This document shows, in pieces, positions 1 through 64,000 of a DNA stretch of 64,000 nt. Origin of the DNA: a virus. Made by a program: the position numbers and the translations under genes. How positions within the stretch are numbered: the stretch's first letter is position 1; each line of letters begins with the position of its first letter. The notes under the pieces are model-generated. The model was not told the origin of the DNA and ran no database searches. It was given only the letters and a program-made list of their open reading frames with translations. Location: positions 1 to 64,000 of IMG/VR virus record IMGVR_UViG_3300025000_000083, one strand, 5' to 3'.

Positions 1-56
1 ACCTGTTTTTGGATTTGGATTTCTTTTTAAAAAGAGAAAAAATTGCTTCTTAATTC

Positions 57-145
57 TTTACTCTACTTTACTTTAGTTTACTATACTCTACTTTACTCTA
101 CTTTACTCTACTTTACTCTACTTTACTCTACTTTACTTTGTGTAC
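57..145. repeat. Tandem pentamer array (TACTY)n / (RAGTA)n, candidate replication-origin element
   Basis: Tandem tactc/tactt units directly after the initiator stop; stops occur in all minus-strand frames; adjacent direct repeats TTTCTGGCGCAGA at about 166-178 and 218-230. Confidence 0.75.
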
Positions 146-157
146 TTTGGACGCAGA

Positions 158-619
158 TTATGATGTTTCTGGCGCAGAAATATCGCTTTCTGCATCAAAT
201 ATACCGTTTTGATTGTATTTCTGGCGCAGATTAATTTTCAATTCTTCACAAATAGCAGTAAAACTCAGACACATCCTGTTCCTTTTTCGGTACACTTCCT
301 TTATTCCTTTTATAAAATTCAGCGACCAAATAATCCGGTTTTCCCAGAGTTCAAAATGAATTGCTCCAAGATCAGCAAGAGTATCATAAATTTCCTGTAA
401 TTCCTGTTCAGAAAGATTCATATAGGCAGATAAATATTGCCAATCTTCTTTCTTCCGACAATCAATAAAATGATTGTTGTTTTTACCAAGCAGTTCAAGA
501 GTTTTGAACCACACCGTATATCCCTTAAATGGATGTTTGCTATCCAATATAAACAGGGTCTTGCCATGTTCACATTGGTGTGGAAAATAATCCACAACAT
601 TTTTATCCTGTCTTGCCAT
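158..619 (-). CDS. DUF4373/Lin1244-like phage replication initiator (N-terminal wHTH)
   Basis: Starts MARQDKNVVDYFPH, then GY.VWFK.LE.L; this pattern is typical of lambda-O-like initiators. Confidence 0.7.
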   Translation of the reverse strand: MARQDKNVVDYFPHQCEHGKTLFILDSKHPFKGYTVWFKTLELLGKNNNHFIDCRKKEDWQYLSAYMNLSEQELQEIYDTLADLGAIHFELWENRIIWSLNFIKGIKEVYRKRNRMCLSFTAICEELKINLRQKYNQNGIFDAESDISAPETS

Positions 620-779
620 TTTGCCACGCTTTAGTTAAAAAGGATGCCTCCGAGACAAAAGAAAACCACATTAGGAAGCGTGACCGACCCGTTGTGGTAT
701 CTGATGCCCGGAGGCAATATCTTAATGAAATGTTTTTATTGGTTTTCATACGTCACGCTTTTAGTACACCACAAATATA
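620..779 (-). ncRNA. Promoter plus type-B structured leader of the initiator gene
   Basis: TATATTTG at 772-779; stem 705-716/645-657; loop GTCACGCTT is complementary to AAGCGTGAC (752-760) and AAAGCGTGGC (623-632). Confidence 0.65.
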
Positions 780-801
780 AACTTTATTTTCTAATTACAA
801 T

Positions 802-1668
802 TCAAATCTCATTTTCCCTGCAAAACTTATCAACACGGTTGTACATTGCATAATCTTCATCATGCAGTCGCATACGCACACGTGCCATATTGCCACGATC
901 CGTCTTTGTTGTACCCCAATAATGGGTGTACTTGCGCCCACGGTCTTCCCCTGCTTTTTTGGCATCTTTGTTAATAACTTTTACCTCCGGCCTTAGTCCA
1001 TGTGCCTTGATAAGTGATGCGGCAAAATACTGTTCATGGAATAAGTTCTGGTGGATTATCACGTCACCATAGGTCTTAAAGAATAGCTTCTGGTTCTCCG
1101 GTGCAAAGATGTACTCCTGAGAGCATTTCAGCCACTCCTTGAAGAAATCCATGTCATGTCCACCGCATATCCCGCAGTTATACGCAAAGTCCGTCACGGG
1201 GTTATCCACGATGATCTGAGGTTTGACCTTGGCTTTGTTAAAACACGGACGCAAGAGATTGTAGTAATGGTAGCCGACAAGATGCATAGGCTCATGGCTC
1301 TGAAAGCACAGACGGGCATTGAGAATCTTTGGTGCCAGCGGATCCCATAGGAACACGTCATTGTCGATATGTACAAACGGTGTAGTCTGCTCATTATATG
1401 CAAGTAGCTTGCCGTATGCCCAGAAGAACCGGGACACCTCTTTCATCTCATTGAGCTTATTGGAATAGCTTGTGATGGGTAGCCCGAGTGCCTTGATTAC
1501 ATCCACGCCCCAGTCAGAAGAAATAAACTGCACCTCCTTAAAGTGTCGGGAGGCGCAGAGTATTGATAGTGACTGAGTGAATAGAAAATCACTGAACTTA
1601 TTGAATCCTGCCCTGTTGCCGAAGGTTTCATCAGGATTGAAATAAGAAAATACTGCCTTCTTTATCAT
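802..1668 (-). CDS. DUF6734-like nucleotide-sugar transferase-fold protein
   Basis: FWAYGKL.AY, PFVHIDNDVFLW, YNCGICGG, EQY and YTHYWG motifs. Confidence 0.65.
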   Translation of the reverse strand: MIKKAVFSYFNPDETFGNRAGFNKFSDFLFTQSLSILCASRHFKEVQFISSDWGVDVIKALGLPITSYSNKLNEMKEVSRFFWAYGKLLAYNEQTTPFVHIDNDVFLWDPLAPKILNARLCFQSHEPMHLVGYHYYNLLRPCFNKAKVKPQIIVDNPVTDFAYNCGICGGHDMDFFKEWLKCSQEYIFAPENQKLFFKTYGDVIIHQNLFHEQYFAASLIKAHGLRPEVKVINKDAKKAGEDRGRKYTHYWGTTKTDRGNMARVRMRLHDEDYAMYNRVDKFCRENEI

Positions 1669-1684
1669 AGTTCTGATGGATTAA

Positions 1685-1927
1685 TTAAACCCACCCACTG
1701 CCAATGGCATCGCCATAGCTTGTGTAGTCAGTTGTGCCACTGCAGAGAATACTCTTAGCGGCTGCCAGCCTCCACTGCCATTCACTCAGGGAACATGTGG
1801 TGACACACTTGTGCATGTCGTGCCACTGTGCTCCTTCTTTGGGACCATGTGTCGTATGAGCCACAACTGTGTTCTCGACATTCACCCGGCAATTGAGGTA
1901 AACCCTCGCTTTAATGTTTGTTGCCAT
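1685..1927 (-). CDS. Small protein, paralogous to the N-terminus of 2153-2677; ends in a YGDAIG motif
   Basis: Clean ORF; G.Q and EW..RLA.A...L are shared with the neighbouring gene. Confidence 0.65.
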   Translation of the reverse strand: MATNIKARVYLNCRVNVENTVVAHTTHGPKEGAQWHDMHKCVTTCSLSEWQWRLAAAKSILCSGTTDYTSYGDAIGSGWV

Positions 1928-1984
1928 GATTAAAAAAGAATTACGTTTAGAAACTATGTTTAGAAAAATAAATTACATTATATG

Positions 1985-2146
1985 AGTTCTCCAAAATCGG
2001 CATCAACTCTTCCGCACCCTCATTTATCCTCATCGGGTTTCAGGCTGACCAATAACACAGATTTATGGTCACTTACCGGATAACGGTTGACATCCGTCTT
2101 TAATTTCCTTGTCGAAGGGAATATTTTTATCCGACTTCAAAGAACT
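1985..2146 (-). ncRNA. Candidate structured ncRNA of about 162 nt
   Basis: 16-bp closing helix 2146-2131/2000-1985, fully paired when G-U is allowed, enclosing several hairpins. Confidence 0.5.
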
Positions 2147-2152
2147 TTTTTA

Positions 2153-2677
2153 TCATACAAGAGGTGTTACAAAACTCCTCACGTTGCCATATCTCGTAAA
2201 GAGACCTGCAGTATTAGCCCATGCCCTGTAATAATACTTTGTTCCGGGGGTCAGTCCTGCTATTGCAGCGGTTATCGGTTCGTCATCGTGGAGTGCTGCC
2301 ACGGGACTTTCTGCTGCATCCTGAGTGCTGGTGTTGACATCCCTGGTTGTGCCATACACAAATCCACAACTTGCTTGTCCGTCTGTGGACACCCTGCCAT
2401 TAAGTGTTACGCTATTCTTTGTCAGAAGGGTGACATCCTCGGATACGGCTTTCGGAGGACCGTCATTATCGAGTTCCCATCCTTCGTGCAGGACAAGTGT
2501 GGCATCGGCAAGCCTACGGTCCCACTCATCTTTATCAATGGTTATCTCCGGCATGGAGGCATGGTACTAAAGTTGCCTTCCCGATTCTCTTCCGGCCTTG
2601 GATGATCCTCTCTCAGTCACCTCTACAAGAATGTAGCTGACCCGTGCTTTTACTTTAAATTCTCTTACTACTGCCAT
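2153..2677 (-). CDS. FN3-like domain protein with an in-frame TAG at codon 37 (ORF track starts it at 2554)
   Basis: ATG at 2677 is in frame with 2554; TAG at 2569-2567; C-terminal GLTPGTKYYYRAWA...YG FN3 motif. Confidence 0.6.
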
Positions 2678-2718
2678 GATACTTACGTTTTAGTTTAACA
2701 TACATTTACAGTGTAAAA

Positions 2719-3135
2719 TTAGTCTTTTTTACGAAGCAACGCAAACACATCTTTATTTTTATCATCATCCAAGGGTAATCTCGCAATACGAAACACCACC
2801 GATGAGGGTTTATCCACACCCACACCATGACACGTTCTCTCCCATGTTGCATCAATGACATGTCTTGCCAGTCCCACGTTGTTAAACACCGCACCACCGG
2901 ATGACTCTTTTCTTAACTGCCATCCCTCTGTATCAACGAACACACCAAAATCAGACTTATTCTTGGTATCTCTACACATATTCACCGTAGCATAGCCACT
3001 TTTCTTATCCAGTAGTCCCAGATGCTTCACCGCAGCTTTATTGAAGTGCACAAGACCCATATTGGTAAACCTCACCGTAGGCTCACCCCTCATGGTGTCA
3101 ATAAACTCCTCCTTGCTCAGTCTTTCTATTTCCAT
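2719..3135 (-). CDS. Hypothetical protein
   Basis: 138-aa ORF in operon. Confidence 0.6.
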   Translation of the reverse strand: MEIERLSKEEFIDTMRGEPTVRFTNMGLVHFNKAAVKHLGLLDKKSGYATVNMCRDTKNKSDFGVFVDTEGWQLRKESSGGAVFNNVGLARHVIDATWERTCHGVGVDKPSSVVFRIARLPLDDDKNKDVFALLRKKD

Positions 3136-3140
3136 AGTAA

Positions 3141-3641
3141 TTATTTGAAATTTAAGTTTGCAAATTCACCTTTAAGTTCTTTTGCTTTAGCATCGTATCT
3201 TTTTGCCGCAATTACAGGATCCCGGCTACAGCCAAGATCGTAAATTATCCCATTATGGGTTATTGTTGCAGAATAAGAAATTTCAAAAGTATTAGTCTTT
3301 TTTTTAAACCACCTATGTTCACTGACTCCGAGATAAGGGATTTTACCTCGGGGTTTAATCCAGCTCCTATTTTGATTTACAGTGCAATTTCTTAAATTAT
3401 ATTTCTGATTATTTAATCCATTCCAGTCCTTGTGGTCTGTCTGCATATTGTCGGGGGTTTTCATTATTTCCCTGTGCATTAATAGCATAATCCGCTTACC
3501 TTTTTTATTCGTTGTGTTTCTTTGCGCATAATAAGTATCTCTGCTTTTACGAGCAAACCATTTCCATTGGTTTAACCATTCGTAATCCGAATCATCGACC
3601 ATTGTAACTAATCCTCTTGTAAGTGGTATTGTTTTCATCAT
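3141..3641 (-). CDS. HNH homing endonuclease with AP2 DNA-binding domain
   Basis: MKTIPLTRG..TMVDD.DY, MHREIM, DHKDWNGLNNQKYNLR, AAKRYD..A.EL.GEFA.LNF. Confidence 0.9.
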   Translation of the reverse strand: MMKTIPLTRGLVTMVDDSDYEWLNQWKWFARKSRDTYYAQRNTTNKKGKRIMLLMHREIMKTPDNMQTDHKDWNGLNNQKYNLRNCTVNQNRSWIKPRGKIPYLGVSEHRWFKKKTNTFEISYSATITHNGIIYDLGCSRDPVIAAKRYDAKAKELKGEFANLNFK

Positions 3642-3741
3642 TCCCAGTTTTAATAAATCCAGAACATAAAAGGAATTGGAAAGGAGTTCTGGTTTCCCTT
3701 ATCAGTCGGACATGACCCCGACCTATCCAACTCCAAAGATA
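3642..3741 (-). ncRNA. Promoter plus type-A structured leader (copy 1)
   Basis: TATCTTTG, then GGAGTTGGA/TCCAATTCC closing a TAG-hairpin-TGATAA-hairpin junction; loop CCAGAAC pairs with downstream GTTCTGG. Confidence 0.75.
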
Positions 3742-3752
3742 TGCAATATTTT

Positions 3753-3971
3753 TTACTTCCCATCTTCCCTGTTGTCTAAATTTACGTCAGGAATGGGAAT
3801 TTCATCTATCCCCGATGCATCGCCACGTTCTGAAGAAGCAGGCACGTTATCCACATTAACAACTACAGGCTGCATCACTGTCATTTTCGGTCCCCGATAC
3901 CGATAATCCTCATCAGATTTGTAATTCTTCTTTTTCATAATAACATCAGTTTTTATAGGTTTAATAATCAT
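3753..3971 (-). CDS. Hypothetical protein
   Basis: ORF overlapping the upstream gene's stop. Confidence 0.45.
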   Translation of the reverse strand: MIIKPIKTDVIMKKKNYKSDEDYRYRGPKMTVMQPVVVNVDNVPASSERGDASGIDEIPIPDVNLDNREDGK

Positions 3972-4248
3972 TCCCTCGTAACATCAACTTCTGATTCTGT
4001 AATCCCCCCGGCTGACTCCCCTTGTAATATGTCTCACTCTTTAGTATCATCTTGCCATTCTCAATAAGATAACTCCTCTTCTGCCTCTTAAACACGTAAA
4101 CAAGCCTATAATACCTTATCCCTGTGGCCGTACTTAATGCCTTCTTATTACTGCAGGTTATTTTCAAACAATCCTCTAAATCTTCACCAATAGACTTGCC
4201 TTCCAAATCTACCACCATGTACATTTCCCTACCCCTTTCCTTCTTCAT
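3961..4248 (-). CDS. Hypothetical, possible HTH protein
   Basis: NKKALSTATGIRYYRL is HTH-like; lies downstream of a promoter at 4295-4302. Confidence 0.5.
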   Translation of the reverse strand: MKKERGREMYMVVDLEGKSIGEDLEDCLKITCSNKKALSTATGIRYYRLVYVFKRQKRSYLIENGKMILKSETYYKGSQPGGLQNQKLMLRGNDY

Positions 4249-4294
4249 ATTACTAATTACTTAAAACGGTGTCGCATTTACCGCCTTATTTTGA

Positions 4295-4302
4295 CAAAGA
4301 TA
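4295..4302 (-). promoter_or_regulatory. Bacteroidota sigma70 -7 element
   Basis: TATCTTTG matches TAnnTTTG, upstream of the leftward operon. Confidence 0.55.
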
Positions 4303-4613
4303 ATAACCTTGTTTCATTTACCAACATCTTTTGGCACTTTTTTATCAACAATCTACCAAAAATACCAATTTAACCATAGTGAGTATGCGCTGGTAGTCAA
4401 TGTATGTGTTTGCGGGTGCGCACTCGATCCGAAAATCAAATCTCCGACCCCGCCCCCTGGCAAACGGTTTGCGCCTCTTTTTATATGGACCTGCAAAGCG
4501 TTTCTATCCTGATCGTGCCAAACAAAGCGCATTGTAATATAATCTAATAGGGTAGGGGCAGAGCTCAACCAGATGCAATACTGTGCCCTCATCCATGCCC
4601 AGGGAAATGTTCT

Positions 4614-4641
4614 ATTTGACATAATATTAATTATAGGCTGA
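4614..4641 (-). other. dif-like XerC/XerD recombination site
   Basis: TCAGCCTATAA-TTAATA-TTATGTCAAAT in 11-6-11 layout; XerD arm matches TTATGTTAAAT at 10/11. Confidence 0.7.
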
Positions 4642-4654
4642 TTGGGGCTGACAT

Positions 4655-4744
4655 AATGAGTAGTTTTATTACTCATTTATTCACCTCACTCATTGCCTTA
4701 TGCAATGGGCGTTTGAAGCGGATTGAGTAAGTTTATTACTCAAT
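4655..4744. promoter_or_regulatory. Two palindromic operator-like sites, TGAGTA-N7-TACTCA
   Basis: AATGAGTAGTTTTATTACTCATT (4655-4677) and ATTGAGTAAGTTTATTACTCAAT (4722-4744). Confidence 0.65.
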
Positions 4745-4824
4745 TTAATGCTATAATATTATGTAAAATAGCAAGCTAACTAACTTAAAAAGTGTTTAAT
4801 ATTGTGGTTTTAAGTGTCTGACGT

Positions 4825-5439
4825 TTGAATAATTGGTTTAATCATGTACGTATGACCGGAGAAATACCGCCAAAACAACTGAAACGGGTCAAATCAGCCC
4901 TTTCTCCCTCTTCTCCTCCTCTTCTATCTAAATCCTTGAATAGTCTTTATAATAGCTTGGATGACTTTAATAAGGGTGTTTTTATGAGGGTGTTTAGTTT
5001 TATCTGGTCGTCATTGTACACACATAAAGAGTTATTTAAACGGGGTGTTCTTAATTACTGGTGTTTTGATCTTGCCCGTATTCATTCCGGCCTTACTTCT
5101 TCTGAGCTCCTTACATTGACATATTTATATCAGGTGACTAAACAGGGCGTTAACATGGTGCGTTCTGATGTTATCTATAATGGTCCAATACTGCGGGATC
5201 TTATCTATAAGTCAAAACAATGCGTTTTAAATGATCTTAAACATAAGGGATATATAACCAGGCACACGTATAACCCTGGTATTTTATATTTGTCGTGTGC
5301 TCACTCTAAGCAACCCGTATTTATTAAGATGACTAATAAAGCTACTAAGGTCCTCAATGATATTGAGAAGGATATGAGCCGGATAATGTTAAATACATCA
5401 TTCAATGATCTGACAGGGCACAACAAAAAACCCGGCTGA
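4825..5439 (+). CDS. Winged-helix (MarR-like) DNA-binding protein; start uncertain
   Basis: LTSSELLTL.YLY ... LNDLKHKGYITR ... IKMTNKA. Confidence 0.55.
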   Translation: MNNWFNHVRMTGEIPPKQLKRVKSALSPSSPPLLSKSLNSLYNSLDDFNKGVFMRVFSFIWSSLYTHKELFKRGVLNYWCFDLARIHSGLTSSELLTLTYLYQVTKQGVNMVRSDVIYNGPILRDLIYKSKQCVLNDLKHKGYITRHTYNPGILYLSCAHSKQPVFIKMTNKATKVLNDIEKDMSRIMLNTSFNDLTGHNKKPG

Positions 5440-5451
5440 TTAGTGCCGGGC
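5423..5451 (-). terminator. Intrinsic terminator between convergent genes
   Basis: CCCGGC/GCCGGG stem followed by a T-run on the minus strand. Confidence 0.65.
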
Positions 5452-5474
5452 TACTGTTCTTTGCTTCTCTCCTG

Positions 5475-5705
5475 TTATATGATGAATTGTTGTATATCTG
5501 AGCGGTTTAATGCACTCCTGCACCAATCTATTATTTTATCCTTTGTTGTGTCATCTTTAAAGGTGGTGCCAATTAATGGCGTTTTCTCCCCTGCCTTAAA
5601 CATTGACACAAATAAATTATAATTACTCTGTGAATCTGTCTGATAGACTTTTATTTTATACTCTCTGAGATTGTGAGTAATCTTATAAATAGTTTTTGTT
5701 TTCAT
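5475..5705 (-). CDS. Hypothetical early protein
   Basis: Clean ORF in a small leftward operon. Confidence 0.55.
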   Translation of the reverse strand: MKTKTIYKITHNLREYKIKVYQTDSQSNYNLFVSMFKAGEKTPLIGTTFKDDTTKDKIIDWCRSALNRSDIQQFII

Positions 5706-5724
5706 TGTCTTGGTGTTTAGTGGT

Positions 5725-5919
5725 TTAATTGTCTAATCCTTTTATATATGCGTTCGGTCCTCTCTCTGCCCTGATGCCTCTGATCTTCTTTTTATATTGC
5801 TCGTCAAGATCATCAAAGTATATGCAAAGAAACGGGGCATTAACTGGTCTTATTTCTTCAAGTCGGAAGTCAACAAAGAAATTAACCCCTGATATGCTTA
5901 TTTGTGGTAGTGCTGCCAT
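5725..5919 (-). CDS. Hypothetical early protein
   Basis: LP.I.I.G..FFVD.RL.E.R.V..P pattern. Confidence 0.55.
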   Translation of the reverse strand: MAALPQISISGVNFFVDFRLEEIRPVNAPFLCIYFDDLDEQYKKKIRGIRAERGPNAYIKGLDN

Positions 5920-5930
5920 TGTCCTTAGTT

Positions 5931-6113
5931 TTATAGTCCGTTATCTGCGTCACTGTATTGTTCATAGCTGTAATCATACGCATCATTTAATATGTCTGCG
6001 CACTCATCGCAAAGGTTAATATCTACCGGAGATATATAACCCTCTTCAATTAGGTCCCTCTGTTCCCTGCTGATCGGGAACCATTCACCGCATTTACTGC
6101 ATTTTGCTTTCAT
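5931..6113 (-). CDS. Small Zn-finger protein
   Basis: CSKC...CDEC. Confidence 0.55.
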   Translation of the reverse strand: MKAKCSKCGEWFPISREQRDLIEEGYISPVDINLCDECADILNDAYDYSYEQYSDADNGL

Positions 6114-6123
6114 ATACCTTATA

Positions 6124-6237
6124 TTATATAGGTAAATAGCTAAATGCCATCATCAACAGCGCAATGGCTGCCATAATGAGCATAAACAACCCTTTACGGG
6201 TACTGTCTTCTCTTGTTTCTAACTGTGTGTGTTTCAT
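6124..6237 (-). CDS. Small membrane peptide (37 aa, absent from ORF track)
   Basis: MKHTQLETREDSTRKGLFMLIMAAIALLMMAFSYLPI, downstream of TATCTTTG at about 6282-6289. Confidence 0.45.
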   Translation of the reverse strand: MKHTQLETREDSTRKGLFMLIMAAIALLMMAFSYLPI

Positions 6238-6432
6238 GTTTTTGCGTTTTTAGTGTGTGTTATTATGTTTATTGTCAGAAGCAAAGATATAAAGTATTTA
6301 TCATATAAGCAAATGTTTTTATATATTTATTTTGCATTATTATATTATTATTATTGCTTTTTACTTGTTTATATGATATTTATAGTTTTACTTTGTGGGG
6401 TATTAATCAATTATTTATTAAAAATCAACGCT

Positions 6433-6711
6433 ATGAAAACAGTAAATGTAAAAGTTGAACAGTTTAACGGGAACAATGGACCTGTTAAAAATCAAATGAT
6501 TATCAGAACTCCAAAGGGGGTATTTTTTCAGTCTTATTCCTCAATTATTGTGTTCATCCCGAACAAAGGAAAAACACAGTTAGACCGCAAATACTGGGAT
6601 TATTCCAAAACAACGGGCAAATATCGGAACCAGTTTTTAATGGAGGACAAAAAAGAAACACAGGCAAAAATTGACAACGGAACCTATTTATTAACTGATC
6701 TTAATAAATAA
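6433..6711 (+). CDS. Small phage early protein (start revised to MKTVNV)
   Basis: NQ.II....G..FQSY.SII...WDYSKTTGKYRNQFL motif. Confidence 0.7.
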   Translation: MKTVNVKVEQFNGNNGPVKNQMIIRTPKGVFFQSYSSIIVFIPNKGKTQLDRKYWDYSKTTGKYRNQFLMEDKKETQAKIDNGTYLLTDLNK

Positions 6712-6715
6712 GAGT

Positions 6716-6940
6716 ATGACAATCTATGAAATTAAGGAAAGAACACAGACTACAAGTCCGTACTTTTTCACCCGTGACACGCTCAGATTTTTTTACCAGA
6801 CAATGAGCATGTTTAAAACTAAAAAACAGGCAGACGGCAGGATTTTTATTTCTGCCCCTATGCGGGACCATACAGGCCGGATTGTCGGGCATACCGAAAG
6901 ATATTTTAATCCGGTAAATAATCAGCTTGAATTTGAATAG
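6716..6940 (+). CDS. Small phage protein
   Basis: MTIYEIKE...YFF.RDTLRFF motif. Confidence 0.65.
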   Translation: MTIYEIKERTQTTSPYFFTRDTLRFFYQTMSMFKTKKQADGRIFISAPMRDHTGRIVGHTERYFNPVNNQLEFE

Positions 6941-7032
6941 TGTTTAATTGGTTTTCTTGGTCTGCCTCCGGTCATTGATCGGGGGCATGTACCAGGATTA
7001 ACCACAGTTTTTTAACCTTAAATTTTAATGAC

Positions 7033-7140
7033 ATGAACACACAATTAATCTTAGTTCTGCCCTTAGTCCTCTTTGTTGGGGTGTGCCTGGTGATGATCGT
7101 TTTACCATCTGTTAAACCCTTTAACCCGGTGAAAAAATGA
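7033..7140 (+). CDS. Small membrane peptide
   Basis: MNTQLILVLPLVLFVGVCLVMIVLP...; ATGA overlap with the next ORF. Confidence 0.45.
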   Translation: MNTQLILVLPLVLFVGVCLVMIVLPSVKPFNPVKK

Positions 7141-7247
7141 TCAGGAAGCTAATTAAAGGGGCTTATGCTCCGTTTATCCTTATTCCGGCTTCTGCCCTCT
7201 ATTGGGTGCTTTTATGGCTCCTGATGACCTGGATAGGGGTGAAATGA
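7137..7247 (+). CDS. Small membrane peptide
   Basis: MIRKLIKGAYAPFILIPASALYWVLLWLLMTWIGVK. Confidence 0.45.
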   Translation: MIRKLIKGAYAPFILIPASALYWVLLWLLMTWIGVK

Positions 7248-7318
7248 GGTGTTTTATTATTGGATAGTATTGCAAAAATGAAAGTAGGTAAAATTTGAAA
7301 ACTTAAAAATACACAGAA

Positions 7319-7480
7319 ATGAAAAACTTTGAAATTAAAATCAGTGGATCCGGCACACTTGGACAAATTACAAGTGCGTTACATGAATTAATAAAAGAAC
7401 TGGATAACTTACCTTATCCCGAAGAACCCCGCAATATTTATGAAGATGAAACCATTTGCACAGAGATAACAGAATTATGA
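7319..7480 (+). CDS. Small hypothetical protein
   Basis: MKNFEIKISGSGTLGQI...; ATGA overlap with the next gene. Confidence 0.5.
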   Translation: MKNFEIKISGSGTLGQITSALHELIKELDNLPYPEEPRNIYEDETICTEITEL

Positions 7481-7719
7481 ATAAACCATCTTACACAGCC
7501 AGCGAGATGCAGAACCGCTTTATTGCGTGTTCTTTACTTCTCGATCCCCCTGCCCTGGGTGCAGTCATCCATGCAAGCGGGAAAAATGCCGGAATGCCAG
7601 TATTGTATGATTCAATAGAAGCGGCAAGAGATGAGATGTTCTTTGATGATCAGGTGGATAAGATCATACCAGCCTGTGAATATTATGAACGGATAAAAGC
7701 AGGAAATTTTAAGTTCTAA
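7477..7719 (+). CDS. Hypothetical protein
   Basis: ORF with start revised to MNKPSY. Confidence 0.5.
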   Translation: MNKPSYTASEMQNRFIACSLLLDPPALGAVIHASGKNAGMPVLYDSIEAARDEMFFDDQVDKIIPACEYYERIKAGNFKF

Positions 7720-7740
7720 CCATCAGATAAAGCGCAAATA

Positions 7741-8040
7741 ATGGTACAACGTAACTTATTTGGAGAGATAGAAATGGAGATGATTCCTGAACCGGAACCA
7801 ATTCCAGAACTGCCTGAAATGCCTGTTATCATGCGTAAATCAAAGAGAAGAAAGGATTTTGAAATAGGGGTGTGCAAACAATGTGGTCAGCTATTGCTGG
7901 ATGACCCTGATAATACCCGAATTAAGCTGAATGAGGAATTATGTGAAAATTGCGATGATAAGCTCAGAGCAAAATACGCTCAGTATAAAAACATTGCACT
8001 GATCAGAGCATTGAGAATACATAAAATGATCAATCGTTAA
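7741..8040 (+). CDS. Hypothetical Zn-finger protein
   Basis: CKQC...CENC. Confidence 0.55.
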   Translation: MVQRNLFGEIEMEMIPEPEPIPELPEMPVIMRKSKRRKDFEIGVCKQCGQLLLDDPDNTRIKLNEELCENCDDKLRAKYAQYKNIALIRALRIHKMINR

Positions 8041-8056
8041 ATTAAAAACATACAGA

Positions 8057-8407
8057 ATGACAAAAAGCATTAAGATTCAAACACAGCCTGTTATGGTTGG
8101 TCGCATATCCGATACAAAAGAGATCGGGTGGTGCGCTATCTACGTGGATGGGGTTAAACTCATATTCGATGCCTACAATGGCTCTGGACCTTCCGCTACA
8201 CCCCGCATTGACTCCCTGGTTGAAATAGTCACAGACAGAGATATATTTCACCTCACACCTGAATATCTGGTGGCTGCAGTTGCATTCTTTCAGAAGTATA
8301 ATGAGATGGGCAGTGATGTTGTACGCTTCAAAAATATGTTCCAGGTAACAATCCCGGACAGATTCAGGGATGCTCAGATGAACGCTAAAATCGGTCTTAA
8401 AATTTGA
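8057..8407 (+). CDS. Hypothetical protein
   Basis: 116-aa ORF in operon. Confidence 0.55.
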   Translation: MTKSIKIQTQPVMVGRISDTKEIGWCAIYVDGVKLIFDAYNGSGPSATPRIDSLVEIVTDRDIFHLTPEYLVAAVAFFQKYNEMGSDVVRFKNMFQVTIPDRFRDAQMNAKIGLKI

Positions 8408-8434
8408 ATTTCAAATAATGCTTATCTTTGCATA

Positions 8435-8857
8435 ATGAACGTACAGCGAGACACCGAAATAAAGCCATTAAACCGGATGAAGATCATCTTTAATAATGAT
8501 GAGGCTATTCTGGACTTCCTGGCAGAACTTAAATGCCGTGATGTGGTCAGGGTATTGGATGCGCTCATACGTGACGCCAGTAACTCCGGTATGCTTCTGT
8601 ATAATGCCCATGAGGATAGTCTAATTGTCCTCATCCTCTACCGTGACCCCTTTGGCTTCAATGAACCGGGCAATACTCTGGTCATGTACGCAAACAGATC
8701 ACTTCAGGAGATGGCTAGGTATTTCAGGAACATGCTGGATCGTACATCCCCTGAGATTGGAGATATTTATAATGCTATTGATGACATCACCCGCCTTCTT
8801 TATTGGAGATGGTGTGAGTCTCAGGATAATGAGGCTCAGGTAAACTATCTGGGCTGA
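8435..8857 (+). CDS. Hypothetical protein
   Basis: ORF with TATCTTTG (8423-8430) immediately before the ATG; possibly leaderless. Confidence 0.55.
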   Translation: MNVQRDTEIKPLNRMKIIFNNDEAILDFLAELKCRDVVRVLDALIRDASNSGMLLYNAHEDSLIVLILYRDPFGFNEPGNTLVMYANRSLQEMARYFRNMLDRTSPEIGDIYNAIDDITRLLYWRWCESQDNEAQVNYLG

Positions 8858-8864
8858 TAGGGTT

Positions 8865-8902
8865 GAGCTCCGGTTTGTGTGTTCCGGGGCTCTCCTTTTT
8901 TT
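8865..8902 (+). terminator. Intrinsic terminator
   Basis: GAGCTCCGG/CCGGGGCTC stem plus T-run. Confidence 0.7.
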
Positions 8903-8932
8903 GAACTAAACACTGTAACCAAATTAAGAACA

Positions 8933-9355
8933 ATGAGATTTATGACAATAACTTTAATAATCAGCTTGTTTTGTGCCCTTCTGACGGCTCCTCCATCTCC
9001 GGCTATGGTGATGTTCGCACCACCGGAGATAAAGCCTTATGAGGCACTATGGAACGCTACATGTGCTGTGGAAAGCAACTTTAATCCCTATGCAATTGGG
9101 GATAAGCACATGAAAAGATGGTCATACGGCATTGTGCAAATCCGCAAGTCCCGATTGGATGACTATTACAGGCAGACAGGGATCAGGTACACTGTTACTG
9201 ATATGTTTGACACTGATAAATCAAAAGAGGTGTTTATGTACTACTGCACCGGAACTGATTTAGAGCGCATCAGCAGGGAATGGAACGGTGGCAATAGAGG
9301 CATGCAGAAGAAATCAACTAAAAATTACTGGAAACAAATACAAAAACGCTTATGA
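8933..9355 (+). CDS. Lytic transglycosylase (SLT/lysozyme-like) with N-terminal signal
   Basis: AVESNFNPYAIG, YGIVQI, WNGG; hydrophobic N-terminus. Confidence 0.8.
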   Translation: MRFMTITLIISLFCALLTAPPSPAMVMFAPPEIKPYEALWNATCAVESNFNPYAIGDKHMKRWSYGIVQIRKSRLDDYYRQTGIRYTVTDMFDTDKSKEVFMYYCTGTDLERISREWNGGNRGMQKKSTKNYWKQIQKRL

Positions 9356-9492
9356 AAAAACACACTGAACCTATTCAAGACCCTGATCCAGCCGATGGCT
9401 TAAAAGCCGTGGGATGTCTATTTGCAGGAGTAATCATCCTGTTGATACTATTTGGTATTTTAAGTTTCTTAATCAATCACTTCAGACCATGA
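9352..9492 (+). CDS. Small membrane peptide
   Basis: ...GCLFAGVIILLILFGILSFLI...; ATGA overlaps on both sides. Confidence 0.5.
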   Translation: MKKHTEPIQDPDPADGLKAVGCLFAGVIILLILFGILSFLINHFRP

Positions 9493-9656
9493 GAAGAATC
9501 CTTCTGATCATTCTATTCAGCATCTTTACTGTAATTAACATCTACCTCACTGCAACATCAGAAATAGTTGCGATGGCCTTTGTATATGTCATGGCTACCC
9601 TCGCCAGTGGCTTCCTCTGTACATACTTTGCACTTAATAAAAACGAATGGCAATGA
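9489..9656 (+). CDS. Small protein with two TM segments
   Basis: MRRILLIILFSIF...; two hydrophobic segments. Confidence 0.5.
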   Translation: MRRILLIILFSIFTVINIYLTATSEIVAMAFVYVMATLASGFLCTYFALNKNEWQ

Positions 9657-9904
9657 GTCACTACACACCACGTCAAAAAAGGATTATTCCCTCATCAAAG
9701 GCTACTAAGCTGGTAAGGATTGACTTCAGAACTCAGGTAGAGGTGTCTGTGAACATCCCGGATGAACAGGCAAGGGAAAGGTACTATGCACGTCATAACA
9801 TCATCCCTGTGCCGGAGAACCTTGATCTGTACCCACTGACTATTGCTGACTGCTTCAAAGAGATACCATCCGGGAGTCTGGAACTCTTCCTGAGTGTAGA
9901 ATGA
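9647..9904 (+). CDS. Hypothetical protein
   Basis: KLVRIDFRTQVEV...ARERY; last gene of the plus-strand island. Confidence 0.55.
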   Translation: MAMSHYTPRQKRIIPSSKATKLVRIDFRTQVEVSVNIPDEQARERYYARHNIIPVPENLDLYPLTIADCFKEIPSGSLELFLSVE

Positions 9905-10174
9905 TGGGTGATCTTCAATATCTGAATATAGATGTGTATGTGCCTCCGGAGGAAATTCACCAGGAATGCCCGTTAGCTTTGAATAATCAACGGTATTGAT
10001 AAGATTGATATTTCCGACTTGTCCTGTGAGTATAGTGCCTGAAACGCTTCCTATGATGCCAAATTCGCTAAGTTTTGCTACAATGAATGAGTCGGTGGTT
10101 CCCGGGTAGAGTCTGACCAACTCCCCGTCTGTGACTTTTCTTCCGGTGCGATTCTGCAGTCTTACTTGTGGCAT
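9695..10174 (-). CDS. Tail-fibre-like fragment, convergently overlapping the previous gene
   Basis: L.GIP..FPPEAHTH..SDI fibre repeat; own TATATTTG promoter at about 10192-10199. Confidence 0.45.
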   Translation of the reverse strand: MPQVRLQNRTGRKVTDGELVRLYPGTTDSFIVAKLSEFGIIGSVSGTILTGQVGNINLINTVDYSKLTGIPGEFPPEAHTHLYSDIEDHPSFYTQEEFQTPGWYLFEAVSNSQWVQIKVLRHRDDVMTCIVPFPCLFIRDVHRHLYLSSEVNPYQLSSL

Positions 10175-10215
10175 GGAAGTAATTTATTATGCAAATATAA
10201 ACTAATTTCTGAAAT

Positions 10216-10250
10216 AAAAAGAGAGCCTGCCATTTCTGACAAACTCTCTG
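10216..10250 (-). terminator. Intrinsic terminator
   Basis: AGAGAGTTTGTCA/TGGCAGGCTCTCT stem plus T-run. Confidence 0.65.
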
Positions 10251-10272
10251 GACTTATGAAAACACTTCAACT

Positions 10273-10746
10273 CTACTTGAAGCCATCCCAAAATTCACGA
10301 TTCAACTTGCCAACTATTCTTTCCTGATCCTCCAAAGTGTATGTATAGTTCAAGGACATCCCACGTGTGCTCGGAAAATGTTTCTTGTAAAGCACCTTCA
10401 ATTCCTCTTCCAATTCCTTAACCGCATCCCATCTGGCTGTCTCTTTACCTCTGCTCTTTTCTTCTATCTCCAAGGAATAGTGGATTAAACTTTCAGGTGT
10501 GCATTGATCATAAAGTGCTCTCTCTGCAGGTGTCACGAGAATGATATTTGCATATAGGAATCGAAAGTACGGAGACTGCTTAACCGGAAGCACATGGAGA
10601 AAACAATTATTCCATAGCGGGGTGTTGACATAGCTACGCAACCACAAGCCTGTCACAAAGGATTTCTTCGGCATCCCATCCCAAAGAATCTTGAATATCA
10701 TCTGCATCGCCACTTCAGAGGCTCTTGGTGAAGCTATGTAGTTCAT
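10273..10746 (-). CDS. NinG/HNH-like fold protein, paralog of 13802-14329
   Basis: FLHVLP.K..PYFR....NIILV. Confidence 0.5.
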   Translation of the reverse strand: MNYIASPRASEVAMQMIFKILWDGMPKKSFVTGLWLRSYVNTPLWNNCFLHVLPVKQSPYFRFLYANIILVTPAERALYDQCTPESLIHYSLEIEEKSRGKETARWDAVKELEEELKVLYKKHFPSTRGMSLNYTYTLEDQERIVGKLNREFWDGFK

Positions 10747-10967
10747 TTGTCTTTGATTTCAGTTAACCCCTTCTGTCTGTCCCTTGCCCACTTAGCACCT
10801 TGTCTTCTGCAAGTTTGATCATGGGTCTCATGATGAAAATTAATTGGATATTGTTTCTCTATCTCCTCATCTGTCAGCTCTGATCTCTGGCTGGCATCCG
10901 ATTCAAGGATATATTTGCCTTTTACATCAATCTCCATTCCGTGTCTCGTCCAATTATACTTTTTCAT
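10743..10967 (-). CDS. Hypothetical protein
   Basis: LTDEEIE...GAKWARD motif. Confidence 0.55.
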   Translation of the reverse strand: MKKYNWTRHGMEIDVKGKYILESDASQRSELTDEEIEKQYPINFHHETHDQTCRRQGAKWARDRQKGLTEIKDK

Positions 10968-11401
10968 TTATTTAATTTTTCTTGTTTTAAAAAATTATCT
11001 CTTATCTCAACAGCATCTTCATACGTTTTTGCAGGAAAACTATATGTATTAGGTCTTCTGGTTATTGAAACACGATATGTAGAACAATTATTTCTTTTCT
11101 GGATACAAACACTATCACGATGTCTTCTATTTATCTGATTTTCGCTACGTGTAACGAATCTGCAATTATTAGGTTCATAATTTCCGTCATTATTTATCCT
11201 GTCTATTTGCAATGTCTCATTAAATCCATTATGATCAGCCCAGTCTTTAAATATCATAAAATCATTCCACTTATTACAAACTGAAATACCCCTACCTCCA
11301 TAATTTTTATACGATTTACAGATTGGTTTTTTACATCTATCCAGCATTCCTCTCCAAACATAATAAAGTTTGGTTTTTGATAATCCGTGTTTTCTTTTCA
11401 T
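10964..11401 (-). CDS. HNH-type homing endonuclease
   Basis: HGLSKTKLY.VW.GM..RC, YGGRGI.VC..W, IDRINNDGNYEP.NCR. Confidence 0.85.
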   Translation of the reverse strand: MKRKHGLSKTKLYYVWRGMLDRCKKPICKSYKNYGGRGISVCNKWNDFMIFKDWADHNGFNETLQIDRINNDGNYEPNNCRFVTRSENQINRRHRDSVCIQKRNNCSTYRVSITRRPNTYSFPAKTYEDAVEIRDNFLKQEKLNK

Positions 11402-11776
11402 AGTTGTAGGTTTAGTTGTTATTCAGTTTCATCATCAAAATCATCATCCACATCAGGATTAAGGAGATTAACTTTTTCTGTAAGTTCATTAATCTTATCA
11501 ATAAGTTGATTGATTACTCCGGCCAATTCATGAGCATCAGTATAATTTGCTGCATCATGTAATCTAAAATCTAATTTTTCAATCTTTTTCATATCTCTGT
11601 TTATTGGTTACTCTTATCCTCAAAATAGTCATCCTTTACGTACTTTCGTGGAATAGTAATTTTTTCATCTTCATCTATCCATCCGGTTCCATTACAGTAT
11701 TTACATGGTACAGGCACGGCGTAATATCCATTCCAATCAACATACAATCCACTTGATGAACAATGTTTGCAGTTTT

Positions 11777-12742
11777 TCATAGCTTACTCTTATCCTTCAA
11801 CTTTAATAGCTCTGATTCAAAATAAATCCAATTAAACCTTTCAAGTTTATTTCTTATTTCCATAATATTACAGTTATCTTGTTCTCCTCCAAAACCCCAA
11901 ACAATAAACAATCCTTTTCTTTTTGGGATTTTAAATACATTATGAACTTCTAATCTATGTCCTGCATTCAATCTTAACCAACATCCTTCTTTATTTGGAA
12001 AATTTGTGAACTTTTCAGTCTTTTTTTGCTTCTCTATAATGGCTTTGTCGGTCGGGCAGGTAGCATAGTGTAACATCATTTTATGACATTTCCTATACCA
12101 ATTAATTATTTCACCTTTTGACATTTTATCATATTCGGCATCAGAAAAATCAAATATAGGAATAGAATTTGCAAGTTTTTCCTCTGCGCTTGTCTGAGGC
12201 TCTTGGCTTATCGGAATTTTAACACCACTATTGCCGAAAAAGGGAGTATTGATATTAGGCTCTTGACTCGGTGGTTTACTTTTACCATTGACAATATCCA
12301 TTAACTGTTCGTGTGTAATTCTGCCTTGATATTCCATACAAACGGGATTATCACAATTACATCCCTCTCCATGACATCTATGTTCGAATGGTTTTCTAAC
12401 ATTACAACCATCGCAAATTACTATTTTCTCTCTCTGTCCGGTATCAGAGTAAAGTTCAGAGGCGATATCTTCTATTCTTGTATTATCAATATAACCATCC
12501 AAATAATCATGCAGAACTTCAATAACCTTTTCCCTGCTGAGTTCTGGCTGAGAAATAGGAAGTAAGTACCAGTCAACAGCATCCCTCCAGATTCTATAAC
12601 CTATTTTATCATCTTTTTCAAATGACCTGTCTCCTATGTATTTTCTATCTTTATCCATACAAAAATACATTCCATTTCCTTTCGGCAAATCCGCTTCACT
12701 GCGAATGTAAACCCGTTTGTAATATATTTCTTCGTCTTTCAT
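11777..12742 (-). CDS. Mosaic hypothetical protein
   Basis: 321-aa ORF with repeated SQEP linkers and a Cys/His cluster. Confidence 0.55.
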   Translation of the reverse strand: MKDEEIYYKRVYIRSEADLPKGNGMYFCMDKDRKYIGDRSFEKDDKIGYRIWRDAVDWYLLPISQPELSREKVIEVLHDYLDGYIDNTRIEDIASELYSDTGQREKIVICDGCNVRKPFEHRCHGEGCNCDNPVCMEYQGRITHEQLMDIVNGKSKPPSQEPNINTPFFGNSGVKIPISQEPQTSAEEKLANSIPIFDFSDAEYDKMSKGEIINWYRKCHKMMLHYATCPTDKAIIEKQKKTEKFTNFPNKEGCWLRLNAGHRLEVHNVFKIPKRKGLFIVWGFGGEQDNCNIMEIRNKLERFNWIYFESELLKLKDKSKL

Positions 12743-12746
12743 AGTC

Positions 12747-13151
12747 CTATTTGTTAGTGATTTTCATAAGTACCTCAAAATTTATAATGTCTAATATGCC
12801 TGTATTGTCAGGATGCGGATCATGTACGATTCCATTTTTCCAGACAACAGCATGATTAAATCTTTCTTCATTGCTTCTTGGACTTTTACCCACTGCAATA
12901 ACATAACCATCAATACTATAATCTAATAAATTATACTCTTTTGTTTCTGCAATGTTTATTGATCCCCACTCATAACCATATCCTTTAAGTACATTAAACA
13001 CTTTTGGGTAATATTGATCAAATGGCTCATTAACGTCCCATTCTGGAAAAACATCAATTTCTAATTCAAGTATTGAAGCCATACAAGCACGCCAACAATC
13101 TCCATTTTGTTTACCTTCAATATAAATGTACTTTTGATTTACTGCTTTCAT
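12747..13151 (-). CDS. Papain-like (C39-related) small protein
   Basis: GDCWRAC.ASIL ... HAVV ... HDPHP. Confidence 0.55.
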   Translation of the reverse strand: MKAVNQKYIYIEGKQNGDCWRACMASILELEIDVFPEWDVNEPFDQYYPKVFNVLKGYGYEWGSINIAETKEYNLLDYSIDGYVIAVGKSPRSNEERFNHAVVWKNGIVHDPHPDNTGILDIINFEVLMKITNK

Positions 13152-13179
13152 CTTATTTTATTTTATTGTCTCTGAGTGC

Positions 13180-13641
13180 CTATAAATTTCGTATCTGTGA
13201 ATAACTCATCTTTTTTACAAGCTTTGACTTCCAATTCCAATGATCAAAAAGCTCATCAATAGTAAATGCCCTAACACCTCCATCCTGATCAATATAAAAT
13301 TCAGTATATGAGTTATTATGATCATATCCTTTTTCAATCATCCATTCTTTAAAACCTTTGATATGAAGTTTTGATTCTATCATATCATTGATTGCTTTCT
13401 CAATTTCATCCGTCACAACCTTACTTCTCTTAACTAAGTCAAGATACCATTTTGCAATAGTTTCTTTATCATGTGTCATTAATGATTCTAAGTCTTCATC
13501 TTTACTGTCGGGAAGGGATTTCAATAGCTCATTACAAACCATCAAAGCACCCTGAGCTTCAATATAATGCTCATTTGGATAGTCCCATTCTGCAAGTTGC
13601 TTTTCTGCTCTTGCTTTAATTTCAAGGATTTTGGCTTTCAT
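13180..13641 (-). CDS. Hypothetical protein
   Basis: 153-aa ORF. Confidence 0.55.
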   Translation of the reverse strand: MKAKILEIKARAEKQLAEWDYPNEHYIEAQGALMVCNELLKSLPDSKDEDLESLMTHDKETIAKWYLDLVKRSKVVTDEIEKAINDMIESKLHIKGFKEWMIEKGYDHNNSYTEFYIDQDGGVRAFTIDELFDHWNWKSKLVKKMSYSQIRNL

Positions 13642-13801
13642 TTGGTTAAAAATTAAGGTTATCGTAATAAATATCCAACATTATATCATCGTGATACTTG
13701 AATGCCCTCCATGTCTGATAAATGATATATGGCATTATCAAAATACATCCGATGATTTTTAAGATAGTCAGTAGCTTTTCCATTGTTATGTTTTAATTGG
13801 T

Positions 13802-14329
13802 TCATGCAAGGTGATTCTCAATCTTAAACTTCCGGTATTGCTCCTTCATGTCAATGACAAGTGCGTCCCATGCGTCAAACTTCCATCCTGGATGCCTTTT
13901 TCTATCATCTGTGCTACCCTGATCCACAATTCTATGAAATGTAGGATGAACAATCATAATATTTACAGGATTAAGCCGGAAATACGTGTAGTTCTTTTTG
14001 TTCAAGATATGTGAAAATACATTCCAGAAATACGGTGTCCCCTTAAATCTGTCAAGTTTCTCTCCCGTAAACGGGCAAATGATACCCTTGCCTGACACAT
14101 AACGGTCATGCCACAAGTCCAGAAACATCTCCATCTGGTTTGTGTAGCCAAAACTCTTCTCTATCGGTATTTTCTCTGCTTCCATCTTCTTCTGTGGTGT
14201 GAATCGCTTCTCCTTGGACTCTTTTTGTTTTCTGAGATACTTTTCATCAGTCCTTTGTCTTTGGTGTGATTGACAAAAACCATGGCTGAACACCGGACGA
14301 AAACATCCTGATGCTCTACAAACCTTCAT
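13802..14329 (-). CDS. NinG/HNH-like nuclease-fold protein with N-terminal Zn finger
   Basis: C...GC...G.C..H; FSHIL.K..Y..FRL...NI......H. Confidence 0.55.
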   Translation of the reverse strand: MKVCRASGCFRPVFSHGFCQSHQRQRTDEKYLRKQKESKEKRFTPQKKMEAEKIPIEKSFGYTNQMEMFLDLWHDRYVSGKGIICPFTGEKLDRFKGTPYFWNVFSHILNKKNYTYFRLNPVNIMIVHPTFHRIVDQGSTDDRKRHPGWKFDAWDALVIDMKEQYRKFKIENHLA

Positions 14330-14660
14330 TTCTCAGGGTGTGTATTATTTCTGAGATAAAATTTCCTGCACCTATTCCAGTAAACGCCCCTATAACTGCA
14401 ATCATCCACGGTGGAGTGAAGTACATGATGTACCATACTTCAAGCAAAAATACAATCCATATTGATAAACAAAAGGAACATCTTAATAAGAATATCCACA
14501 CGGAGTCGGTTGTGTACTCAATGAGATGCTTATTATTCTGTATCTCCATCCATTTGCCCAACTTGCGAAATATCATGTTCTTGCGGGTAATTCTTGTCCA
14601 CAGTCCGGCAATGAAGCCACCTGCTATCCCCAAGAGTATCATAAACTGTAAATCTTTCAT
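14316..14660 (-). CDS. Membrane protein (DUF1360-like)
   Basis: TM segments with LL.C.FC.SIW. Confidence 0.5.
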   Translation of the reverse strand: MKDLQFMILLGIAGGFIAGLWTRITRKNMIFRKLGKWMEIQNNKHLIEYTTDSVWIFLLRCSFCLSIWIVFLLEVWYIMYFTPPWMIAVIGAFTGIGAGNFISEIIHTLRNEGL

Positions 14661-14775
14661 GTTTTTGTTTTTAAGGTTAAATTTATATTAAAAAAGAGGC
14701 ACTTTCCGTCTCGGCAGTAATCCTCTTTCTATCTTTTGTCCAGTAATGACAAGAAGTGTTACTGCAAATGTATGA

Positions 14776-15441
14776 TTATTTAATGTCATTGAGTTTGTAT
14801 TCTGTAAGATTATTTGCGATAATGTAATTATTCCGGGCAATTGCGGCTTCCTTAGGGGTCCTATGACACCCAAGATATATCTCTTTTTTATTCACACAAA
14901 TACCCGCTTGCCAATGATTTAGGGTATTAGGGGAGAAGCAAATTCCTGTATATCCTGACGTATTTGTTCTTCTCATCTTGGTATTAGTCCCCTGTATATG
15001 CCTTGTAGCATATCGTAAATTTCCCGGTTCATAATTACCTTCAGAGTCTATTCGGTCAATTGTGTAGCCTTCTTCACGATGATGAGGTAACTTATAGATA
15101 TATGATATAAACGCTTCCACGTCATTAAACCATTCATCACATAAGCGAATCCCCTTTCCTCCATAAAATTTATACTTTGGATTTTTTGGATTACATGTTC
15201 TTTCTTTTATATTCTGCCACACCTTAAAGTCTTTAAATTCACGCAATTCATGTATCCGATGAGAATCTCCTGCTCTTTTTCTCTGGTAGCAACCACAAGA
15301 CATTGTATTGCCTCTTTTTACATTTATTATACTTGCTTTAAAATGAGACTTGCAAAAAGGGCATTCAAAAATTGCGTTGTGTTGCGGTTGTTTACTTGTA
15401 GGTGTTGCATACTGATGTCCTAAATCTTCAATCATTTTCAT
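14776..15441 (-). CDS. HNH-AP2 homing endonuclease (alternative in-frame start at 15543)
   Basis: CPFC, SCGC, YGGKGI.LC..W, IDRID..GNYEPGNLR, NTSGY.G, AP2 tail. Confidence 0.88.
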   Translation of the reverse strand: MKMIEDLGHQYATPTSKQPQHNAIFECPFCKSHFKASIINVKRGNTMSCGCYQRKRAGDSHRIHELREFKDFKVWQNIKERTCNPKNPKYKFYGGKGIRLCDEWFNDVEAFISYIYKLPHHREEGYTIDRIDSEGNYEPGNLRYATRHIQGTNTKMRRTNTSGYTGICFSPNTLNHWQAGICVNKKEIYLGCHRTPKEAAIARNNYIIANNLTEYKLNDIK

Positions 15442-15571
15442 GGCAGTAAATATAAGGGCTCCGCAAGCAGAAGGACTATCAACAACACCCGAAGGAGTAA
15501 TTGCATCTGCTATTGGAGCCGTTAGTATTTCTTTTGATTGCATGATGTTGTTAATAGTCAATACAAAGATA
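15442..15571 (-). ncRNA. Promoter plus type-B structured leader
   Basis: TATCTTTG at 15564-15571; helices 15559-15544/15489-15474 and 15520-15506/15471-15457. Confidence 0.7.
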
Positions 15572-15575
15572 TAAA

Positions 15576-17204
15576 TTAATTTGTATTTAGCAAACTATTA
15601 ATTTCCGAAACCGTTGCATACTTACAAAACGTCTCTTTGTCTTTGTACTTTTCAAGCAACCCTAACTTCTCAGCTAAGATTAAATACCTTGGAGAAGTTA
15701 TCTGCGGGTCGATCCCGACCATTTTATTATATAACGTCTTTGTAAGAGCAAAGTCTCGTTCAGAATCTTTGTCATAATTAGGAACATCAAGTCTGTATTT
15801 ATTCCCCTCTTCTGTTTTCTTTTCTTTCATTGGTGCATTGAGAAAATCATCAGCCTCCTTGTCCACATCTTTTGGCTTCTGGTCAAAAGACTTGTTTATG
15901 GGTATTTCTCCCTGCGCTGGTGTCGTTCCTTCTTTATTTTCCTCCTTTGGCATGTTAGCAGCCACATATTCTGCAAGTTTATTCTCCTGGTGTGCAAAGA
16001 ATATCCCACGTAATTTCTTATTGGTGTTCTTGCCCCCGATGATTTCACAAGCCTCCATTGAATCCATATCATCCATGACCATCTTCTTCAATACCTCCGT
16101 ATCCATATCCTCCAATTGCTTCATAGTGTACTTGCCCTCTCTTTCTTCCGGTGCATCATTCTCAGGATGAACATCCCTGATCACTGGTTCTCCATCCTTT
16201 GCCACAACCACACCATCCATGTAAGCTACTGAACCTTTCTCTGCTTTGAAAGGGGATTCTTCTTTCGTCTCAGGTGAAACAATCACAGCATCCGTTACCT
16301 GTTGTCCTACAAACTTATCAGGATTGATTTTATTCACTGCACGTGCCGTTCTGTCTTCTGATTTGGCAGCATCCGTTTTATTGATAACAATTTGTTTCCC
16401 ATCTCCGGTGTTGATAACGTCCTTTTCTTCTGGCTTATGAGAATCCTCATTGTCCACGTAATCATAATCCTTTGCATCGACATCCCTTATCTCTGCCTGA
16501 TCATAGACAATGGCATTCATCATGTTGATGTCCACGGACAGGGGGGCATAGGTAGAGAGATTCAGCTTTAACACGGTCTTTTCACACATCTGCTCATAAC
16601 CTCCTTCTTCCTTGTCTGCCCATTTTCCCTTGCCTCTCTGGAAGGACTTACTGTACCTCTTGGCGTGGGTGTCAAGTTTCTCAATGGGCATGTAGTAATA
16701 CTTCTCAAAACCATTAATGAGCCTGAAATACGACACGTAACCAATGATGTTATCAGACTTCTTGCCTGTCTCGTCAAAGATATACTCTCCGGTGAATTTG
16801 TTATGGCTTTTCATTTCTCCCTCATACACCTCAGATACATTGATGATCTTAAACAGACCCGTTCTCTGAGCCAACTGAATGAAGCCTTTCTTCATCACTT
16901 GGAACTGTGCTTTCATTGACTGTGATGGTCCGTCAAAATAAGGCACGATGCCTGCAAATCCAAGTCCGGGGGTAAGGGGTAAATCCATACTTGCAGCCAT
17001 GAGTGCTGATGATATGACACTCATGTGGTCGCACTTCTGTAACTCTGCGCTTCCACTCATTATTGTTGTGATATTACTCACAAACATAGGGGCTTTCTTC
17101 CCCAATGCCTCCTCAAACTTCTTCTTGATAACATCTTGACTTAATAGGTTTCTGAACTTCTGTAATGAGGATCCTTCTGTTTTTGCTAATTCATTGTTTT
17201 CCAT
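15576..17204 (-). CDS. recT: RecT-family recombinase with long C-terminal extension
   Basis: L.KC...S..., LG.A.IVPY, AQFQ...KG.IQLA.R.G, VYEGE, IIGY, M..KTVLK. Confidence 0.9.
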   Translation of the reverse strand: MENNELAKTEGSSLQKFRNLLSQDVIKKKFEEALGKKAPMFVSNITTIMSGSAELQKCDHMSVISSALMAASMDLPLTPGLGFAGIVPYFDGPSQSMKAQFQVMKKGFIQLAQRTGLFKIINVSEVYEGEMKSHNKFTGEYIFDETGKKSDNIIGYVSYFRLINGFEKYYYMPIEKLDTHAKRYSKSFQRGKGKWADKEEGGYEQMCEKTVLKLNLSTYAPLSVDINMMNAIVYDQAEIRDVDAKDYDYVDNEDSHKPEEKDVINTGDGKQIVINKTDAAKSEDRTARAVNKINPDKFVGQQVTDAVIVSPETKEESPFKAEKGSVAYMDGVVVAKDGEPVIRDVHPENDAPEEREGKYTMKQLEDMDTEVLKKMVMDDMDSMEACEIIGGKNTNKKLRGIFFAHQENKLAEYVAANMPKEENKEGTTPAQGEIPINKSFDQKPKDVDKEADDFLNAPMKEKKTEEGNKYRLDVPNYDKDSERDFALTKTLYNKMVGIDPQITSPRYLILAEKLGLLEKYKDKETFCKYATVSEINSLLNTN

Positions 17205-17220
17205 GTCTGTAATTTTAAAT

Positions 17221-17496
17221 TTATGATTTACAATTTTTACTTTTCATCTCATCTGCTATTTGTTTTTGGGCTAATGACATCAGAAAGTCCTCACATGCCC
17301 TACTAAATTCTTTATACATTTTTGGACTCATATAAAGCTGAAACATCTTCGGAGGTTCTGGCTTATGACAAGCAAGATCAATAATGAAATCGGGAATTTC
17401 TTCATCATCATTATATAAACTTAATAAAAGAGAATGAGTAATATAGCCCTCTTCCATTTTCTCCTGCATATACTTGATAACCTCTGCCTTTTTCAT
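17221..17496 (-). CDS. Hypothetical protein
   Basis: ORF in operon. Confidence 0.55.
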   Translation of the reverse strand: MKKAEVIKYMQEKMEEGYITHSLLLSLYNDDEEIPDFIIDLACHKPEPPKMFQLYMSPKMYKEFSRACEDFLMSLAQKQIADEMKSKNCKS

Positions 17497-18074
17497 AACG
17501 AATAATTGTACTCTGCTTTACTACTTACCCATGACCTCTTTTGTGGCTCAATCCATTCAATGCCAATGAAGGCAAAGAAGTCCTCTTCCGTAATAAATGG
17601 AGGTGGCAATGTCGGGCAATTCTTATACTCAGGCTTGATGCGCCACGTGCTCCCCTTATGATCACACTCTCTTTTATACCTTAATCCGTCCATTGTGCCA
17701 CATAGACCCCTGCGATTCCATTGTACTGCCAACCCATGAGAAAAAACTGAGGATCCTGTCGAAATTGCAAGTATTCGTCCATAATCAGCAAGTGTAGTGA
17801 CGTGCAACTCTATCTGAATGCCCGATTCGGGGTATTTGAAGCGTTTTAAGCGAGTGCCGTTCGTCACAAGTCCTTTGAATCCTTCCGGGAACGCAATTCC
17901 CATGGAGAACTCGTCCTTGGGTACAATGACAAATTCTAAATCACCGACCATCTCACATTCCCGCCTAACTGAGCCAGCAATTGATATTTTTACACAAAAG
18001 GGAGAAATATATTTCTCAAACCTTTCTGCTATTTTTCTTGCTCGATCAAGAGACATTTTTAAATTTTTGCTCAT
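17493..18074 (-). CDS. polX: Minimal DNA polymerase X-like nucleotidyltransferase
   Basis: IAGSVRR...VGDLEFV, TGS..F, TEED.F..IG..WIEP..R; start revised to MSKNLK. Confidence 0.8.
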   Translation of the reverse strand: MSKNLKMSLDRARKIAERFEKYISPFCVKISIAGSVRRECEMVGDLEFVIVPKDEFSMGIAFPEGFKGLVTNGTRLKRFKYPESGIQIELHVTTLADYGRILAISTGSSVFSHGLAVQWNRRGLCGTMDGLRYKRECDHKGSTWRIKPEYKNCPTLPPPFITEEDFFAFIGIEWIEPQKRSWVSSKAEYNYSL

Positions 18075-18819
18075 ATATTTTAATTGCCTCAATTTCAGTT
18101 TTAAAATATCCGAAAAAATATCGTTTCCCATTAATTCGTTTAGCCGCAGCCCATCTTCCATTAGAACAATATACCCCATTGTATTGAGAACTTTTTTTCT
18201 TTCTAAATTGAGTAAAGTCGATACTAGTGTGCTTCCATGATTTATTATAAATAATTCGAGATAATTGTTCTGTTTTAATTTTAAAAGCAGAAGCAATTTT
18301 GGATCGTGGGGTTTTTTCTAATAGCATATCATGTATTCTTTTTAAATCGGATTCTTTAATTTTAGAAAAAAAATTTTGTTCTCCTAACATTCCTGTTTTT
18401 AAACCTATAGTATAAGCATGTTTATTATTTTCACTTGTTGTACACCATTTAAGGTTACTCACATGATTACAGCTTTGTATTCCATTGATGTGATTTACTA
18501 TTTTTTTGTCACTTTTTTCTAAAAAAGTTATTGCAACTAATCTATGTACGTAGAATACCTTTTCTTTATTCTCTTTCCATAAAATAACATGAAAGTAATT
18601 TAACTGCTTATTCCTTTTCCAATGGGATATAACTCTTGTTTTTGTATCAATATGCCCACATACGACACATTTTTTTTGAGACAAAGAAATTACCCTTCCA
18701 TAATTACTTATATAATATAGATTTTCATATTCAGGAATAGGCTTAAATATTTCATTAGGATACCTATATCTAAAATCTTTAAAATTAGAATCTTCGTAAA
18801 TGTTTAAATAATCTTTCAT
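18046..18819 (-). CDS. NUMOD4-HNH homing endonuclease with AP2-like tail
   Basis: FKPIPEYE.LY.ISNYGRV, VHRLVA..F, VNHING...N...NL.W.T..EN..H. Confidence 0.9.
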   Translation of the reverse strand: MKDYLNIYEDSNFKDFRYRYPNEIFKPIPEYENLYYISNYGRVISLSQKKCVVCGHIDTKTRVISHWKRNKQLNYFHVILWKENKEKVFYVHRLVAITFLEKSDKKIVNHINGIQSCNHVSNLKWCTTSENNKHAYTIGLKTGMLGEQNFFSKIKESDLKRIHDMLLEKTPRSKIASAFKIKTEQLSRIIYNKSWKHTSIDFTQFRKKKSSQYNGVYCSNGRWAAAKRINGKRYFFGYFKTEIEAIKIYEQKFKNVS

Positions 18820-18921
18820 TGTCAAGCTATTTAAGATTGTCAAGCAAAAAAGCAGAGAGAAGGAGGCTTGACTTCTCCGTATCACAGGGGGATCAATCCC
18901 TGCTATCTCTCCACAAATATA
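18820..18921 (-). ncRNA. Promoter plus type-A structured leader (copy 2)
   Basis: TATATTTG; GAGAGA-TAG-CAGGGATTGATCCCCCTG-TGATAC-GGAG..GTCAAGC.CTCC-T-TCTCTC; GCTTGAC occurs twice downstream. Confidence 0.8.
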
Positions 18922-18946
18922 TGAACTGTTGTTCATCTGTGCAAGT

Positions 18947-19477
18947 TTATTTTTTATTTAAAGGATTAACAAAGTCATTCCGATACCGCCATGTTCTATT
19001 CTCCTTACCAAACTTACCCATCTCCCTCTCATCCCATGAGCATTTGATGAGCCTGTTTGCCTTTGTCAGATTGGTGATGCTCCTGCGCACCGAGTTAAGC
19101 AATATCTTCTCTCCCTCTGCTTCAAGTATCTCATGCACCTTTGCCGGGGTGAACTTGTATGCAAACCTCTTTCTGAAGAAGTCCAATACAATGCCGTTCT
19201 GCTTTGCTGCCGTATCACGTGCCTGTGATAGTTGTTCTTCTGGCAACGGTACGGTGTCATGAAATACATTTTCTGGTTCCTTCATAAAAAATCTTTCTGC
19301 ACCGACAGGAAATCTATAATTTTCCATCTCCTTGGAAACTTCAATGTCTCTACATTCTTCCAAAATGCTCAAATGTTTATCCCTGTCTTTATCCTCCTCA
19401 TGGAACGTCAACTCAGGTTCTCTTGCAGACGGTAATGCCTCTGCTTTTCTTGGTCTGTGCTTATCAAATATTCCCAT
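18947..19477 (-). CDS. Winged-helix protein
   Basis: SVRRSITNL......K...G..G......W. Confidence 0.55.
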   Translation of the reverse strand: MGIFDKHRPRKAEALPSAREPELTFHEEDKDRDKHLSILEECRDIEVSKEMENYRFPVGAERFFMKEPENVFHDTVPLPEEQLSQARDTAAKQNGIVLDFFRKRFAYKFTPAKVHEILEAEGEKILLNSVRRSITNLTKANRLIKCSWDEREMGKFGKENRTWRYRNDFVNPLNKK

Positions 19478-19488
19478 GTCTTATCCTC

Positions 19489-19800
19489 CTATCCCTTGAT
19501 GCAAGTCAATCCTGAAAGTCTGTTATACCACTTACCCTTGCCATCTTTGATGACCTTATTGCCATCCAGACAGAAGGTAATCGTACACCAACACCCATCG
19601 GTAAGCTGATTAAGCTGAGTCATGTTCGTCTCATTGAACTCAAACATTACTTCCCTGGGATATTGCCCGATAAAAGTTTCCATGATTAAAATACGGAACT
19701 GTTTTGTTACCCCTGCTTTTGTCGTGAATGTCTCTGGCATCCCTACGTGGATGACCTTGCCGGAATAATCAAATTGATTTACGCTCTTGTTTTGTGACAT
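19489..19800 (-). CDS. DUF3127 OB-fold (SSB-like) protein
   Basis: YP.EV.FEF...F.L.G......KWYN.L. Confidence 0.75.
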   Translation of the reverse strand: MSQNKSVNQFDYSGKVIHVGMPETFTTKAGVTKQFRILIMETFIGQYPREVMFEFNETNMTQLNQLTDGCWCTITFCLDGNKVIKDGKGKWYNRLSGLTCIKG

Positions 19801-19808
19801 AGTTTTAG

Positions 19809-20225
19809 TTATAAAGTTTGAATTAAAATATACGTTCTTGGTGACTCTGAATATAGCTTCTCTGAGAATAACCTGCATATCTGTGAGTCGTCTTTGTAAA
19901 ATATGTGATTCATAGAATCGGTTGCGAATTTTACACAGTTATCCAAATCTTTCTTGCAGGTGTGAAACTCCGGTGCGTTATCTCTGAGCATGGAACTCTT
20001 TGCGCCACTACCATAATGACTCTTTGGTCTGCCGAAATAGAATATTATGGTTATGCCTATGGGTCCTTCTAACGGCTCCTTTGGTGCTTTCTGCTGTATC
20101 ACCGATAAAAAGTCATTTTTCTTATCACTTGATGGGTCATAGGTGCCTGAGAACTTACCTCTCTTGAAACTCCTGTGCCGCATCTGAGCATTGGGCTCAC
20201 CAAGCATCATTAATTCTATTGTCAT
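19809..20225 (-). CDS. rusA: RusA Holliday junction resolvase
   Basis: GEP....R.R, K.DLDN..K...D, DDSQI....K.Y. Confidence 0.9.
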   Translation of the reverse strand: MTIELMMLGEPNAQMRHRSFKRGKFSGTYDPSSDKKNDFLSVIQQKAPKEPLEGPIGITIIFYFGRPKSHYGSGAKSSMLRDNAPEFHTCKKDLDNCVKFATDSMNHIFYKDDSQICRLFSEKLYSESPRTYILIQTL

Positions 20226-21031
20226 TCTTTTATCTGTTTACCTATTATCCTCAACTTTTTTTCTGCATGACGTTTTATTTGAGACAAATGCATTTTTAAT
20301 TTTGTCTCGGATGTATGCAATTTCCCTAACCTATCCTTATTCCCTGTTTTGCATAGGCGCATTGCTTCTCTTTTTTCTTCTGACCACTTCCTCCCTACTG
20401 AATTTTTATTTCCTATCTTAGCCAAAGACATCTTTTTCCTTACTTCAAGAGACATGACTTTTCCTTTTTTAGCAAGACTCATTTTTAACTTTGCTTCATT
20501 TGAATGTGTCTTCCCTAAAAAGCTTTGCTGTCCCATTTTTGCCTTGCTGATATTCTCACATCTTTGTTTTTTATTATTATTCCAAGATTCACTAATTTTC
20601 TTTTTAAATTCTGGGGTTAATGGCTTCCCTTTTCCCCAAGGTATATGCCCCTTTTTAAATTCGGTATGCGGAGATATATGCAAGCCCTTATTTCGTAAAC
20701 TCTGCTTTCTACGTGATTCTACTGAATGCTTACAGCCAAGAGGGCTTCCCGCAATCTTAGAGATATTAAAATAAGGATTATATAAATCTATAAAAAATTG
20801 TTCGTTCCTAAGTAAATCAATCCTATCACAACCAATTAGCGTAGAAAAACACAAGTCATCTTCTCCATATTTATTGTAATGATCTTGCAATAAAAAAGAA
20901 TGATGTTTTTGTAATCTAAGGTCTTTGATATGTATGTTTTTTCTTTGCTCTATATGGACTGAACTTCCAATATAGCATCTTTGAAGATTACTTATAGATT
21001 GAATCATGTAAATGCCAGTGGTTGCTTTCAT
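20222..21031 (-). CDS. GIY-YIG homing endonuclease with NUMOD3 repeats (alternative start at 21136)
   Basis: GIY.I.....YIGSS, EQ.FI, repeated HS.E.K.KMS. Confidence 0.9.
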   Translation of the reverse strand: MKATTGIYMIQSISNLQRCYIGSSVHIEQRKNIHIKDLRLQKHHSFLLQDHYNKYGEDDLCFSTLIGCDRIDLLRNEQFFIDLYNPYFNISKIAGSPLGCKHSVESRRKQSLRNKGLHISPHTEFKKGHIPWGKGKPLTPEFKKKISESWNNNKKQRCENISKAKMGQQSFLGKTHSNEAKLKMSLAKKGKVMSLEVRKKMSLAKIGNKNSVGRKWSEEKREAMRLCKTGNKDRLGKLHTSETKLKMHLSQIKRHAEKKLRIIGKQIKE

Positions 21032-21164
21032 GTTAAGTATAAAAACCCCGATTGAAAGCGGCTTACTACTCGATCCATGTGATTGGAGGGAATACACTTT
21101 CGCACGGGGTGTTAATATTTCAGTTTCTTTTAACATGAATGAGTAGTAAAGCACTACAAATATA
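21032..21164 (-). ncRNA. Promoter plus type-B structured leader
   Basis: TATATTTG at 21157-21164; helices 21152-21133/21080-21061 and 21110-21095/21060-21045. Confidence 0.7.
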
Positions 21165-21175
21165 AGAAATTATGA

Positions 21176-21421
21176 TTACTTTGCTATACTTCGACCTATA
21201 ATTTTTATCTGACCCGGCAAAAAGGTCTCAATTTGCCCTGTCTTAACGTGCTCACATACTGCTATGGTGTAGTTCACTGCTGCTATCCTTTCTGCATCCA
21301 CATCAAACACCTTGTAGTCCAATCCCCAATAATGAAGCCAGTATTCACCCTTCTCATACATCGGTTCTCCGTCCTTTAACTCTCCGTCCTTCTCCCATGT
21401 TGCTTCTACAAGTATCTTCAT
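21176..21421 (-). CDS. Hypothetical protein
   Basis: H.WG...YT.A..E...GQI....P..I pattern. Confidence 0.6.
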   Translation of the reverse strand: MKILVEATWEKDGELKDGEPMYEKGEYWLHYWGLDYKVFDVDAERIAAVNYTIAVCEHVKTGQIETFLPGQIKIIGRSIAK

Positions 21422-21737
21422 CTTCTTTGTATTTCCAAATGTGTCCTGCCCTTGTTTTCTTTCCTGATTTCAATGATCTCAGTATCGCTCTTGATGTGTA
21501 TCCTACTGCCTTTGCAGCCACAAGTTGATTCTCAAATTCCGCTATCTCGATCCCTCCAAGATCACACTGTATGATCTTCTTTCCCGTTGCGTGCCCATAG
21601 TGCTTTGTCCCTTCACAGAACGATATTGACACTAACTCCCTGATGTACTCCTCTGCCCTGTCCTGTCTCCATGGAGTAATCAACCCCTCCTTCTTCATCC
21701 AATACAATGCCCTCTTAACGGCTCGTTCCTGATCCAT
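21354..21737 (-). CDS. NUMOD1-domain protein
   Basis: IIQ.DL.G..I.EF.....AA....I......K.T..GHIWKY. Confidence 0.65.
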   Translation of the reverse strand: MDQERAVKRALYWMKKEGLITPWRQDRAEEYIRELVSISFCEGTKHYGHATGKKIIQCDLGGIEIAEFENQLVAAKAVGYTSRAILRSLKSGKKTRAGHIWKYKEDEDTCRSNMGEGRRVKGRRTDV

Positions 21738-22401
21738 CTCTTATAATATTCAATGGATGTTCCGTTCCATGTGCGATAACAAAATCATTGTAGGCTCGGG
21801 CTGCCTGTTCGGGGGTTAAGTGATATCCTAAACGGTATTTTTCCCCATTATAATGAATCTCAGCAACCCATCGTTTTATTCTTTCTCCTGTTTTAATATA
21901 AGAAATACCCCTATATCCTGTTGTATTTGTCTTTCTTAGTAGCCGGGTGTTCTCATTACTGATGTTTGATGTAATCCACCTGCAATTACTTGGGTAATAA
22001 CCCTTGTCATTATTTTCTCTGTCAAGCAATAATCCTTTTTTATACCCATTTACTATTGCCCAATTATAAAATGAAACAAAATTATTTTTCCATTCATCAC
22101 AAATAGTTATTCCCCTGCCCCCCCATTCTGGATATGCTTTATCTTTAGGATTCAAACACCGTTGTTGCATAGCCTTAAACACACCATAAAGAGGATGTTT
22201 GACTAACCCATGCTTTATACTTCGTTCTAAAAATAATCTTGCGTTTTCACAATGGCATGATTTTATATACCCCCGGCTTATTGCACTTACACATGCTCTG
22301 AAAGGTTGCTTACAAATAGGGCATTCATAAATGGCAAGGTGCTTTTTTTGCTTACTATTCTCTGTTGTAAATTGTCTTCCTAAATCGTGAATCATTTTCA
22401 T
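21715..22401 (-). CDS. HNH-AP2 homing endonuclease (alternative start at 22509)
   Basis: Paralog of 14776: MKMI.DLG.Q, CPIC, GGRGI.IC.EW, DR.NND.GY.P.NCRW, AP2 tail. Confidence 0.88.
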   Translation of the reverse strand: MKMIHDLGRQFTTENSKQKKHLAIYECPICKQPFRACVSAISRGYIKSCHCENARLFLERSIKHGLVKHPLYGVFKAMQQRCLNPKDKAYPEWGGRGITICDEWKNNFVSFYNWAIVNGYKKGLLLDRENNDKGYYPSNCRWITSNISNENTRLLRKTNTTGYRGISYIKTGERIKRWVAEIHYNGEKYRLGYHLTPEQAARAYNDFVIAHGTEHPLNIIRDGSGTSR

Positions 22402-22544
22402 GGGTGGAAATAATGGAGCATCCCCGGCTGCTTTAATCATCGGCATCTGTGTCGAAACGACAGAATTAGACGAAACCAGGGATGCAGTATTTTTACTTAA
22501 AATTTCCATTATTCAGATACCGTGATTAAAGCGTAGTAAAGATA
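22402..22544 (-). ncRNA. Promoter-like site plus type-B structured leader
   Basis: TATCTTTA at 22537-22544; helices 22532-22514/22449-22430 and 22485-22474/22429-22418. Confidence 0.7.
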
Positions 22545-22552
22545 TGCTAATT

Positions 22553-23716
22553 TTATTCCCAATCCAAATTTATTTTATCAAACTCTTCCAGAACTCTTTC
22601 TTCAGAGGGCGATTCCTTGATCTTATTTGAAGCAACTCTGTTCTTTGATCCTTTCCTTTCGCTCCACGAATAGCTTCCGAGACGACCAAAGTCTATGGCT
22701 TCTGCTCCGCTTAAAGTAAGTTGTTTGATTAAAGTATTGGCAATGCCTGTGCGCTCCTCCTCAATAACATTCTTCACCTTTAGAAGCATTTTGTCCTGCT
22801 TACATAATCCATACGCTTCCATCGTTCCCTCAATTGTCTCCCTTTCCTGTAGATACCTCTTATTAAGAAACTCCTGATAGGATTTCGTCTTATCGGGATC
22901 CGGTTCATGCTTCTGAATGATAGCATCCTGTTTTTCCACTTCAGATAGATTACCCGCTCTCTCAGCTTCCTGTCTTTTGGCAAATGCCTCTTTAGCGGGT
23001 AACACCCGGTTGTACCAAAATCCCTTGGTTATTTCAATGATTTTCTCACAGAGTCCATCATCACGCTGTATTTTCTCTACTCTTAGCCTATTGCCATTTT
23101 CCAGAATACAAATTTCGGCATAGTCAGATTCAATGATCGCCATGTACTGATGTATCTGCATGAGGTAATAAATGGGCATTCCGTCCTCCCATTTTTGGGC
23201 AACCCATTGGTTCATTGCCTTGCATTCCAATACGGCTTCTGTGGTCAGAGGATCGCCTGTAAGTAAGTTTCTTCCCCCTGTGATATTCATTACCCTGTCA
23301 AGAGATGCAAATAGCCATGGATATTTTGGATTTACCACATACCCATTAACACTCCTGCATTCCCTTATGATCTTTTTATCCTTATAGTTCTGAATATAAC
23401 CCTCTTGCGTTCCGTCCCAATAACGCCATTTATCTGCAATCTGATCTTCGAGTTCTCTTCCCCAAAACATAGACTCGTTATCGTTCTTGCGGGTATCAAT
23501 AGTCCCTACTTTTTCATGGAATATCCATATTGCAGAATCATAGTCAGGATTAGGTAAAAGCAGATTCCCTACTTCAGAGCCGCCAATTCCATTTTTACGA
23601 AACCGATACCATTCTTCGGAATGTTCTGGTATCCTGGTAATAATCAAATCACTTCTCATTTTTTCTGATGTATTTTTCAAGTTTCTTTTTAGCCCTTTTG
23701 AGTTTTCCCTTCTCAA
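22553..23716 (-). CDS. YqaJ/lambda-exonuclease-like recombination nuclease (true start probably 23659)
   Basis: EW...R..GIGGSE, M.WG..LE, PWL.ASLDR, LECK, Y..Q...YM. Confidence 0.9.
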   Translation of the reverse strand: MRRENSKGLKRNLKNTSEKMRSDLIITRIPEHSEEWYRFRKNGIGGSEVGNLLLPNPDYDSAIWIFHEKVGTIDTRKNDNESMFWGRELEDQIADKWRYWDGTQEGYIQNYKDKKIIRECRSVNGYVVNPKYPWLFASLDRVMNITGGRNLLTGDPLTTEAVLECKAMNQWVAQKWEDGMPIYYLMQIHQYMAIIESDYAEICILENGNRLRVEKIQRDDGLCEKIIEITKGFWYNRVLPAKEAFAKRQEAERAGNLSEVEKQDAIIQKHEPDPDKTKSYQEFLNKRYLQERETIEGTMEAYGLCKQDKMLLKVKNVIEEERTGIANTLIKQLTLSGAEAIDFGRLGSYSWSERKGSKNRVASNKIKESPSEERVLEEFDKINLDWE

Positions 23717-23775
23717 TTAATAAGGCTACATGAATATATTGTTCTAAACTAATGCCACTCATCGTTATATTTCTT

Positions 23776-24264
23776 TTATTGTCCCCAGAGTTCTTTCCTT
23801 CTTTTCTCTGCTGCCTTTAAGTTATCCTCTCCCAACTCAGTTTTTCTTCCGTGATCGTCAATACATTTGTCAGGCAGTAGTAAAAACATTCCCTTCGCAT
23901 CAGGAATCCAGACAACATCATTATCTTTCCAATGAAAGTCTCCCCTCTCTCCTTTAAACGGAGGAATAAGGTCTGGCATTTCTTCTTCATCTTTTAGCAT
24001 GTGTTTCAAATCGGGAGGGAGTTGATCAAGATGATAAACTTCAACAATACATCCCTCTACTTTTTTGTACCAGAAAGGTAAGCACATATACTCATTTCCC
24101 CCTTCTGCAATAAGGCTCCCTGACGATTCAATAAAATCAATTACTTCCTGTTTTACTTCTACTCTATCCATGGCTATTTCATGTTTAATGGTTGCGGAGG
24201 TTTGATGTCCAGCTTCAATGGCTGTAACTCTTTGTATATCTCTGTGAAGATTTCGTTGATCCAA
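23776..24264 (-). CDS. Hypothetical protein (true start probably 24171)
   Basis: ORF in operon. Confidence 0.5.
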   Translation of the reverse strand: MDQRNLHRDIQRVTAIEAGHQTSATIKHEIAMDRVEVKQEVIDFIESSGSLIAEGGNEYMCLPFWYKKVEGCIVEVYHLDQLPPDLKHMLKDEEEMPDLIPPFKGERGDFHWKDNDVVWIPDAKGMFLLLPDKCIDDHGRKTELGEDNLKAAEKRRKELWGQ

Positions 24265-24602
24265 TCGGCTTGGATGCTCATCAACTCAACTTCCTGGCGA
24301 CCTTCATTGCTGATGTCGCTGTACCATTTCGCATATAGTTTCGCTAAATTATTGACAAGCCTCTCGTGCTGTGCACATAGTTTCATTCCCTCATCATAGT
24401 GCGTTTGGTACACCGCCAGCCATGCCTTGTAAGCATCGTACTGTGCCTGTCCTGCTTTCTTTTTGTCTTCGCTTTCCCATTTATAGGTGTCATCGTGCAT
24501 GATGGCTTCGGCCTTGGCTACTTTCTCCTTCTGAGGGTCGAGTATCTTCTGCTTAAACACTTGCAATTTATTCGCAAACGCATAATCATTAACATTGCTC
24601 AT
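24174..24602 (-). CDS. Hypothetical coiled-coil protein
   Basis: ORF in operon. Confidence 0.6.
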   Translation of the reverse strand: MSNVNDYAFANKLQVFKQKILDPQKEKVAKAEAIMHDDTYKWESEDKKKAGQAQYDAYKAWLAVYQTHYDEGMKLCAQHERLVNNLAKLYAKWYSDISNEGRQEVELMSIQADWINEIFTEIYKELQPLKLDIKPPQPLNMK

Positions 24603-24880
24603 ATCTTCTTGTTTTTAGTTTTGTCCCTTCCAAAGAATAACCTGTGCTCATTGACCAGAAAATGATCAGTGCCATCAATCACCATCAGCGATGCACTCTT
24701 GCGTGGAAAGTAAACGTGCTCCCCCTTCTTGAATACCCTGCACTCACTACCCAAATCTGTTATTGTACCCCACTCAGGCAACATTTCCACAGAGTTTTTT
24801 GGGATGATGAGTTGTCCTGATGGTGTTCTCTCCGGCAATTTGTCCGGCTTAATAAGCACTACTGTTCCTAAAATTATCAT
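24599..24880 (-). CDS. groES: GroES-like co-chaperonin
   Basis: VLIKP....E.T.SG.LIIP...G.I...G....GE.V.F...IDG......E. Confidence 0.85.
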   Translation of the reverse strand: MIILGTVVLIKPDKLPERTPSGQLIIPKNSVEMLPEWGTITDLGSECRVFKKGEHVYFPRKSASLMVIDGTDHFLVNEHRLFFGRDKTKNKKI

Positions 24881-24902
24881 ATCAAATTGTTTTTAAGTTA
24901 CA

Positions 24903-26873
24903 TCAAAAGGGCAGGTCCGACTCATTCTTTCCGTTATCTCCGAACACATCATCGTCCTTTTGGTTCTTTGGAGGATTAAGTGCTCCCCTTATTGGCTCCG
25001 GTGCTTTCTTTTCCTTGTCATCCACAAGTTCAAAACGTCCTCCCTTCTTATAGTCCATCTTCAACTTTACCCTGTCATGTATCCCTTCTTCTTCAAATCT
25101 TATCTTCTCTGTTCTGAGAATAGTAGGTGTTTCGGAATCTACAAAATACTTATCATCCTCATCTGCCTCCTCGGGAATATCCTCTTTCTTCTTCTTACGG
25201 TTCATATTCCGGTGAACAATGATACCTATGTCACTCTTCTCTTTCCATGCTGAACTCCCTTTGATGTCATACAAGCACGGCATCCGGTAGTTAATCCCTA
25301 TTTTCTCTATTTTGGTGGGGTGTGCAACGATTATGCCATGCAGGTCATAGTAGTCATTAAAATCAATGAGATGATCAAGCTGTGAACTTATATATGCCGT
25401 TTCAGTGATGTTCTTCGGCTGCTCATGTTCAATCTTGTTCCACGCATCAATGATATAACCAAAGATGTTCTCCGTCTTTTTGAGATACACAAGGTACTCG
25501 CATATTGATGCCATGGTGTTCACCTTATCTGATTTTATCTTGCCATTAAAGGTGTCAAAGTTCCTCCTGTCTGGTGATACGACAAAGAAATGCTTTTGTA
25601 TGTACCACATGGTCTTGTCACGCAATGGTTTTCCCATGGAGTTACCCCAACCATCCCTGAAATACTTGCCTGTGATAACCTCTGCTATCTTTACATATTC
25701 CCTACTTACTGGTCTGTTCTCAGGGGTGAATAACCCAAACTTCAAATCTGCTTTATCATTATGACTGATAAGTTCCGTGGTGTGCCATCTGACATACGTG
25801 CTCTTGCCTGATCCGGGCAAGCCAGTAACCACCTGCAGTCTCTTTGGCTTCTCGGTATAGAGTCTGTCAATCTCTGGGGTTCCCATCATCAAACCTTTTG
25901 TAAACCCTTCCTTTGCATATACTTCAAGTTCATCCTTGACATCCATTGGCCTAATGATCCCTGCAAGCGGGAATGATGATAGATTCTGATAGCACTCATC
26001 AACACCCGCTTTCCCAAGTGCCGGAAGTTTCTTATCGTCTTTATTAACCCCTATATAAACTTCGTTTGAATCCTTGTACCCAATAGGATAATTAACATAC
26101 TTGCACTTCTCTTTGCCAAGAAGCAACGCTAAGTGATTTCTTAACTTAATCCCTGCAGCATCTCCATCTGTGGCAATGATATGTAATTCAACGTCCGCAA
26201 TGACACTTTGAACATACTTATCGTGAATATAATCAAACTCGTTTTCAAAATTCTTCGCTAAAAGACTTGGTGCCCCTGATGGTACGCTTATAATGTTTTT
26301 ATAATCACACTGAATCCACGTAAGAGTATCTACATGCCCTTCTGTCCACGTAAGTATCTTCTTCTCTTCGGGAGGAAAATTGACGTATTCGAGTCCCCAC
26401 GGAAGCGTTCTGGTGCCATATTCCTTATTGAGATTCCACCATTTTGTAAAATCATCTCCCTTCTTCCACCGGATATTAAGATACTTCACATCTACAAGAG
26501 TCTGGCTGATGTAGGTAGGGAAGCCAAGTATAGGCTTCTGCCCCATGGAAAATTCAAAAACCTTTCTTCCTAATGGAATCTTTAAGTCAATTCCTCTGCT
26601 CTCCCAATATGCTCTTATCTCCTTCGAGTAGGTTTCAGCAAACTGCTTTGGCATTTTAGACCTCTCTTGTACCTTAGCATAAATCTCCATTGCCCCCAAA
26701 TTAGCACTCCATGAGCAATGATGACATTTTATCCAAACATTTCCGGGCTCATTATTAACGGTAAGGCACGGTGCGTTCTTATGATGCTGACGAGTATCAT
26801 TGCACTTTGGGCACTGCGTTGACCAACGTACTTTTCCGGGAATTGTTTTTATGCCGAGGTCTTCGAGAATCAT
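24903..26873 (-). CDS. T7 gp4/Twinkle-like primase-helicase
   Basis: Zn ribbon CPKC..CHHC, Toprim TEG..D and D.D.AG, Walker A GLPGSGKS, IID.WN, VAHP.K, YDI.GS..W. Confidence 0.92.
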   Translation of the reverse strand: MILEDLGIKTIPGKVRWSTQCPKCNDTRQHHKNAPCLTVNNEPGNVWIKCHHCSWSANLGAMEIYAKVQERSKMPKQFAETYSKEIRAYWESRGIDLKIPLGRKVFEFSMGQKPILGFPTYISQTLVDVKYLNIRWKKGDDFTKWWNLNKEYGTRTLPWGLEYVNFPPEEKKILTWTEGHVDTLTWIQCDYKNIISVPSGAPSLLAKNFENEFDYIHDKYVQSVIADVELHIIATDGDAAGIKLRNHLALLLGKEKCKYVNYPIGYKDSNEVYIGVNKDDKKLPALGKAGVDECYQNLSSFPLAGIIRPMDVKDELEVYAKEGFTKGLMMGTPEIDRLYTEKPKRLQVVTGLPGSGKSTYVRWHTTELISHNDKADLKFGLFTPENRPVSREYVKIAEVITGKYFRDGWGNSMGKPLRDKTMWYIQKHFFVVSPDRRNFDTFNGKIKSDKVNTMASICEYLVYLKKTENIFGYIIDAWNKIEHEQPKNITETAYISSQLDHLIDFNDYYDLHGIIVAHPTKIEKIGINYRMPCLYDIKGSSAWKEKSDIGIIVHRNMNRKKKKEDIPEEADEDDKYFVDSETPTILRTEKIRFEEEGIHDRVKLKMDYKKGGRFELVDDKEKKAPEPIRGALNPPKNQKDDDVFGDNGKNESDLPF

Positions 26874-27199
26874 ACCTTAATATACTTTTCTGACTTTTCA
26901 TTACGTACGATGAACTTCGGGCCATCATTACCTTCTTTGTCTGGATACAAGTAACAGTAGTCCAGTTCGGTGTCATACTTGCCATCTATTATCAGTGGCC
27001 TTGTTTTATTGGTAATTGTTGATACTGCCAAATTCGTTATGAGGGCAAACTGGCTTATCGTAAAGACATTGTAAAGCATTATTGTCTTTATCCTATCTTC
27101 ATCCATCCCTGTTTTTAAGGATATTGCTTTAATGAGCTCGGTGTCCGTCTTATGCAATTGACACTTTACTCCCCTTATAAGTCCAAATTTTTCTTCCAT
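26870..27199 (-). CDS. Probable HTH DNA-binding protein
   Basis: FTISQFALITNLAVSTI; TAGCTTTG promoter element at about 27220-27227. Confidence 0.55.
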   Translation of the reverse strand: MEEKFGLIRGVKCQLHKTDTELIKAISLKTGMDEDRIKTIMLYNVFTISQFALITNLAVSTITNKTRPLIIDGKYDTELDYCYLYPDKEGNDGPKFIVRNEKSEKYIKV

Positions 27200-27297
27200 G
27201 GTGAAATAATTGATTCATGCAAAGCTAATGCTTGTTATTTTATTTTGCAAATATATTTTATAATTTGTTTTTGTAAAGTTATTAACAGCCACCAAAT

Positions 27298-27323
27298 AAA
27301 AAGGGAAACATTACTGTCTCCCT
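27298..27323 (-). terminator. Probable terminator closing the late operon
   Basis: AGGGAGACA/TGTTTCCCT stem plus T-run. Confidence 0.55.
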
Positions 27324-27352
27324 GATTCGATGCGTCTGAGATGCACAATAAG

Positions 27353-28099
27353 TTAATTTTTATCTTTCTGACGCACTCGTCTTATTTTCCATGCTAATAC
27401 TAATTTTGTTTTTTGTTCTTGGGACATAGGGATTCCTTTATTATGAGCAGGGGTACCCTTACGTGCTTCACTTATCTTCTTTTTTATTTCATCTAACATA
27501 GGTCCTCGCTTTGGCATCTTATGAGATTTTCCTATTCTACAAAGACTTCTATTTATTAATGCCTGCCCAACTATTTTTCTTCCTTTATTTGCCTTAATTA
27601 TTGCTTGCCTGGTTTTTTCTGGCATTTTCCTTCCAAAATTAGGATGCTTATCTCCCTTAATAGATAATCCTCTTCTCTTTTTCCATTCCTCAGACTGTAT
27701 GCGTCCTTTGTTAGCTATACTCATTTTCCTTCTAACTTCTTCTGGTATTATCTTACCTCTATTAGCCTTTATTATTTTTTGCTTAGTTTCTTCAGTCATT
27801 TTGCGACCCAATGTACTTCCTGCTATTTTACATACATTAAAGTATGGCTGCAGAGTGTTAATATAGTATTGTTCTCTCTCAATAAGAAATTGAGGCAAAC
27901 AGGGTTCTATGATTGAAAAAATCAAATCATCAATCCCATATTTATCTGCATGATGTTGAAGTTTGGGATTATGATGAGTTTTTAGCCTAAGTTGTCTTTT
28001 GTGATCCGCCCATCTATTTTTATAATAAATAGCACTCCCAATGTAAATCCTTTCGGGCTTAACCTTGGATTGAATCTTATATATGACAGGAACGATCAT
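27353..28099 (-). CDS. GIY-YIG homing endonuclease with NUMOD3 repeats
   Basis: VIYKIQSKVKPERIYIGS, REQYYI, PYFN.CKIAGS. Confidence 0.9.
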   Translation of the reverse strand: MIVPVIYKIQSKVKPERIYIGSAIYYKNRWADHKRQLRLKTHHNPKLQHHADKYGIDDLIFSIIEPCLPQFLIEREQYYINTLQPYFNVCKIAGSTLGRKMTEETKQKIIKANRGKIIPEEVRRKMSIANKGRIQSEEWKKRRGLSIKGDKHPNFGRKMPEKTRQAIIKANKGRKIVGQALINRSLCRIGKSHKMPKRGPMLDEIKKKISEARKGTPAHNKGIPMSQEQKTKLVLAWKIRRVRQKDKN

Positions 28100-28200
28100 A
28101 ACTGAACTTATTAATGACACTGAACTTAAAAAAGATGGAAGAGCGTTCAGTAAACCCTTGTCATCGGGGGATCAATCCCGACTATCCATCTTCAAAGATA
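28100..28200 (-). ncRNA. Promoter plus type-A structured leader (copy 3)
   Basis: TATCTTTG; AAGATGGA-TAG-TCGGGATTGATCCCCCGA-TGACAA-GGGT..ACTGAAC-GCTC-T-TCCATCTT; GTTCAGT occurs twice downstream. Confidence 0.8.
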
Positions 28201-28203
28201 TAA

Positions 28204-28833
28204 CTATTTTTGGAATAATTTTATCCCTACTTTGACGGAATGAAAGTTCTCTGTGCCATACCTTTGATATAGGTAGCCTATATCGGTGTTCTTTTTGGTG
28301 ATGAAATCGAGTCCTCCTCCCCAGAGAAACGACTGTCCGTTACCCCCTGCGATACCATACCCGTATAGGCCACGTTGAGACACTTTAGAGATCACCTGTA
28401 CTTCAACGGGTACTGGATACGGAATTGAATCTGTTCGGTGTATAGTGGTCACGATTGGCTTGTATTCCCATTCTTTTGCCAGTAGCTTACCCTCGGTGAT
28501 GAAATGATACCTGACATCAATATCCTTCTGTACAAGGCTGTCTGAGTAGTTATAGATTGAATCAACAGGGTCATTATCGGTGATGTCTGATACTGGTATT
28601 CCCGGGATAAGGACTGGATCTCCTTTAAGATAAATGGTATCTATGTGAATTATTGGTGGTTTATTAGCTGCATCAATCATTGACTGCCAATCCGCTTTCT
28701 TCACTATTTTCTCGTCCTCTGCCGGACATGGTGGTTGTTTCTTGCATTCTCTTAAAAACAAAATATAGAGCACTGCTACTATCAGGAGTACGATTGCTCC
28801 ATTACCGATTAATTTCTGCCAAAATTCTTTCAT
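28204..28833 (-). CDS. Membrane-anchored lysis accessory protein (spanin-like)
   Basis: N-terminal TM, DTIY/DSI motifs, beta-rich C-terminus; next to the endolysin. Confidence 0.5.
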   Translation of the reverse strand: MKEFWQKLIGNGAIVLLIVAVLYILFLRECKKQPPCPAEDEKIVKKADWQSMIDAANKPPIIHIDTIYLKGDPVLIPGIPVSDITDNDPVDSIYNYSDSLVQKDIDVRYHFITEGKLLAKEWEYKPIVTTIHRTDSIPYPVPVEVQVISKVSQRGLYGYGIAGGNGQSFLWGGGLDFITKKNTDIGYLYQRYGTENFHSVKVGIKLFQK

Positions 28834-28838
28834 AGTTT

Positions 28839-29276
28839 TTATGGTTTAAATACATATACTTGCTGCCCTGTGTCTTGCACATCACAATGTACCCACGACA
28901 CCCCATCTTCAAGTCTTATCGGATACGGGATGATGTTCTTGTTCTTTATGAGCCACTGCCTGATCTCCTCTGCCACCATACCTTGCACGTCCAGATCAGC
29001 CCCTTGCCCTAACATGTGAGGTGACACATATAAACGCTTCTGAGTGATAGCTTTCTGCACCAATGAACACTGGATGCACCGATACCCCCTCTCATCAAAC
29101 TTGCCTCCGCTATCCCAACTGTTTATAAAGACAGGCTTGTTTAAGCGGTTTCTTATCCAATCAAGGGTGATGATCAGGCGTGGATCGAAGAACTGCCATG
29201 CAGTCTGCCCGAATCTGTCGAACACATCCTTGCATACAAGCTCCTCTATAATGAAGTTCTCTGCTATCAGTGCCAT
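28839..29276 (-). CDS. Endolysin, peptidase M15-like
   Basis: RGYRC, S.H..G.G.D, WVH.D Zn ligands. Confidence 0.8.
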   Translation of the reverse strand: MALIAENFIIEELVCKDVFDRFGQTAWQFFDPRLIITLDWIRNRLNKPVFINSWDSGGKFDERGYRCIQCSLVQKAITQKRLYVSPHMLGQGADLDVQGMVAEEIRQWLIKNKNIIPYPIRLEDGVSWVHCDVQDTGQQVYVFKP

Positions 29277-29278
29277 GG

Positions 29279-32200
29279 TTATTCTTCATAAAGTTTCTTC
29301 ACATAAAATTCTCTTGTGGTGTTCATCCTTGCTCTTTCCCATGCAAGGTTAAATGTTTCTTCAAGGAGAGTTCCTTCTTTATTCATGTCATAAGGTTTTT
29401 TAGATTGCTGGCTTTGATATTTGTCCTTAGTCTCACCAAGTAATCTCTTTACCTCTTTGCCATAGTTCTCAATAAATTTCTCATTGTAGAGCCTTGACTT
29501 CTCCATGCTCAGATCAATGGGCTTGAATCCGTCTGCGGTAATTCTTACTTTCTGATCAACATCCTTAAATCCTCCAAATTCCCTGATGTTATCAAAGATG
29601 ACTTTATTATCCTTCCTTAACATCTGCCAATATGGACTGTATAAGTTCTGCTGCTGCTTAAGGTCTCCCCTGACATCCTTCTTTTCATCCCTCATCTTCT
29701 CGATGATCTCATCCATGCCCTTCCCATAATCAAAGAACTCCTCTTTTTCATAAGCCTCCTTAAATTTGATGGCTGTCTCTTGAACAATATCATTCATGCG
29801 CTTTATCTCCAATTGTTTTTCTTTCATTGATAGCAGATCATCTTTCATTACTGCATATCCCGCATCTCTTATCCATGTCAATGATGCTCTGAAATTATTA
29901 ATTGCCGTGGAGTTGCCTTCATAGAATGAATACATCCTCTGATTGTCGGGGTCTGCCATTAGCTTATCCAACTTCTCATAATTCTCTGTCTTAACCAGAT
30001 TATTGAATGTGGAGTTAAGTTGCTCTACCTTATCAAGGGTTTCATAAAAATCAGATACATATCCACTCTGTAAGCCTACGGGTCTTTCTGTCAATAAGGC
30101 TTTGAATACAGGCATCCTACTGAGCATGGTGAATGAATCCTCTGGCTTCTTGTCAACCAATCCTGCTGCCTGTAATGTCTCATCAAGGATATTTACAGCA
30201 CCCATCCCTGCTCCTCCTGTATAACTCTTGACATAATGGTTTATCTTAACAGGAGACCAATTCAATGCCTCACCTATTTTTTTATATATCTCAGGAGTCG
30301 AATTGTAATATTGCTCAGAGGGTTTTAGCTTTTTCATGGACTCGGAAATAATAGGCTTCCCTGTATACCCTTGTTTATTTGCCCACATCTCAACTTCTGG
30401 TCTTATTATAAATGGGACAAGTTCTGTAATGTTGCCCACCGGAGAAAACTGTTTGAATAACTCATTTGGTAATTCCTCTACAACCCTATCATCATCAGCA
30501 ACCATGCTATCCATGAATGCTTCAATTGAGGATCCAAACACAACTCCAAAGAATCCTTTGGGCATTGGAAGGAAATGATCTGTTCCAGGTATCCTTATGT
30601 TGAACATCCCTACCCTTCTCCATGCTGGAAGCGATTGGTATAGTTTTCTTGATTCTTCGTCCTGATTATTCCACAGCCAGTTTACAAGTGCAGGAGCGGT
30701 TATAGCCATACCCTTCATAAATAGACTGCCGGGATTTTTCATGGCTTCCACGGTCATCCTTGCATGCTGTGCCCTTGCATTTAAGAAAGGGTACATCCCC
30801 AATACGGCTTTTACCCTTGCTCCATGTATCCCATAATCTGCAGACACATCACGAGACTCAATCGCTGCCTTCCATACATCGTTTGTTTTCTTATATGCGT
30901 TCTTGAAAGCACCTAACCTTGTGCCTATCTCCGATGCTCTGGATAAGTCCTGAAATGCTGCAAGCGGATTACGTTTGTATGTCTCCCATTTTCTATTGAG
31001 GGTTCTCCCGATCTTCTTTTTGGCATAATCTTTTTCCATCATCTGATCTGCAGACACAAGGAACGACTGATCTCCTCCACTTGCAAGCCATTTCTGATAT
31101 GCCTCATCCTTACCCATGAAAGATGCAATCCCTTTAATGAAATCAGTAGGCAGATAGTTATACTTTGAATAGAACCATGATGACTGCTGATCTCTGAATA
31201 TGTTCCTTATTGGGAATGTAGGATCATACACAACGGCACCTGCCTGTAACCATCTTGAAGGCAGACTTAATTTTCTAAATATCTCAGATACCTTTGCTTC
31301 CTGCTGAAATATCGGGTCGTAATATTCCGGTGCAACATCATAGTAATGCGCTTCACCTTTCTCCCATACACTTAGTATCCTTCCCTGCTTTGGCTTCTCC
31401 TTGGTGATAGTATAACGCATCTCTCCCGTCTCTACATCAAAGTATGCCTTGACCTGATTTGGAGGAATTTCTTCAATAATAGAGGTGTCTATTTTCTTGG
31501 AACGATTATATTTTTGGATGTCCATGAACGCATCCCTGACATTCGTTAAGAGAACATTTCTCTCTCCGGCAGCAAGTATCTGATAGGTGTTCTCAATCAT
31601 GCTCTGATAAATATCCTTGACCGCTTTCATAGACCCATGCCTTGCCCAAACTGCTTTTTCTGAAGTTGCAAGAACATCTTTCACCCCTATGTTCCGACCT
31701 CCACCTACTTCATATTCATCAAAAACTCTCTTTAATGGAACATAATATTCGTGCTGTGACTTAATAAGTTTCACGGTTTCCTGAGACATCTTTCCGGTTT
31801 CAACATAAAAGTCCAATAATGCCTCGTTATATCTTTGAATCTTTTCCTGAAAGTCTAATAAGTCCTTTCTCCCGTATTGCTTCTCCCATAACTCAATAGC
31901 CTTATTTGCCAATTCGGATGACATTACTGCTTTTTCAGGATGGCCTTGCTTATAAGCCTCCATACTATCCATAGCAAGAAGATAACCTCTGTAATCCATA
32001 TCTTTTGCCGTTCCTATTATCGGTTTAAGTACAGACACTAATCCTTCAATATCCTTTCTTATCTTAATGTCATTCCCATTTCTTAAATAGGGGTGGTGCA
32101 GTAGCCATTGTTGAGCCCTCCCGTCAATACCCATCATTGTCTTGGCAGATATTAACGGGTCTTTGCTCGTACTGTAACCCGAACCAACAATTTTTTTCCA

Positions 32201-35200
32201 TGGAGCAGCTAATTTCTGATCCATGTGTTGCAGATGATTCACCCATGAATAAAGAATCTCATCCTTATCAAGTTTTATTATGCCATCAAGAAATGAAGGT
32301 TTCTCCTCTTTCTCTGCAAACAATGATAAAACTTTTGTTCTTGGATCCTGTGCATCATACCTATTCCAATCCGTTCTTGCCTGAGTAAGTGCATTTTTAA
32401 TCTCCGGTGCGTTCTCAATTAATTTTTCAAACCAAGCATAGAACTTTGGAGTAACCTGCTTAACCTGATCAGGATTGATCACATAGTCCTTCACAAACTC
32501 AGCGATAGCCTCAGTCCTTTTCTCTGATGGATAACCTACATATTTAAGGTAGTCTGTTAATTCTTTCTTAAACTCAGCCCTCTGCATCACTCCATCAACT
32601 ATCTCGTCTCCATGTTTCTCCCTGAGTGTAACGAGTCTTGAATCTCTTGCTTTTAATTGGATGGTGAGTTTTCCAATAAGATCATTTGCCTTTGGTGATT
32701 TTATCCTCCCTTTCGTCACGTCTGCATTTATAGCATCCTCGGTCTTGTATGTCCTTCCTTTATACTTAACTCCGGGGATTTTTACTGCGGCAGTAACATC
32801 AGCAAATCTATCTCCCTCAACCTTTGATCTATGGCCAATAACTCCACGAATGTCAAAAGCAAACTGATCTATGTAGTGACCTATCTCATGGGCTAATACC
32901 CTGACATCACTGATATTCTTAACCCTGATGACTCCACTCTGAGAATTGAATATCCCTGCTGCCTTCCGCATAAACCTCTTGATCATTCCGGTTCTGACCT
33001 GTTCTCCCTCAGTCTTGCCTATGTTCTTTACAAGTCCTCTGCCCATATTACGAAGTGACATGGCATTATTCAAATCACTTGACTTATAATTCGGGTCTTC
33101 TGTTGTCGATACGGGCAATGGCTGATCCCATGCAAGTTCTTCTGGATTGTCTGTTTTGGGTTCTGTCTTTAGTTTCTTCTGTCCTTTTGCCCTTGGTGCT
33201 GATGGGAATCCTTCTACCTTCCCCCCTTTGCCTCCCTTTTTAGGTGGTGGAGGATTAAGATTATTCACATCCTCCCTGATCTGCTTTGACTCATCAAAGG
33301 TTATCTCTCCCCTGTCAATAGCCTCCAATACTTCATCTACGGATTGGTAGGTTTTGTCTTTAAAGGTGACTCCGTTCTTTTCTACTTTTGCGGCAATAGG
33401 TTTTGCCTCACCTTCTGTTTCAACTGGTTTAACATCTGTCTCTGTGCCTCCTGAAACGATATTCCCTTCTTCTTTGCCAGTAGTAATGTCTCCTTGGTTT
33501 GGTTTTTCATTGGTGTCTGATTTTATTCCTTCGGTTCCTTTTTCTTTGCCGCCTTCAACATCGCCAGTAGCGTTAGCAAGGTAGTCTTCTTCGGCTGTTC
33601 TGGACTCTTGTTCTGCTTTTCTGATGTACTCTGTGATTTCATCATATTCGATTTTAGTTATTAATCCTTTTTCAAGTGCCTTATCTGCATCGGTGTATGA
33701 GTAATTATCAAGTTCTGCACGGTTTCTCTTTATCAAATCCTCCCTCTCTGCACGTATATCATCACGGGATATTGATACCTTGGACTTTCCTTCTGCATTC
33801 CAGATGTCAATACCTCCATGCTCTTTATACATGCGTTCAAGTTCATTCAATGCCTGTGCTGATGCGGTGGATTTCTTTCCTTCTTTGATGTCACGGAATG
33901 CCTGAGCCCTCTGTTCATTACTCAGACCGCCTATCATCACACCATAGAGATCGGGGTTCGTATCGAATACATCCGCAACATACTTCTGAAACTCAGCATC
34001 TCTCTCTGAGAGTGGCTTCTGTGATTCAATCTTAACCTTATCAACCTTTGTCGGGTCTTTTCTGAGAGCAAGAAATTTGCCATCTTTGATAACACCTACC
34101 TTCCACTCATCGCCCTCTTTTACTTCATATCCAAGTCTCTTTGCATTTACCCTTATGGTGTTTGCCTGTAAAGCATTTTTCTTCTTCTGTGATGCGGATA
34201 AGATGCTATAACTACGTGCTGCGTCAATAAGTTCATTCTTTTCAAGTTCTTTCTGGGGTGTCTTAACAAGTCCTGTCTCAACGGGTTCCTCTTTGCCTTT
34301 CTGCTTAGACTTTATCTCGGCTTTTTTGTTCTCCGTCCATTCATTGATTGCCTTAACAGTCTCGGGTGACGGCCATGAATTGACCTCTCTGTCAAACCAC
34401 CTCTCATCAACTTCACCGCTCTTTTTATCAATGGCAACATCTTCCAGATAGGTAGCAAGTTCCTTCTTGTCAGCAAATGACTTGTCACCTAATGCCAATT
34501 TCTCATCAGTTACTTCTTCCGGTGCTTTCTCTGACTTCTTCTCCTTCTTGGGTGCATAATCCTCCAATGGCTTGCTTAAAGTAGTTTCAAGTGCCTTATT
34601 CTGTTCCTCGATCTGAGTTGTGATAGACTGTACCTTTGCATCTTTTATCTTCTGATCGGTGCTGGTATCTTCCTGCCAATACTGCAACTCGGATTCCTTT
34701 TTCCTGATGTCATCCACAATCGGCTCTGCTTCTGTAATACGTGGGTCGGCTTCCTTTACTGTGGTGTTGATCTTGTCAGTCCATATCTTTTTTTCCTTTG
34801 CAGATAGCTTCGGGTCATTCTGTATGTTATCAATGAATGCCTTGGGATTCTTTACTATTTCCTGAGTCATGGCATTTACGCTGATGATGTTGTCAATGGA
34901 TGTCTTTTCATCAAGTAACTTCTTTTTCAGTTCTGGATCAGTTTCCTTTTCATACTCATTCCACAACTCATCAGACTGCTTCCGTAACTTCATCGGGTCA
35001 ACCTGCATCTTGGATATTGTCTTGATGGCATTATCCGTGGTGGTCAGGTATGAAATGTACGACCTGTGAGCAATAGACCTGTTCATAGCCTCCATGCCAA
35101 TATCATATCCTGAGAATAAGCCTCCCATTATAGCTCCTTCCATGAATGTACCTCCCTTTAACTTTGAATCGGCACCGAACATTATGCTATTTGCAAGTCC

Positions 35201-36316
35201 TTTTGATGTTGACGATAATGTTTGTCCTCCTCCAAGTTCCTTTACGAGTTGACCTACACGTCCTGCTACAATTCCCATACCTTCATAGGTTAGCCCATTG
35301 GCAATACCTTCGGCTGTAGATAATGCTACCTTGCCCGGAGATTTCCCTGTTCTTGCAGCCTCTCCTCCTTCCATTACACCTAAATATGCAGGGAATAATG
35401 GAGTTCTTTCCATTCCATATTTTGCTAATGATGCAAGTTTGGGGGTCGGAGGCGTTTTTATAGCCATAAGATCAAACAAAATACTCCCTGTAGATGCAAG
35501 GGTTTTTCCAATAAGATCATTCGGTATTGCTTCGGGATTCCCCGCTTTTTCAAGGGCATTTGCAAGTAATTCATAATCATCCTTAGCAAAAGCACCTAAT
35601 AGTGGCACATTAGAAAACGCACTTCGTAAATATTGTTCTGAAATGCCCTCTTTCTTTCCTGATGCCTTTTCAACTAAATATGCTGCGGATTCAATAGGAC
35701 TTGTAACTGCATTACCGATTATTCTTATGGCTTGTGCGGCTCTCTGATTAAAGCCTTGTGGCAATGCGGTAAGATATGCTTGTATTGTAGGTTTCTCCTC
35801 TTTTACTTCGGGTGACTTCAATAGTCCTTTTGCCAGAACATCCTCTATGGTAGTCTGAGGATAGCCTGATGAATCGGGTGTTTTTAATGATGTGTCGGGT
35901 TTGATGAACTTGCTGAAGTCTGTTTCTTCGGGTGCAGGCATCGTGTCTAATGCGTGACCTACTACATCACGTGGCTCATTAAACTTAAAGTTTGCCAGTT
36001 CAGACGGTGATGGCTTCTTGCTTACTTCGGGTTTCTCTTTTGGGGAAGAATCCTCGCCAAAAACTTCGAGAACCAAGTCTTTGCCAAAGCCAAGAGTCTT
36101 GTATAAGTCTTTTTTTTTTAATCCTAATGTCTCGGAAAAACTCTCATAGGTATCAGGAGCATCAAACTTATTAGCCTTCAGATAGTCATAATACTGTTTT
36201 GCATTTGCCTCATCAGCCAATGTTGAAGAGAATGATTCGTAGGTACTCGGCACATCTGCTTTTGCAGTTACCAAATAGTCGTAATACTTTCGTAAGTTGT
36301 CATCTTTTACTTCCAT
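29279..36316 (-). CDS. Large polyvalent internal/ejection protein (zincin-like HExxH plus LPD38-like C-terminus)
   Basis: LAHEIGHYID..EAIAEF; PFLNA..Q, PMPK.F, E..ANK..TG.PI, SP.KI.H....YTGG. Confidence 0.75.
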   Translation of the reverse strand: MEVKDDNLRKYYDYLVTAKADVPSTYESFSSTLADEANAKQYYDYLKANKFDAPDTYESFSETLGLKKKDLYKTLGFGKDLVLEVFGEDSSPKEKPEVSKKPSPSELANFKFNEPRDVVGHALDTMPAPEETDFSKFIKPDTSLKTPDSSGYPQTTIEDVLAKGLLKSPEVKEEKPTIQAYLTALPQGFNQRAAQAIRIIGNAVTSPIESAAYLVEKASGKKEGISEQYLRSAFSNVPLLGAFAKDDYELLANALEKAGNPEAIPNDLIGKTLASTGSILFDLMAIKTPPTPKLASLAKYGMERTPLFPAYLGVMEGGEAARTGKSPGKVALSTAEGIANGLTYEGMGIVAGRVGQLVKELGGGQTLSSTSKGLANSIMFGADSKLKGGTFMEGAIMGGLFSGYDIGMEAMNRSIAHRSYISYLTTTDNAIKTISKMQVDPMKLRKQSDELWNEYEKETDPELKKKLLDEKTSIDNIISVNAMTQEIVKNPKAFIDNIQNDPKLSAKEKKIWTDKINTTVKEADPRITEAEPIVDDIRKKESELQYWQEDTSTDQKIKDAKVQSITTQIEEQNKALETTLSKPLEDYAPKKEKKSEKAPEEVTDEKLALGDKSFADKKELATYLEDVAIDKKSGEVDERWFDREVNSWPSPETVKAINEWTENKKAEIKSKQKGKEEPVETGLVKTPQKELEKNELIDAARSYSILSASQKKKNALQANTIRVNAKRLGYEVKEGDEWKVGVIKDGKFLALRKDPTKVDKVKIESQKPLSERDAEFQKYVADVFDTNPDLYGVMIGGLSNEQRAQAFRDIKEGKKSTASAQALNELERMYKEHGGIDIWNAEGKSKVSISRDDIRAEREDLIKRNRAELDNYSYTDADKALEKGLITKIEYDEITEYIRKAEQESRTAEEDYLANATGDVEGGKEKGTEGIKSDTNEKPNQGDITTGKEEGNIVSGGTETDVKPVETEGEAKPIAAKVEKNGVTFKDKTYQSVDEVLEAIDRGEITFDESKQIREDVNNLNPPPPKKGGKGGKVEGFPSAPRAKGQKKLKTEPKTDNPEELAWDQPLPVSTTEDPNYKSSDLNNAMSLRNMGRGLVKNIGKTEGEQVRTGMIKRFMRKAAGIFNSQSGVIRVKNISDVRVLAHEIGHYIDQFAFDIRGVIGHRSKVEGDRFADVTAAVKIPGVKYKGRTYKTEDAINADVTKGRIKSPKANDLIGKLTIQLKARDSRLVTLREKHGDEIVDGVMQRAEFKKELTDYLKYVGYPSEKRTEAIAEFVKDYVINPDQVKQVTPKFYAWFEKLIENAPEIKNALTQARTDWNRYDAQDPRTKVLSLFAEKEEKPSFLDGIIKLDKDEILYSWVNHLQHMDQKLAAPWKKIVGSGYSTSKDPLISAKTMMGIDGRAQQWLLHHPYLRNGNDIKIRKDIEGLVSVLKPIIGTAKDMDYRGYLLAMDSMEAYKQGHPEKAVMSSELANKAIELWEKQYGRKDLLDFQEKIQRYNEALLDFYVETGKMSQETVKLIKSQHEYYVPLKRVFDEYEVGGGRNIGVKDVLATSEKAVWARHGSMKAVKDIYQSMIENTYQILAAGERNVLLTNVRDAFMDIQKYNRSKKIDTSIIEEIPPNQVKAYFDVETGEMRYTITKEKPKQGRILSVWEKGEAHYYDVAPEYYDPIFQQEAKVSEIFRKLSLPSRWLQAGAVVYDPTFPIRNIFRDQQSSWFYSKYNYLPTDFIKGIASFMGKDEAYQKWLASGGDQSFLVSADQMMEKDYAKKKIGRTLNRKWETYKRNPLAAFQDLSRASEIGTRLGAFKNAYKKTNDVWKAAIESRDVSADYGIHGARVKAVLGMYPFLNARAQHARMTVEAMKNPGSLFMKGMAITAPALVNWLWNNQDEESRKLYQSLPAWRRVGMFNIRIPGTDHFLPMPKGFFGVVFGSSIEAFMDSMVADDDRVVEELPNELFKQFSPVGNITELVPFIIRPEVEMWANKQGYTGKPIISESMKKLKPSEQYYNSTPEIYKKIGEALNWSPVKINHYVKSYTGGAGMGAVNILDETLQAAGLVDKKPEDSFTMLSRMPVFKALLTERPVGLQSGYVSDFYETLDKVEQLNSTFNNLVKTENYEKLDKLMADPDNQRMYSFYEGNSTAINNFRASLTWIRDAGYAVMKDDLLSMKEKQLEIKRMNDIVQETAIKFKEAYEKEEFFDYGKGMDEIIEKMRDEKKDVRGDLKQQQNLYSPYWQMLRKDNKVIFDNIREFGGFKDVDQKVRITADGFKPIDLSMEKSRLYNEKFIENYGKEVKRLLGETKDKYQSQQSKKPYDMNKEGTLLEETFNLAWERARMNTTREFYVKKLYEE

Positions 36317-37611
36317 GTTATTCCGCTATTTTTAAGTACAGTGCCTCTTCCTATTGTCTTAGGGTCTTGCTTTCCATAGATGTCTTTCAACTTGCCTGCC
36401 TTGCCATCATCCTTTATTATTGGCAGATCACCAGCCTGATCACCTAATCGTTCACGTGGAACGGAGAATATTTGCTTTCTATACACTCCTGCTTCCTGTG
36501 AATCTGATGTTGATGTGAAAATAAATGAATCAGTCTTCGGGTCATAGAAGTTCAACTGAGCACTAACCAAGCCTCCTGCGTCTGTCACTTTCTCCCATTT
36601 ACCCCCCTGTAATACATCAGCACCAAGATCGCTCATGGGTATCCCAATAAAAGGTGTTCTTATGTTAAAATCATAATGCTCATCATAATCCCTGTCTCCA
36701 AGACGTACTTTCTGATCATTCCTCGCTGTGGGCTGCGCCTTCGCCTTCTGACTTCCAAATAAAGTGATATTAAGACCACCACCTTCATCCTTCTCCTGTA
36801 ATGCACGTGTCAGTTTTCCACTTGCTGCCCTGTTGTATCTGGCTACAAAGTAATCTTTAAGAGGTACTACCTTATACTTGGTATTTTTCGCTTTCTCTGC
36901 TTCCAATGCACGTAACTCCGGCTCTGGCATCCTTTCAAATAGTTTCACTAAATCTTCTTCTTGCGCCCTCTCCATATTTGCATTTGGCACTCCTGATTCG
37001 GGGTCAACCATTACCTGAGTGACATAATCTTTGTTGTCATCAACAAACTTATCCACATTACCAATGGTGGGTTTCATTACCAATGCGGTGTTTAAGATAG
37101 CATCTCTTCCTTCAAGGGTGTTGTTGTTAAGCCCTGCTGTTAAATTCTTCTGAGTAGCATCCCAATCAACAAATCGCTGATTCTCCGGCTTCTTAAACTC
37201 TTCTGCTCTCAGTTTTTCAATAACATCAATTTTTACCTTCTGTGCGTTTCGCAGATCAGCCATCTCCTTTGTCTTTGCCTGATAGTCGGTGAGTGCCTTA
37301 TATGCCATGACCTCTCCCTCTGTGGTAGGATTGACAAAGTTCACTCCCTTGGTGGCAAGTTCCATGTACATATCCTTGGCTTTCTGCTGACGTGACATGA
37401 CCTCCCTGAATCCCTCTTTGTCATTCCATCCGTCAAGGTCAATCATTAACTTATCGAGTCCCTTTGCGGTGTTTCTTTCAATCTCATCCTGACGTTCACG
37501 CTTGCGCTGATACTTAATTGCATTCTGCCTGCGAGCGAACTCAATAGGATCATGGGATGAATCACCAAGATAAGGTGCTGCCTGAAATGAGGGATCTACT
37601 GTCTTAGCCAT
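36307..37611 (-). CDS. Internal virion (ejection) protein
   Basis: Helical protein located before the giant protein. Confidence 0.55.
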   Translation of the reverse strand: MAKTVDPSFQAAPYLGDSSHDPIEFARRQNAIKYQRKRERQDEIERNTAKGLDKLMIDLDGWNDKEGFREVMSRQQKAKDMYMELATKGVNFVNPTTEGEVMAYKALTDYQAKTKEMADLRNAQKVKIDVIEKLRAEEFKKPENQRFVDWDATQKNLTAGLNNNTLEGRDAILNTALVMKPTIGNVDKFVDDNKDYVTQVMVDPESGVPNANMERAQEEDLVKLFERMPEPELRALEAEKAKNTKYKVVPLKDYFVARYNRAASGKLTRALQEKDEGGGLNITLFGSQKAKAQPTARNDQKVRLGDRDYDEHYDFNIRTPFIGIPMSDLGADVLQGGKWEKVTDAGGLVSAQLNFYDPKTDSFIFTSTSDSQEAGVYRKQIFSVPRERLGDQAGDLPIIKDDGKAGKLKDIYGKQDPKTIGRGTVLKNSGITWK

Positions 37612-37616
37612 GGTGT

Positions 37617-38408
37617 CTATTGTTTTTCAAGTCCCTTAATCGCTTCCAAAATACTATTCAGGTCAATGCTGCCTGTCGCATTATTTTTTCCCTTACCCCA
37701 CATCAGGGATGAGTTGAAGTCCTGATTTGTTGAACTGAGGTATTCTGCACCCGAACCAAGTACGTTCTTAACACCTGAGTTGATGTTTTTCATTCCTGAG
37801 TCCCTTAACATCTGTGCTATCTGTGCAGCCTGCAAGTACGGATCGGCCTTGTTCCATTCCCATACACGGTTTTCTTCTCCTGCTTTTGTTCCAAGTGCAC
37901 TCATGTAGTCTCCCTGATAACCGGCTATCTGTTGTGCGGTGTCTCTTGCCATCTCTCCAAACTGATTCTGCTGCCTACCTACAAGTTCACCCATCATGCC
38001 ATAAGCCTCTGCACCACTTCCAAGTTCTGATGCTGCTCTTAATCCTGCTGACGTGGCTCCCTTTATCTCATTACGGTACATCTCTCCACCAGGGATGTCA
38101 TTTGCAAGCGTCCTTCCATACGAGTAATTAACAAGTTTATCAACACTCGGTGCAATAACGGCTTCGGGACGTGGGTTATTTGCCTCCATCTCCTTTGCCT
38201 GCTTTAACTGCCTCCCCCCGACTATTCCCTGAAATATTGACGGCAGGATGTTAAGCACCTGTGCAACAATCTCACTTGTGCCTCCGGTGGCTACTCCTAA
38301 TCCGGCTCTTGCTGCATTGCCTGCCAATGATGCGGCATATTTCTGACCTCTCTCATACTGCCCTTGATTGGCTGCAGCATACTTAGTTGGTGTGGGTGCC
38401 CATGTCAT
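37617..38408 (-). CDS. Internal virion (ejection/pilot) protein
   Basis: Gly/Ala-rich N-terminus and helical body. Confidence 0.6.
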   Translation of the reverse strand: MTWAPTPTKYAAANQGQYERGQKYAASLAGNAARAGLGVATGGTSEIVAQVLNILPSIFQGIVGGRQLKQAKEMEANNPRPEAVIAPSVDKLVNYSYGRTLANDIPGGEMYRNEIKGATSAGLRAASELGSGAEAYGMMGELVGRQQNQFGEMARDTAQQIAGYQGDYMSALGTKAGEENRVWEWNKADPYLQAAQIAQMLRDSGMKNINSGVKNVLGSGAEYLSSTNQDFNSSLMWGKGKNNATGSIDLNSILEAIKGLEKQ

Positions 38409-38412
38409 ATCT

Positions 38413-41058
38413 TTAAATATTACGTTCTGATGGTGTTGAAAATACTGTTATCGAATCAATCCTGACCTTCTCATCATGTTCTGATGTCCTGAGTTTGACA
38501 AAGCAGAATCTCCCTCTCATCTCCCTTCCATTAAGTTTACGGCTAAGTGATGTCAGGAAATTCCCCTTGGAGTTCTCATCCTTCATTATCTTGCCAAAAT
38601 AAACTCCCTCTCTGCGTTCAAATACCGGAACATTACTTTCCATAAGTTCTCCGGCTGCTGATGCTTCTGCGGGGATGGACACATACCTTGCAAGTGACTC
38701 GAGCAGATGATCAGCAATAACTCCAATGGCTGTGAACACCTTGTTTTTAACAGGTTCCATATTAGAAACGACCTCTATCTCTGCATAGGTGGATGTTCCT
38801 GACCACGAAAGATAATCCTGTCCCTCATCCATATTCATAATCCACAGTCTTTGATGATACAAATGTGCGAAAAAATTACCTAAGTGAAGGTAGCTTTCGG
38901 TTATTTGATCTATCTCCGTGACAAACCTCCCTCTCTTTTCACTGAATACGATGCCCTTGATCTCATCTCCCTGACGGAATGTTGCCCATACTTCTTCAAA
39001 CTCATTGTTTGCTCCGATGTTCACCACAAGTGCATCTCCACCCCCTGTTGTTCTTATCCATGCCACAAGGTCTTTAAACCATCTTGACATCTTATATTCG
39101 GGTCCTGATAATGCAAGTTGTCCATTGGGTGCTGATCTTATAAGAGCTCCCTGACTGTTATCCCAATAATACAGATTCCTTCCATTTACCATTATGCTGT
39201 CGGGATGCTGACACCCATAGTCAGTCTCCATAGGACGTGTCTCTGCAAGGAACTGGTCAGTAAGTACGAACTGCTCTGTACCATCAGGATTAAAGGTCTG
39301 TATCCTGTTTACATAGATAGATGTCTCCTTATATAGTTGGATGATCTTTAAGGTGAACCCTACCTCTCTCAGTCCTGTTATGTCACCATTCTTCTTAGGC
39401 AGGTCAACAAAATCATCATAGACAAAATGAGCAATGTTATTTGTGCGTGTCCCTGTTATCAGAAATCCTCCGTTTCTTATCCTCTCATGCAATACTGTCT
39501 GCCTCTGGCTCAGATCATCCAAGAACGGGAATCCCTGAGATGTGAGTTTGTTCGCAATAAGCTGATCACTCCACCAATCACTCGGAAAGATGCTCTCTGC
39601 CCAAAATGGATATATGAGATTCGATGCGTGTTTATAGTTTAACCGGATATATTTGAAACAGTCATGTGCGGTGCTGTTAACCTCCGCTTCTTGCACCAAC
39701 ACCCCGTTTGCGCCAAATATCTGATCAACATCTCCTTTGTGATATTTCTTCCCATATTCATTTGTTGCAATGTCAAACACCATTCCTGCACCATAAGCAA
39801 CGGTTTGTCCTAATCCCTTACGTGGACGATATAGTTCGACTACGATGTTCTCTGCACCTTCAAATGGAGTAGGGTGTTCTACTGCCTGAAAGATAAGCCA
39901 ATCGCCTCCGATGGTATCTCCGTATTGCGTCCCTGTGGATTCTATCTCGTAATCATAAACGTAATCACTACCTATTGCCTCTCCATAACTTGTGGTTTCA
40001 TCAATAGTCCCTACAAGCCTTATCCTATCTCCTTCTTCCCATACATAAGTAGGAACCTTCCACCTGTTATTCTTGCCCTGTGTCCATTCAAATGTATCGG
40101 TGACATTAAGAGCATATCGGTTATTCCCTATCCCTGTTATATTATCAGCACGAATCTGTACAAAATAATCCATAGAGATATTCCCGTAATACACAATCTC
40201 GTATGTCTCTGCCCAATCAGGGGGGGTGTGTTTAATCTTGAATAATAAAGAGACTATTTCATTAAGTGCCGGACCTCCTTCTTTAGAGTAGAAAGGAATA
40301 TAGATGTCGAGAAGTTTGGTTTTTACTACTGAACATTGCCTTCCACTCCTATCTTTATAAACAATCCCGAATCCGTGGGTTGCGCCACATTTTAAGTCCG
40401 TGAACTTTGATGTAAATCCGTATGATGATATATATGCAGTCAATGTAAGATAATCAAACATCACTGTCAAATCCTTTATTTCATAAGGATCAAAACAGAA
40501 TGTCCTCCCTGTCTCGTCCATGTATATCTGATTATAAGGAGATCCTGCTACAACTGACATCCCAGCCAAAGTCATTGCTGCAGACAGTCCTGCTTTTACA
40601 TCTGCCAATGTGTCTCCGGGATTTGCTACATACGAAGCACTTAAATCAGTGCCATCCATGACGTTTACTGCATTCACAAAATAAGTGCCACCTTCTACTA
40701 TGCTCTCAGGGATTGTAATTGCCATTACTGCTGTCACAATCTCCCATTCTTTACAGTGACCTGCGGGGTCAACTCCAATAGATGATCCTGTTTGTACCGG
40801 AGATGCATCAAGTATAGTAGATGGTACTACACTCCCTGCGTCTGTGTAGATAATCTCATAGTTAATGTCCGGCTGAATCACATCAGACCCCTCGGTTATC
40901 ATTCCAAAGACAAGAGCATTACCCCCTACCAGTTCCATGTGTCCTGCAAGTGGAGGGACATAGGTAAATGGTTCGGCAATGACCCCTGCATCAATGATCT
41001 CCTTCACCCTATCATTATAGAATGCAAGATTATAATCCGAGTTGTGTGCTGCTATCAT
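38413..41058 (-). CDS. crAss-like muzzle/tail-stabiliser (P22 gp10-like), C-terminal part
   Basis: FYND...VP..A...N.L.FG...EG; LK.G....FGIVY.D..GR; YG.QHP.S...Y.WD; KNKVF; REG.YF; GR.MRG. Confidence 0.75.
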   Translation of the reverse strand: MIAAHNSDYNLAFYNDRVKEIIDAGVIAEPFTYVPPLAGHMELVGGNALVFGMITEGSDVIQPDINYEIIYTDAGSVVPSTILDASPVQTGSSIGVDPAGHCKEWEIVTAVMAITIPESIVEGGTYFVNAVNVMDGTDLSASYVANPGDTLADVKAGLSAAMTLAGMSVVAGSPYNQIYMDETGRTFCFDPYEIKDLTVMFDYLTLTAYISSYGFTSKFTDLKCGATHGFGIVYKDRSGRQCSVVKTKLLDIYIPFYSKEGGPALNEIVSLLFKIKHTPPDWAETYEIVYYGNISMDYFVQIRADNITGIGNNRYALNVTDTFEWTQGKNNRWKVPTYVWEEGDRIRLVGTIDETTSYGEAIGSDYVYDYEIESTGTQYGDTIGGDWLIFQAVEHPTPFEGAENIVVELYRPRKGLGQTVAYGAGMVFDIATNEYGKKYHKGDVDQIFGANGVLVQEAEVNSTAHDCFKYIRLNYKHASNLIYPFWAESIFPSDWWSDQLIANKLTSQGFPFLDDLSQRQTVLHERIRNGGFLITGTRTNNIAHFVYDDFVDLPKKNGDITGLREVGFTLKIIQLYKETSIYVNRIQTFNPDGTEQFVLTDQFLAETRPMETDYGCQHPDSIMVNGRNLYYWDNSQGALIRSAPNGQLALSGPEYKMSRWFKDLVAWIRTTGGGDALVVNIGANNEFEEVWATFRQGDEIKGIVFSEKRGRFVTEIDQITESYLHLGNFFAHLYHQRLWIMNMDEGQDYLSWSGTSTYAEIEVVSNMEPVKNKVFTAIGVIADHLLESLARYVSIPAEASAAGELMESNVPVFERREGVYFGKIMKDENSKGNFLTSLSRKLNGREMRGRFCFVKLRTSEHDEKVRIDSITVFSTPSERNI

Positions 41059-41065
41059 CAGTGTG

Positions 41066-41494
41066 TTAGCTTACATAGATTATGCCAAGAGCGTTCCATG
41101 TGATGGTGCTTGTGCCATTACTCACAATCTGGTCTGTCTCGAGATCAATGATTGCCCTAATTTTTGATGTTGCGGGGTTTCCGGTATCGGCATATACTAC
41201 CAAATAACGGTAATTGAGACTTGCTCCCGGCCCTATCACCTGATCTGTTGCGTCAAGAAAATAGTTATTACCATGTGCTGTTGATGCGTTTCCGGCAATA
41301 GCCACTCCTCCTGCTGCATATCCGGTTGTCGCTGCAATCTCATACGTTGCAGTATCAAGGTTAGATACATACTGATGCGTAGCGGCATTTGGAGTAAAGG
41401 TATTTTTCAGCAACATGAGTTTCAGAGATTCATTCTTCCATGCGGTAGTGATCTCATCTTTTACAAATTTTGGAATACAACTAAGACTTGCCAT
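41066..41494 (-). CDS. Small virion/tail-fibre-associated protein
   Basis: LKLMLL...P....EI..TGY.AGG.....YLVVY.DTG...ID....NG..TITW...GI. Confidence 0.6.
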   Translation of the reverse strand: MASLSCIPKFVKDEITTAWKNESLKLMLLKNTFTPNAATHQYVSNLDTATYEIAATTGYAAGGVAIAGNASTAHGNNYFLDATDQVIGPGASLNYRYLVVYADTGNPATSKIRAIIDLETDQIVSNGTSTITWNALGIIYVS

Positions 41495-41506
41495 GATATT
41501 TTGAAT

Positions 41507-43954
41507 TTAAGTTATTTCGACTGTTGATAAATATACTCTTACTGTGTCTCCTGTGTACATCGCTACATCTGCTGCAAAGTACCTGTCAAATGCTCCATTA
41601 TAAACATCCTGCGAGGTGGCATTGTGTCCACGTGTCACACCATTGACGGTTATCTTCCACCATAATATGAATGGGTCACTGTTGCCAAAATCATAAGATA
41701 TTGTGCCCGTGACCCTGATTACCGTGCCTCCACTTGCCACAACCCCTGCGCCTGAGGTTATCCTCAGATCAGTAGGCTCATCCATGTCAATGCTTACATA
41801 ACAGGTGACATCTGACGGAGGTATGACCACTGCTGCTGACTGCTCTACCCATACTGATATTGTATCTCCGGCATCCGTCATAAAGGTTATCGGTGCTGAT
41901 GGCTTTGCTCCTCCGATGTTCTCCTCTGTCGGATATACTTCAAGGGTGTCACCATCATTGAAATACATGCCTTCTGACATAGGGTAGTCACCATTTCTGT
42001 TTACAGTGAGCCAATCCGGTTTTGCACTCATATAAGCATTATACGGTAATGCCTCCATAATCAAATCCTCTTTGTTTGCCACACCAAATTCTGCTGCTGT
42101 CCATATAAGATGATTTGCGGATGCAGCAACACTTGAATTTACAATGCTTGGCTTAATTGGTGTCAGTCCCAATGGTATCTGTGTATTCGCTGCCTTCTGA
42201 ATATCTACTGCTGAGAGATACACATCTACCGTTTCTCCTGCCACCAAGTTCCTGTTTAATGCTATCGGTACTGGGTAATTTATAGTGCCATTGGTCACTG
42301 AGAAACTACCACCACCATACGGCAATACCCCTATATCTGCCCTCCAATACATCGTAAATGTATCACCAGGATTATAGTCTGAGTTGTCAGTTCTGAATAC
42401 CAACGTCACAAGCCTGCTCTGGCTCATTGCCGAAGCGGAGTTATTAGTTATAGTCTGAGGACTTGCATCATCGGGGTCTTTCTGTACTGTACAGACTATT
42501 GCTACCGGAGGGGGAGGGCTTGCTGCTGCCTGAGAAACGAGTATTGATGAACTGTCACCATAAGAGTTTGTCAAAACAATGTATCCCGACCTTGCCACGT
42601 ATGCGGTGTTCTCTGTTGCGGGAAATACTGCGATTACTTCACCATTAACCATGGTCATCCCTGCTGACATGTCAAAACCACCACCATTGCGAAGTGTAAG
42701 CCATGATGGAAATGAAGTCAGAAACAAAGATACGGGGGAACAATCTATGATTATCTCCTCCCTGTCATCATATCCCTCCTCTGCTGCTCCAAAAGCTATT
42801 GCAGGGATGGTTGACACATAGGACATAAACACATCTGGGGTGAGGGGGGTTAATCCTAATCCAACCTCCTCGGGCAATGATTCAATTGAGTTTTCTACTG
42901 ATGGCAACGGCACGGATAATGCCAATTCAACATACCCTGCCTCAGTAGTTCGGGAAATCTCATTGCCTCTCTCCTGCTCCTCAAACTTATTTATTGTCTC
43001 TATAAGGAACCATTTTGATGTGTCCTGACTGCTTCTGCCTATAACCTCTATGGCTCGTACTTCTTCTCCTCCTGTGTCGAAAGTTATTTGTAGCTTGTTG
43101 TTCAATGACACCATCTCATTTGCAAGGCCTGTGGCTGTTTCTTCTTCTGCCTGTGGCACGGGAATAATACTTGCCGGAGAAAAGGTACTCTTTCTCCAAT
43201 CCATGTACACATACCTGTATGCCACCTGAAATAATGTCTGCCTGAGATTATTTATTTTGCGTGTGTCGTCTGACTCATAGGTGACTACCGGAGGATGTTT
43301 TGGTGGTGCTGCCTCAAAATAGAAGTTCTTCACATCCATAGAGTAATACGCATCCTCAATGAGACATTTCAGATTAAGCCATGCTGTCCCTGCATCTGAC
43401 TTTGGTTCATTGCCTACATTTGCGTTAAGAAGACTCTTGTAATAACCATTGCCATTGCTGACTATCTGATCTATGTCATAACTTTCTATCGCACTCCACT
43501 CTAATGTCTGAGGGTACTGACCATAACCGATGCCAAGCAAAAATGACTTCTTTGCTCTTGCTATGTCCATCTGATAGATTGGATTCAGATTATCCGTCCA
43601 TACGAGTCTTCCATGCACCACACGTGGATTATTAAACTTATACTTAGCATTGAAGCCTATGTCATTATACTGGTCATAATAAACTACTGTCTGTACACGG
43701 GTGTCGATGTTTATCTCTATTATCCATGCTGAATATCTCTCTGTGTCAATATAAAAGACATACAAACACCTTGTCTCTGGATCAATGCATTTACCATTCA
43801 GCAGGATATTTGTGATATAAGAAGGGTCAATAGAAGTCGTTGCGCCATCTTCCTTTATGAGCCTCACAGACCTCCAATAAGTCTTCAGTGCTGATGCTTT
43901 TGTTGCAACGGCACTGTCATATGAAAGGGATAATATTTTAGCGTATGAACTCAT
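41507..43954 (-). CDS. Muzzle/tail-stabiliser middle part, with a CBM-like insert and duplicated BACON/Ig-like domains
   Basis: L.WTDN.NP, FQ.AYRYVY.D...S.FSP.S; duplicated P.WLT...V.P..EN and G.TV.VYLS.V.I units. Confidence 0.7.
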   Translation of the reverse strand: MSSYAKILSLSYDSAVATKASALKTYWRSVRLIKEDGATTSIDPSYITNILLNGKCIDPETRCLYVFYIDTERYSAWIIEINIDTRVQTVVYYDQYNDIGFNAKYKFNNPRVVHGRLVWTDNLNPIYQMDIARAKKSFLLGIGYGQYPQTLEWSAIESYDIDQIVSNGNGYYKSLLNANVGNEPKSDAGTAWLNLKCLIEDAYYSMDVKNFYFEAAPPKHPPVVTYESDDTRKINNLRQTLFQVAYRYVYMDWRKSTFSPASIIPVPQAEEETATGLANEMVSLNNKLQITFDTGGEEVRAIEVIGRSSQDTSKWFLIETINKFEEQERGNEISRTTEAGYVELALSVPLPSVENSIESLPEEVGLGLTPLTPDVFMSYVSTIPAIAFGAAEEGYDDREEIIIDCSPVSLFLTSFPSWLTLRNGGGFDMSAGMTMVNGEVIAVFPATENTAYVARSGYIVLTNSYGDSSSILVSQAAASPPPPVAIVCTVQKDPDDASPQTITNNSASAMSQSRLVTLVFRTDNSDYNPGDTFTMYWRADIGVLPYGGGSFSVTNGTINYPVPIALNRNLVAGETVDVYLSAVDIQKAANTQIPLGLTPIKPSIVNSSVAASANHLIWTAAEFGVANKEDLIMEALPYNAYMSAKPDWLTVNRNGDYPMSEGMYFNDGDTLEVYPTEENIGGAKPSAPITFMTDAGDTISVWVEQSAAVVIPPSDVTCYVSIDMDEPTDLRITSGAGVVASGGTVIRVTGTISYDFGNSDPFILWWKITVNGVTRGHNATSQDVYNGAFDRYFAADVAMYTGDTVRVYLSTVEIT

Positions 43955-43963
43955 TCTTAATTA

Positions 43964-45481
43964 TTAAGGCGTATCCCGCATGCAACGAACCGAACATCCA
44001 GCTGACTTATTAATATCGCTTCTAAATGCTTGAATATTATTCCATAAAATATAGCGAGACCATGCATTCGCTCCCCCTGCCACAGTAGAACTCCATTTAT
44101 TACCATAGTTAGTTTTTTGATAAAACACACCATCATTGCCACGATAACCACCAGGCATATATTTGAGTCCATATTCATCTGTAGCCCCTGTATTTGGTGT
44201 TGTCCAATGATCTAATCCCATTTCTTTTAGTTTCCCCCCAGCAACAAAATCGCCCCCTGCGAATGCCATTAAAGCAGACCAATCTGCATCACTTGGGACT
44301 CTCCATCCCGTAGGTGCAAGATAGGCTCCTGCAACAACATTGTGATGATCTACTGCGTACCAATTATAAAGTAATCCATAATCAGGTATATTTAAAGGAT
44401 CATTATTGTAAGCACAATATCCTTCTGTTATCAATGCTGCCCATGCGGCATTACCAACTACTTCTGTTATTGGAGACCCATCTCGGAATTTAGTTGTCTT
44501 TAGATTCTCTACCATCCACTGCTGAGCACCAATAGTAACATAAGTATAAACATTACCATCTGCATCAATAATTCCATCTTGGGTTGTTATAGTCGAGGTA
44601 TTTGAATTTGGACTTGTACCAACATCATTATATGCACGTACACGGTAATAATATGGTGTCAGAGGTGATAATCCACTGACTGTATCAAATAATACATTGC
44701 CTACATCCTTATTGTTAAACCCTGCCACAAATGCAGTAAAATTCACATCCGTTGCTACATCGAGATAATATCCCGTCACCCCTTCTACTGCCAACCAGTT
44801 TGCTATAAAGGTCGTAGGTGTCTTCACACTCCCATTTATCGCTACCGGAGCCACGGGTTCACCCTCATCAGCAAGCCACAAAAGACAATTATCTCCAAGT
44901 AGGTCAAACAATAAATCAAACTTACCTCCGGGCACTGCACGGAATCCTGAAAGATCACTTGCCCCTGTATTCGGGTCTGTCCAATGCTGTTCCCCTGTCT
45001 CCTTTAATTTTCCGCCTGCTATCGCTGCACCACCAAGATATGTTAATAACGTGTCAATATCTGCCTCCGTAGGTACTCTCCACCCATCAGGGCAAAAGCC
45101 TGCTGTCATTACCTGACCATGCGTATAAAGCCTCCCATAGATGTCTGCATTATCCTCAGTGTCATCATATACCTTACTGCCCGGATACTCACCATCATAG
45201 TTCTTCTTCATCCACGTTTGAGTGCCTATAACTATCTCATTATAGCCACTATAAACAAATTGTCCACCAATACTCGATCCATAATATGTGATGAGATTAT
45301 TGGGATTGATTAAAATGCAAACTTCAGACTGCAATGATTCAGCATTTCCGCTTTCGTTCTGAGATGCAGAGGATAAAGCACGGATATTTAAAGCCTCGAT
45401 ATATTCTCCGGGCTGCAAATCGGCAGGCGCATCGTCTTTGTTCAAGCCAATCTTAAATGATTTCTTATCCTTCAATTGCAT
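43964..45481 (-). CDS. Muzzle N-terminal fragment fused to FISUMP-FN3-FISUMP
   Basis: F..GLNKD......GEY..ALNIR; IG.Q.WM..NL, YG.LYNW, P.GWRVP, G.SVRC..D; YYYRVRAYN..G.S. Confidence 0.75.
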   Translation of the reverse strand: MQLKDKKSFKIGLNKDDAPADLQPGEYIEALNIRALSSASQNESGNAESLQSEVCILINPNNLITYYGSSIGGQFVYSGYNEIVIGTQTWMKKNYDGEYPGSKVYDDTEDNADIYGRLYTHGQVMTAGFCPDGWRVPTEADIDTLLTYLGGAAIAGGKLKETGEQHWTDPNTGASDLSGFRAVPGGKFDLLFDLLGDNCLLWLADEGEPVAPVAINGSVKTPTTFIANWLAVEGVTGYYLDVATDVNFTAFVAGFNNKDVGNVLFDTVSGLSPLTPYYYRVRAYNDVGTSPNSNTSTITTQDGIIDADGNVYTYVTIGAQQWMVENLKTTKFRDGSPITEVVGNAAWAALITEGYCAYNNDPLNIPDYGLLYNWYAVDHHNVVAGAYLAPTGWRVPSDADWSALMAFAGGDFVAGGKLKEMGLDHWTTPNTGATDEYGLKYMPGGYRGNDGVFYQKTNYGNKWSSTVAGGANAWSRYILWNNIQAFRSDINKSAGCSVRCMRDTP

Positions 45482-46284
45482 AATGATGCTTCTTGTTGCT
45501 CTATTTTATTTTTTAATTTTCTTAATTCCCATGTTTTTAATGCAGATAAACGACATCTTTCCTTTACCTCGGAGGATCTCGGCTTCCGCATTTTCTGTTT
45601 ACTCTCCTCTGTATGTTTAAATCCTTTATGCGACTGACTCATCTTCTCTCGCAGTTCTTCCGGCATCTTTTTACCCTTCCATGGACCAGGTCTCCCTTTG
45701 CTTGCTATTGACATCTTCGCTAAAGTCTCTTTTGAAAAGCGTCCATGAGTCCCTTTATACTTATTTGGTCTGCCTGTACTTGCAATGCGAGTTCTCTCTC
45801 GATGCATATCAGACATTTTTCTCCCTAAGTTATTTTTATTCCCCTTATGAGCCCTCGACATCTTCTCTCTTGTTTCTTTTGAATATATCCTGTTTTTAGC
45901 AAATTCCCTCATCTTTTGTCTTGTTTTTTCCGATGGGTTACTATTTGCTTTTCCAATCTTCTTTCTTGTTTCTCCTGATAATTTACGTCCTAAAGAACTT
46001 CCTGCTATCTTACAGATATTAAAATATGGTTTCAATTTACTTATATAAAACTGTTCTCTGTTTATCATCCAATCAGAAAAACAAGGTTCAATAATTGAGA
46101 ATTGTAAATCGTCAATCCCGTATTTATTAACATGATATTGAAGTTTTTTAGAATGATGTTTATTGTCGATTAAATGTTTAAAGTGTTCTCTCCACCGATG
46201 AGTTATATCTAAAGAACTTCCAATATAAATCCTTTCGGGTTTAATCTTAGACTGAATCTTATATATGCCAGATTGGTTTTTCAT
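45472..46284 (-). CDS. GIY-YIG homing endonuclease with NUMOD3 repeats
   Basis: GIYKIQSKIKPERIYIGS. Confidence 0.9.
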   Translation of the reverse strand: MKNQSGIYKIQSKIKPERIYIGSSLDITHRWREHFKHLIDNKHHSKKLQYHVNKYGIDDLQFSIIEPCFSDWMINREQFYISKLKPYFNICKIAGSSLGRKLSGETRKKIGKANSNPSEKTRQKMREFAKNRIYSKETREKMSRAHKGNKNNLGRKMSDMHRERTRIASTGRPNKYKGTHGRFSKETLAKMSIASKGRPGPWKGKKMPEELREKMSQSHKGFKHTEESKQKMRKPRSSEVKERCRLSALKTWELRKLKNKIEQQEASLCN

Positions 46285-47066
46285 CTGCGGGGGGCTTGAT
46301 AGGTAGTACTATAAACCATCCTGAGATATTCGTCTTTTGTGAATGCGTTCTCATGTGACCTCAATGCTTCAATCGCTTCTTCATGTTCTGTTTTAAGCCT
46401 TTCCTTTGCGTTGTAAGCTATCCTTTGGTCATTTTCGTCCTTCTGCCAGAGAACATAAGTTCTGAGTGCAGGAACGCATATACGTGGTATCAGAGATGAA
46501 CCATCGGGTTTTAATCCGGTACTGACATATTCCAAAACAATTTCTGACCTTGGGGTGCTGCCTGAGAACACAAACTGCCTGTTCTCTCTGTCCTCACGAA
46601 AATATGCATCATCAATGGCTCCGGGTAGTCCATATAAACCTCCAACAAAAACACCATTTTTCCAGTGATCTTGGAAGTAGATTATATTTGCTACATCAGC
46701 AGCTCCAATGGCTGCACCGTAATAATTGCCTATTTCCTCTCCTGTATCATCGAATACCCTTGGGAGTAATATGCTATCTTTCTTTGTGATGACCACCAAT
46801 TTGCCCTCACTCGGGTAGCCAATTTTGATGTAATCTATGTAGTCTGCCGGAAATGCAACTGTTTTGGCTGCACTCATGTGAAGATAAACTACTTCTGAAC
46901 CCGAGTCCAGATGATACATAGAAAGTTCTTCCGAGAATCCCTCAATGGCAATCTGCATATATCTGAGGTACGATTTTAAACTATAGTCCTGCAGTCTGTT
47001 AAGCATCGACATGACCACATATCTCAGTGTCACAAGTCCGGCGGTCTTTGGTATGGCAGTTGACAT
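46281..47066 (-). CDS. Tail ring protein (P22 gp4-like, crAss ring family)
   Basis: FP.DYIDYIKIG, IVLEY.S.G, AL..Y..W. Confidence 0.7.
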   Translation of the reverse strand: MSTAIPKTAGLVTLRYVVMSMLNRLQDYSLKSYLRYMQIAIEGFSEELSMYHLDSGSEVVYLHMSAAKTVAFPADYIDYIKIGYPSEGKLVVITKKDSILLPRVFDDTGEEIGNYYGAAIGAADVANIIYFQDHWKNGVFVGGLYGLPGAIDDAYFREDRENRQFVFSGSTPRSEIVLEYVSTGLKPDGSSLIPRICVPALRTYVLWQKDENDQRIAYNAKERLKTEHEEAIEALRSHENAFTKDEYLRMVYSTTYQAPRR

Positions 47067-47069
47067 TGC

Positions 47070-47732
47070 TTATTGGTTTTTAGTTATGACCATATCATTC
47101 GACACGTCAGCAGTAGGTTTGCCTCGCATCACTTCAATAACCATCTTCATCAGATCATCCTCCCCATTCTCGGGCAGGGCAAGGTCATCAAAATCGTCAA
47201 TCTGATCCAGATTTTGGACTAATAAGGCATCGACACTTGTTATTAATGTAGCAGGAGCCACAGGTAGTTTATCGAGCCTAAGTAGGTGACTTGCTTCTCC
47301 TGCGCCTGTGCTCAGATAGTTTTGTTCAAGCGAGTAGGTGGGTGTCGAATCCATGGTATTCACTTCAAGTTCTGCAAACACTACTGCTGCCGTTGCCTCC
47401 ATTGGCGCAAACACATTTGATGGATCATCGGTGTCTGAAATTTGTCTTATCCCTGCATTTTCCGGCAACTGAACAGGAGCAAATGGCAATAATACATGAG
47501 CCTTTGTGCCTACCTGACTTGCTACTGCACATGGATACATCTTACTCCATGCGTCAATCTGACTGAACTCATTGTACTTCTTTCCGTTTCTCCATGCATT
47601 GATGATGATCTTATTGAATGCAGATGACATCCATACCTTAATCTCTTCTGGGTGGTACTGTCCTTTCAAATCACCCGCATTATCAGATGCAAGCCACGAT
47701 TGAATATTGTCAACCAAGTTTATTTTCTTCAT
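47070..47732 (-). CDS. Tail ring protein
   Basis: Position and size between ring paralogs. Confidence 0.55.
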   Translation of the reverse strand: MKKINLVDNIQSWLASDNAGDLKGQYHPEEIKVWMSSAFNKIIINAWRNGKKYNEFSQIDAWSKMYPCAVASQVGTKAHVLLPFAPVQLPENAGIRQISDTDDPSNVFAPMEATAAVVFAELEVNTMDSTPTYSLEQNYLSTGAGEASHLLRLDKLPVAPATLITSVDALLVQNLDQIDDFDDLALPENGEDDLMKMVIEVMRGKPTADVSNDMVITKNQ

Positions 47733-47733
47733 G

Positions 47734-48432
47734 TTATCCTTCTTTTATCTTGGCATTTGCATAATTCACAATATCCGACTCACGCAAATTTACTCCAATA
47801 TATTCCAAGCACCGCCTCATTATAGGTATTTTTTCATCCTCTGGCCATTCCAGTTCGGTTGATGTGGCAGCATCATACACAATATACCCATCATGTTCAG
47901 TGTATTGGAATGACGGTGTTGCCGGAAATTTGTAGTAATTTAAATCCGAATTTACTATTGTCAAAGGTCTTATGTGTATTCCATCGCTGCGAATAATTCC
48001 GCAAGGACTTGCAGTTGTTGGTCTCTTGGTATAGTTGCCCTCTCTTGCTGCGAACTCTGCCTCTCTGAGTATCTCTACTGGCTTTGGAAGGGTGGTGGCA
48101 ACACCGTTGATGGTCTTTGAGAAATTATAAACTACTGTCATTAAATGAACGTAGTTGGAAGGAAAGTCCATCACTCCGTTTGTCACAGTTCGGTTTGGCA
48201 GACGCACCTTAAAGGCTTTCATATCGTCAATATTCTTCAGGGTTATCTCCGAACCTTCACTTGCTATCGGTCTTCCTGGTGCGTATTCTTCTGGCAGCCC
48301 ATATTTATCTCTAAAGTGATCTATGTTAGCAGTGGCAATAAGCAAATTGAATCTTTCGGGTGTAACAACCAGCCCGTCAAAGTCCTTGTTTACTATCAGT
48401 TCAATTAACGAATAAATTTGCCCCAATGTCAT
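47734..48432 (-). CDS. Tail ring protein
   Basis: NKD..G..TP..FN...A, P.NY, Y...P..P, GVNLRE. Confidence 0.7.
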   Translation of the reverse strand: MTLGQIYSLIELIVNKDFDGLVVTPERFNLLIATANIDHFRDKYGLPEEYAPGRPIASEGSEITLKNIDDMKAFKVRLPNRTVTNGVMDFPSNYVHLMTVVYNFSKTINGVATTLPKPVEILREAEFAAREGNYTKRPTTASPCGIIRSDGIHIRPLTIVNSDLNYYKFPATPSFQYTEHDGYIVYDAATSTELEWPEDEKIPIMRRCLEYIGVNLRESDIVNYANAKIKEG

Positions 48433-48450
48433 CTCACGTCCCTCCCTATT

Positions 48451-48705
48451 TTATACTTGTTTTGCTGATTCTATTGGATTCTGTTTAATTTGTGCCTGTA
48501 CTGCTACTGGCATGTGTTCAGAGATAAAGTTAGATAATAACTTGACAAATATACTAACCTTCAATGCCCAATCTACATCAGTCCATAATGAACTAATGAC
48601 AAGACTTGCGAATAACAGAAAATCACAAGTAAACTTTATCAACTGAGGCGTTCTGTTTTTCCAGTTTGTAGTACCTATACTGTACTTTGAATTTCCTATC
48701 TGCAT
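48451..48705 (-). CDS. Small membrane protein, holin-like
   Basis: W...TP..I....D.LL followed by TM segments. Confidence 0.5.
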   Translation of the reverse strand: MQIGNSKYSIGTTNWKNRTPQLIKFTCDFLLFASLVISSLWTDVDWALKVSIFVKLLSNFISEHMPVAVQAQIKQNPIESAKQV

Positions 48706-48788
48706 AATTTCAAGAATTAGTTATTTCTTTCTAAACATTAAGTACCACAAAAAAGTTACAATCAAAGACAGTATTAAGAATTTAAGTA

Positions 48789-49316
48789 TCACTTCTTACT
48801 CCTCACTTTTGTAATCACAAACATATAAGCCGAATCAGTAGGCCAGTAATAAATCTTAGTTGTATCATTGAATAACACCGGATCACCTCTTTTGTTAGTT
48901 ATAAACGGAGTGCCAAGATTCTGAGTCTCCTTTTTGATTATTGCCACATCATTGGGCACGGTTTTATTTCTGAGTATATTAAACACTCCAAGCACAATAG
49001 AAACGACAATCCCAAATATCACTATCCATCGTCCGGCACTTGCCTTGCGATCTTCCTTGTCATCTTTTGCCCTTCTATCAAGTGCTTTTTTGCCAGTCAG
49101 CTCATCCCTTAACTCCTCAATAGTATCTTTTTGAACGCAATGAACAACAGAATGCGGAAGGTTCTCGGTAATTTTCAACTCATGTTTAGCCACAGATCCG
49201 TTCAGTCTGGCCAGATGATCGTTTATAGATGTCAACTTATCACTAAGCCCTTCGAATTGAGCCTCTAAATATAGCCGGTAGTCTGAATTGTCTGTCATGG
49301 TTTTATTTATAACCAT
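48789..49316 (-). CDS. Single-TM coiled-coil protein, holin/antiholin-like
   Basis: HL.RLNGSV.KHE plus one TM segment. Confidence 0.5.
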   Translation of the reverse strand: MVINKTMTDNSDYRLYLEAQFEGLSDKLTSINDHLARLNGSVAKHELKITENLPHSVVHCVQKDTIEELRDELTGKKALDRRAKDDKEDRKASAGRWIVIFGIVVSIVLGVFNILRNKTVPNDVAIIKKETQNLGTPFITNKRGDPVLFNDTTKIYYWPTDSAYMFVITKVRSKK

Positions 49317-51136
49317 CCCACTGGTATATCCCCGTAATTACTTATGCTCGTTAAGCTATTACCCGCCCCATTGAAGCAGTCAGTTGATATTAATGGAGAT
49401 GTTTCAACAGGATATGCTGCACCCTGATTAGCTAATTTTGTTGGTACTCCTGTAACGCCTATTATTTCGTCAAGAGCATAATTTCCAGTTACATCTTTTA
49501 GTAGTATTTTCCATGATCCATACCATGCACAGAAAGTACCTGTAACACCGCTTGTTTGCCCTGTAATTATATCACCCGCTACCCATGCAACAGATGGACG
49601 AACGTTAACTTCCCACACTTCAGGGAATACAGCACTCCATAAAGCAGGGGCAGTTCCTTGTGTCCCTGAAAACGAAGACCTATTAATAAATTCCGTAAAA
49701 TCACTCACTCCCGCATACAAAAATCTTGTAGTTAAGTCTGGCCCGAAAATATCTGAACGTAATTGTAATTTTACACAATCTTTAAATGTACCCTCAAATC
49801 CATCCGTTGTGACAAGTAGATTATACCGAAACAAGTCAGGGCATAATGTTTGAAGATTTGAACACCCCTGAAATGTTACAAAAAAGTTATCGTTAAGAGT
49901 ATTATATCTAAACAAGTCTGTTGGTAGAGTTGTAAGCGAGGTGCATGTAATAAATGTTCCTTCAAACGAATGAGTAGATACATTAATATTATACCTGAAT
50001 ATATCTTGTGGTATTGCTGAAAGTGACGAACATCCCTGAAAAGTATCTCTGAAAGCATAAGTGGTACATGTAGTATTATACCTGAATAAATCATCAGGTA
50101 GTGTAACTATTGACGAACATTCCCTAAATGTCTGATTAAATCCCCATATAGTTACGGCTGTATTATATCTGAATAGATCAGCCGGAACGGTTGTTATGGA
50201 GTAACACTGGAAGAAACACATATTAAATGCGTATGTCGTAGCCAGTGTATTATACTTAAACAAGTCTGCCGGAATACTTGCAAGTACGATACAGTGATTA
50301 AATGCACTCTGAAAGGCTGTTGTAGTTATAGCAGTATGATTGTCAAACAATCCGGCAGGAATAGCCGTTAATGTATTACAATTAAAACAGAATTGAGCAA
50401 AACCCTGAGTCAATACCCCTGTTCCGCTTGCAAGTATCTTTCCGGTTCCGAGTGATGTAAGATTAATGCAACCATAAAAAGCACTGTATAGATATTTAAA
50501 CCCATTAAACACCCCGGCAGTACCCCAGTTAATAACCTTTGTGATTTTCAATTTATCACCACCATTATTAAAGCTCCACCCCTCCATTGTACCAGTTATA
50601 TTAACCTGATACGTTCCGTTTGCGGCGTATGTATGCGCCCTTGCTGCATCGTTATAAGCGGTAACTGTCGAATGAGCAGAACCATCACCCCAATCAACAT
50701 CACAGTTATATGCCAAAGCTCCTTCAGTTCTTGTATTCACTAATGGGAGGGTAATAGTTCTTGCAGCGGAATCGCCTGACACAACCCATTCTGTTTTAAA
50801 GCCAATGCCTACAATATTATTTGTAACATTAGCCGTTTCGCCTGTCTTAACAAAAGTAACTACCGGAGTATCACCGTAAACAAAAGCAACTGATACTGTT
50901 AAAGTTAAGACAGAACCAACCCATACGGCTCCTGATATAGTTTTCCCTGCAATAGTAAAATCACTTGCAACTAAAGAAGTTTTTGCAGTCGGGAATGTCA
51001 AAACAACATCAGCTGGTGCAGCATCTTCAACTGTTGCTGAAATCAGTGTCGCCCAGTACGCACTCCATGAAGCACCGGAGCGAGCAATACCTCCTATTCC
51101 GGCATTGATTCCAATGTTAGTATTAATCCGTGGCAT
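49307..51136 (-). CDS. Tail fibre/receptor-binding protein with PKD-like domain and BspA-type LRRs
   Basis: VDWGDGS...HTYA..GTY.V; about 8 repeats of F..C..L..IP.DLFRYN. Confidence 0.7.
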   Translation of the reverse strand: MPRINTNIGINAGIGGIARSGASWSAYWATLISATVEDAAPADVVLTFPTAKTSLVASDFTIAGKTISGAVWVGSVLTLTVSVAFVYGDTPVVTFVKTGETANVTNNIVGIGFKTEWVVSGDSAARTITLPLVNTRTEGALAYNCDVDWGDGSAHSTVTAYNDAARAHTYAANGTYQVNITGTMEGWSFNNGGDKLKITKVINWGTAGVFNGFKYLYSAFYGCINLTSLGTGKILASGTGVLTQGFAQFCFNCNTLTAIPAGLFDNHTAITTTAFQSAFNHCIVLASIPADLFKYNTLATTYAFNMCFFQCYSITTVPADLFRYNTAVTIWGFNQTFRECSSIVTLPDDLFRYNTTCTTYAFRDTFQGCSSLSAIPQDIFRYNINVSTHSFEGTFITCTSLTTLPTDLFRYNTLNDNFFVTFQGCSNLQTLCPDLFRYNLLVTTDGFEGTFKDCVKLQLRSDIFGPDLTTRFLYAGVSDFTEFINRSSFSGTQGTAPALWSAVFPEVWEVNVRPSVAWVAGDIITGQTSGVTGTFCAWYGSWKILLKDVTGNYALDEIIGVTGVPTKLANQGAAYPVETSPLISTDCFNGAGNSLTSISNYGDIPVGWL

Positions 51137-51140
51137 TGGA

Positions 51141-51845
51141 TTATGGTTTTAAATTTATTAATTCCTTTTCTCTCATAGCTCTTATCTTTCGAGAATTGCT
51201 CATTTTTTGTTTGGTGATTTCTGATACTAGTTTATTTATATGAGCTATCTTATTTTTTAAATTAGATTCCGGCTTATGATGTTTCCCGAAGAAGGGATGA
51301 TTTGCATCTGCATATTTCCCTTTTCTTGCATCACTCATCCGCTTCCGAGTATCTTCTGATATTACGTTCTTCATCCCTTTATTCCATGAAGGTTTTCCTG
51401 TTTTTTTACCTTTGTTCCATGCGATCACAACACCTTTAGTACCTTTATTAGAAGGAGACTGTCCTTTATGCGAATTACTCATCTGCTGTATGGTTTCATC
51501 TGAAAAACAATCTTTCTTCCCCTTGTTCCATGGAATCTGCCCCTTAACACCAAACCTGCTCCCTGCAATTTTACATAAATTAAAATAGGGTTTTAATGTA
51601 TCGAGATAATATTGTTCTCTTGCAAGTAAAAACGCAGAAAAGCAGGGTTCTATAATCGTAAATATCAAATCGGATTCTCCGTACTTATTAAAATGGTTTT
51701 TAAACTTAACAGAATGATGTCCTCTCTGTTTAAAATCTCGCAAATGGACTTTCCATCTATCTTTTATATTCATTGCACTCCCGATATAAATCCTTTCGGG
51801 TTTAATCTTAGACTGAATTTGATATATTCCGCTAACCGGGGCCAT
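51141..51845 (-). CDS. GIY-YIG homing endonuclease with NUMOD3 repeats
   Basis: GIYQIQSKIKPERIYIGS; PWNKG repeats. Confidence 0.9.
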   Translation of the reverse strand: MAPVSGIYQIQSKIKPERIYIGSAMNIKDRWKVHLRDFKQRGHHSVKFKNHFNKYGESDLIFTIIEPCFSAFLLAREQYYLDTLKPYFNLCKIAGSRFGVKGQIPWNKGKKDCFSDETIQQMSNSHKGQSPSNKGTKGVVIAWNKGKKTGKPSWNKGMKNVISEDTRKRMSDARKGKYADANHPFFGKHHKPESNLKNKIAHINKLVSEITKQKMSNSRKIRAMREKELINLKP

Positions 51846-51851
51846 TATATT

Positions 51852-52136
51852 TTATTTTAATGGTTGTAGCCATAAGGCCACAGAATCATTTAACCCATTG
51901 AGCGTTATTGATGTTATTGGAGGATTAAACGGGATGTACTCATTCACTATGAGTGCAATATTCTCATTGGAGTCATCTACCACTGCTACTCCTGATTGAG
52001 TAATAGACTTGATTTGGGTGGCATCGACTCTCACAGAACATCCGTATGCCTTATATCCGGTCTTTACTGCGTGTGGCCCGACACCAACAACTGTCTGACG
52101 ACCTTCACTGCCGATAATTTTATTTTCTATCTCCAT
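51852..52136 (-). CDS. Small beta-rich virion protein
   Basis: 94-aa ORF with ITSITL near the C-terminus. Confidence 0.55.
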   Translation of the reverse strand: MEIENKIIGSEGRQTVVGVGPHAVKTGYKAYGCSVRVDATQIKSITQSGVAVVDDSNENIALIVNEYIPFNPPITSITLNGLNDSVALWLQPLK

Positions 52137-52200
52137 GGCTATACGTTTTACGTGTTACTACTTACTTACAAAACTCGCATAAAGTTAAATCATTTCAATG

Positions 52201-52232
52201 AAAAAAGCCGGATTCTCGTTAAAAAATCCGGC
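52201..52232 (-). terminator. Intrinsic terminator
   Basis: GCCGGATT/AATCCGGC stem plus T6. Confidence 0.75.
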
Positions 52233-52262
52233 CTGACATGAAAGCACTCAGAAAAAAGAATA

Positions 52263-53216
52263 TTATTCGTCCCCCTCGCCCTCTTTATCTTTGGGTTTAT
52301 CCTTGCCAGCCTTGGGGTTTTTTGTCAGCAATACAGCCTGTACGTCCTGACGGAATCCCTCGTTTCCAAGGTAATGTTCATACAAGGCTTCATTTGGACT
52401 CTTATCTGGTGGCACTTTGCATATCTGCTCAACACCTTCTTTGGTTTTCCACACCCATCTTTTCATCTTTCCGGTGTTCTCGTAAACCAATATCTGCATG
52501 TCAACAGCTTTCGTTATCGACACCCGTGTCTTGATCTCCTCATCTGCACCTACCATGCGGAAAAACTCATCGGGGCCGTTCTTGGTCTCATTAACCTTAT
52601 TCTCGAGTTGCCACTTGACCTGTGCCAGAGTGTAATCATCAACACCAGGAATGAAGTATGCCTTGGCAACCTCACGTAACTTGACTTCTGATAATCCAAA
52701 GTCCTCGCCATAGAGTAGTCCGTCAATCTTGGTGGCAATACGTTTCTTCTCAGCCCTCTTTTCTGCCTCGGTGACAAGATCCTCAAAGACAAACTTTGGT
52801 GATGTTGACTGCACCAGTTTTGGGTCTGCTTTAAGTTCTTCCTCGCTTATAAGGCGATACTCAGATTTTCTCAGAAGGAAATAGATGAGCTCGATGTCAT
52901 TGCGCTTCAGCCATTTTGAGCCAAAAAACAGGAATTTCTTCGGGGTGTACCTCTTGACTCCTTTTTCATTCACCGTGACATTCTCTGCATATCTCCATAC
53001 CTCCGTACCGTCAGGAGTCTTAACGATGGCTTTTAAATCAAATGAGATGGAGTTGGGTTTGTCAGGTTTGCGGTTGTGCTTCAGTTTGCTTGGAACAATC
53101 CTGTTTGGAGGATACACTACCTTGACCGGGAATTTGCCGTGAAAATACTTTTCAATCTTCTTAATCTCTTCTGGTCTGGTTCTTAAATCATAGATTTCAT
53201 CATTTTTGTATAACAT
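52263..53216 (-). CDS. crAss-like structural-module protein downstream of MCP
   Basis: Synteny; F.FED...EA.... Confidence 0.55.
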   Translation of the reverse strand: MLYKNDEIYDLRTRPEEIKKIEKYFHGKFPVKVVYPPNRIVPSKLKHNRKPDKPNSISFDLKAIVKTPDGTEVWRYAENVTVNEKGVKRYTPKKFLFFGSKWLKRNDIELIYFLLRKSEYRLISEEELKADPKLVQSTSPKFVFEDLVTEAEKRAEKKRIATKIDGLLYGEDFGLSEVKLREVAKAYFIPGVDDYTLAQVKWQLENKVNETKNGPDEFFRMVGADEEIKTRVSITKAVDMQILVYENTGKMKRWVWKTKEGVEQICKVPPDKSPNEALYEHYLGNEGFRQDVQAVLLTKNPKAGKDKPKDKEGEGDE

Positions 53217-53280
53217 AGCTATTAATATTAAAGAAGATGGGATGAAGTTCCCCTCATCCCTCTCCTGTGGTTACAAAACC

Positions 53281-54654
53281 TTAAACTGCTTCCAGAATGA
53301 CCATCTGGTTTCCACCTCTCTGGTGTGCACCAATATGGCATCTCTGGTATGTGTTGCGTTCATCAATGTCAGTCACTTTCAGACCTTCACCTGCACCGCC
53401 TACCTGCCAAACTTCCATTCTCCGGCTGTACTTGCCAAGAGCACGGTAACGAGTACCAATGCTGTCAACCATATTACCGGATTTGGGGTCTTTTTTCTTG
53501 TTCAGGGGAAGGAATACTCCCATCTTACGTGCAGAATAACCGTCTGCTCCTGCGAGCTTCTTGTTATTGAATCCGCCCATTCTCTTGAACATAAATGTCC
53601 TTTCTGATTTTGTCAGATAGGTGAAGTTCACCGATGCACTCAGAGCCTCGTTTGACTTGAACAGAACCTCGTTGGTTGCCTGCTTTGCAAACTGGATGTT
53701 GGTGTTCTGGAAATAAGCCACAAGAGCATTCTCGATGTCCTGATGCAGTGATATGCCAAGCAGTCCGAGAATATGGTTTCCTGCAAACTCCCTGTCAAGG
53801 GTGTTGCTCATCTCGTCAAACTCATCCACGGTAAATGCACCATCAACACTTGTCTGCTCATTTCCTACTCGTCTGATGTAAGGAATAAGACCTTCTGTGG
53901 TCTTGATTGGACGACCTGTATCAGGGTCAGTGATAACGTTAGTTGACCTCTTCTGCCAAAGCAAAGCACCATCAATTTTCAGTGCCAAGCGGTAGTCAAG
54001 ATCAATCTGTCCTTTGAAATAGAATGCCGGAAGTGCCTGTCCTTCGCTGGTCACAGTTACCCATGACTGATTCACCATCTCCGAACCTGTAACCCCCATG
54101 GATTCCTTTATGATCTGAGCATCGTTATCATATTCCCATGTGCCGGATACTGCGCCTGCTGGCTGTCCTGATCCTTCTGAGAAACCACTGGATGTGATTA
54201 TCAGTTCTTCTCCCGCTGTGAGTGCAGGGAACTGGTCGGTTATCTCATTAAGCCTTACGGTGATTATGGGTGCTGCCGGAACGGTCACGTCAAGGTCAAT
54301 CACTGACCCTGTAACTTCATTCGGAAACATCATAATGTCCCAAAGCCTAACATAAAAATTATTATTTGCATCAAGGTCAACCGGATCGAGTGTGAACGAT
54401 ATATTCGCTCCGACTGCGGGTTGTCCCACGTTTGCCAAAACATGAACTACCTCGTGAACATGATTGTCCTCAAAGTGTCCGTATGTGTCGTTCGCTACAG
54501 GGGATTCAAATCCCATGGATCTGATCAACTGAAAATAGCTTGCGCCCTGATCACCAAACCTGCTAAACAGGGTATTCAGAATCTCTGGCTTGTGAAGGTC
54601 AAAGTTTGAAATGATGTCCGAGGCGTATATTTGAGCAATAGCTTCTGGTCCCAT
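53281..54654 (-). CDS. Major capsid protein (crAss-like)
   Basis: 457 aa; E..N..QIIKES..V.GS.M....WV, T.GL.P.I..GN; synteny TerL-portal-scaffold-MCP. Confidence 0.85.
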   Translation of the reverse strand: MGPEAIAQIYASDIISNFDLHKPEILNTLFSRFGDQGASYFQLIRSMGFESPVANDTYGHFEDNHVHEVVHVLANVGQPAVGANISFTLDPVDLDANNNFYVRLWDIMMFPNEVTGSVIDLDVTVPAAPIITVRLNEITDQFPALTAGEELIITSSGFSEGSGQPAGAVSGTWEYDNDAQIIKESMGVTGSEMVNQSWVTVTSEGQALPAFYFKGQIDLDYRLALKIDGALLWQKRSTNVITDPDTGRPIKTTEGLIPYIRRVGNEQTSVDGAFTVDEFDEMSNTLDREFAGNHILGLLGISLHQDIENALVAYFQNTNIQFAKQATNEVLFKSNEALSASVNFTYLTKSERTFMFKRMGGFNNKKLAGADGYSARKMGVFLPLNKKKDPKSGNMVDSIGTRYRALGKYSRRMEVWQVGGAGEGLKVTDIDERNTYQRCHIGAHQRGGNQMVILEAV

Positions 54655-54721
54655 TGTATTAAAATTTTTTAATGAATACTATTTAACAATACATTGCCTC
54701 TTGTGATTACTGTCTTAAAAA

Positions 54722-55903
54722 TTACTTGCCCATCTCAATGTTGTAGGCCGCCTGCCTCTGTTCCTCCAACTTATCCTTTCCTCCTGTGGGCGGTGGAGCA
54801 TCGGTGTTCTTTTTTGAAGGATTATGGTAAACTTTCAATATCTCCTCCTCAGTAAGACTTCTTGCACGCTCAAATATGGCATGGTAGATGTCCTCCCTGT
54901 GAGTAAATAGTATATCGGAGTACATTGCGCCTGCTACACTCTTTACATTATCCTCATTAACTTCCAACTGGTTGCTAACTACATAATCAAGGGCGTTTTG
55001 CAGTATTGACTTCCTCGTCTCCTCTGGTAATACAAAGTTGACAATTGGTTCCTTGGCTCCTTTAAGGACTATTGGAATCTTTGCAAACTCCTCACCCATC
55101 TTTTCGTTTACCGATGACCATACGGACTTCTGTTTGGTCTCAATTTCAGGCGTCCACTTTTTTGATGCCATGGCTTCTTCTGCCACGGGTTCAGGCATCT
55201 TGATCTTGCCTTTCAGTTCAAGAAGTTTCCCTTTGGCTTTCTCAGCTTCAATCTGCAAATCCATCTGGTTGTACTTCAATTCCTGCTCGGTAAGTTCTCC
55301 TGCCTCTACTTTTGCTTTGTCCACATTGTATTTCCTCTCGAAATACCCTCGTATCTCCTGTGGACTTTCGCTTGCAAGACGTGGATTCTCAATAACATGA
55401 TACAGCGATAACGCATCTATGTCAGACATATTTGCTAAGTCGGCTGCATTTAGTTTGTTGAAAACCGTAACGTCTTTGATGCCCGTCTCCCTTACAAACT
55501 CATTCATCTTGGCAATGTCATCATTTGCAAACTGATGCTTTGGTTTTGCCTTAACGAGTGCGTCAAGTTCCTGGTTCTTCTGTCTCAGAGTCACCAGTTC
55601 TTGAAGTGATGCGGGTATATTTGCTTTTTTAAAATCCTCAACCGTCTTAAACTGATCTCCCCACATCTCGTGGAGCATGTCAGTGCGGATAGTCTCTGGA
55701 TCGGATACGTTCTTTGACTTATCTTCCGGCTTGATCTCCTCGGGTTTTTTCTCCTCTGGCTTTTTTTCTTCCGGGTTTTTCTCTATTACAGGTGTTTCTA
55801 CTCCCTTAATTTTGTTCAACTGTGCCGTTATTGATGCCTGATCCACTCCCTGTACTTCTAAGAGTGCGTTCATCTCTGCGTCTCTGCCGTCATTCTTTGC
55901 CAT
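54722..55903 (-). CDS. Scaffold-like protein
   Basis: Charged coiled coil with (K)PEEK repeats; TAAATTTG promoter element just upstream. Confidence 0.65.
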   Translation of the reverse strand: MAKNDGRDAEMNALLEVQGVDQASITAQLNKIKGVETPVIEKNPEEKKPEEKKPEEIKPEDKSKNVSDPETIRTDMLHEMWGDQFKTVEDFKKANIPASLQELVTLRQKNQELDALVKAKPKHQFANDDIAKMNEFVRETGIKDVTVFNKLNAADLANMSDIDALSLYHVIENPRLASESPQEIRGYFERKYNVDKAKVEAGELTEQELKYNQMDLQIEAEKAKGKLLELKGKIKMPEPVAEEAMASKKWTPEIETKQKSVWSSVNEKMGEEFAKIPIVLKGAKEPIVNFVLPEETRKSILQNALDYVVSNQLEVNEDNVKSVAGAMYSDILFTHREDIYHAIFERARSLTEEEILKVYHNPSKKNTDAPPPTGGKDKLEEQRQAAYNIEMGK

Positions 55904-55941
55904 AGTGTCTATTTATTTTAGGTTCTACAAATTTATAAAAC

Positions 55942-58236
55942 TTATGATACGGGTACTGCCGATTCTACCTCTGATGTCTTTTCGATGATATTAAGAGAGC
56001 TCTGTAATCCAAGTTTTTCCATGTCTCTTTCGTGTTGCAACTTGGCATATTTCTCATCAATCTGCTTTTTAGCATCATAAACTCTTATTTCCTCATCTGA
56101 CTTAACTTTTTCCTCAGCTTTTAAAAGTTCATCTTTCAGCTTAATTGCTTCTTGTTCCCGTTGTTTATCCAAGTTCATGTTAGCTTCTTGTAACTTCTGC
56201 TGTCTTTCCTTATTCTTTTTGGTTTTGTGGTTCAAGAATGCCTCTGCGTATTTCAAACTACCTCCTTCAAGAAGTCTTTCGATCATCAAAAAGTCGGCCA
56301 ACTCAATCCCGATTATACCATCCCGGTCAGGATTCATTGCCTGTACTGCTGCCTGACGGATGATCTCTTTCCTCTCTTTCGTGGGTTTTGCCTCATATTT
56401 GATGTAATAATCAGCATCCACGGTGTCTGCGCCTACGCTTATAACCTGCACCCCTATTGTGCCTATCACGGGCATATAACCCTTATAAGCCTCTTTATCA
56501 TGGGCAATAAGCAATTGTAATCTCAGAGAGATGTTCCTTGCCGTTTGCTCCTTAATGTCAATATAGCCACTGTAAATAGGTCTGAGTGCGTTATTAGTTG
56601 CTGCAAGTGCCATTTCCGACCCTCCTACCGACATCTCGGGATTAGGTGCGGATGCGTCTGCAATCTGATTTATGCCTGTAAGTTCACGTATAGCATTGGT
56701 GTTGAACTCGAATAATGTCAGGAACTCATTTAGCTGTGCGCCTATGCCTCCCTGTAACTCCTGTATCGGGTTTCTGCCTGCAGGGAGATTGGGATTACCC
56801 TTATGTGTGGTGGCTTTCCAGATCAAGTCTCCGGTTTGCCTCTTGATCTTTAATATCTCCAATGGCTGCATCTTGTTTGTGCCAAGGGTCATATTTTGAA
56901 GTGACGTGAACTCAATGGCAATACCCGGAGGTGATGCCATGGCTATTGCGTTCTGCAGCTTATAAAATCCGAGTGCCATCTGGTCAAGATGTGCTTCTGA
57001 CAAACTTACCAGTGACCTGTATGGTAGTTTGTAAAGGTGATATGACAACTCCACTTCTTTCTTGCCCGGACGTGGCACATCATACTGCAAGCCAAAATCA
57101 TAAACATAACCGGAACCGATAATCCACTTGCACTTATAAACAACTTTTATGTCAAACTTCTCAGTTTTCTTCTTATCGGTGTTATAGACTTTTCCAAACT
57201 CCTCATCATACATGTTCTCTGTACCATCAGGTGCTTTTCTCTTGGTCTTATACTTGCTGTTTACCGAGAACCATTCTGCATCCATGACATCAACAAGAAA
57301 TCCGTCATAGTTGCCTGTGTGCATATCGTCATCGTAACTGTAACTGTCAAGGGATGGGTTACCTCCTACTCCTCCATACTGCTTTGCCAATGCCTGTAAT
57401 TCGCTTTCGGGAATATCGGGGTTAAGTTTACGAAGGTCTGATATTGTTACTTGGATGATCTCGCCACCATATTCCATGTTGCGGTGGTCATTGTGCTTTG
57501 AGTATTGACCTACAAAGACTCCGGGGTCAACATATCGCACATTTACTTTCTTGGTGTACTGATCGGTATAGTCCTTTGTTGCTGCACAGTTGATTACGCA
57601 AAAGTCACGTATGATCTGTTTCTTAATCTCTTTCCACTGTGATATGTAGAATGTATAGTCAAGTCCCTGCTCGATCTCTGTCTCCTTGGCAAGTTTAAAT
57701 CCCCCTGCTCCTTCATACAGATTCAGCTCTTCCATTGACTCAGGCACGTATTCACCTGACCGGTCAATTCCCATGGATTTGTCAATATAGTCAAGTGTCT
57801 CTTTGAACTTCATCCGGTACTGCATATCCAGTTTTGCAGATTCTTTTTCTTCGGTGCTGGATGGGTCAACGGCTGTGGCTACCACCTGATGATCGGTCTG
57901 CTCCATCATGCCCTCAACCACTCTCAGGAACTTAGGCATCACAGAATATACCTCCCAACTGATGTTCATATATCCGGTGACTGCGCCATTGGCTTCACTT
58001 ACGTCAACTAATATTTTCTGGTATTTAAGGGGACTCTGACGACCATCTGCAAGTAACCTCAGATGCTTTATTTCATCAATGGCACTGTAAGGGATGGCTG
58101 TTTTGCCCTGTCGCCAGCGAGCATACATGGCTTCACACCACTGTTTGCCCCATTTTTCATTCTTATCATCTGGATTGATGTCGTCTTTTGGAAAGGCATA
58201 TCCACCTTTTATGTATTGCTCAAATGCGACTGCCAT
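55942..58236 (-). CDS. Portal protein (crAss-like)
   Basis: G.Q...KY, Y.NI.W....V.PKF..VV.G, YVDP, IRELTGIN...DAS.P. Confidence 0.88.
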   Translation of the reverse strand: MAVAFEQYIKGGYAFPKDDINPDDKNEKWGKQWCEAMYARWRQGKTAIPYSAIDEIKHLRLLADGRQSPLKYQKILVDVSEANGAVTGYMNISWEVYSVMPKFLRVVEGMMEQTDHQVVATAVDPSSTEEKESAKLDMQYRMKFKETLDYIDKSMGIDRSGEYVPESMEELNLYEGAGGFKLAKETEIEQGLDYTFYISQWKEIKKQIIRDFCVINCAATKDYTDQYTKKVNVRYVDPGVFVGQYSKHNDHRNMEYGGEIIQVTISDLRKLNPDIPESELQALAKQYGGVGGNPSLDSYSYDDDMHTGNYDGFLVDVMDAEWFSVNSKYKTKRKAPDGTENMYDEEFGKVYNTDKKKTEKFDIKVVYKCKWIIGSGYVYDFGLQYDVPRPGKKEVELSYHLYKLPYRSLVSLSEAHLDQMALGFYKLQNAIAMASPPGIAIEFTSLQNMTLGTNKMQPLEILKIKRQTGDLIWKATTHKGNPNLPAGRNPIQELQGGIGAQLNEFLTLFEFNTNAIRELTGINQIADASAPNPEMSVGGSEMALAATNNALRPIYSGYIDIKEQTARNISLRLQLLIAHDKEAYKGYMPVIGTIGVQVISVGADTVDADYYIKYEAKPTKERKEIIRQAAVQAMNPDRDGIIGIELADFLMIERLLEGGSLKYAEAFLNHKTKKNKERQQKLQEANMNLDKQREQEAIKLKDELLKAEEKVKSDEEIRVYDAKKQIDEKYAKLQHERDMEKLGLQSSLNIIEKTSEVESAVPVS

Positions 58237-58257
58237 GTGTTAGAAATTTGAGTAAAG

Positions 58258-60504
58258 TTAATAACTTCTCAGCGAACTGTAAGTGATCTTCTTTAAATAA
58301 TTGTCCATGGTGTACCCCTTTTCATCTATCTGTGCTATCTCATCAAATAATCCACGTGTGCCAAGTAATGCGTACCCCCCTGCTGTGAATAGGTCATAAT
58401 TAGTCATATCCTCCGGGCCATCAATATCCCTGCACTCCTCCAATATCTCAGTGTGATTCTCTATATCTGCTTCATTCTCAATCCATGTCATGTACTCTGT
58501 AAAGATGTCCTGTTTAGTGCGGTTTGCGGTGTCACCGGGGGTGTTGCTTATCTTGAATGAGTTCGGGTCCATCTTATAAAGCAAGTATCCCTGATAACCC
58601 CTGTCTCTGAAATAGTCCCACAGGAACGGCACGTCAATCTCAGGGAACATAGGCACTCCGAAATAGATGCACATCATCAACATATCCTCTCCATAGATGT
58701 TCTTGTCGTATGTCCTCTGAGCATAGGTGCAGGCAAACTTACGCTTCATCGCGAAGTCACCATCCTTTATCATCCCTTTCTTGACTACTGCACCACCTCC
58801 TTTGGACTTGCGATTTCCCTTGGTGATGTTGAACTTGAACGGGTCTCCTCCGGCTACTCCCCAATGGGCATTGGCAGGCTTCCACCCTTCCTCCTCGTCA
58901 CTCCAAAACTTCTTATTCGATTCATTGTCATTTAGCTGGTGGCTTATCCTGAATTTGCCCTGTGAATTAGCGACAAACTCCACCCTACTGTCCCTGATAT
59001 TTCCCTTCCATACAAGGTTGCCTACTGCTATATTTTGTCTGCTGAAGGATAGTTCATCAATATATGATTCGAGTTTGTTCATGTTGAACCCTGATGACTT
59101 GGCTGATGTGCGAAAACACTCTGCAAACCGTATCGGGAACTTGCGTATCTCCTCAGACAATGCCTCCTGATCACCCTTTGCGGAATAACTCTTTCTCTGG
59201 TTTAAGATGTACTCTTTTGCTCCAATGTCACTTCCGATGTACTCTCTCTGCTGTTTATTTGGTGTGTGGATGACACTCATTCCGTACTCATCAATGAACC
59301 CATCCAATCCATCATAGGCGGGTATAAACAATGTGGCAAGTCCTGACTCCGGCTGACCATTGGGGTTTCTCCGGTAATAATTACTCATCTCACACTGATG
59401 CTTAAACACACGACCTCCCCCTTTTTCCATCTCTCCAACAGTAGATGTCTTTATGGTGAACCCCTTGATGTTCACACCCTCTCCCAATGTCTCTTTTACT
59501 ACAAGGTGACGTGTCCAGCATGATAGTCCCTCGGTAAGTTTTCCCACCTCATCATCGTGGTGAAAATAGAGTTTCCATCCGTCATAAGCCCTTGGGTCTG
59601 CCACGGCATAGTTGATACTCGACTCCAATCCTAACTGAGACATGGACAATGAGCCACGTGATGAAAGTCTTGTGGACGGAGGTGCAAATGACAGTTCTGT
59701 TTTTGGTGATGTGGATCCTTCGTAAAGAGGTTTGAAGAAGAACGGCAGCTTCTTCCATGGCTGTACGAGATGAACCAGAAAACACGCTCTGGCAGCCTTG
59801 TCGTTCATCGACTGAATACCCCCTCTTGCATTGAGCATACGGCTTATGATCTCATAACCTATGCACTCAGCCTTGTATGTTGCTCCTTCACGTCTGTGCT
59901 TGGGATAGTTGAACCCATAGAATAACCTCCTCTTAAACTCTGTCCATTCATAGTTGCCTCTCTTATCTGTAATGGCAATACCATTGGCGTCACACTTGGG
60001 TGCTTTTGTCTCAGTATAAATCTTCCGTGCAAATAAAAAGAATCTCCTGTCCCTATCCCTATATTTTGGCAGTCCGACATCAATACTCCACCATCCACAA
60101 TAGAAATGATGCCATCCGTCAATATATGTAGGTACTCCGTTATTGTAAAACCAATAGCCATTAAGCCTCCTGTCCCATTGTAGTTTTATAAACGCAATTT
60201 CTTCCTCGTATATATCCTGATGTGCTTCCAGTTCTGCCCATATATCGTCAAGGGTTTCAAGTTTCGACTGCAGTTCTTTCAGTCTCTTTGGCATTTTGGG
60301 AGGATGCCACATCTGCTCTCTTGCAGGAAGTCCCCAGTTATCTATCAGGTGTGGCTCCGGTGGCTGTGGAAGGACTATCTCTATTGGGATAAGGTCTTTG
60401 TCATCGGTGTTCACAAATACGCTCTTTTCCGCATCCTGATACCCTGCCAATATCTGAGCATCAACCTCCTTGTAATATCGTTTTAAGAGTGCGAGTGAGT
60501 TCAT
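58258..60504 (-). CDS. terL: Terminase large subunit
   Basis: G.WF.N.G.PTYI.G.H, K.RR.G.T, DG.KL....DE.GK, STV, LFIPA, R.FP, G.DPF. Confidence 0.92.
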   Translation of the reverse strand: MNSLALLKRYYKEVDAQILAGYQDAEKSVFVNTDDKDLIPIEIVLPQPPEPHLIDNWGLPAREQMWHPPKMPKRLKELQSKLETLDDIWAELEAHQDIYEEEIAFIKLQWDRRLNGYWFYNNGVPTYIDGWHHFYCGWWSIDVGLPKYRDRDRRFFLFARKIYTETKAPKCDANGIAITDKRGNYEWTEFKRRLFYGFNYPKHRREGATYKAECIGYEIISRMLNARGGIQSMNDKAARACFLVHLVQPWKKLPFFFKPLYEGSTSPKTELSFAPPSTRLSSRGSLSMSQLGLESSINYAVADPRAYDGWKLYFHHDDEVGKLTEGLSCWTRHLVVKETLGEGVNIKGFTIKTSTVGEMEKGGGRVFKHQCEMSNYYRRNPNGQPESGLATLFIPAYDGLDGFIDEYGMSVIHTPNKQQREYIGSDIGAKEYILNQRKSYSAKGDQEALSEEIRKFPIRFAECFRTSAKSSGFNMNKLESYIDELSFSRQNIAVGNLVWKGNIRDSRVEFVANSQGKFRISHQLNDNESNKKFWSDEEEGWKPANAHWGVAGGDPFKFNITKGNRKSKGGGAVVKKGMIKDGDFAMKRKFACTYAQRTYDKNIYGEDMLMMCIYFGVPMFPEIDVPFLWDYFRDRGYQGYLLYKMDPNSFKISNTPGDTANRTKQDIFTEYMTWIENEADIENHTEILEECRDIDGPEDMTNYDLFTAGGYALLGTRGLFDEIAQIDEKGYTMDNYLKKITYSSLRSY

Positions 60505-61832
60505 TGTGGTGTCGATTTGCCATGCAAGGTATAACCTTCTTCGTCATGGTGACATGTGAGTGTCGTTATAAGATACCCTTTTTTGCCTGTTGCCTTCATC
60601 TCTGCTGCAAGCCTCTCCCATAGATCAGCATCGGCAGGATTGGCTTTCCCTGTTGCTTCAAACACATCCCTTGCCCTTAATTGGGTGTCGGAATACTTTA
60701 TACATGAACTCGAGCAGATCATTCCTCCGGGTACGGGAAGAAACTCAATCACCTGATCTGTTTTCGGAAGATATGGCAGGTGAATGTTTGAGTATGATGC
60801 CATGGTGCAGACAAACAGTGGATTCTTTTCTTCGATGACCTTATTGATCAACTCCAAGTGATTTGGTTCCCACCAATCATCATGGTCATGGTGACAGATA
60901 TAGTTTATCCCGTCCTTTAATGCCTCTGCAATGCCTGTTAATACTGCGGTGTTGCCACCTATGCTCCATAGTTCCATGCTCCCTGCCTGATACTTCTCAC
61001 GTTCTACTGCATGCGGAAGATTAATACATTTCACATTCAGATAAGGTGACACAACCGACTTCAACTCCTGATCATTTTCATAATGGTCTCCCATAACATA
61101 TACCTGATAGTTTCTGAATGTCTGCAGGCTGATCTTTGATAATGCACGGTTAAGGTATCCGGGTGTCTTACCATCCCTGCGCATATACGTGGAGATGACA
61201 ATGCCAATCTTCGGATTATTCTTTTTCAGGATGAAGCAATTACTATTGGTTATCTCTTTCGGAAATGCGCCTATCTCATTCTTTAATGAGCCAATGATCT
61301 CATATCCTCCCTGTAATGTTGTTAGCACCTTATCAACTGCAGGTCTTACTTCTGGACTGAATTGACTGTCAAGGTAGTCATCAAAAACTATGTATCCTCC
61401 TGCCTTGACTAATCCCGAATACATATTGAAGTCCTGAATGACATCATCAAATGAGTGTCCTCCGTCAATAAAGAGTATGTCAATACCATTTCCCCTGAGT
61501 GCTGTTCGTAACCTGTTGAAAACTGCATTATCATGTGAACTGCCCTGTATGTACTCAAATCGGTTTCCGAGAACATTGTGCCTTAAAACATTTGCTGTGG
61601 CGGTTCCTGGTGCTATGGGCATGCCTGTGTCAATTGAGAACACATTTGTATTGGGTCTCTGAGTCATAAGACACGCACTCGCTCCGGCATAGCATCCTAT
61701 CTCCACATAGTTTATTGTGCCGTGAAACAACCTTCCGATGTCATACAACACATGGAAATGATGGTGGAATGTCTTTATGGTTTTACTGATGTGCTCAGTC
61801 AGGATGACGGATTCTCTTGAATGGACTATCAT
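60501..61832 (-). CDS. SAM methyltransferase (Methyltransf_24-like) fused to a GT2-like glycosyltransferase
   Basis: VEIG...G.S, IDILFIDGGH, GGYIVFDD; IVI.TY.R, DHDD.W...HL. Confidence 0.85.
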   Translation of the reverse strand: MIVHSRESVILTEHISKTIKTFHHHFHVLYDIGRLFHGTINYVEIGCYAGASACLMTQRPNTNVFSIDTGMPIAPGTATANVLRHNVLGNRFEYIQGSSHDNAVFNRLRTALRGNGIDILFIDGGHSFDDVIQDFNMYSGLVKAGGYIVFDDYLDSQFSPEVRPAVDKVLTTLQGGYEIIGSLKNEIGAFPKEITNSNCFILKKNNPKIGIVISTYMRRDGKTPGYLNRALSKISLQTFRNYQVYVMGDHYENDQELKSVVSPYLNVKCINLPHAVEREKYQAGSMELWSIGGNTAVLTGIAEALKDGINYICHHDHDDWWEPNHLELINKVIEEKNPLFVCTMASYSNIHLPYLPKTDQVIEFLPVPGGMICSSSCIKYSDTQLRARDVFEATGKANPADADLWERLAAEMKATGKKGYLITTLTCHHDEEGYTLHGKSTPQ

Positions 61833-62530
61833 ACTATTTTGCGGTAGTTACATGTTTTTGTCTGATTGAAAATATTAGGATTGTTCTTTCTGAACTCATA
61901 GTACGGGTGTCCCTTCACATAATAGTCCCACGTCAGGTGATAGGCTTTACTGATCTTTGTCTTTACCCATTTAAGCCTCTTTGATGCACATGCCATGCGA
62001 AAATCATTGTCTAATGCTTTCGGGGCATTGAGCATTATGTCAAGATTCCTGTTCTTTAGAGTCATTAGATGCGCTCCTGTCAGACATTCCACATAATTAT
62101 TCCCAATAAAAGTCGGCTTTGGTAGCCAATCGGAAGGCTTTGCCAAATGATGCGGAAAATTAGTCATCTTTAAATCGACTGTGCACACTCCTATCTCCGG
62201 TCTCTCCAATATACCTCCCATCTCTGCAAAGGTGAATGTGATGTCGTCTATAAGTAAATCTCCATCGGTGAATGTGATGTATGAATACTGCCGGAGTAAC
62301 ATCTGATAGTCTTTCAGAAATCGCTTTACCGCATTATCCCCTATGTTTTCCTCAAACTGGACGTATCCTGCGAGTCTCTTATCCTTGAAATATGCCTCTA
62401 TCTGAGGACTGTTTGGACTTGGATTCTCAATGATGAAATAATCCACTGCATCCATATAAATGCTCTCAAAGCACTTAACGATATGTTCATAGTTATTAAA
62501 ACACCACAATATGCAGATGTGTTCTTTCAT
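61829..62530 (-). CDS. GT-A fold glycosyltransferase-like protein
   Basis: IIEN.S, FTDGDL, HLTWD. Confidence 0.6.
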   Translation of the reverse strand: MKEHICILWCFNNYEHIVKCFESIYMDAVDYFIIENPSPNSPQIEAYFKDKRLAGYVQFEENIGDNAVKRFLKDYQMLLRQYSYITFTDGDLLIDDITFTFAEMGGILERPEIGVCTVDLKMTNFPHHLAKPSDWLPKPTFIGNNYVECLTGAHLMTLKNRNLDIMLNAPKALDNDFRMACASKRLKWVKTKISKAYHLTWDYYVKGHPYYEFRKNNPNIFNQTKTCNYRKIV

Positions 62531-63156
62531 TTACTATGGTAATTTGACACGACCACCTTGGTTATCGGCTCGTATGTGAGTAGCGTATTGTTCTCAATAT
62601 CCTTATCCACAGTCATCCCCGCATGTATGCCATTATCCCTGCCAATTCGGATATGAGGTGCAACTGCTGTCCTTATGCCAAAGAAGTTATTGCAGTTTAC
62701 CGACACGTGGCCACAGAGTATTGTGGCTGACAGGACGTTGTTATTCCCCACCTTGCAGTCATGCCCGATTATTGACTGAGGACAAAAGTGATTGAAGTCC
62801 CCAATCTCAGTGTTTGCACCTATCATCACGTATGGATGTACAATATTGCCCTCTCCCATAACCGATGGCTCCTGAATTATTGCCAAGGGGTGTAATAGGT
62901 TGATGAACTTGCCTCCACGTGCCTTCATTTTCTCAATCATCTTCCACCGGAACTCAATGTTTGTCATCCCAATCACAAAGCGGTCATCCTCCTGTATCTC
63001 ATAACTGTCAATGTCTCCGAGTATGGGTTCCTTTAACTGGTATCGCTTCCAATATTTTTCGATGTTGTAATCAAATTCGAGATAACCTTTGATGTCCATG
63101 TCAAACCACTGCAGTTCTGATGCTACTGCACCTGTGCCTATGATGATTATGTTCAT
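62527..63156 (-). CDS. NeuD/PglD-like sugar acetyltransferase
   Basis: IIIG.G..A.E, LLHP.A, hexapeptide repeats, IGHD. Confidence 0.85.
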   Translation of the reverse strand: MNIIIIGTGAVASELQWFDMDIKGYLEFDYNIEKYWKRYQLKEPILGDIDSYEIQEDDRFVIGMTNIEFRWKMIEKMKARGGKFINLLHPLAIIQEPSVMGEGNIVHPYVMIGANTEIGDFNHFCPQSIIGHDCKVGNNNVLSATILCGHVSVNCNNFFGIRTAVAPHIRIGRDNGIHAGMTVDKDIENNTLLTYEPITKVVVSNYHSK

Positions 63157-63782
63157 GGTTTCGTGTATATGGGGAATTTACTGAGGTCTGGATATGGTAA
63201 TGTAATATTTGGCATAACCTTTTTGCTCCCATCGAGATTATAAAATTTTGCCATATTAAGCAATCCAAGACTTGCTATCATTGGATTCATATAGAAATTC
63301 CATCCCAAATCCGTAAAATTATCTTCATGGTAAGAAATTTCATTTCTCCCAGAGAAACGTGCTTTTTTAAACCACTCATAAGCATCCATGTCGTCTGTCA
63401 AAATACAACCACCCTTACCTAAATTCAAGTGTTTGAAAGCTCCGGTGAATGAACAACACATGAAATATCCCGGAACGTACATATCTGCGGTAAAGCATAA
63501 AGCAGAGTCTATTACGTTGACATCATGTAATTGATACCACCCTGTTAGGGTTTTTTCCCCTGTGTTATAAAATTTCACCGTTCCCCCTGCGTGAATTATT
63601 TCGCATGGAACGCTCATGTATGTGCGACAAGGGATGGATATCGTTAACCCTGTAATGTTTGCACATTTTAATGCAAGAAACAAAGCATTACTCTCATTAT
63701 CCGTGGTGACACAATACGGTGCTCCGGTGTATTTGGCAATCTCCAATTCAAATAGTTTAGTGACATTATGTGGATTCTCCAT
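63153..63782 (-). CDS. Short DegT/DnrJ-family PLP aminotransferase
   Basis: FE..IA.Y.G.PY, AL.LAL, IP..TY.S, DSA, SF...KHL..G.GG.I.TDD. Confidence 0.8.
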   Translation of the reverse strand: MENPHNVTKLFELEIAKYTGAPYCVTTDNESNALFLALKCANITGLTISIPCRTYMSVPCEIIHAGGTVKFYNTGEKTLTGWYQLHDVNVIDSALCFTADMYVPGYFMCCSFTGAFKHLNLGKGGCILTDDMDAYEWFKKARFSGRNEISYHEDNFTDLGWNFYMNPMIASLGLLNMAKFYNLDGSKKVMPNITLPYPDLSKFPIYTKP

Positions 63783-64000
63783 GGCATTTTTGTATTGTGG
63801 CTTCAATCAACTTAAAACTGATCAAGTTCCCGACTATCTCATCCGGTATGGTGATGTCAAACTCCCTTTCAAGGAATACTATGAGATGCATGTGGCGCAA
63901 TGAATCCCAATTCTCAATGGTGTCCTGATTCGACTTATCGGTAATCTGCTCCACGGGAACACCGAATGCCTTTGCCATAATCGCCTTTATTCTTTCATTC
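63766..64000 (-). CDS. Acyl carrier protein (start probably just outside the window)
   Basis: WDSLRHM.LI..LE.EF.I; frame open to the window edge (..NERIKAIMAKAF). Confidence 0.85.
   Translation of the reverse strand, partial: NERIKAIMAKAFGVPVEQITDKSNQDTIENWDSLRHMHLIVFLEREFDITIPDEIVGNLISFKLIEATIQKCHGEST

Follow-up and report, generated by a model that had tools for sequence, protein, structure and literature searches.

The question raised by this locus is whether the RNA leader in front of a phage replication-initiator-like gene controls the amount of initiator that is made, and by what means. A preliminary description had noted a long hairpin and three short complementary boxes in this leader, with a layout like that of the immunity RNAs of phages P4 and P1, and had proposed antisense control of replication or immunity. 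The observation was confirmed in the present analysis and the interpretation was partly supported. Judged from its conservation, the leader is a real, conserved regulatory RNA, a variant of known attenuator and antisense logics, and it very probably sets the amount of initiator made.

Genomic context and anatomy of the leader

The virus record comprises 72,210 bp with direct terminal repeats; the window, that is the whole stretch of DNA analysed, corresponds to positions 1 to 64,000 of the record. Nearly all genes are oriented on the minus strand. According to PHROGs and Pfam, the gene content includes a portal protein, a large terminase, structural proteins and an endolysin, as well as RecT-like, RecE-like and RusA-like proteins, an SSB and a primase/helicase, and at least nine homing-endonuclease genes are present within the window. 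No tRNA or tmRNA was found within the window, and blastn of window positions 1-2000 against phage GenBank records gave no match. A look-up for window positions 1-3000 listed no RNA sequencing run containing this DNA. Seventy-one ORFs were scanned genome-wide (8 against both Pfam and PHROGs, 51 against PHROGs only and 12 against Pfam only) and none matched an integrase or repressor family; although absence from an HMM scan is not proof, this result lends no support to the non-lytic state that the leader had been thought to accompany.

The leader is located on the minus strand, in a gap of 182 nt between a DUF6734 gene (1668..802) and the gene of the 153-aa replication-initiator-like protein (Table 1). 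The Lin1244_N domain of this protein is presumably the DUF4373 of the preliminary description, from which the latter label was taken. The elements named in that description, namely the promoter-like box, boxes A, B and C, the hairpin and the 48-codon uORF overlapping the initiator gene, were all found on the minus strand where it had placed them.

Table 1. Features of the leader, its downstream gene and the second leader copy, in window coordinates
Feature	Position	Strand	Remarks
Promoter-like -7 box, TATATTTG	779-772	minus	recognised by sequence
Box A, AAAGCGTGAC	761-752	minus	ends 2 nt before the uORF ATG (749); complementary to box B
uORF, 48 codons	749..603	minus	start adjoins box A; spans the whole hairpin
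Hairpin, 70 nt	715-646	minus	predicted -33.8 kcal/mol; terminator-like
Box B, GTCACGCTT	684-676	minus	in the apical loop of the hairpin; mean unpaired probability 0.72 within the hairpin
U-rich tail, ATCCTTTTTA	645-636	minus	6 of 10 positions are T
Box C, AAAGCGTGGC	632-623	minus	3 nt before the initiator ATG (619)
Gene of replication-initiator-like protein, 153 aa	158..619	minus	Pfam Lin1244_N, E 2.6e-7; PHROG 2562 'replication initiation protein', E 1.2e-16
Second, weak leader copy	22408-22530		covariance model 28.9 bits, E 0.0015; precedes an HNH/endonuclease gene

The -7 box is called promoter-like on the basis of TAnnTTTG, the consensus of Bacteroidota promoters. Most of the short 5' leader of the uORF is occupied by box A, and box A together with the AUG forms a ribosome-sized target that is complementary to the exposed loop of the downstream hairpin. 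The base of the hairpin stem is G+C-rich (GCCUCCG.../...CGGAGGC), and the last 16 nt of the uORF overlap the initiator gene in a different frame. Between boxes A and C there is a single substitution, A to G, which leaves box C able to form a G-U pair with box B at that position. Box B can pair either with box A, through 9 Watson-Crick pairs, or with box C, through 9 pairs including one G-U, with predicted duplex energies of -15.4 and -14.6 kcal/mol, respectively.

The 191-nt leader as a whole was predicted to fold at -48.1 kcal/mol (z = -2.59 against shuffled sequences). The motif AAGCGTGRC has three matches in the 64-kb window, all of them in the leader, compared with a mean of 0.39 in shuffles, of which 1 in 100 reached three matches. 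No further copy of the box 9-mer was present elsewhere in the 72,210-bp genome, and boxes A and C are the only 9-nt targets of the loop. The hairpin was not listed by a simple terminator scan; at 70 nt it is far longer than the usual intrinsic terminator. Relatives such as L020 have stronger terminator tails than the window copy, whose tail (AUCCUUUUU) is interrupted.

Relatives and distribution of the leader

Protein-guided scans for relatives of the initiator returned 5, 33, 23 and 4 loci, which gave 41 distinct upstream regions after de-duplication. The leader was found directly before the initiator gene in 11 of these regions, representing ten distinct leaders (the window, L020, L010, L005 with its identical copy L015, L003, L011, L002, L022, L013 and L018). 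It was also present in L021, but farther upstream of the initiator gene. All carriers of the leader had a protein identity to the query of at least 59%. The leader was missing from L001 (84%) and L004 (71%), and from every relative with an identity of 57% or less. The boxes in each carrier differed from those of the window, yet they were mutually complementary.

The viral collection was also searched with patterns taken from the hairpin arms. The 16-nt pattern of the 5' arm matched 28 stretches, 16 with the leader and 12 unrelated, and the 3'-arm pattern matched 12 stretches, comprising six leaders already in the set, one new truncated copy (L123) and five unrelated sequences. Ten additional distinct leaders precede genes other than DUF4373 initiators: a DUF6291 gene (L067), DnaD-like/replisome-organizer genes (L073 and, weakly, L087), the gene of an HTH protein (L079), an HNH endonuclease gene (L076), an endonuclease gene (L090) and genes of unknown function (L066, L074, L084 and L091).

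A covariance model was built from 16 leaders. RNAalifold run on a plain MAFFT alignment recovered only 4 pairs, with the 3' arm out of register, and folds of the individual sequences mapped to the alignment columns were used instead. The window copy scored 114.6 bits with this model, which also detected the second, weak copy in the window (Table 1) and two leader copies each in the G002 and G004 records. In each of the two-leader genomes G000, G002 and G004, the box sequences were unlike between the two leaders. Two divergent forms were recognised. A sub-group formed by L002, L022 and L013 has the three boxes, but its 7-codon uORF stops short of the hairpin, which is of a different build, and the U-tail is lacking; L018 represents a further divergent form (22 bits with the covariance model).

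In cellular genomes, the protein scan of genome_contigs recovered only 4 distant relatives (37-51% identity), all without the leader. The covariance model gave no match in two MAGs. It likewise gave none in 151 genomes sampled from the phylum to which one MAG belongs, although this is a weak negative, since only 22 candidates per genome were scored and the set included no positive control. Comparison of the whole window with Rfam at gathering thresholds (cmscan) gave 0 matches, and when E values up to 10 were admitted for positions 560-840 the sole match was the icaR 3'UTR (9 bits, E 9.4), which is attributed to chance. No published description of such a leader was found in a literature search whose reach left out most subscription journals. 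On the strength of these sequence comparisons, the leader is a member of a conserved, uncatalogued phage RNA family, here called the 'self-masking translated leader'.

Covariation of the boxes

Covariation of all three boxes among relatives had been set beforehand as the test of the proposed RNA switch, and the outcome was different for the two pairings. For boxes A and B, the cognate duplex comprised 9-11 contiguous bp in all 16 leaders of the model and was purely Watson-Crick in 15 of them. The mean energy of cognate duplexes was -15.9 kcal/mol, against -9.0 kcal/mol for 240 non-cognate combinations. The pairing was also present in L021 and L102, which brings the count to 18 of 18 group-1 leaders, with at least 12 different box sequences. 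When pairs were counted in fixed register in the alignment of these 18 sequences, 87.7% of the cells were paired, compared with 79.4% in shuffles (none of 500 reaching the observed value) and 34-55% with slid partners; the unpaired cells in the A:B helix (25%) largely reflect register shifts of the alignment. Compensatory changes were observed at 7 of 10 pairs of the A:B helix, at 6 of 16 pairs of the lower stem and at 4 of 5 pairs of the upper stem, counts that do not represent independent events as the 18 leaders share kinship.

The mean pairwise difference per site was 0.39-0.43 in the boxes, 0.21-0.22 in the hairpin arms and 0.53 in the uORF spacer. Two pairs of leaders illustrate the change of the boxes: L084 and L087 differ at 0 of 54 arm sites and L003 and L011 at 1 of 54, with 3 of 10 sites differing in each box in both comparisons. 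This conserved and covarying complementarity supports the predicted RNA-level switch in the leader of the initiator gene.

The part of the test that concerned box C was not borne out across the family. A clear box C, defined as at least 7 pairs with the loop at the gene start, was found in the window, L020, L005, L073, L002, L022, L013 and L018; L010 and L091 had a marginal one of 6 pairs, and 10 of 20 leaders had none. With L021, which adds a clear box C, and L102, which has no following gene, box C was clear in only 9 of 22 leaders overall. Before DUF4373 initiators it was clear in 8 of 11 leaders, marginal in one and absent in two, and among the other leaders it was clear in 1 of 11. From this distribution, box C is an optional element that occurs mostly before DUF4373 initiators, and not a general feature of the family. 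The differences between boxes A and C that fall inside the paired stretch keep a G-U pair in the window, L020 and L005, and the box C of L010 pairs with the loop in a shifted register and hence is no copy of box A. Such G-U-compatible or register-shifted differences point to the behaviour of RNA partners, rather than to protein-binding DNA repeats.

The uORF, the U-rich tail and the promoter-like box

In all 16 leaders of the model, the uORF ATG follows box A by 0-4 nt and precedes the hairpin by 31-34 nt. The frame from this ATG to the end of the hairpin was free of stop codons in 16 of 16 leaders, whereas the alternative frames were open in only 4 of 32 cases, and the uORF was also open through the hairpin in L021 and L102. 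Its phase relative to the hairpin varied, with six leaders in phase 0, seven in phase 1 and three in phase 2. As all three phases are used and the frame is nevertheless kept open, it is the act of translation that appears to be selected, and not a peptide. This pattern of conservation marks the uORF as a genuine reading frame that selection keeps open.

The uORF stops 4-63 nt after the hairpin, beside or overlapping the start of the next gene, with a UGAUG junction in L073 and AUGA in L091. As in the window, the uORF ends inside the initiator ORF in L003, L005, L010 and L021. Frameshifting between the uORF and the initiator was considered and rejected, because the uORF of most leaders ends before the start of the gene. 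The 10 nt following the hairpin contained a mean of 6.9 T in the 16 leaders, compared with a T fraction of 0.32 in the same sequences. A TAnnTTTG box ending 17-24 nt before the uORF ATG was present in 13 of 16 leaders. On the opposite strand, no box of the TAnnTTTG type was detected in the hairpin and the 90 nt after it in 15 of 16 leaders, in a scan confined to this promoter type.

Proposed mechanism

We hold it to be rather probable, on the sequence evidence, that the leader is a terminator-like attenuator, gated by translation and masking its own start sites, and that it acts as a cis-regulatory leader of a phage replication gene. The anatomy, the covariation of the A:B helix and of the stems, the U-rich tail and the selection that keeps the uORF open lead us to infer termination at the tail, translational coupling, repression by pairing and the following order of events. 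Transcription would start a few bases after TATATTTG, and the first RNA made would contain box A and the start of the uORF. If a ribosome loads at once, it would translate the uORF through the 70-nt hairpin, keeping the G+C-rich stem and U-tail from forming behind the polymerase, and transcription would read through. The ribosome would then stop 16 nt inside the initiator gene, and could be handed over to the initiator ATG by coupling or re-initiation. If, on the other hand, box A is free of ribosomes when the loop emerges, or the ribosomes have gone past, box B may pair with box A and shut the uORF start. The hairpin would then be left standing, to stop transcription at the U-tail, to block coupled translation, or both. 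In the initiator leaders box B could also pair with box C, covering the initiator's own start. The net effect would be a gate that limits initiator synthesis per transcript.

Bacteroidota largely lack Shine-Dalgarno-led initiation, and masking of a start site by RNA pairing should for this reason be especially effective in these hosts. The sub-group of L002, L022 and L013, with its uORF of only 7 codons and no U-tail, indicates that control of read-through cannot account for everything there.

Comparison with known regulatory systems

The likeness to the P4 and P1 immunity RNAs that had been pointed out for this leader holds for the A-B-C layout but not for family membership. The C4 RNA of P1 and P7 is a sense-strand regulator comparable to that of P4 and complementary to sites up- and downstream, and Rfam includes models for phage RNAs of the P4 CI and P1 C4 types. 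In P4, the replication operon has a leader in which seqA and seqC accompany the CI RNA (seqB); the latter arises from an untranslated transcript, and pairing with seqA and seqC is thought to stop expression of the replication gene (PMC4825925). As in P4, the central element of the present leader is complementary to a site on either side of it (A:B of 9 bp; C:B of 9 bp with one G-U). Unlike the CI precursor, which is untranslated (PMC4825925), the corresponding stretch here carries a uORF that is open in 16 of 16 leaders and in three phases. Moreover, the downstream site is optional in this family (clear in 9 of 22), no Rfam match was obtained for the window, and no lysogeny module was found among the ORFs scanned. 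The host range also differs, the promoter box here being of the Bacteroidota type.

A second set of similarities concerns plasmid replication control. In the IncI-alpha, IncB and IncL/M systems, initiator synthesis is described as involving a leader peptide (RepY/RepB), a pseudoknot and an antisense Inc RNA (PMC8053102; PMC10724649). In these plasmids and in tap-repA of R1, as here, a leader ORF overlaps the start of the initiator gene (PMC8053102; PMC10724649). The loop is complementary to bases just upstream of the initiator start in IncI-alpha and IncB as well, where it is the control point (PMC8053102). In contrast to the antisense RNA of these plasmids, no countertranscript promoter of the TAnnTTTG type was seen in 15 of 16 leaders here. 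The universal partner of the loop is also a different one, namely the start of the leader ORF itself and not that of the initiator; furthermore, the uORF here spans the hairpin, a U-rich tail follows the hairpin, and the element belongs to a phage, not a plasmid, with no sequence relation between the two.

A parallel for the reading of an ORF through a terminator-like hairpin, in this case of approximately 35-55 codons and followed by a U-tract in 16 of 16 leaders, is provided by attenuation of pyrBI in E. coli. There, the intrinsic terminator lies within the leader ORF, its hairpin cannot form when a ribosome follows closely, and the signal is UTP-dependent pausing. The pyrBI leader is not known to pair a loop with a start site, whereas the present hairpin of approximately 70 nt has a 20-nt loop with a variable address. 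The PeSL cassettes of T4-type phages consist of an early promoter and a stem-loop repeated before variable genes, and are described as modules of recombination or shuffling. Similarly, the promoter and hairpin module described here is found repeatedly in front of unrelated early genes, both in single phage genomes and across several, and is associated with mobile endonuclease genes. PeSL cassettes are not known to have a uORF or complementarity between loop and start, both of which are present in this leader. On these comparisons, the leader does not appear to belong to any of the P4 CI, IncI/IncB and pyrBI families.

Alternative explanations

The main alternative is a regulator acting in trans, which could also explain the features of the boxes. 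A terminated or processed hairpin RNA would accumulate and its loop would bind boxes A and C on other transcripts, as for a sense-encoded RNA of the P4 CI or P1 C4 kind; the replication gene would be shut in proportion to genome dosage, and the variable boxes would represent immunity or incompatibility specificity classes. The arrangement of boxes A, B and C ahead of a replication gene matches the description of P4 (PMC4825925). The boxes also change fast and in concert on a frozen scaffold, with at least 12 box classes among 18 leaders, and the class does not go with the gene behind it: L020, with 60% protein identity, has the same boxes as the window, and L010, with 80%, has different ones. 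Genome-wide, the 9-nt targets of the loop are boxes A and C only, and the hairpin with its U-tail resembles the 3' end of a small RNA. The difference in boxes between the paired leaders of G000, G002 and G004 also fits, but with at least 12 classes such a difference is to be expected by chance. A difficulty is that box A, carried on each short RNA, would mask the loop in cis unless the RNA is processed. The region is, in addition, kept as an open uORF, unlike the untranslated CI precursor (PMC4825925), and neither a match to an Rfam family nor an integrase or repressor among the 71 ORFs was obtained. Such a regulator is in our view rather unlikely. Some room for a role in trans is nevertheless left by the attenuator itself: if lack of uORF translation is always enough for termination, A:B pairing seems to have no further task in cis. 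A programmable address system, with short terminated leader RNAs working in trans and specificity classes set by the fast-changing pair of boxes, is quite unlikely. If it were true, an early or replication operon would respond to the dosage of its own transcript alone, as would each phage lineage; immunity or incompatibility of the P4 kind would operate in lytic Bacteroidota phages without a lysogeny module, and homing endonucleases would exploit the leaders by inserting behind them.

The distribution of box C bears on whether the leader might instead activate, through a pseudoknot of the IncI-alpha/IncB type in which uORF translation opens the structure, B:C pairing promotes translation of the initiator, and A:B pairing or an antisense RNA competes for the loop. 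Both the overlap of the leader ORF with the initiator start and the complementarity of an upstream hairpin loop to the bases just 5' of the initiator ATG would be expected of such an arrangement. We regard it as very unlikely, because box C is absent in 2 and marginal in 1 of 11 initiator leaders and clear in 1 of 11 others, and so is not essential to the family; in addition, a promoter-like box on the opposite strand was missing in 15 of 16 leaders, and there is no homology to the IncI-alpha/IncB plasmids. Covariation of repeats cannot by itself separate RNA pairing from DNA sites, and a 9-10 bp motif present as two direct copies and one inverted copy beside a promoter and an initiator gene might be taken for operators or iterons bound by the initiator or a repressor, or for the inverted repeats of an invertible segment. 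This is extremely improbable. The middle copy always occupies a hairpin loop, with independent covariation of the stems, the differences between copies are G-U-compatible or register-shifted, and at least 12 box classes precede initiators that are 59-80% identical. The motif has only three copies in 72 kb, with none elsewhere in the genome, and inversion of the segment of approximately 76 bp would destroy the conserved hairpin and uORF. A GTAAAG repeat array follows the initiator gene in the window, L001, L002, L004, L005, L020, L021 and L022, whatever the box class, and this conserved array appears to be a better candidate than the leader boxes for binding of the initiator.

Significance of the leader family

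Gene regulation is still poorly mapped in Bacteroidota and in the phages that infect them. The leader described here is compact (approximately 130 nt) and well defined, combining a frame that needs translation through a terminator-like hairpin with a loop that carries a changeable start-site address. If the attenuator mode proposed above is true, the family would constitute a new class of translation-sensing attenuator and provide a handle on how phages dose their replication initiator. It would also supply a dozen or more natural orthogonal pairs of loop and target that could be reused as regulators.

Endonuclease genes behind the leader

The leader of the initiator had been suggested as a possible source of the leaders used by the endonucleases of this phage. 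This was partly supported, as the same family precedes the HNH or endonuclease genes of L076 and L090, and that at 22.5 kb in the window. In L021, an HNH gene is located behind the leader of the initiator. If the leader works as proposed, the family also illustrates how a regulatory leader already in place can be put to use by homing endonucleases.

Leader copies and homing endonucleases

A divergent second copy of the leader was detected in the window, and the reading frame of its 'uORF' continues without interruption as that of an HNH endonuclease of 264 aa, which matches phrog_374 (E 1.3e-50). This copy possesses a complementary pair of its own, GCTTTAATCA (22532-22523) and TGATTAAAGC (22439-22430), of which the second box adjoins the 3' arm and is not located in the apical loop.

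Boxes A, B and C (AAAAGGGCTAA) are all present in the leader of the related locus L021. Downstream of this leader lies MARPDKNIVDYFP, corresponding to the first 13 residues of a replication initiator; these residues are fused to the ORF of an HNH endonuclease, the stop of which is overlapped by a complete initiator gene. From this arrangement, it looks as if the conserved sequence DYFP|HQCEHG served as the insertion site of a homing endonuclease, which inherited the leader of the initiator. The ...DYFP motif was also observed at the start of the HNH ORF in L004, and in two other loci (L026 and L027) the same HNH C-terminal end is directly upstream of the initiator ATG, with the leader absent.

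At least nine homing-endonuclease-like genes, comprising HNH types and phrog_314 'homing endonuclease', were present in this single 72-kb phage, dispersed over the replication and structural modules.

Coordinates of leader copies, repeats and homing-endonuclease-like genes
Feature	Location	Strand	Remarks
Tandem array, CTTTACTTTACTCTACTTTA	window 56-139		period 5/20, 4.2 copies
Second leader copy, divergent	window 22408-22530	-	28.9 bits, E 0.0015
Homing-endonuclease-like gene	window 3141-3641		
Same	window 10967-11401		
Same	window 14779-15543		
Same	window 18049-18936		
Same	window 20225-21136		
Same	window 21715-22509	-	HNH ORF with second leader copy
Same	window 27356-28099		
Same	window 45475-46284		
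Same	window 51144-51845		
Leader, HNH ORF and initiator	L021 719-1659		
Leader sub-type	L002 1370-1503		L022 and L013: same region before initiator ATG
Leader copy	L102 1501-1900 (G004 33571-33690 and beyond)		46 bits

Leader sub-type and repeats

A sub-type of the leader was found in L002, L022 and L013, with identical boxes A and C (12-13 nt). Its uORF, of 7 codons (M..IKKI-like), is conserved and terminates upstream of the hairpin. The U-tail is absent from these leaders, which probably act on translation only.

The tandem array of the window directly follows the initiator gene, and GTAAAG/CTTTAC repeats are likewise present after this gene in L001, L002, L004, L005, L020, L021 and L022, irrespective of box class; these repeats are candidate iterons or a candidate origin. 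No protein gene was found behind the leader copy in L102, a stretch of another virus record (G004), where repeated AGTGAATCA motifs were present instead; this is perhaps another repeat-type origin.

Genome outside the window

The remainder of the phage record (G000 64001-72210; L127) harbours one more HNH gene and a row of metabolic-type genes, encoding a MaoC-like dehydratase, a methyltransferase, a KAS III-like synthase and a short-chain dehydrogenase. The initiator locus was found in triplicate (L006-L008), as identical copies with a spacing of exactly 72,083 bp, on a single 216,338-bp metagenome contig, which is a three-fold concatemer assembly of the phage genome. The virus record itself is 72,210 bp long, with direct terminal repeats.

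What the first reader, a model, noticed from the sequence alone, without database searches (positions are those of the whole stretch)
3642..28200. Type-A covarying structured RNA leader heads three unrelated homing-endonuclease genes, with a loop complementary to repeats at the start codon
Seen in sequence (minus strand) at 3642-3741, 18820-18921 and 28100-28200. Each copy reads TAnnTTTG promoter, P1, invariant GA-TAG, hairpin P2 (GGGATTGATCCCC in two copies), TGAYA(A/C), hairpin P3, T, P1'. Stem sequences differ between copies but pairing is kept. The P3 loop differs in every copy and matches only its own downstream leader. GTCAAGC pairs with GCTTGAC, present twice with an 18-nt period, the second 1 nt before the ATG. 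ACTGAAC pairs with GTTCAGT, also twice with an 18-nt period, the second 1 nt before the ATG. CCAGAAC pairs with GTTCTGG plus a degenerate second CTGG. The cargo genes are HNH-AP2, NUMOD4-HNH and GIY-YIG, so the RNA is not tied to one nuclease class. Established: P1 c4 and P4 CI RNAs use loop/target pairing to silence their own operons. Inference: this is a portable, sequence-addressed antisense or pseudoknot switch with orthogonal 7-nt codes that controls toxic nuclease expression. A ribozyme or guide role is not excluded.
Basis: partly seen in the sequence, partly recalled or inferred. Interest (0 to 1): 0.9.

Follow-up and report, generated by a model that had tools for sequence, protein, structure and literature searches.

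The report
Self-addressed leader RNA of phage nucleases
Three selfish DNA-cutting-enzyme genes of this phage each sit behind a copy of a widespread, uncatalogued three-armed RNA leader; one loop matches two sites just before the gene's own start codon and another loop matches itself, so the leader most likely holds down production of the enzyme.

Summary
Observation confirmed. The three minus-strand copies (3741-3639, 18921-18817, 28200-28097) share a gapless 63-nt fold: TAnnTTTG box, P1, UAG, P2, UGAYA, P3, P1'. A covariance model finds only these three in the window (60-72 bits; next best 10.9). The family is large. Stems covary. The P3 loop is complementary to two or more downstream sites in 58 of 74 copies, against 0.9% of swapped controls, with 35 distinct codes. 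The second site ends 0-7 nt before the ATG. New here: the P2 loop is always self-complementary (AGCU, GGCC, CAUG, GAUC, AAUU), which suggests a kissing dimer. Cargo is mostly HNH or GIY-YIG nucleases, but not only these. No window copy matches any Rfam 15 family. One Bacillus-phage member gives a sub-threshold match to int-alpA (RF02996), an orphan motif with the same layout. The most likely function is a translational brake by loop/start-region pairing; this is untested because no RNA data exist. This scan has reported the same kind of leader before on other phage DNA.

The parts
3734..3741 (-). Copy A: Bacteroidota sigma-A -7 box TATCTTTG
   Evidence: Read. A box is present upstream in 73 of 74 unique family copies. 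The box position of -12 to -5 comes from PMC9723704 (passage).
3672..3734 (-). Copy A: three-way-junction core. P1 5' strand 3734-3726, UAG 3725-3723, P2 3722-3705 (loop 3717-3710 GGUCAUGU), UGAUA 3704-3700, P3 3699-3681 (loop 3694-3686 AACCAGAAC), P1' 3680-3672.
   Evidence: 71.7 bits. The minimum-free-energy fold gives the same junction.
3659..3665 (-). Copy A: site 1, GTTCTGG, complementary to P3 loop CCAGAAC
   Evidence: Duplex energy -10.0 kcal/mol.
3644..3647 (-). Copy A: degenerate site 2 (CTGG), 2 nt before the ATG
   Evidence: Duplex energy -6.1 kcal/mol. It fails the strict 6-mer test.
3141..3641 (-). Copy A cargo: HNH endonuclease, 166 aa
   Evidence: phrog_99 E 4.3e-16. Pfam HNH_3 only E 0.0064.
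18914..18921 (-). Copy B: -7 box TATATTTG
18852..18914 (-). Copy B: three-way-junction core. P2 loop 18897-18890 AUUGAUCC; P3 loop 18874-18866 AAGUCAAGC; P1' 18860-18852.
   Evidence: (60.5 bits).
18839..18845 (-). Copy B: site 1, GCTTGAC
   Evidence: Duplex energy -10.5 kcal/mol.
18821..18827 (-). Copy B: site 2, GCTTGAC, 1 nt before ATG 18819
   Evidence: Duplex energy -10.7 kcal/mol.
18046..18819 (-). Copy B cargo: NUMOD4-HNH_3 endonuclease, 257 aa from ATG 18819
   Evidence: the ORF listing extends the frame to 18936 through the leader.
28193..28200 (-). Copy C: -7 box TATCTTTG
28131..28193 (-). Copy C: three-way-junction core. P2 loop 28176-28169 AUUGAUCC; P3 loop 28153-28145 UUACUGAAC; P1' 28139-28131.
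   Evidence: (68.6 bits).
28119..28125 (-). Copy C: site 1, GTTCAGT
   Evidence: Duplex energy -9.1 kcal/mol.
28101..28107 (-). Copy C: site 2, GTTCAGT, 1 nt before ATG 28099
   Evidence: Duplex energy -8.0 kcal/mol.
27353..28099 (-). Copy C cargo: GIY-YIG + NUMOD3 homing endonuclease, 248 aa

Best explanation
Each site is a copy of a widespread family of leader RNAs.

Shown. A host-type promoter (TAnnTTTG) lies directly against helix P1. A ~63-nt three-way junction follows: P1, invariant UAG, P2, invariant UGA-Y-A, P3, then P1' with no spacer. After it comes a U-rich, AU-rich stretch of about 30 nt and then the start codon, at a near-constant 84-102 nt from GAUAG. The 9-nt P3 loop has 2 unpaired bases followed by 7 pairing bases that run straight into the 3' strand of P3. 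The loop is complementary to two direct-repeat words in that stretch. The words lie about 17 nt apart, and the second ends 0-7 nt before AUG. Loop and words covary through at least 35 different codes. The P2 loop has 2 bases followed by a 4-6-nt self-complementary word that changes by paired substitutions.

Inferred. The loop/site helix stacks on P3, as in an H-type pseudoknot, and covers the ribosome landing zone. Bacteroidota lack Shine-Dalgarno pairing and need an open, A/U-rich start region, so this pairing would brake translation of the nuclease or other risky gene. Because neighbouring loop bases cannot pair within one loop, the P2 word most likely mediates a kissing homodimer, giving two P3 loops for the two sites.

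Open. It is not known whether the pairing acts within one mRNA, between two mRNAs, or from a short RNA ended at the U-rich tail.
For: Family and fold. The covariance model R1 gave 76 hits (74 unique) and none in the 8 loci judged chance pattern hits. On the 37-sequence gapless alignment, 91.5% of cells pair, against 70.9% in shuffles (0 of 500 reach it) and 43-55% when partners are slid. The three outer P2 pairs, which the search pattern did not fix, are 100% paired with 10, 9 and 23 double changes.

Loop/site pairing. 52 of 66 unique copies have an exact complement of at least 7 nt downstream, against 210 of 4230 swapped pairs. 58 of 74 have two or more sites, against 43 of 4978 controls. In the site-1 helix, all 7 pairs change on both sides and 93.3% of cells pair, against 53.6% shuffled and 30-40% slid. 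All 12 copies found without using the downstream sequence and all 5 copies in cultured phages show the same pattern. Internal transition-type departures are 18 G.U-compatible against 5 A.C-type, as expected for RNA pairing.

Position. Site spacing peaks at 16-18 nt, and site 2 ends 0-7 nt before the next ATG in 60 of 68 copies. The start-region stretch is 71-74% A+U in the window copies.

P2 loop. 14 of 15 loop types hold a Watson-Crick palindrome of at least 4 nt. The central pairs are 72 of 73 and 74 of 74 self-complementary, with AU/GC/CG types.

Precedent. RBS-hiding RNA structures regulate T-even homing endonucleases (PMC2988022, passages).
Against: No transcript, 5'-end, dimer or expression data exist; no RNA holder was available for this window. 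The fold is not thermodynamically unusual (z -0.7 to -1.5). Copy A and 15 other copies have only one strict site, so two sites are not obligatory.

A C2-symmetric kissing dimer does not fit two direct repeats naturally. The palindrome could also be read at the DNA level.

P1 pairing potential often reaches 3-5 nt upstream of the predicted +1. The promoter-made RNA may therefore lack part of P1, which the model does not explain.

There are method caveats. The counts come from copies found with a pattern that fixed GATAG, GG/CC, TGAYA and TTTG. The alignment subsets were chosen by pairing or by site offset. The sequences are related, so the shuffle tests overstate independence. The G.U tally used a score that favours G.U slightly.
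Confidence: 0.5

Rival explanations
1. Trans-acting small RNA. Most transcripts end, or are cut, at the U-rich tail after P1'. This yields a stable ~65-nt RNA whose P3 loop silences read-through or upstream-initiated mRNAs of the same cassette, in the manner of P1 c4 or P4 CI or a type I antitoxin. It would give dose-dependent or cassette-specific immunity.
For: The promoter abuts P1 in 73 of 74 copies. In 49 of 74 copies, at least 5 of the 8 nt after P1' are T. Loop codes diverge to near-random as soon as scaffold identity falls below about 85%. Co-resident copies carry different P2/P3 combinations in 7 of 7 multi-copy loci, as expected if cross-talk in trans is selected against. Two sites would fit two RNAs. 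P1 c4 is described as trans-acting in a passage of PMC8546580.
Against: No simple hairpin terminator is present in the three leaders. The T-rich tail is absent in 25 of 74 copies. A helix that closes a junction is an unusual terminator. No small-RNA data exist.
Confidence: 0.2
2. Transcript-origin switch of the T4 type. Only read-through transcripts from upstream genes contain the whole P1 5' strand and fold the complete junction, which represses. Transcripts from the cassette's own promoter start inside P1 and escape.
For: With the box at -12 to -5 (PMC9723704), the predicted +1 lies inside the P1 pairing potential in 34 of 62 copies. The offset is -3 in 20 copies and -5 in 9, including all three window copies. 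No terminator separates the upstream genes from the boxes. The T-even precedent is in PMC2988022.
Against: P3 and its loop lie downstream of any such start, so loop/site pairing would survive loss of P1. In 22 of 62 copies P1 starts exactly at the predicted +1. The outermost P1 columns pair near chance (17 and 23 of 37). An internal promoter box is present in only 2 of 74 copies.
Confidence: 0.1
3. Positive element. Loop/site pairing organises or protects the leader, for example as a 5' stabiliser, a ribosome standby platform, or by opening an otherwise closed start region, and so raises expression.
For: The sites flank an AU-rich tract that is left single-stranded. With one loop and two sites, site 2 could stay free when site 1 is taken. 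The family also heads genes that a phage needs, including replication-initiator-like and DnaB-like genes.
Against: Site 2 abuts the AUG in most copies, where a 7-bp helix should hinder 30S binding. The cargo is dominated by nucleases (HNH_3 in 35 of 56). The known precedent for such genes is repression.
Confidence: 0.1
4. Catalytic or guide RNA. The conserved junction would be a small ribozyme or processing signal, or the loop would guide a protein to nucleic acid.
For: The junction letters are strictly invariant: UAG and UGA in all 37 rows. The loop is programmable.
Against: No self-cleaving ribozyme family matches even at E<=10. The only complement of the loop found is the RNA's own leader. 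The cargo proteins are protein-guided nucleases of unrelated folds.
Confidence: 0.05
5. DNA-level operator. The heptamer (one inverted copy, two direct copies) and the P2 palindrome would be protein-binding sites on DNA, as with I-TevI autorepression.
For: I-TevI binds an operator over its own promoter (PMC2988022). Palindromes are typical sites for dimeric proteins.
Against: The inverted copy always sits in the loop of a covarying hairpin, with a fixed 2-nt offset. Departures favour G.U. The same leader and code head proteins that diverge after a shared N-terminus (L011 and L016). At least six different central palindromes occupy one fixed position.
Confidence: 0.03

Closest known systems
int-alpA RNA motif (Rfam RF02996; orphan candidate typed 'Gene; sRNA')
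   Same: The order of parts and the junction letters are the same, as seen in the alignment printed: P1, UAG, P2, xGAAAAG, P3 with a 9-nt loop, P1', a U run, then a purine-rich word. One family member, in Bacillus phage vB_BceS_LY4, scores 39.8 bits with my model and 26.2 bits (E 6.8e-4 in a 141-nt search) with RF02996.
   Different: That score is below the gathering score of 35.8. RF02996 gave no match at E<=10 on window copy A, at E<=10 on the whole phage genome, at E<=10 on L016 or at E<=5 on three Bacteroidales-phage copies. Here P2 is longer and carries a palindromic 8-nt loop, the P3 loop is a free code rather than a fixed word, the targets are duplicated, and the promoter and hosts are Bacteroidota. 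I found no functional study of int-alpA: one search gave 2 papers, one listing it in an annotation table and one using the words for gene order.
RBS-sequestering leader structures of T-even homing-endonuclease genes (I-TevI, I-TevII, I-TevIII, segB, Aeh1 mobE)
   Same: In both, an RNA structure in the leader of a phage homing-endonuclease gene hides the translation start region (PMC2988022, passages in sections 9 and 12).
   Different: Those are local hairpins whose stem contains the SD, and they are relieved by a late promoter embedded in the hairpin. Here a loop of a conserved three-way junction pairs at a distance with two repeated words. There is no SD. The promoter lies upstream of the whole fold, and an internal box occurs in only 2 of 74 copies. 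The element is a conserved, portable family.
P1 c4 antisense RNA (Rfam RF01695) and P4 CI RNA
   Same: Each is a small structured RNA encoded at the head of the operon it controls, with loop/target pairing to repeated complementary sites, one near the start of the downstream gene. PMC8546580 (passage) says only that trans-acting c4 RNA represses Ant synthesis; the loop and target details are recalled.
   Different: There is no RF01695 match. Only one loop addresses targets, while the other is self-complementary. Processing by RNase P is recalled for c4 and is untested here. The hosts and cargo differ.
Kissing-loop dimerisation hairpins such as the HIV-1 DIS (recalled)
   Same: Both are hairpin loops of 8-9 nt, with two 5' bases followed by a 6-nt palindrome (UAGCUA, UGGCCA, UCAUGA, UAAUUA, UCGCGA). 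The palindrome is kept by paired substitutions.
   Different: Dimer formation is not shown here. 4-nt palindromes are also common. The biological role would be regulation, not genome packaging.

Membership tests
Rfam RF02996 int-alpA | Covariance-model score at or above the gathering score (35.8 bits) | tested here: not met
   There was no match at E<=10 on window 3620-3760, at E<=10 on the own genome, at E<=10 on L016 or at E<=5 on L132, L139 and L140. The best score on any family member was 26.2 bits, on L133.
Rfam RF02996 int-alpA | Architecture: P1, UAG, P2, GA-rich joiner ending AAG, P3 with a 9-nt loop, P1', U-rich tail | tested here: met
   The consensus line printed was compared with alignment A3 and the parse.
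Rfam RF02996 int-alpA | Neighbourhood of integrase and alpA genes (from the family's name only; recalled) | tested here: inconclusive
   1 of 56 cargo proteins has Phage_integrase, and most are HNH_3/NUMOD4.
Rfam RF01695 C4 antisense RNA | Covariance-model match | tested here: not met
   No match at gathering or at E<=10.
Rfam RF01695 C4 antisense RNA | Two loops, each complementary to target words in the same operon (recalled) | tested here: not met
   Only the P3 loop has downstream complements. The P2 loop is self-complementary.
Rfam RF01695 C4 antisense RNA | Mature RNA released from the operon transcript by RNase P (recalled) | not testable with these tools
   No RNA runs hold this DNA.
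T-even type translational control of homing endonucleases | The inhibitory structure includes the ribosome binding region | tested here: met
   Site 2 ends 0-7 nt before the ATG in 60 of 68 copies. In the Bacillus-phage copy, site 2 overlaps GGAG. This shows pairing potential only, not function.
T-even type translational control of homing endonucleases | A promoter embedded in the structure, so that late transcripts lack its 5' half | tested here: inconclusive
   An internal TAnnTTTG occurs in 2 of 74 copies. However, the predicted +1 of the upstream box falls inside the P1 pairing potential in 34 of 62 copies.
Self-cleaving ribozymes in Rfam (hammerhead, twister, pistol, hatchet and others) | Covariance-model match to any such family | tested here: not met
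   Searches list none at these places.
Kissing-loop dimerisation element | A self-complementary loop word conserved by compensatory change | tested here: met
Kissing-loop dimerisation element | Physical dimer | not testable with these tools
   Needs native gels or SEC-MALS of the transcripts.

The most novel reading that the evidence does not exclude
A natural two-code RNA regulator. Each mobile cassette carries a leader with a private dimerisation code (the P2 palindrome) and a private address code (the P3 loop with two matching sites). Monomers would occupy one site and leave the start codon usable. As phage genomes and transcripts multiply, leaders would kiss through P2, and the dimer's second P3 loop would close the site at the AUG. 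This would give a copy-number-sensing shut-off for selfish nucleases. Both codes would diversify so that co-resident cassettes do not cross-talk. It would be a ready-made set of dozens of orthogonal RNA off-switches that works in Shine-Dalgarno-less Bacteroidota.
Probability: 0.22. Interest if true: 0.85.

Novelty: new variant of a known kind. Interest (0 to 1): 0.7.

Why it matters
Homing endonucleases are toxic, mobile genes, and how they are kept in check outside T4-like phages is largely unknown. This work describes a portable promoter-plus-leader module that travels with very different genes. It is found in phages of Bacteroidota and at least one Bacillus phage.

The covariation record is unusually clean, with at least 35 address codes and at least six central dimer-loop palindromes. 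That record amounts to a natural design table for orthogonal RNA-RNA regulators. It also bears on translation control in a phylum without Shine-Dalgarno pairing.

It would give a first function to a possible relative, the orphan Rfam motif int-alpA. It also explains why gene callers draw ORFs through these leaders. Cultured phage-host pairs that carry the leader make the hypothesis directly testable.

Tried and rejected
Rfam. The gathering scan of the whole window gave 0 hits. The E<=10 scans and the E<=5 scan gave only chance-level, unrelated names at the leaders (mir-750, snoRNAs and others).

tRNA and tmRNA: none found.

Similar phages. Megablast of 12.5 kb of the window against the phage collection gave no match. 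blastn with a 121-nt leader also gave no match. Only a 46-nt conserved core found cultured phages; of its 7 records I fetched three and the model confirmed all three; the other four were not checked.

Thermodynamics. Shuffle z-scores were not significant, so folding energy was not used as evidence.

Terminators. The simple scan found none in the leaders.

Expression. No RNA holder was listed for this DNA. Read laying was not used, because all holders were DNA contigs.

Literature. Searches gave no description of this leader. The two 'candidate structured RNA' catalogues do not mention nuclease-linked motifs in their main text. Their supplementary tables, and those of Weinberg 2017, were closed and could hold an unnamed entry.

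Chance pattern hits set aside before counting: L074, L100, L103, L120, L121, L127, L128 and L130. None has a model hit.

Ideas considered and dropped:
- A hammerhead-like core: the letters do not fit and there is no model hit.
- A tRNA-like fold: there are only two arms and ARAGORN found nothing.
- Pairing of the P2 loop with rRNA: the palindrome varies too freely.
- A link between weak palindromes and a missing second site: 5 of about 18 against 10 of about 55, by eye, which is not convincing.


Full report
THE OBSERVATION. All three parse without gaps as follows:
- the TAnnTTTG box;
- a P1 5' strand of up to 9 nt ending in GGA or AGA;
- UAG;
- P2, with 5 bp and an 8-nt loop;
- UGAYA;
- P3, with 5 bp and a 9-nt loop;
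- P1', with no spacer before it.

The loop heptamers are CCAGAAC, GUCAAGC and ACUGAAC. Each has its exact complement 5-6 nt after P1'. In copies B and C the complement occurs again 18 nt further on, ending 1 nt before the ATG. Copy A has only CUGG as its second site.

Cognate loop/site duplexes are -8 to -10.7 kcal/mol. The nearest non-cognate combination is -3.1 kcal/mol.

The cargo genes are an HNH endonuclease (copy A; AP2 domain not confirmed), a NUMOD4-HNH_3 protein (copy B) and a GIY-YIG + NUMOD3 protein (copy C).

IT IS A LARGE FAMILY. An exact pattern from copies B and C found one more copy in viral contigs. All but three of the listed hits share the whole architecture.

I built a covariance model, R1, from 37 gapless members. 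In the window it finds only the three copies, at 60.5-71.7 bits; the next best place scores 10.9 bits. Across 76 sources it gave 76 hits, of which 74 are unique. Six of these are extra copies that the pattern had missed.

A genome-collection scan added copies in Segatella copri, a Bacteroidaceae bacterium and a Prevotella MAG. It also found copies on three 1-2-kb contigs of MAGs labelled Sulfuricurvum and Methanofastidiosum, which are probably mis-binned phage fragments. The eight loci that I judged chance pattern hits have no model hit.

A 46-nt core query then found cultured phages. The model confirmed three copies in Bacteroides phage C3_41T2LP, one in Parabacteroides phage PD491P1 and one in Bacillus phage vB_BceS_LY4. 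All lie in unannotated gaps just upstream of a gene. The genes are two I-HmuI-like endonucleases, an HNH endonuclease, an HTH protein and an AntA/B antirepressor.

COVARIATION OF THE STEMS. On the 37-row gapless alignment, 91.5% of cells form standard pairs. Column shuffles give 70.9% (0 of 500 reach the observed value), and slid partners give 43-55%. The three outer P2 pairs, which the pattern left free, are 100% paired with 10, 9 and 23 double changes. P3 is 97% paired. P1 is solid for its inner seven pairs and near chance for the outer two.

One caveat applies: the 37 rows were chosen for at least 4 of 5 P3 pairs and a P1 run of at least 4, so those inner pairs are partly pre-selected. The P2 pairs and P1 columns 5-7 are not.

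THE LOOP ADDRESSES ITS OWN LEADER. Among 66 unique pattern hits, 52 have an exact complement of at least 7 nt to the P3 loop region downstream. Among swapped loop/leader pairs the figure is 210 of 4230.

On the 74 unique model hits, 58 have two or more non-overlapping 6-mer sites within 50 nt. Among swapped pairs that share no 5-mer, 43 of 4978 do. The two-site copies carry 35 distinct codes.

For 17 copies whose site 1 lies at the same offset, a direct count gives 93.3% of cells paired, and all seven pairs show changes on both sides. Shuffles give 53.6% and slides 30-40%. One of the 17 rows is out of register, and the subset was chosen by site offset.

Site spacing peaks at 16-18 nt. Site 2 ends 0-7 nt before the next ATG in 60 of 68 copies. 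The ATG lies 84-102 nt from GATAG.

Where sites depart from perfect complementarity by a transition at internal positions, 18 departures are G.U-compatible and 5 are A.C-type. This points to RNA pairing rather than a repeated DNA word, although my scoring slightly favoured G.U.

Loop identity between two copies falls to about one third once scaffold identity drops below about 85%. The code is therefore free to drift or diversify as long as the sites follow.

A SECOND CODE: THE P2 LOOP. Of 15 loop types, 14 contain a Watson-Crick palindrome of at least 4 nt at the same position, and 8 contain one of 6 nt: UAGCUA, UGGCCA, UCAUGA and UAAUUA. One copy in phage C3_41T2LP has UCGCGA.

I counted the loop as a mock helix on the 74 distinct rows:
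- the innermost 'pair' is complementary in 74 of 74 rows (GC 46, AU 27, GU 1);
- the next pair is complementary in 72 of 73 rows (AU 43, GC 15, CG 14);
- the outer pair is UA in 55 rows, UG in 3 and other in 15;
- 0 of 500 shuffles reach these values.

Adjacent bases cannot pair within one hairpin loop. The constraint must therefore be intermolecular (a kissing homodimer) or act on the DNA.

The single non-palindromic loop belongs to L013. Its P3 loop also mismatches both sites, and its cargo frame is broken relative to its near-twin L069. It looks like a decaying copy.

In all seven loci with more than one copy, each copy has its own combination of P2 and P3 words. In the window, copies B and C share P2 but differ in P3. 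In L096 the reverse holds.

THE PROMOTER. 73 of 74 copies have TAnnTTTG directly upstream. All 62 unique pattern hits have the TA, although the pattern asked only for TTTG.

A passage in PMC9723704 places the Bacteroidota sigma-A box at -12 to -5. The predicted +1 is therefore the fifth base after the G. P1 pairing potential starts exactly there in 22 of 62 copies. It starts 3 nt upstream in 20 copies and 5 nt upstream in 9, including all three window copies. I cannot explain this without 5'-end data. It leaves room for a T4-like transcript-origin effect.

No simple terminator is present. However, 49 of 74 copies have at least 5 T among the 8 nt after P1'. An internal box between the junction and the ATG occurs in only 2 of 74 copies.

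CARGO. I scanned 56 non-identical downstream proteins against Pfam:
- HNH_3: 35
- NUMOD4: 31
- NUMOD1: 11
- GIY-YIG: 2
- DUF723: 3
- DUF4379: 3
- HTH_36: 2; DnaD_N: 1
- KilA-N: 1
- phage integrase: 1
- DnaB_C: 1

The leader is therefore a portable module of mobile or risky genes. It is mostly but not only attached to homing endonucleases.

HOW IT MOST LIKELY WORKS. Both loops have the form '2 free bases, then the pairing word, then directly the 3' strand of the stem'. From my own knowledge, not from a call, this is the geometry of an H-type pseudoknot with a short loop 1 crossing the deep groove of a 6-7-bp second stem.

The P3 loop/site helix would stack on P3 and cover the AU-rich landing zone and the bases just before AUG. 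Bacteroidota do not use Shine-Dalgarno pairing (established knowledge; PMC9723704 mentions the absence of SD sequences), so this should block initiation.

In the Bacillus-phage member, the promoter is sigma-70-like and site 2 overlaps GGAG 10 nt before the annotated start. The logic is thus kept across phyla while the targets change.

I therefore commit to a translational brake (confidence 0.5). The dimer clamp, with two loops for two sites, is an inferred refinement. The rivals are a trans-acting small RNA, a transcript-origin switch, a positive element, a catalytic or guide RNA, and a DNA operator. They are listed with their tests in the Rival explanations section.

COMPARISON WITH WHAT IS KNOWN. 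No Rfam 15 family matches the window copies.

Earlier notes of this scan report the same kind of three-armed leader in many other phage genomes: a palindromic loop, a loop against the ribosome site, and sometimes duplicated targets. Some of those notes call it a divergent relative of int-alpA (RF02996). I tested that lead. RF02996 does not match copy A, the rest of this genome, L016 or three Bacteroidales-phage copies. It does match the Bacillus-phage member at 26.2 bits, below its 35.8-bit threshold, and the printed consensus has the same order of helices and the same junction letters.

I therefore file the window copies as a new, uncatalogued variant that may be distantly related to int-alpA. 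I found no functional study of int-alpA.

The closest understood system by function is the set of RBS-hiding hairpins of T-even homing-endonuclease genes (PMC2988022).

LIMITS. There is no RNA evidence of any kind. Family members were ascertained with a pattern that fixed part of the core. The sequences are related, so shuffle counts are not probabilities. Supplements of the motif catalogues were closed.

Noticed in passing
window 18819-18936 and 28099-28120, minus strand: The mechanical ORFs run through the leaders. One starts at an in-frame ATG at 18936, upstream of the promoter box. The other starts at a GTG at 28120, inside site 1. The family-wide ATG offset says the real starts are 18819 and 28099, so a gene caller could hide these leaders inside an over-long gene.
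   Followed up: partly
window 3726-3734, 18906-18914, 28185-28193: In all three copies, P1 pairing potential (9 bp) reaches the G of the -7 box, 5 nt upstream of the predicted +1. Either the start lies closer to the box than expected, or the full P1 exists only in read-through transcripts.
   Followed up: partly
L013:53-135 compared with L069:6726-6808: L013 looks like a decaying copy. Its P2 palindrome is broken (AGCC), its loop has an A.C mismatch to both sites, and its cargo frame is disrupted. Its near-twin L069 is intact.
   Followed up: partly
L011:155-1027 and L016:797-1564: The leader, the code and the first nine residues (MDNSIEIWK) are the same, but the proteins diverge afterwards (291 and 256 aa). 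This suggests that the leader plus the NUMOD4 start is shuffled as a module.
   Followed up: no
L131 (OR296439.1 51603-51677), L139 (35114-35183), L140 (4291-4359); L132 (OP172815.1 21502-21568): Cultured Bacteroides phage C3_41T2LP has three unannotated copies, before an HTH protein, an I-HmuI-like endonuclease and an AntA/B antirepressor. Parabacteroides phage PD491P1 has one copy. These are usable experimental systems.
   Followed up: yes
L133:1493-1600 (Bacillus phage vB_BceS_LY4): This is a Firmicutes-phage member. It has the same P2 loop AGUAGCUA but a sigma-70-like TGATATAAT promoter, and its site 2 overlaps GGAG before a TTG start. It is the only member with a (sub-threshold) int-alpA match.
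   Followed up: partly
L123, L125, L126 (genome contigs): Contigs of 1-2 kb binned into MAGs labelled Methanofastidiosum and Sulfuricurvum carry good copies with Bacteroidota-type promoter boxes. They are probably mis-binned phage fragments.
   Followed up: no
window 603-779 and 15442-22544: First-stage notes on this genome describe other leaders with loop/target logic: one before the replication initiator, and 'Type-B' leaders before three more endonucleases. Model R1 does not match them. I did not examine them.
   Followed up: no

Follow-up and report, generated by a model that had tools for sequence, protein, structure and literature searches.

Interleaved 5′-end helices and two in-frame starts in the leaders of phage homing-endonuclease cassettes

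In a 64,000-nt stretch of phage DNA (the window), three homing endonuclease genes are preceded by leaders of about 120 bases, in which a helix starting at the predicted 5′ end of the transcript (A/A′) is interleaved with a second helix (B/B′) in the order A-B-A′-B′. Comparing the sequences of these leaders (L1 to L3) with six others from related phage or metagenome DNA indicates that the interleaved helices exist, are conserved, and covary. In each case, a host-type promoter, the structured leader, and the nuclease gene follow one another in a self-contained cassette, with the leader in its 5′ part. Where transcription begins, which start codon is used, and how the RNA folds are predictions from the sequence. 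On this modeling, I lean somewhat towards the leader being a portable RNA element that acts in cis to gate nuclease translation, most likely by limiting the amount made.

Results

The coordinates of the three window leaders, whose RNA sense is the minus strand in each case, are summarized in Table 1. The other six are one each in L068 and L070, two in L065 (L065a and L065b), and two in contig C255. Three of the nine were picked by a scan requiring only the promoter box and a strong duplex.

Table 1. Positions of the leader elements and cargo genes in the window
Leader	Feature	Position	Strand	Remark
L1	Promoter-like -7 box TATCTTTG	15564-15571	-	4-nt spacer 15560-15563; predicted +1 = G at 15559
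L1	Strand A	15544-15559	-	RNA nt 1-16, the whole 5′ UTR
L1	ATG1	15541-15543	-	Upstream in-frame start
L1	Hairpin B 5′ strand	15505-15533	-	Lower A/U stem with AAATACT, then B1 GGCTCC and B2 AGCAGA
L1	Strand A′	15474-15489	-	RNA nt 71-86, within the B apical loop
L1	Hairpin B 3′ strand	15444-15472	-	Ends 3 nt short of ATG2
L1	Cargo, phrog_374-type endonuclease	14776-15441	-	Native start ATG2 (15439-15441) to stop; long form from 15543
L2	Promoter-like -7 box TATATTTG	21157-21164	-	Predicted +1 = G at 21152
L2	Strand A	21133-21152	-	nt 1-20; contains ATG1 (21134-21136)
L2	Hairpin B 5′ strand	21094-21111	-	B1 CCCCG, B2 GAAAGT
L2	Strand A′	21061-21080	-	nt 73-92
L2	Hairpin B 3′ strand	21044-21060	-	Begins immediately past A′
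L2	Cargo, GIY-YIG/NUMOD3 endonuclease	20222-21031	-	From ATG2 (21029-21031); long form from 21136
L3	Promoter-like -7 box TATCTTTA	22537-22544	-	Predicted +1 = G at 22532
L3	Strand A	22514-22532	-	nt 1-19
L3	Outer helix 5′ strand	22505-22513	-	Includes ATG1 (22507-22509); partner 22409-22417 just upstream of ATG2
L3	Hairpin B 5′ strand GCATCCCTGG	22476-22485	-	
L3	Strand A′	22430-22449	-	nt 84-103
L3	B 3′ strand, then outer helix 3′ strand	22409-22427	-	22418-22427, then 22409-22417
L3	Cargo, phrog_374-type endonuclease	21715-22401	-	From ATG2 (22399-22401); long form from 22509

The promoter-like box is of the Bacteroidota type TAnnTTT(G/A), and PMC9723704 places the sigma-A box at -12 to -5. 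Counting four nucleotides from the box puts the predicted +1 at the first base of strand A, and the box, the 4-nt spacing, and a G(+1) as the first paired base were found in 9/9 leaders. A/A′ does not extend upstream of +1 in six of the seven leaders tested, while that of L070 gains 2 A-U pairs. This coincidence of the helix start with the predicted transcription start was absent from the first-pass annotation. Over the genome, TAnnTTTG shows no sense-strand enrichment (48 vs 42), and SD-like words lie upstream of 10/68 genes in this phage. Since the box is upstream of strand A, both arms of both helices are expected in the transcript. An endonuclease-specific promoter inside the hairpin, as in T-even phages, was not found in any of the nine leaders, where the box always lies 4 nt upstream of A. 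Other cassettes at 28200, 18921, and 3741 also have a 5′-proximal helix right after a TAnnTTTG box.

The pairing of A with A′ right after the promoter, which had been noticed earlier, stands out in the whole genome. A/A′ has 16-20 bp over the nine leaders, and A′ lies in leader-ORF codons about 55-65 nt downstream of A. The helix has 16 bp in L1 (-22.8 kcal/mol), 19 bp with one bulge per strand in L2 (-22.7 kcal/mol), and 19 bp with one bulge in L3 (-29.1 kcal/mol). When a 24-nt arm was scanned against the region 30-75 nt downstream over the whole 72.2-kb genome (step 4, both strands), the background averaged about -10 (sd 3.4-3.6), L3 and L2 took the top two places on the minus strand, and L1 came 12th. 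The helix buries the 5′ end, the whole 5′ UTR of 16-23 nt, and ATG1, as in a long-distance pairing between a 5′-end sequence and the initiation region. ATG1 is inside the helix in four of the nine leaders, overlaps it by 1 nt in one, and lies 0-4 nt away in the other four.

Hairpin B is composite; it consists of a lower A/U stem or an outer helix running from ATG1 to ATG2, followed by the G+C-rich B1 and by B2. Its apical loop is 32-44 nt long, and 10-24 nt of loop separate the B 5′ strand from A′. As previously proposed, A′ sits in this loop and abuts or nearly abuts the B 3′ strand; it lies at the 3′ side of the loop, and the gap is 0-3 nt in all nine leaders. From there the B 3′ strand heads for the native start ATG2. 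The B 3′ strand ends near ATG2 in L1, L070, and L065b, and farther upstream in L2, L068, and L065a. An AAATA(C/T)T motif is indeed present in all three window leaders, but it is not a free linker, being in L1 the 5′ strand of the lower A/U-rich stem of B and lying just 5′ of B in L2 and L3. In several leaders, the 5′ half of A′ overlaps with small local hairpins. Strand A (within nt 1-22), the B 5′ strand, A′, and the B 3′ strand are separate segments in 9/9 leaders, giving the non-overlapping strand order S1a-S2a-S1b-S2b of an H-type pseudoknot. Accordingly, alternative helices sharing a strand were found in none of the nine.

ATG1 is in frame with ATG2, 34, 35, and 36 codons upstream in L1, L2, and L3, respectively, with no stop codon between them, whereas the other two frames of these leaders contain 2/2/2 and 2/4/3 stops. 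The upstream frame had been recognized correctly, and the domain starts of L2 and L3 had been placed one base off the ATGs at 21031 and 22401. Over the nine leaders, the ATG1 frame has no stops vs 21 and 30 in the other frames; ATG1 is at nt 17-24 and ATG2 at nt 114-132. The in-frame ATG1 and the open frame also occur in the three leaders picked by box and duplex energy alone. The methionine of ATG2 is kept in 9/9 DNA leaders and in 17/17 leader-bearing proteins (among 20 proteins read).

The stems differ in sequence and share one topology, as had been claimed. Strand A has its own A′ as the best partner in 9/9 leaders (own mean -25.0, foreign mean -10.4 kcal/mol), and in 8/9 the B 5′ segment likewise prefers the 3′ segment of its own leader (-22.3 vs -12.7 kcal/mol); 1/100000 random pairings reached either mean. 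Among seven leaders, 2-5 kinds of base pair occur at 15 of the 16 paired positions of A/A′. G.U pairs account for 15/130 A/A′ pairs, and folding is better for the sense than for the antisense strand in 7/7 leaders. Between L3 and its C255 homologue, 74/74 cells are paired, against 31-49% in slid controls; three pairs are changed on both sides, four on one side, and none is broken. Homologues have both the compensatory changes and the open upstream frame that the first-pass annotation called for. The loop regions of L3 and the C255 homologue are largely unalignable as peptide.

All nine leaders precede homing endonucleases, which belong to four PHROG families. The sharing of one module among different cargo was confirmed, since its cargo includes endonucleases of unrelated families (GIY-YIG, NUMOD4+HNH_3, HNH_3+AP2, and the phrog_374 type). 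Pfam supports GIY-YIG, with NUMOD3, for the gene at 20222-21136. For the two genes earlier called HNH-AP2, AP2 gave a sub-threshold hit in one only, while both fall in PHROGs families annotated as HNH endonuclease. The whole L3 cassette (21738-22552) is missing in L064 and L065, and the L2 cassette (about 20226-21175) is missing between homologous genes in L065. Since these related phages (L064 has a 99% identical YqaJ) have empty sites at the same junctions, the promoter, leader, and gene are one inserted cassette. An L3-type cassette occupies a different site in C255. Presence or absence at an intergenic junction with conserved flanks is the behavior of a free-standing homing-endonuclease cassette.

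A search for terminator-like sites called none in the leaders. The arrangement of a leader ORF closed by a stop codon ahead of a compact terminator and its U run was likewise absent from all nine, whose frames are stop-free. No antisense partner or trans target of strand A was found in this genome. A cmscan of window positions 14000-29000 against Rfam 15, run with E values up to 5, yielded eight weak hits and no family match. One of the candidates, the plastid ycf3 intron model at 22414-22466 inside the L3 leader, reached 18.9 bits where the gathering score is 55.2, and was set aside as a chance hit.

Discussion

Is this leader a switch or a pseudoknot? ViennaRNA treats nested structures only, and the summed A/A′ and B energies (-39 to -59 kcal/mol) ignore sterics. 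In the nested model, the state with A/A′ (state I) minus the state with B (state II) ranges from -7.6 to +10.1 kcal/mol over the nine leaders, with a mean of about +0.5; such near-equal energies are compatible with a switch and equally with a pseudoknot having two stable parts. A/A′ and B/B′ use disjoint nucleotides and only sterics would oppose both, so that the two helices may coexist as a pseudoknot. The helices, the ATG1 frame, and the module shuffling behind the earlier term "bistable, translation-coupled switch" are upheld, but not the bistability. Translation coupling is plausible, because ribosomes starting at ATG1 would have to traverse B and A′.

Opening the region from -15 to +12 costs 5.0-11.8 kcal/mol at ATG1 and 1.0-11.6 kcal/mol at ATG2 in the nested model, while the average over 65 further genes in this genome is 6.0 (sd 3.0); ATG1 and ATG2 of L1 and ATG2 of L065b are no more closed than average. 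Since the start windows are only moderately closed in this model, strong repression would need both helices together. On the other hand, with A′ contiguous to the B 3′ strand, the linker of a coaxial pseudoknot seems too short for the B lower stem. By this geometric estimate from loop lengths, ATG2 would be exposed rather than locked.

The favored gate may work as follows. RNA prefixes that stop short of A′ have folding energies of only -2.4 to -7.2 kcal/mol, and in 7/7 leaders the MFE structure contains A/A′ once A′ is present. The 5′ region of the nascent RNA would thus be unstructured until A′ is synthesized, so that ribosomes could load at ATG1 only in a short window. A loaded ribosome would translate in frame via B and A′ into the nuclease. 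Once A′ has emerged and A is unoccupied, A/A′ would close and B would mask ATG2. The closed form would most likely be a pseudoknot between the 5′ end and the hairpin loop, leaving a stable, poorly translated mRNA. Such a short loading window followed by closure would give a small nuclease yield independent of genomic context, wherever the cassette lands. The retention of the ATG2 methionine would be unexplained if ATG1 is the sole regulated start, and this counts against the gate, as do the moderate opening costs, the geometric estimate, the missing TAnnTTTG enrichment, and the choice of three leaders by box and duplex.

A rather improbable alternative is a toggle between start codons, in which A/A′ and full B exclude each other sterically. 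State I would hide ATG1 and free ATG2, whereas state II would free the 5′ UTR and ATG1 and hide ATG2; the fold would decide whether the long or the short nuclease isoform is made, with ribosomes arriving from ATG1 biasing the choice. The close nested-model energies, the conservation of both ATGs, and the loop-length estimate that the B lower stem is incompatible with a stacked A/A′ would fit this, and the interleaved order with its 0-3 nt junction suggests coupled helices. However, in classical switches the alternative helices have a strand in common, unlike here. One start would be open in either state, leaving the nuclease unrestrained. The extension of 32-36 residues has no conserved peptide where the RNA is unpaired (L3 vs C255), and therefore a separate function of the long isoform is unsupported.

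It is unlikely that A/A′ is a processing site, where a cut by RNase III or a different double-strand RNase would switch on synthesis of the nuclease in its native length, as RNase III cleavage of the phage lambda N leader activates translation. The cut would remove the 5′ UTR, ATG1, and the B 5′ strand, leaving B′ single-stranded and ATG2 open. The interleaving would make the cut excise exactly the B 5′ strand, and ATG2 and an A/U-rich tract upstream of it are conserved. Nevertheless, the in-frame ATG1 and its stop-free frame would be left unexplained, and the helices are on the short side for RNase III substrates, with no recognizable common sequence.

With similarly low probability, the leader may be only a stabilizer or insulator without regulation, whose paired 5′ triphosphate end blocks 5′-end-dependent decay and whose fold shields the start region from the flanks. 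The start of the helix at the predicted +1 in all nine leaders, the 5′-proximal helices of the three other cassettes mentioned above, and the movement of the leader with its cassette to different sites are in line with this. However, a simple 5′ hairpin would suffice, and A′ in the B loop beside B′, the reach of B to ATG2, and the kept ATG1 frame would all be unexplained. Finally, it is very improbable that the N-terminal extension is the functional product (e.g., a propeptide or degron) with RNA pairing secondary: the frame is open in 9/9 leaders and the extension is present in predicted homologues too, but peptide similarity follows paired or conserved RNA segments only, codon changes in A′ and B are compensated on the opposite strand including the untranslated strand A, and G.U usage is strand-specific.

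Returning to the gate, type I toxin mRNAs such as hok are known to be locked by 5′-end pairing and metastable hairpins. The aapA3 toxin mRNA is held in this way by long-range pairing of its 5′ end, according to PMC6733600. As in those systems, the mRNA of a harmful protein would be kept inert by 5′-end folding and co-transcriptional structures would matter, whereas type I toxins have an antisense RNA antitoxin, which was not found for the leaders in this genome, and activation by processing.

In T-even phages, RNA hairpins sequester the ribosome-binding sites of homing endonuclease genes (I-TevI, I-TevII, I-TevIII, segB, and Aeh1 mobE), and, as described in PMC2988022, a single local hairpin over the Shine-Dalgarno sequence is escaped via a late promoter inside the hairpin. 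The leaders resemble these in placing a cis RNA structure, expected to lower translation, ahead of a phage homing-endonuclease gene within the mobile gene's own neighborhood. In contrast, they have no SD, the predicted transcription start is upstream of both arms, two interleaved helices include the 5′ terminal base, and a second in-frame start with a leader ORF of 32-36 codons is conserved.

Translation of the MS2 maturation gene is confined to the time before a long-distance interaction in its 5′ UTR has formed (PMC4615214). Its initiation region likewise has a complementary partner close to the 5′ end, and its start is open only on nascent unfolded RNA, as would be that of the leaders, for which the nearly unstructured prefixes lacking A′ (7/7) may serve as a proxy. 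Local hairpins overlapping an arm could delay closure in MS2, and the leaders have such hairpins on the 5′ half of A′. MS2 differs in that it is an SD-based RNA-phage genome without a second start, an in-frame leader ORF, or a hairpin around the partner strand, and in not being a mobile module. H-type pseudoknots share the order A-B-A′-B′ with disjoint strands; unlike them, the leaders have a stem 1 of 16-20 bp from the first base of the transcript, a long loop between B and A′, and a nearly closed A′-B′ junction, and coexistence of the stems is a prediction here.

More tentatively, these leaders may represent a new class of portable translational governor, combining a 5′-end-to-hairpin-loop pseudoknot with two in-frame starts. 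In such a single-burst gate, only ribosomes on nascent transcripts would make protein, which would suit hosts without Shine-Dalgarno recognition. The module would be exchanged among unrelated homing-endonuclease families, with its sequence evolving faster and its shape slower than the cargo.

Architecture of the leaders

The virus record containing the window is 72,210 bp long with 40% G+C, and most of its genes are carried by the minus strand; RNA coordinates are therefore counted on that strand. Read on the minus strand, the three leaders (L1, L2, and L3) preceding homing-endonuclease genes have the build described in the first-pass annotation (see the table). A long helix A/A′ begins at the predicted +1, and an upstream in-frame start codon (ATG1) lies 34–36 codons before the native start of the endonuclease (ATG2), with no in-frame stop codon between them in L1, L2, or L3. 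The proposed topology held, while the coordinates of two ATG2s were corrected by one base.

Leaders and cassettes in the window (nt, nucleotides counted from the predicted +1)
Feature	Position	Strand	Details
L1	predicted +1 G 15559	minus	A nt 1-16, A′ nt 71-86, helix 16 bp
L1 starts	ATG1 nt 17, ATG2 nt 119	minus	34 leader codons
L2	predicted +1 G 21152	minus	A nt 1-20, A′ nt 73-92, helix 19 bp
L2 starts	ATG1 nt 17, ATG2 nt 122	minus	35 leader codons
L3	predicted +1 G 22532	minus	A nt 1-19, A′ nt 84-103, helix 19 bp
L3 starts	ATG1 nt 24, ATG2 nt 132	minus	36 leader codons
L3 insert	21738-22552, 815 nt	minus	between YqaJ gene and 21354-21737 gene; box, leader, and endonuclease
GIY-YIG insert	20226-21175, 950 nt	minus	between 81-residue gene and RusA; absent in L065

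In a genome-wide sliding duplex scan of both strands, the L3 helix ranked first (-28.9 kcal/mol) and the L2 helix second (-24.7 kcal/mol) on the minus strand, and the L1 helix ranked 12th (-22.8 kcal/mol), the background mean being about -10 kcal/mol (sd 3.4). An inverted-repeat search recovered none of the three helices because of their G.U pairs and bulges. Plain minimum-free-energy (MFE) folding favours another helix set, hairpin B, over A/A′. In hairpin B, a G+C-rich stem (B1) is combined with a second one (B2). The AAATAYT motif had been taken for a linker; in most leaders it instead pairs with the U-rich tract before ATG2 and forms an additional A/U-rich lower stem of B. In L3, this lower stem is replaced by an outer helix, in which the ATG1 region pairs with the bases preceding ATG2. 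As had been noticed, A′ is located in the loop of B: it occupies the 3′ side of the 32–44-nt apical loop and ends 0–3 nt before the 3′ strand of B.

Leaders in related DNA

Are there leaders of this type elsewhere? Six more were found, giving a total of nine. Two metagenome homologues, L068 and L070, came to attention because their upstream frames are open, and folding gives the same build. In a scan of 147 loci and the genome (2007 sites), the 24 nt following each TAnnTTT(G/A)+4 site were folded against the following 25–90 nt and any ATG1 was recorded. The top ranks were the three window leaders, L068, L070, and two new leaders in locus L065 (L065a and L065b). A genome-collection scan found C255 (G001:C255; L238-L241), a collinear, circularly permuted relative of 72,687 bp sharing 28 blastn segments of 65–82% identity. 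It has an L3 homologue by protein match and one leader at the top of 203 scanned sites; in all, C255 has two leaders of the present type (type B) and one type-A-like leader. L065a, L065b, and C255a were found using the box and the duplex as criteria, while C255b was noticed through a leader-peptide match. All three scan-found leaders have an open frame, although the frame was no criterion.

The same box scan on 80 further unrelated HNH loci (962 promoter-like sites) found no leader. When metagenome and viral contigs were scanned by alignment (80 loci each), a leader was present in L068 and L070 only; in L071, the upstream frame is open, but the fold is a plain local hairpin. Scanning viral contigs with single proteins gave distant homologues only, none with a leader, and a leader-only protein search (residues 1-40) gave just 3 other proteins. 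A DNA pattern taken from the common ATG2 region matched two unrelated genes. No near-identical phage records were found. The public sequencing runs with this DNA come from groundwater and soil metagenomes and are DNA runs throughout; their contigs have no variants within the leaders.

Several hints, not amounting to proof, suggest a Bacteroidota-type host: the sequences upstream of genes are rich in A (45% A, 13% G), a Shine-Dalgarno (SD)-like word precedes only 10 of 68 ORF starts, TAnnTTT(G/A) boxes precede the cassettes, and C255 belongs to a MAG labelled Prolixibacteraceae, which is a weak hint by itself. The 27 sigma-70 promoters found do not exceed the 29.4 expected. Initiation in Bacteroidia is reportedly tuned by mRNA structure rather than by SD pairing (PMC6847099).

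Different 5′-proximal folds immediately follow the three TAT(A/C)TTTG boxes at 28130-28210, 18880-18930, and 3700-3750 (minus strand). They include a GGGATTGATCCCC-like or GGTCGGGGTCATGTCCGAC hairpin, and the helix starts near the predicted +1. The box at 28200 precedes the GIY-YIG gene 27353-28120, and its fold ends in a T run. These folds are presumably the type-A leaders of the first-pass annotation. At 14690-14775 (minus strand), a TACATTTG box directly follows the stop codon of the L1 cargo, and about 50 nt past it a terminator-like stem (AAAGAGG...CCTCTTTTTT) precedes the next gene. This element could be a small transcript or the leader of the next gene.

Constraint on the helices

The stem sequences differ among the leaders on an identical topology, just as first noted, and the strands prefer their own partners. 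For segment A, the best partner is its own A′ in all nine leaders (mean -25.0 kcal/mol versus -10.4 with foreign A′), and for the 5′ segment of B it is the 3′ segment of the same leader in eight of nine (-22.3 versus -12.7); of 100000 random re-pairings, only 1 attains either observed mean. Among seven leaders, 15 of the 16 A/A′ pair positions, counted from the 5′ end, have two to five pair types, a count that leans towards pairing as the pairs were defined by folding each sequence. A MAFFT alignment of the seven leaders placed the stems out of register, and the ends of three rows were slightly off; it was left out of the pair counts, and no covariance model was built.

L3 and its C255 homologue can be aligned unambiguously (88% column identity), and both the compensatory changes and the upstream frame expected of homologues are present in this pair. 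All 74 of 74 cells are standard pairs on the stated structure, none being broken. Two A/A′ pairs and one B pair have double changes, and four pairs have single-sided changes to or from G.U. When the partners were slid by 1–3 columns, 31–49% pairing and no double change remained. A shuffle control gave 60/500, a weak test with two sequences only. The unpaired stretch from B to A′ is nearly unalignable, with its length and frame kept.

G.U pairs account for 15 of the 130 A/A′ pairs, and folding is more favourable for the sense than for the antisense strand in 7/7 leaders. These results argue that the helix acts in the mRNA and not in the DNA. From the Flavobacterium sigma-A box, which spans -12 to -5 (PMC9723704), the predicted +1 is the first paired G in 9/9 leaders. 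A/A′ cannot be extended upstream of +1 in six of the seven tested.

A continuous frame between two start codons

Between ATG1 and ATG2, no in-frame stop codon occurs in any of the nine leaders, versus 21 and 30 stop codons in the other two frames. From these numbers (about 2.8 per frame per leader), an open frame would be expected by chance in roughly 6% of cases per leader. A methionine is present at ATG2 in all nine leaders and in all 17 leader-bearing proteins among 20 sequences read, which were picked for high coverage. The ATG2 position is the start in family members outside the leader group. The two starts appear to be functional or, at the least, constrained. Homologues of the L3 cargo retain the extension at 47–74% body identity. 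Among 119 other GIY-YIG homologues, P0122 is the sole leader-bearing one, with an L2-type extension and a body 48% identical. Compared by eye, the leader peptides are similar in L065b and in P0010, a protein homologue with cargo of another family.

A cytosine precedes ATG1 in five and ATG2 in seven of the nine leaders, versus 19 of 68 other genes. In several MFE folds, ATG1 and ATG2 pair through the resulting self-complementary CAUG words and form the base of the long hairpin.

The leader as part of a mobile cassette

Locus L064 encodes a YqaJ-like exonuclease with 99% identity to that of the window, and its stop codon overlaps with the start of the gene that follows, a homologue of the window gene 21354-21737. 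L065 (YqaJ 57% identical) is also without the L3 insert, and in C255 the L3-type cassette is located at a different site relative to RusA and YqaJ. By sequence comparison, the leader is part of a mobile cassette, with empty sites in relatives. Because the insertions lie between genes, an intron-borne endonuclease was rejected. At the cassette end, the L3 cargo ORF lacks a stop codon of its own and extends 23 nt (21715-21737) into the start of the downstream 127-residue gene. In one contig of run X11 (depth 2.7, 41-nt side), position 15572, immediately upstream of the L1 cassette, is joined to 19813 in the RusA region, with 22 other letters between and 4240 nt skipped. Possible explanations for this junction are a variant genome in which the L1 cassette is elsewhere, a deletion, or a chimera.

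All nine leaders stand before endonuclease genes. The L2 cargo is GIY-YIG with NUMOD3 (Pfam), while those of L1 and L3 belong to the HNH-annotated phrog_374 (PHROGs). Six leaders have phrog_374 cargo (L1, L3, L068, L070, C255a, and C255b); among the five scanned with Pfam, L3 and L070 have a sub-threshold AP2 match, and L1, L068, and C255a have none. One leader each has phrog_59 (NUMOD4+HNH_3), phrog_99 (HNH_3+AP2), and phrog_314 (GIY-YIG) cargo. The suggestion that the module was shuffled across HNH-AP2 and GIY-YIG cargo thus holds in that several endonuclease families are represented, but Pfam HNH models do not match the L1 and L3 cargo. Four more endonuclease-like genes (51141-51845, 45472-46284, and 10964-11401 in the window and 70760-71314 in the genome) have no box and no leader and adjoin upstream genes; two are GIY-YIG, and the other two are relatives of the L1/L3 cargo. 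In this phage, genes of this kind therefore do not require the leader.

Possible modes of action

A/A′ covers the entire 16–23-nt 5′ UTR. Of the nine leaders, four have ATG1 inside A/A′, one has an overlap of a single base, and four have ATG1 0–4 nt away from the helix; B extends towards ATG2. In a folding proxy for transcription, the first 67–83 nt are nearly unstructured before A′ is transcribed (-2.4 to -7.2 kcal/mol), and A/A′ is the best fold in 7/7 once A′ is present. With moderate confidence, a translation gate is the most likely mode of action suggested by these models. A ribosome would load ATG1 only in the window before A′ is made and would then read B and A′ in frame, which would explain the absence of stop codons. 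Otherwise, A/A′ would close and B would form, and the mRNA would be stable and poorly translated. In a nested model, opening the start windows costs 1.0–11.8 kcal/mol, compared with a mean of 6.0 in 65 control genes. Since these costs are modest, strong repression would depend on the putative pseudoknot.

The first-pass annotation favoured a bistable switch between A/A′ (state I) and B (state II), which would toggle the start codons. The state energies are close (state I minus state II, -7.6 to +10.1 kcal/mol) in the nested ViennaRNA model, which does not allow coexistence, and a loop-length estimate suggests that a stacked pseudoknot would bar the lower stem of B and leave ATG2 open, which favours the toggle over the gate. 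However, A/A′ and B share no bases and need not exclude one another, and such a toggle seems rather unlikely. The same loop-length estimate, with ATG2 left open, also favours RNase processing, in which a cut in A/A′ would remove the 5′ strand of B; this reading is considered improbable. A stabiliser or insulator is likewise given little chance, and a function of the peptide itself is very improbable. A guide RNA, in which A would lead to the homing site, was rejected: A is unlike the empty site, and with up to 3 mismatches it has no match elsewhere in the genome besides its own A′. By eye, no in-frame canonical slippery heptamer for frameshifting is present in L1–L3, and TAnnTTTA, which might mark an internal promoter before ATG2, is found in L1 only; both were dismissed.

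Relation to known systems and implications

Homing endonucleases must be expressed, but sparingly. No Rfam family matched the leaders: the eight matches obtained with E values up to 5 were weak, and that within L3 scored 18.9 bits versus a gathering score of 55.2. A full-text search of the literature on homing endonucleases with RNA structure, pseudoknots, or untranslated regions gave work on T4 and unrelated papers, and no comparable element. The closest known system is the start-site hairpin of T-even phages. There, the promoter lies inside the hairpin, which is not the case here, and the SD sequence, the single hairpin, and the single start all differ from the present leaders. The translation gate fits a general need to restrain homing endonucleases, as described for T-even phages (PMC2988022). 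It also resembles the control of the MS2 maturation protein, whose synthesis is limited by a long-distance interaction (PMC4615214). Cis RNA control of a homing-endonuclease gene is known, while the architecture seen here is new and apparently modular.

The leader is a candidate new cis-regulatory RNA of about 120 nt with clear covariation, a defined predicted 5′ end, and an unusual dual start. If it is a context-independent low-output module, it would also offer those who engineer Bacteroidota and their phages a natural, insulated part. The regulatory leader, and not the nuclease gene alone, is a unit of exchange between mobile cassettes, and the finding bears on how homing endonucleases may be restrained outside T4-like phages and in hosts whose ribosomes ignore the SD sequence.
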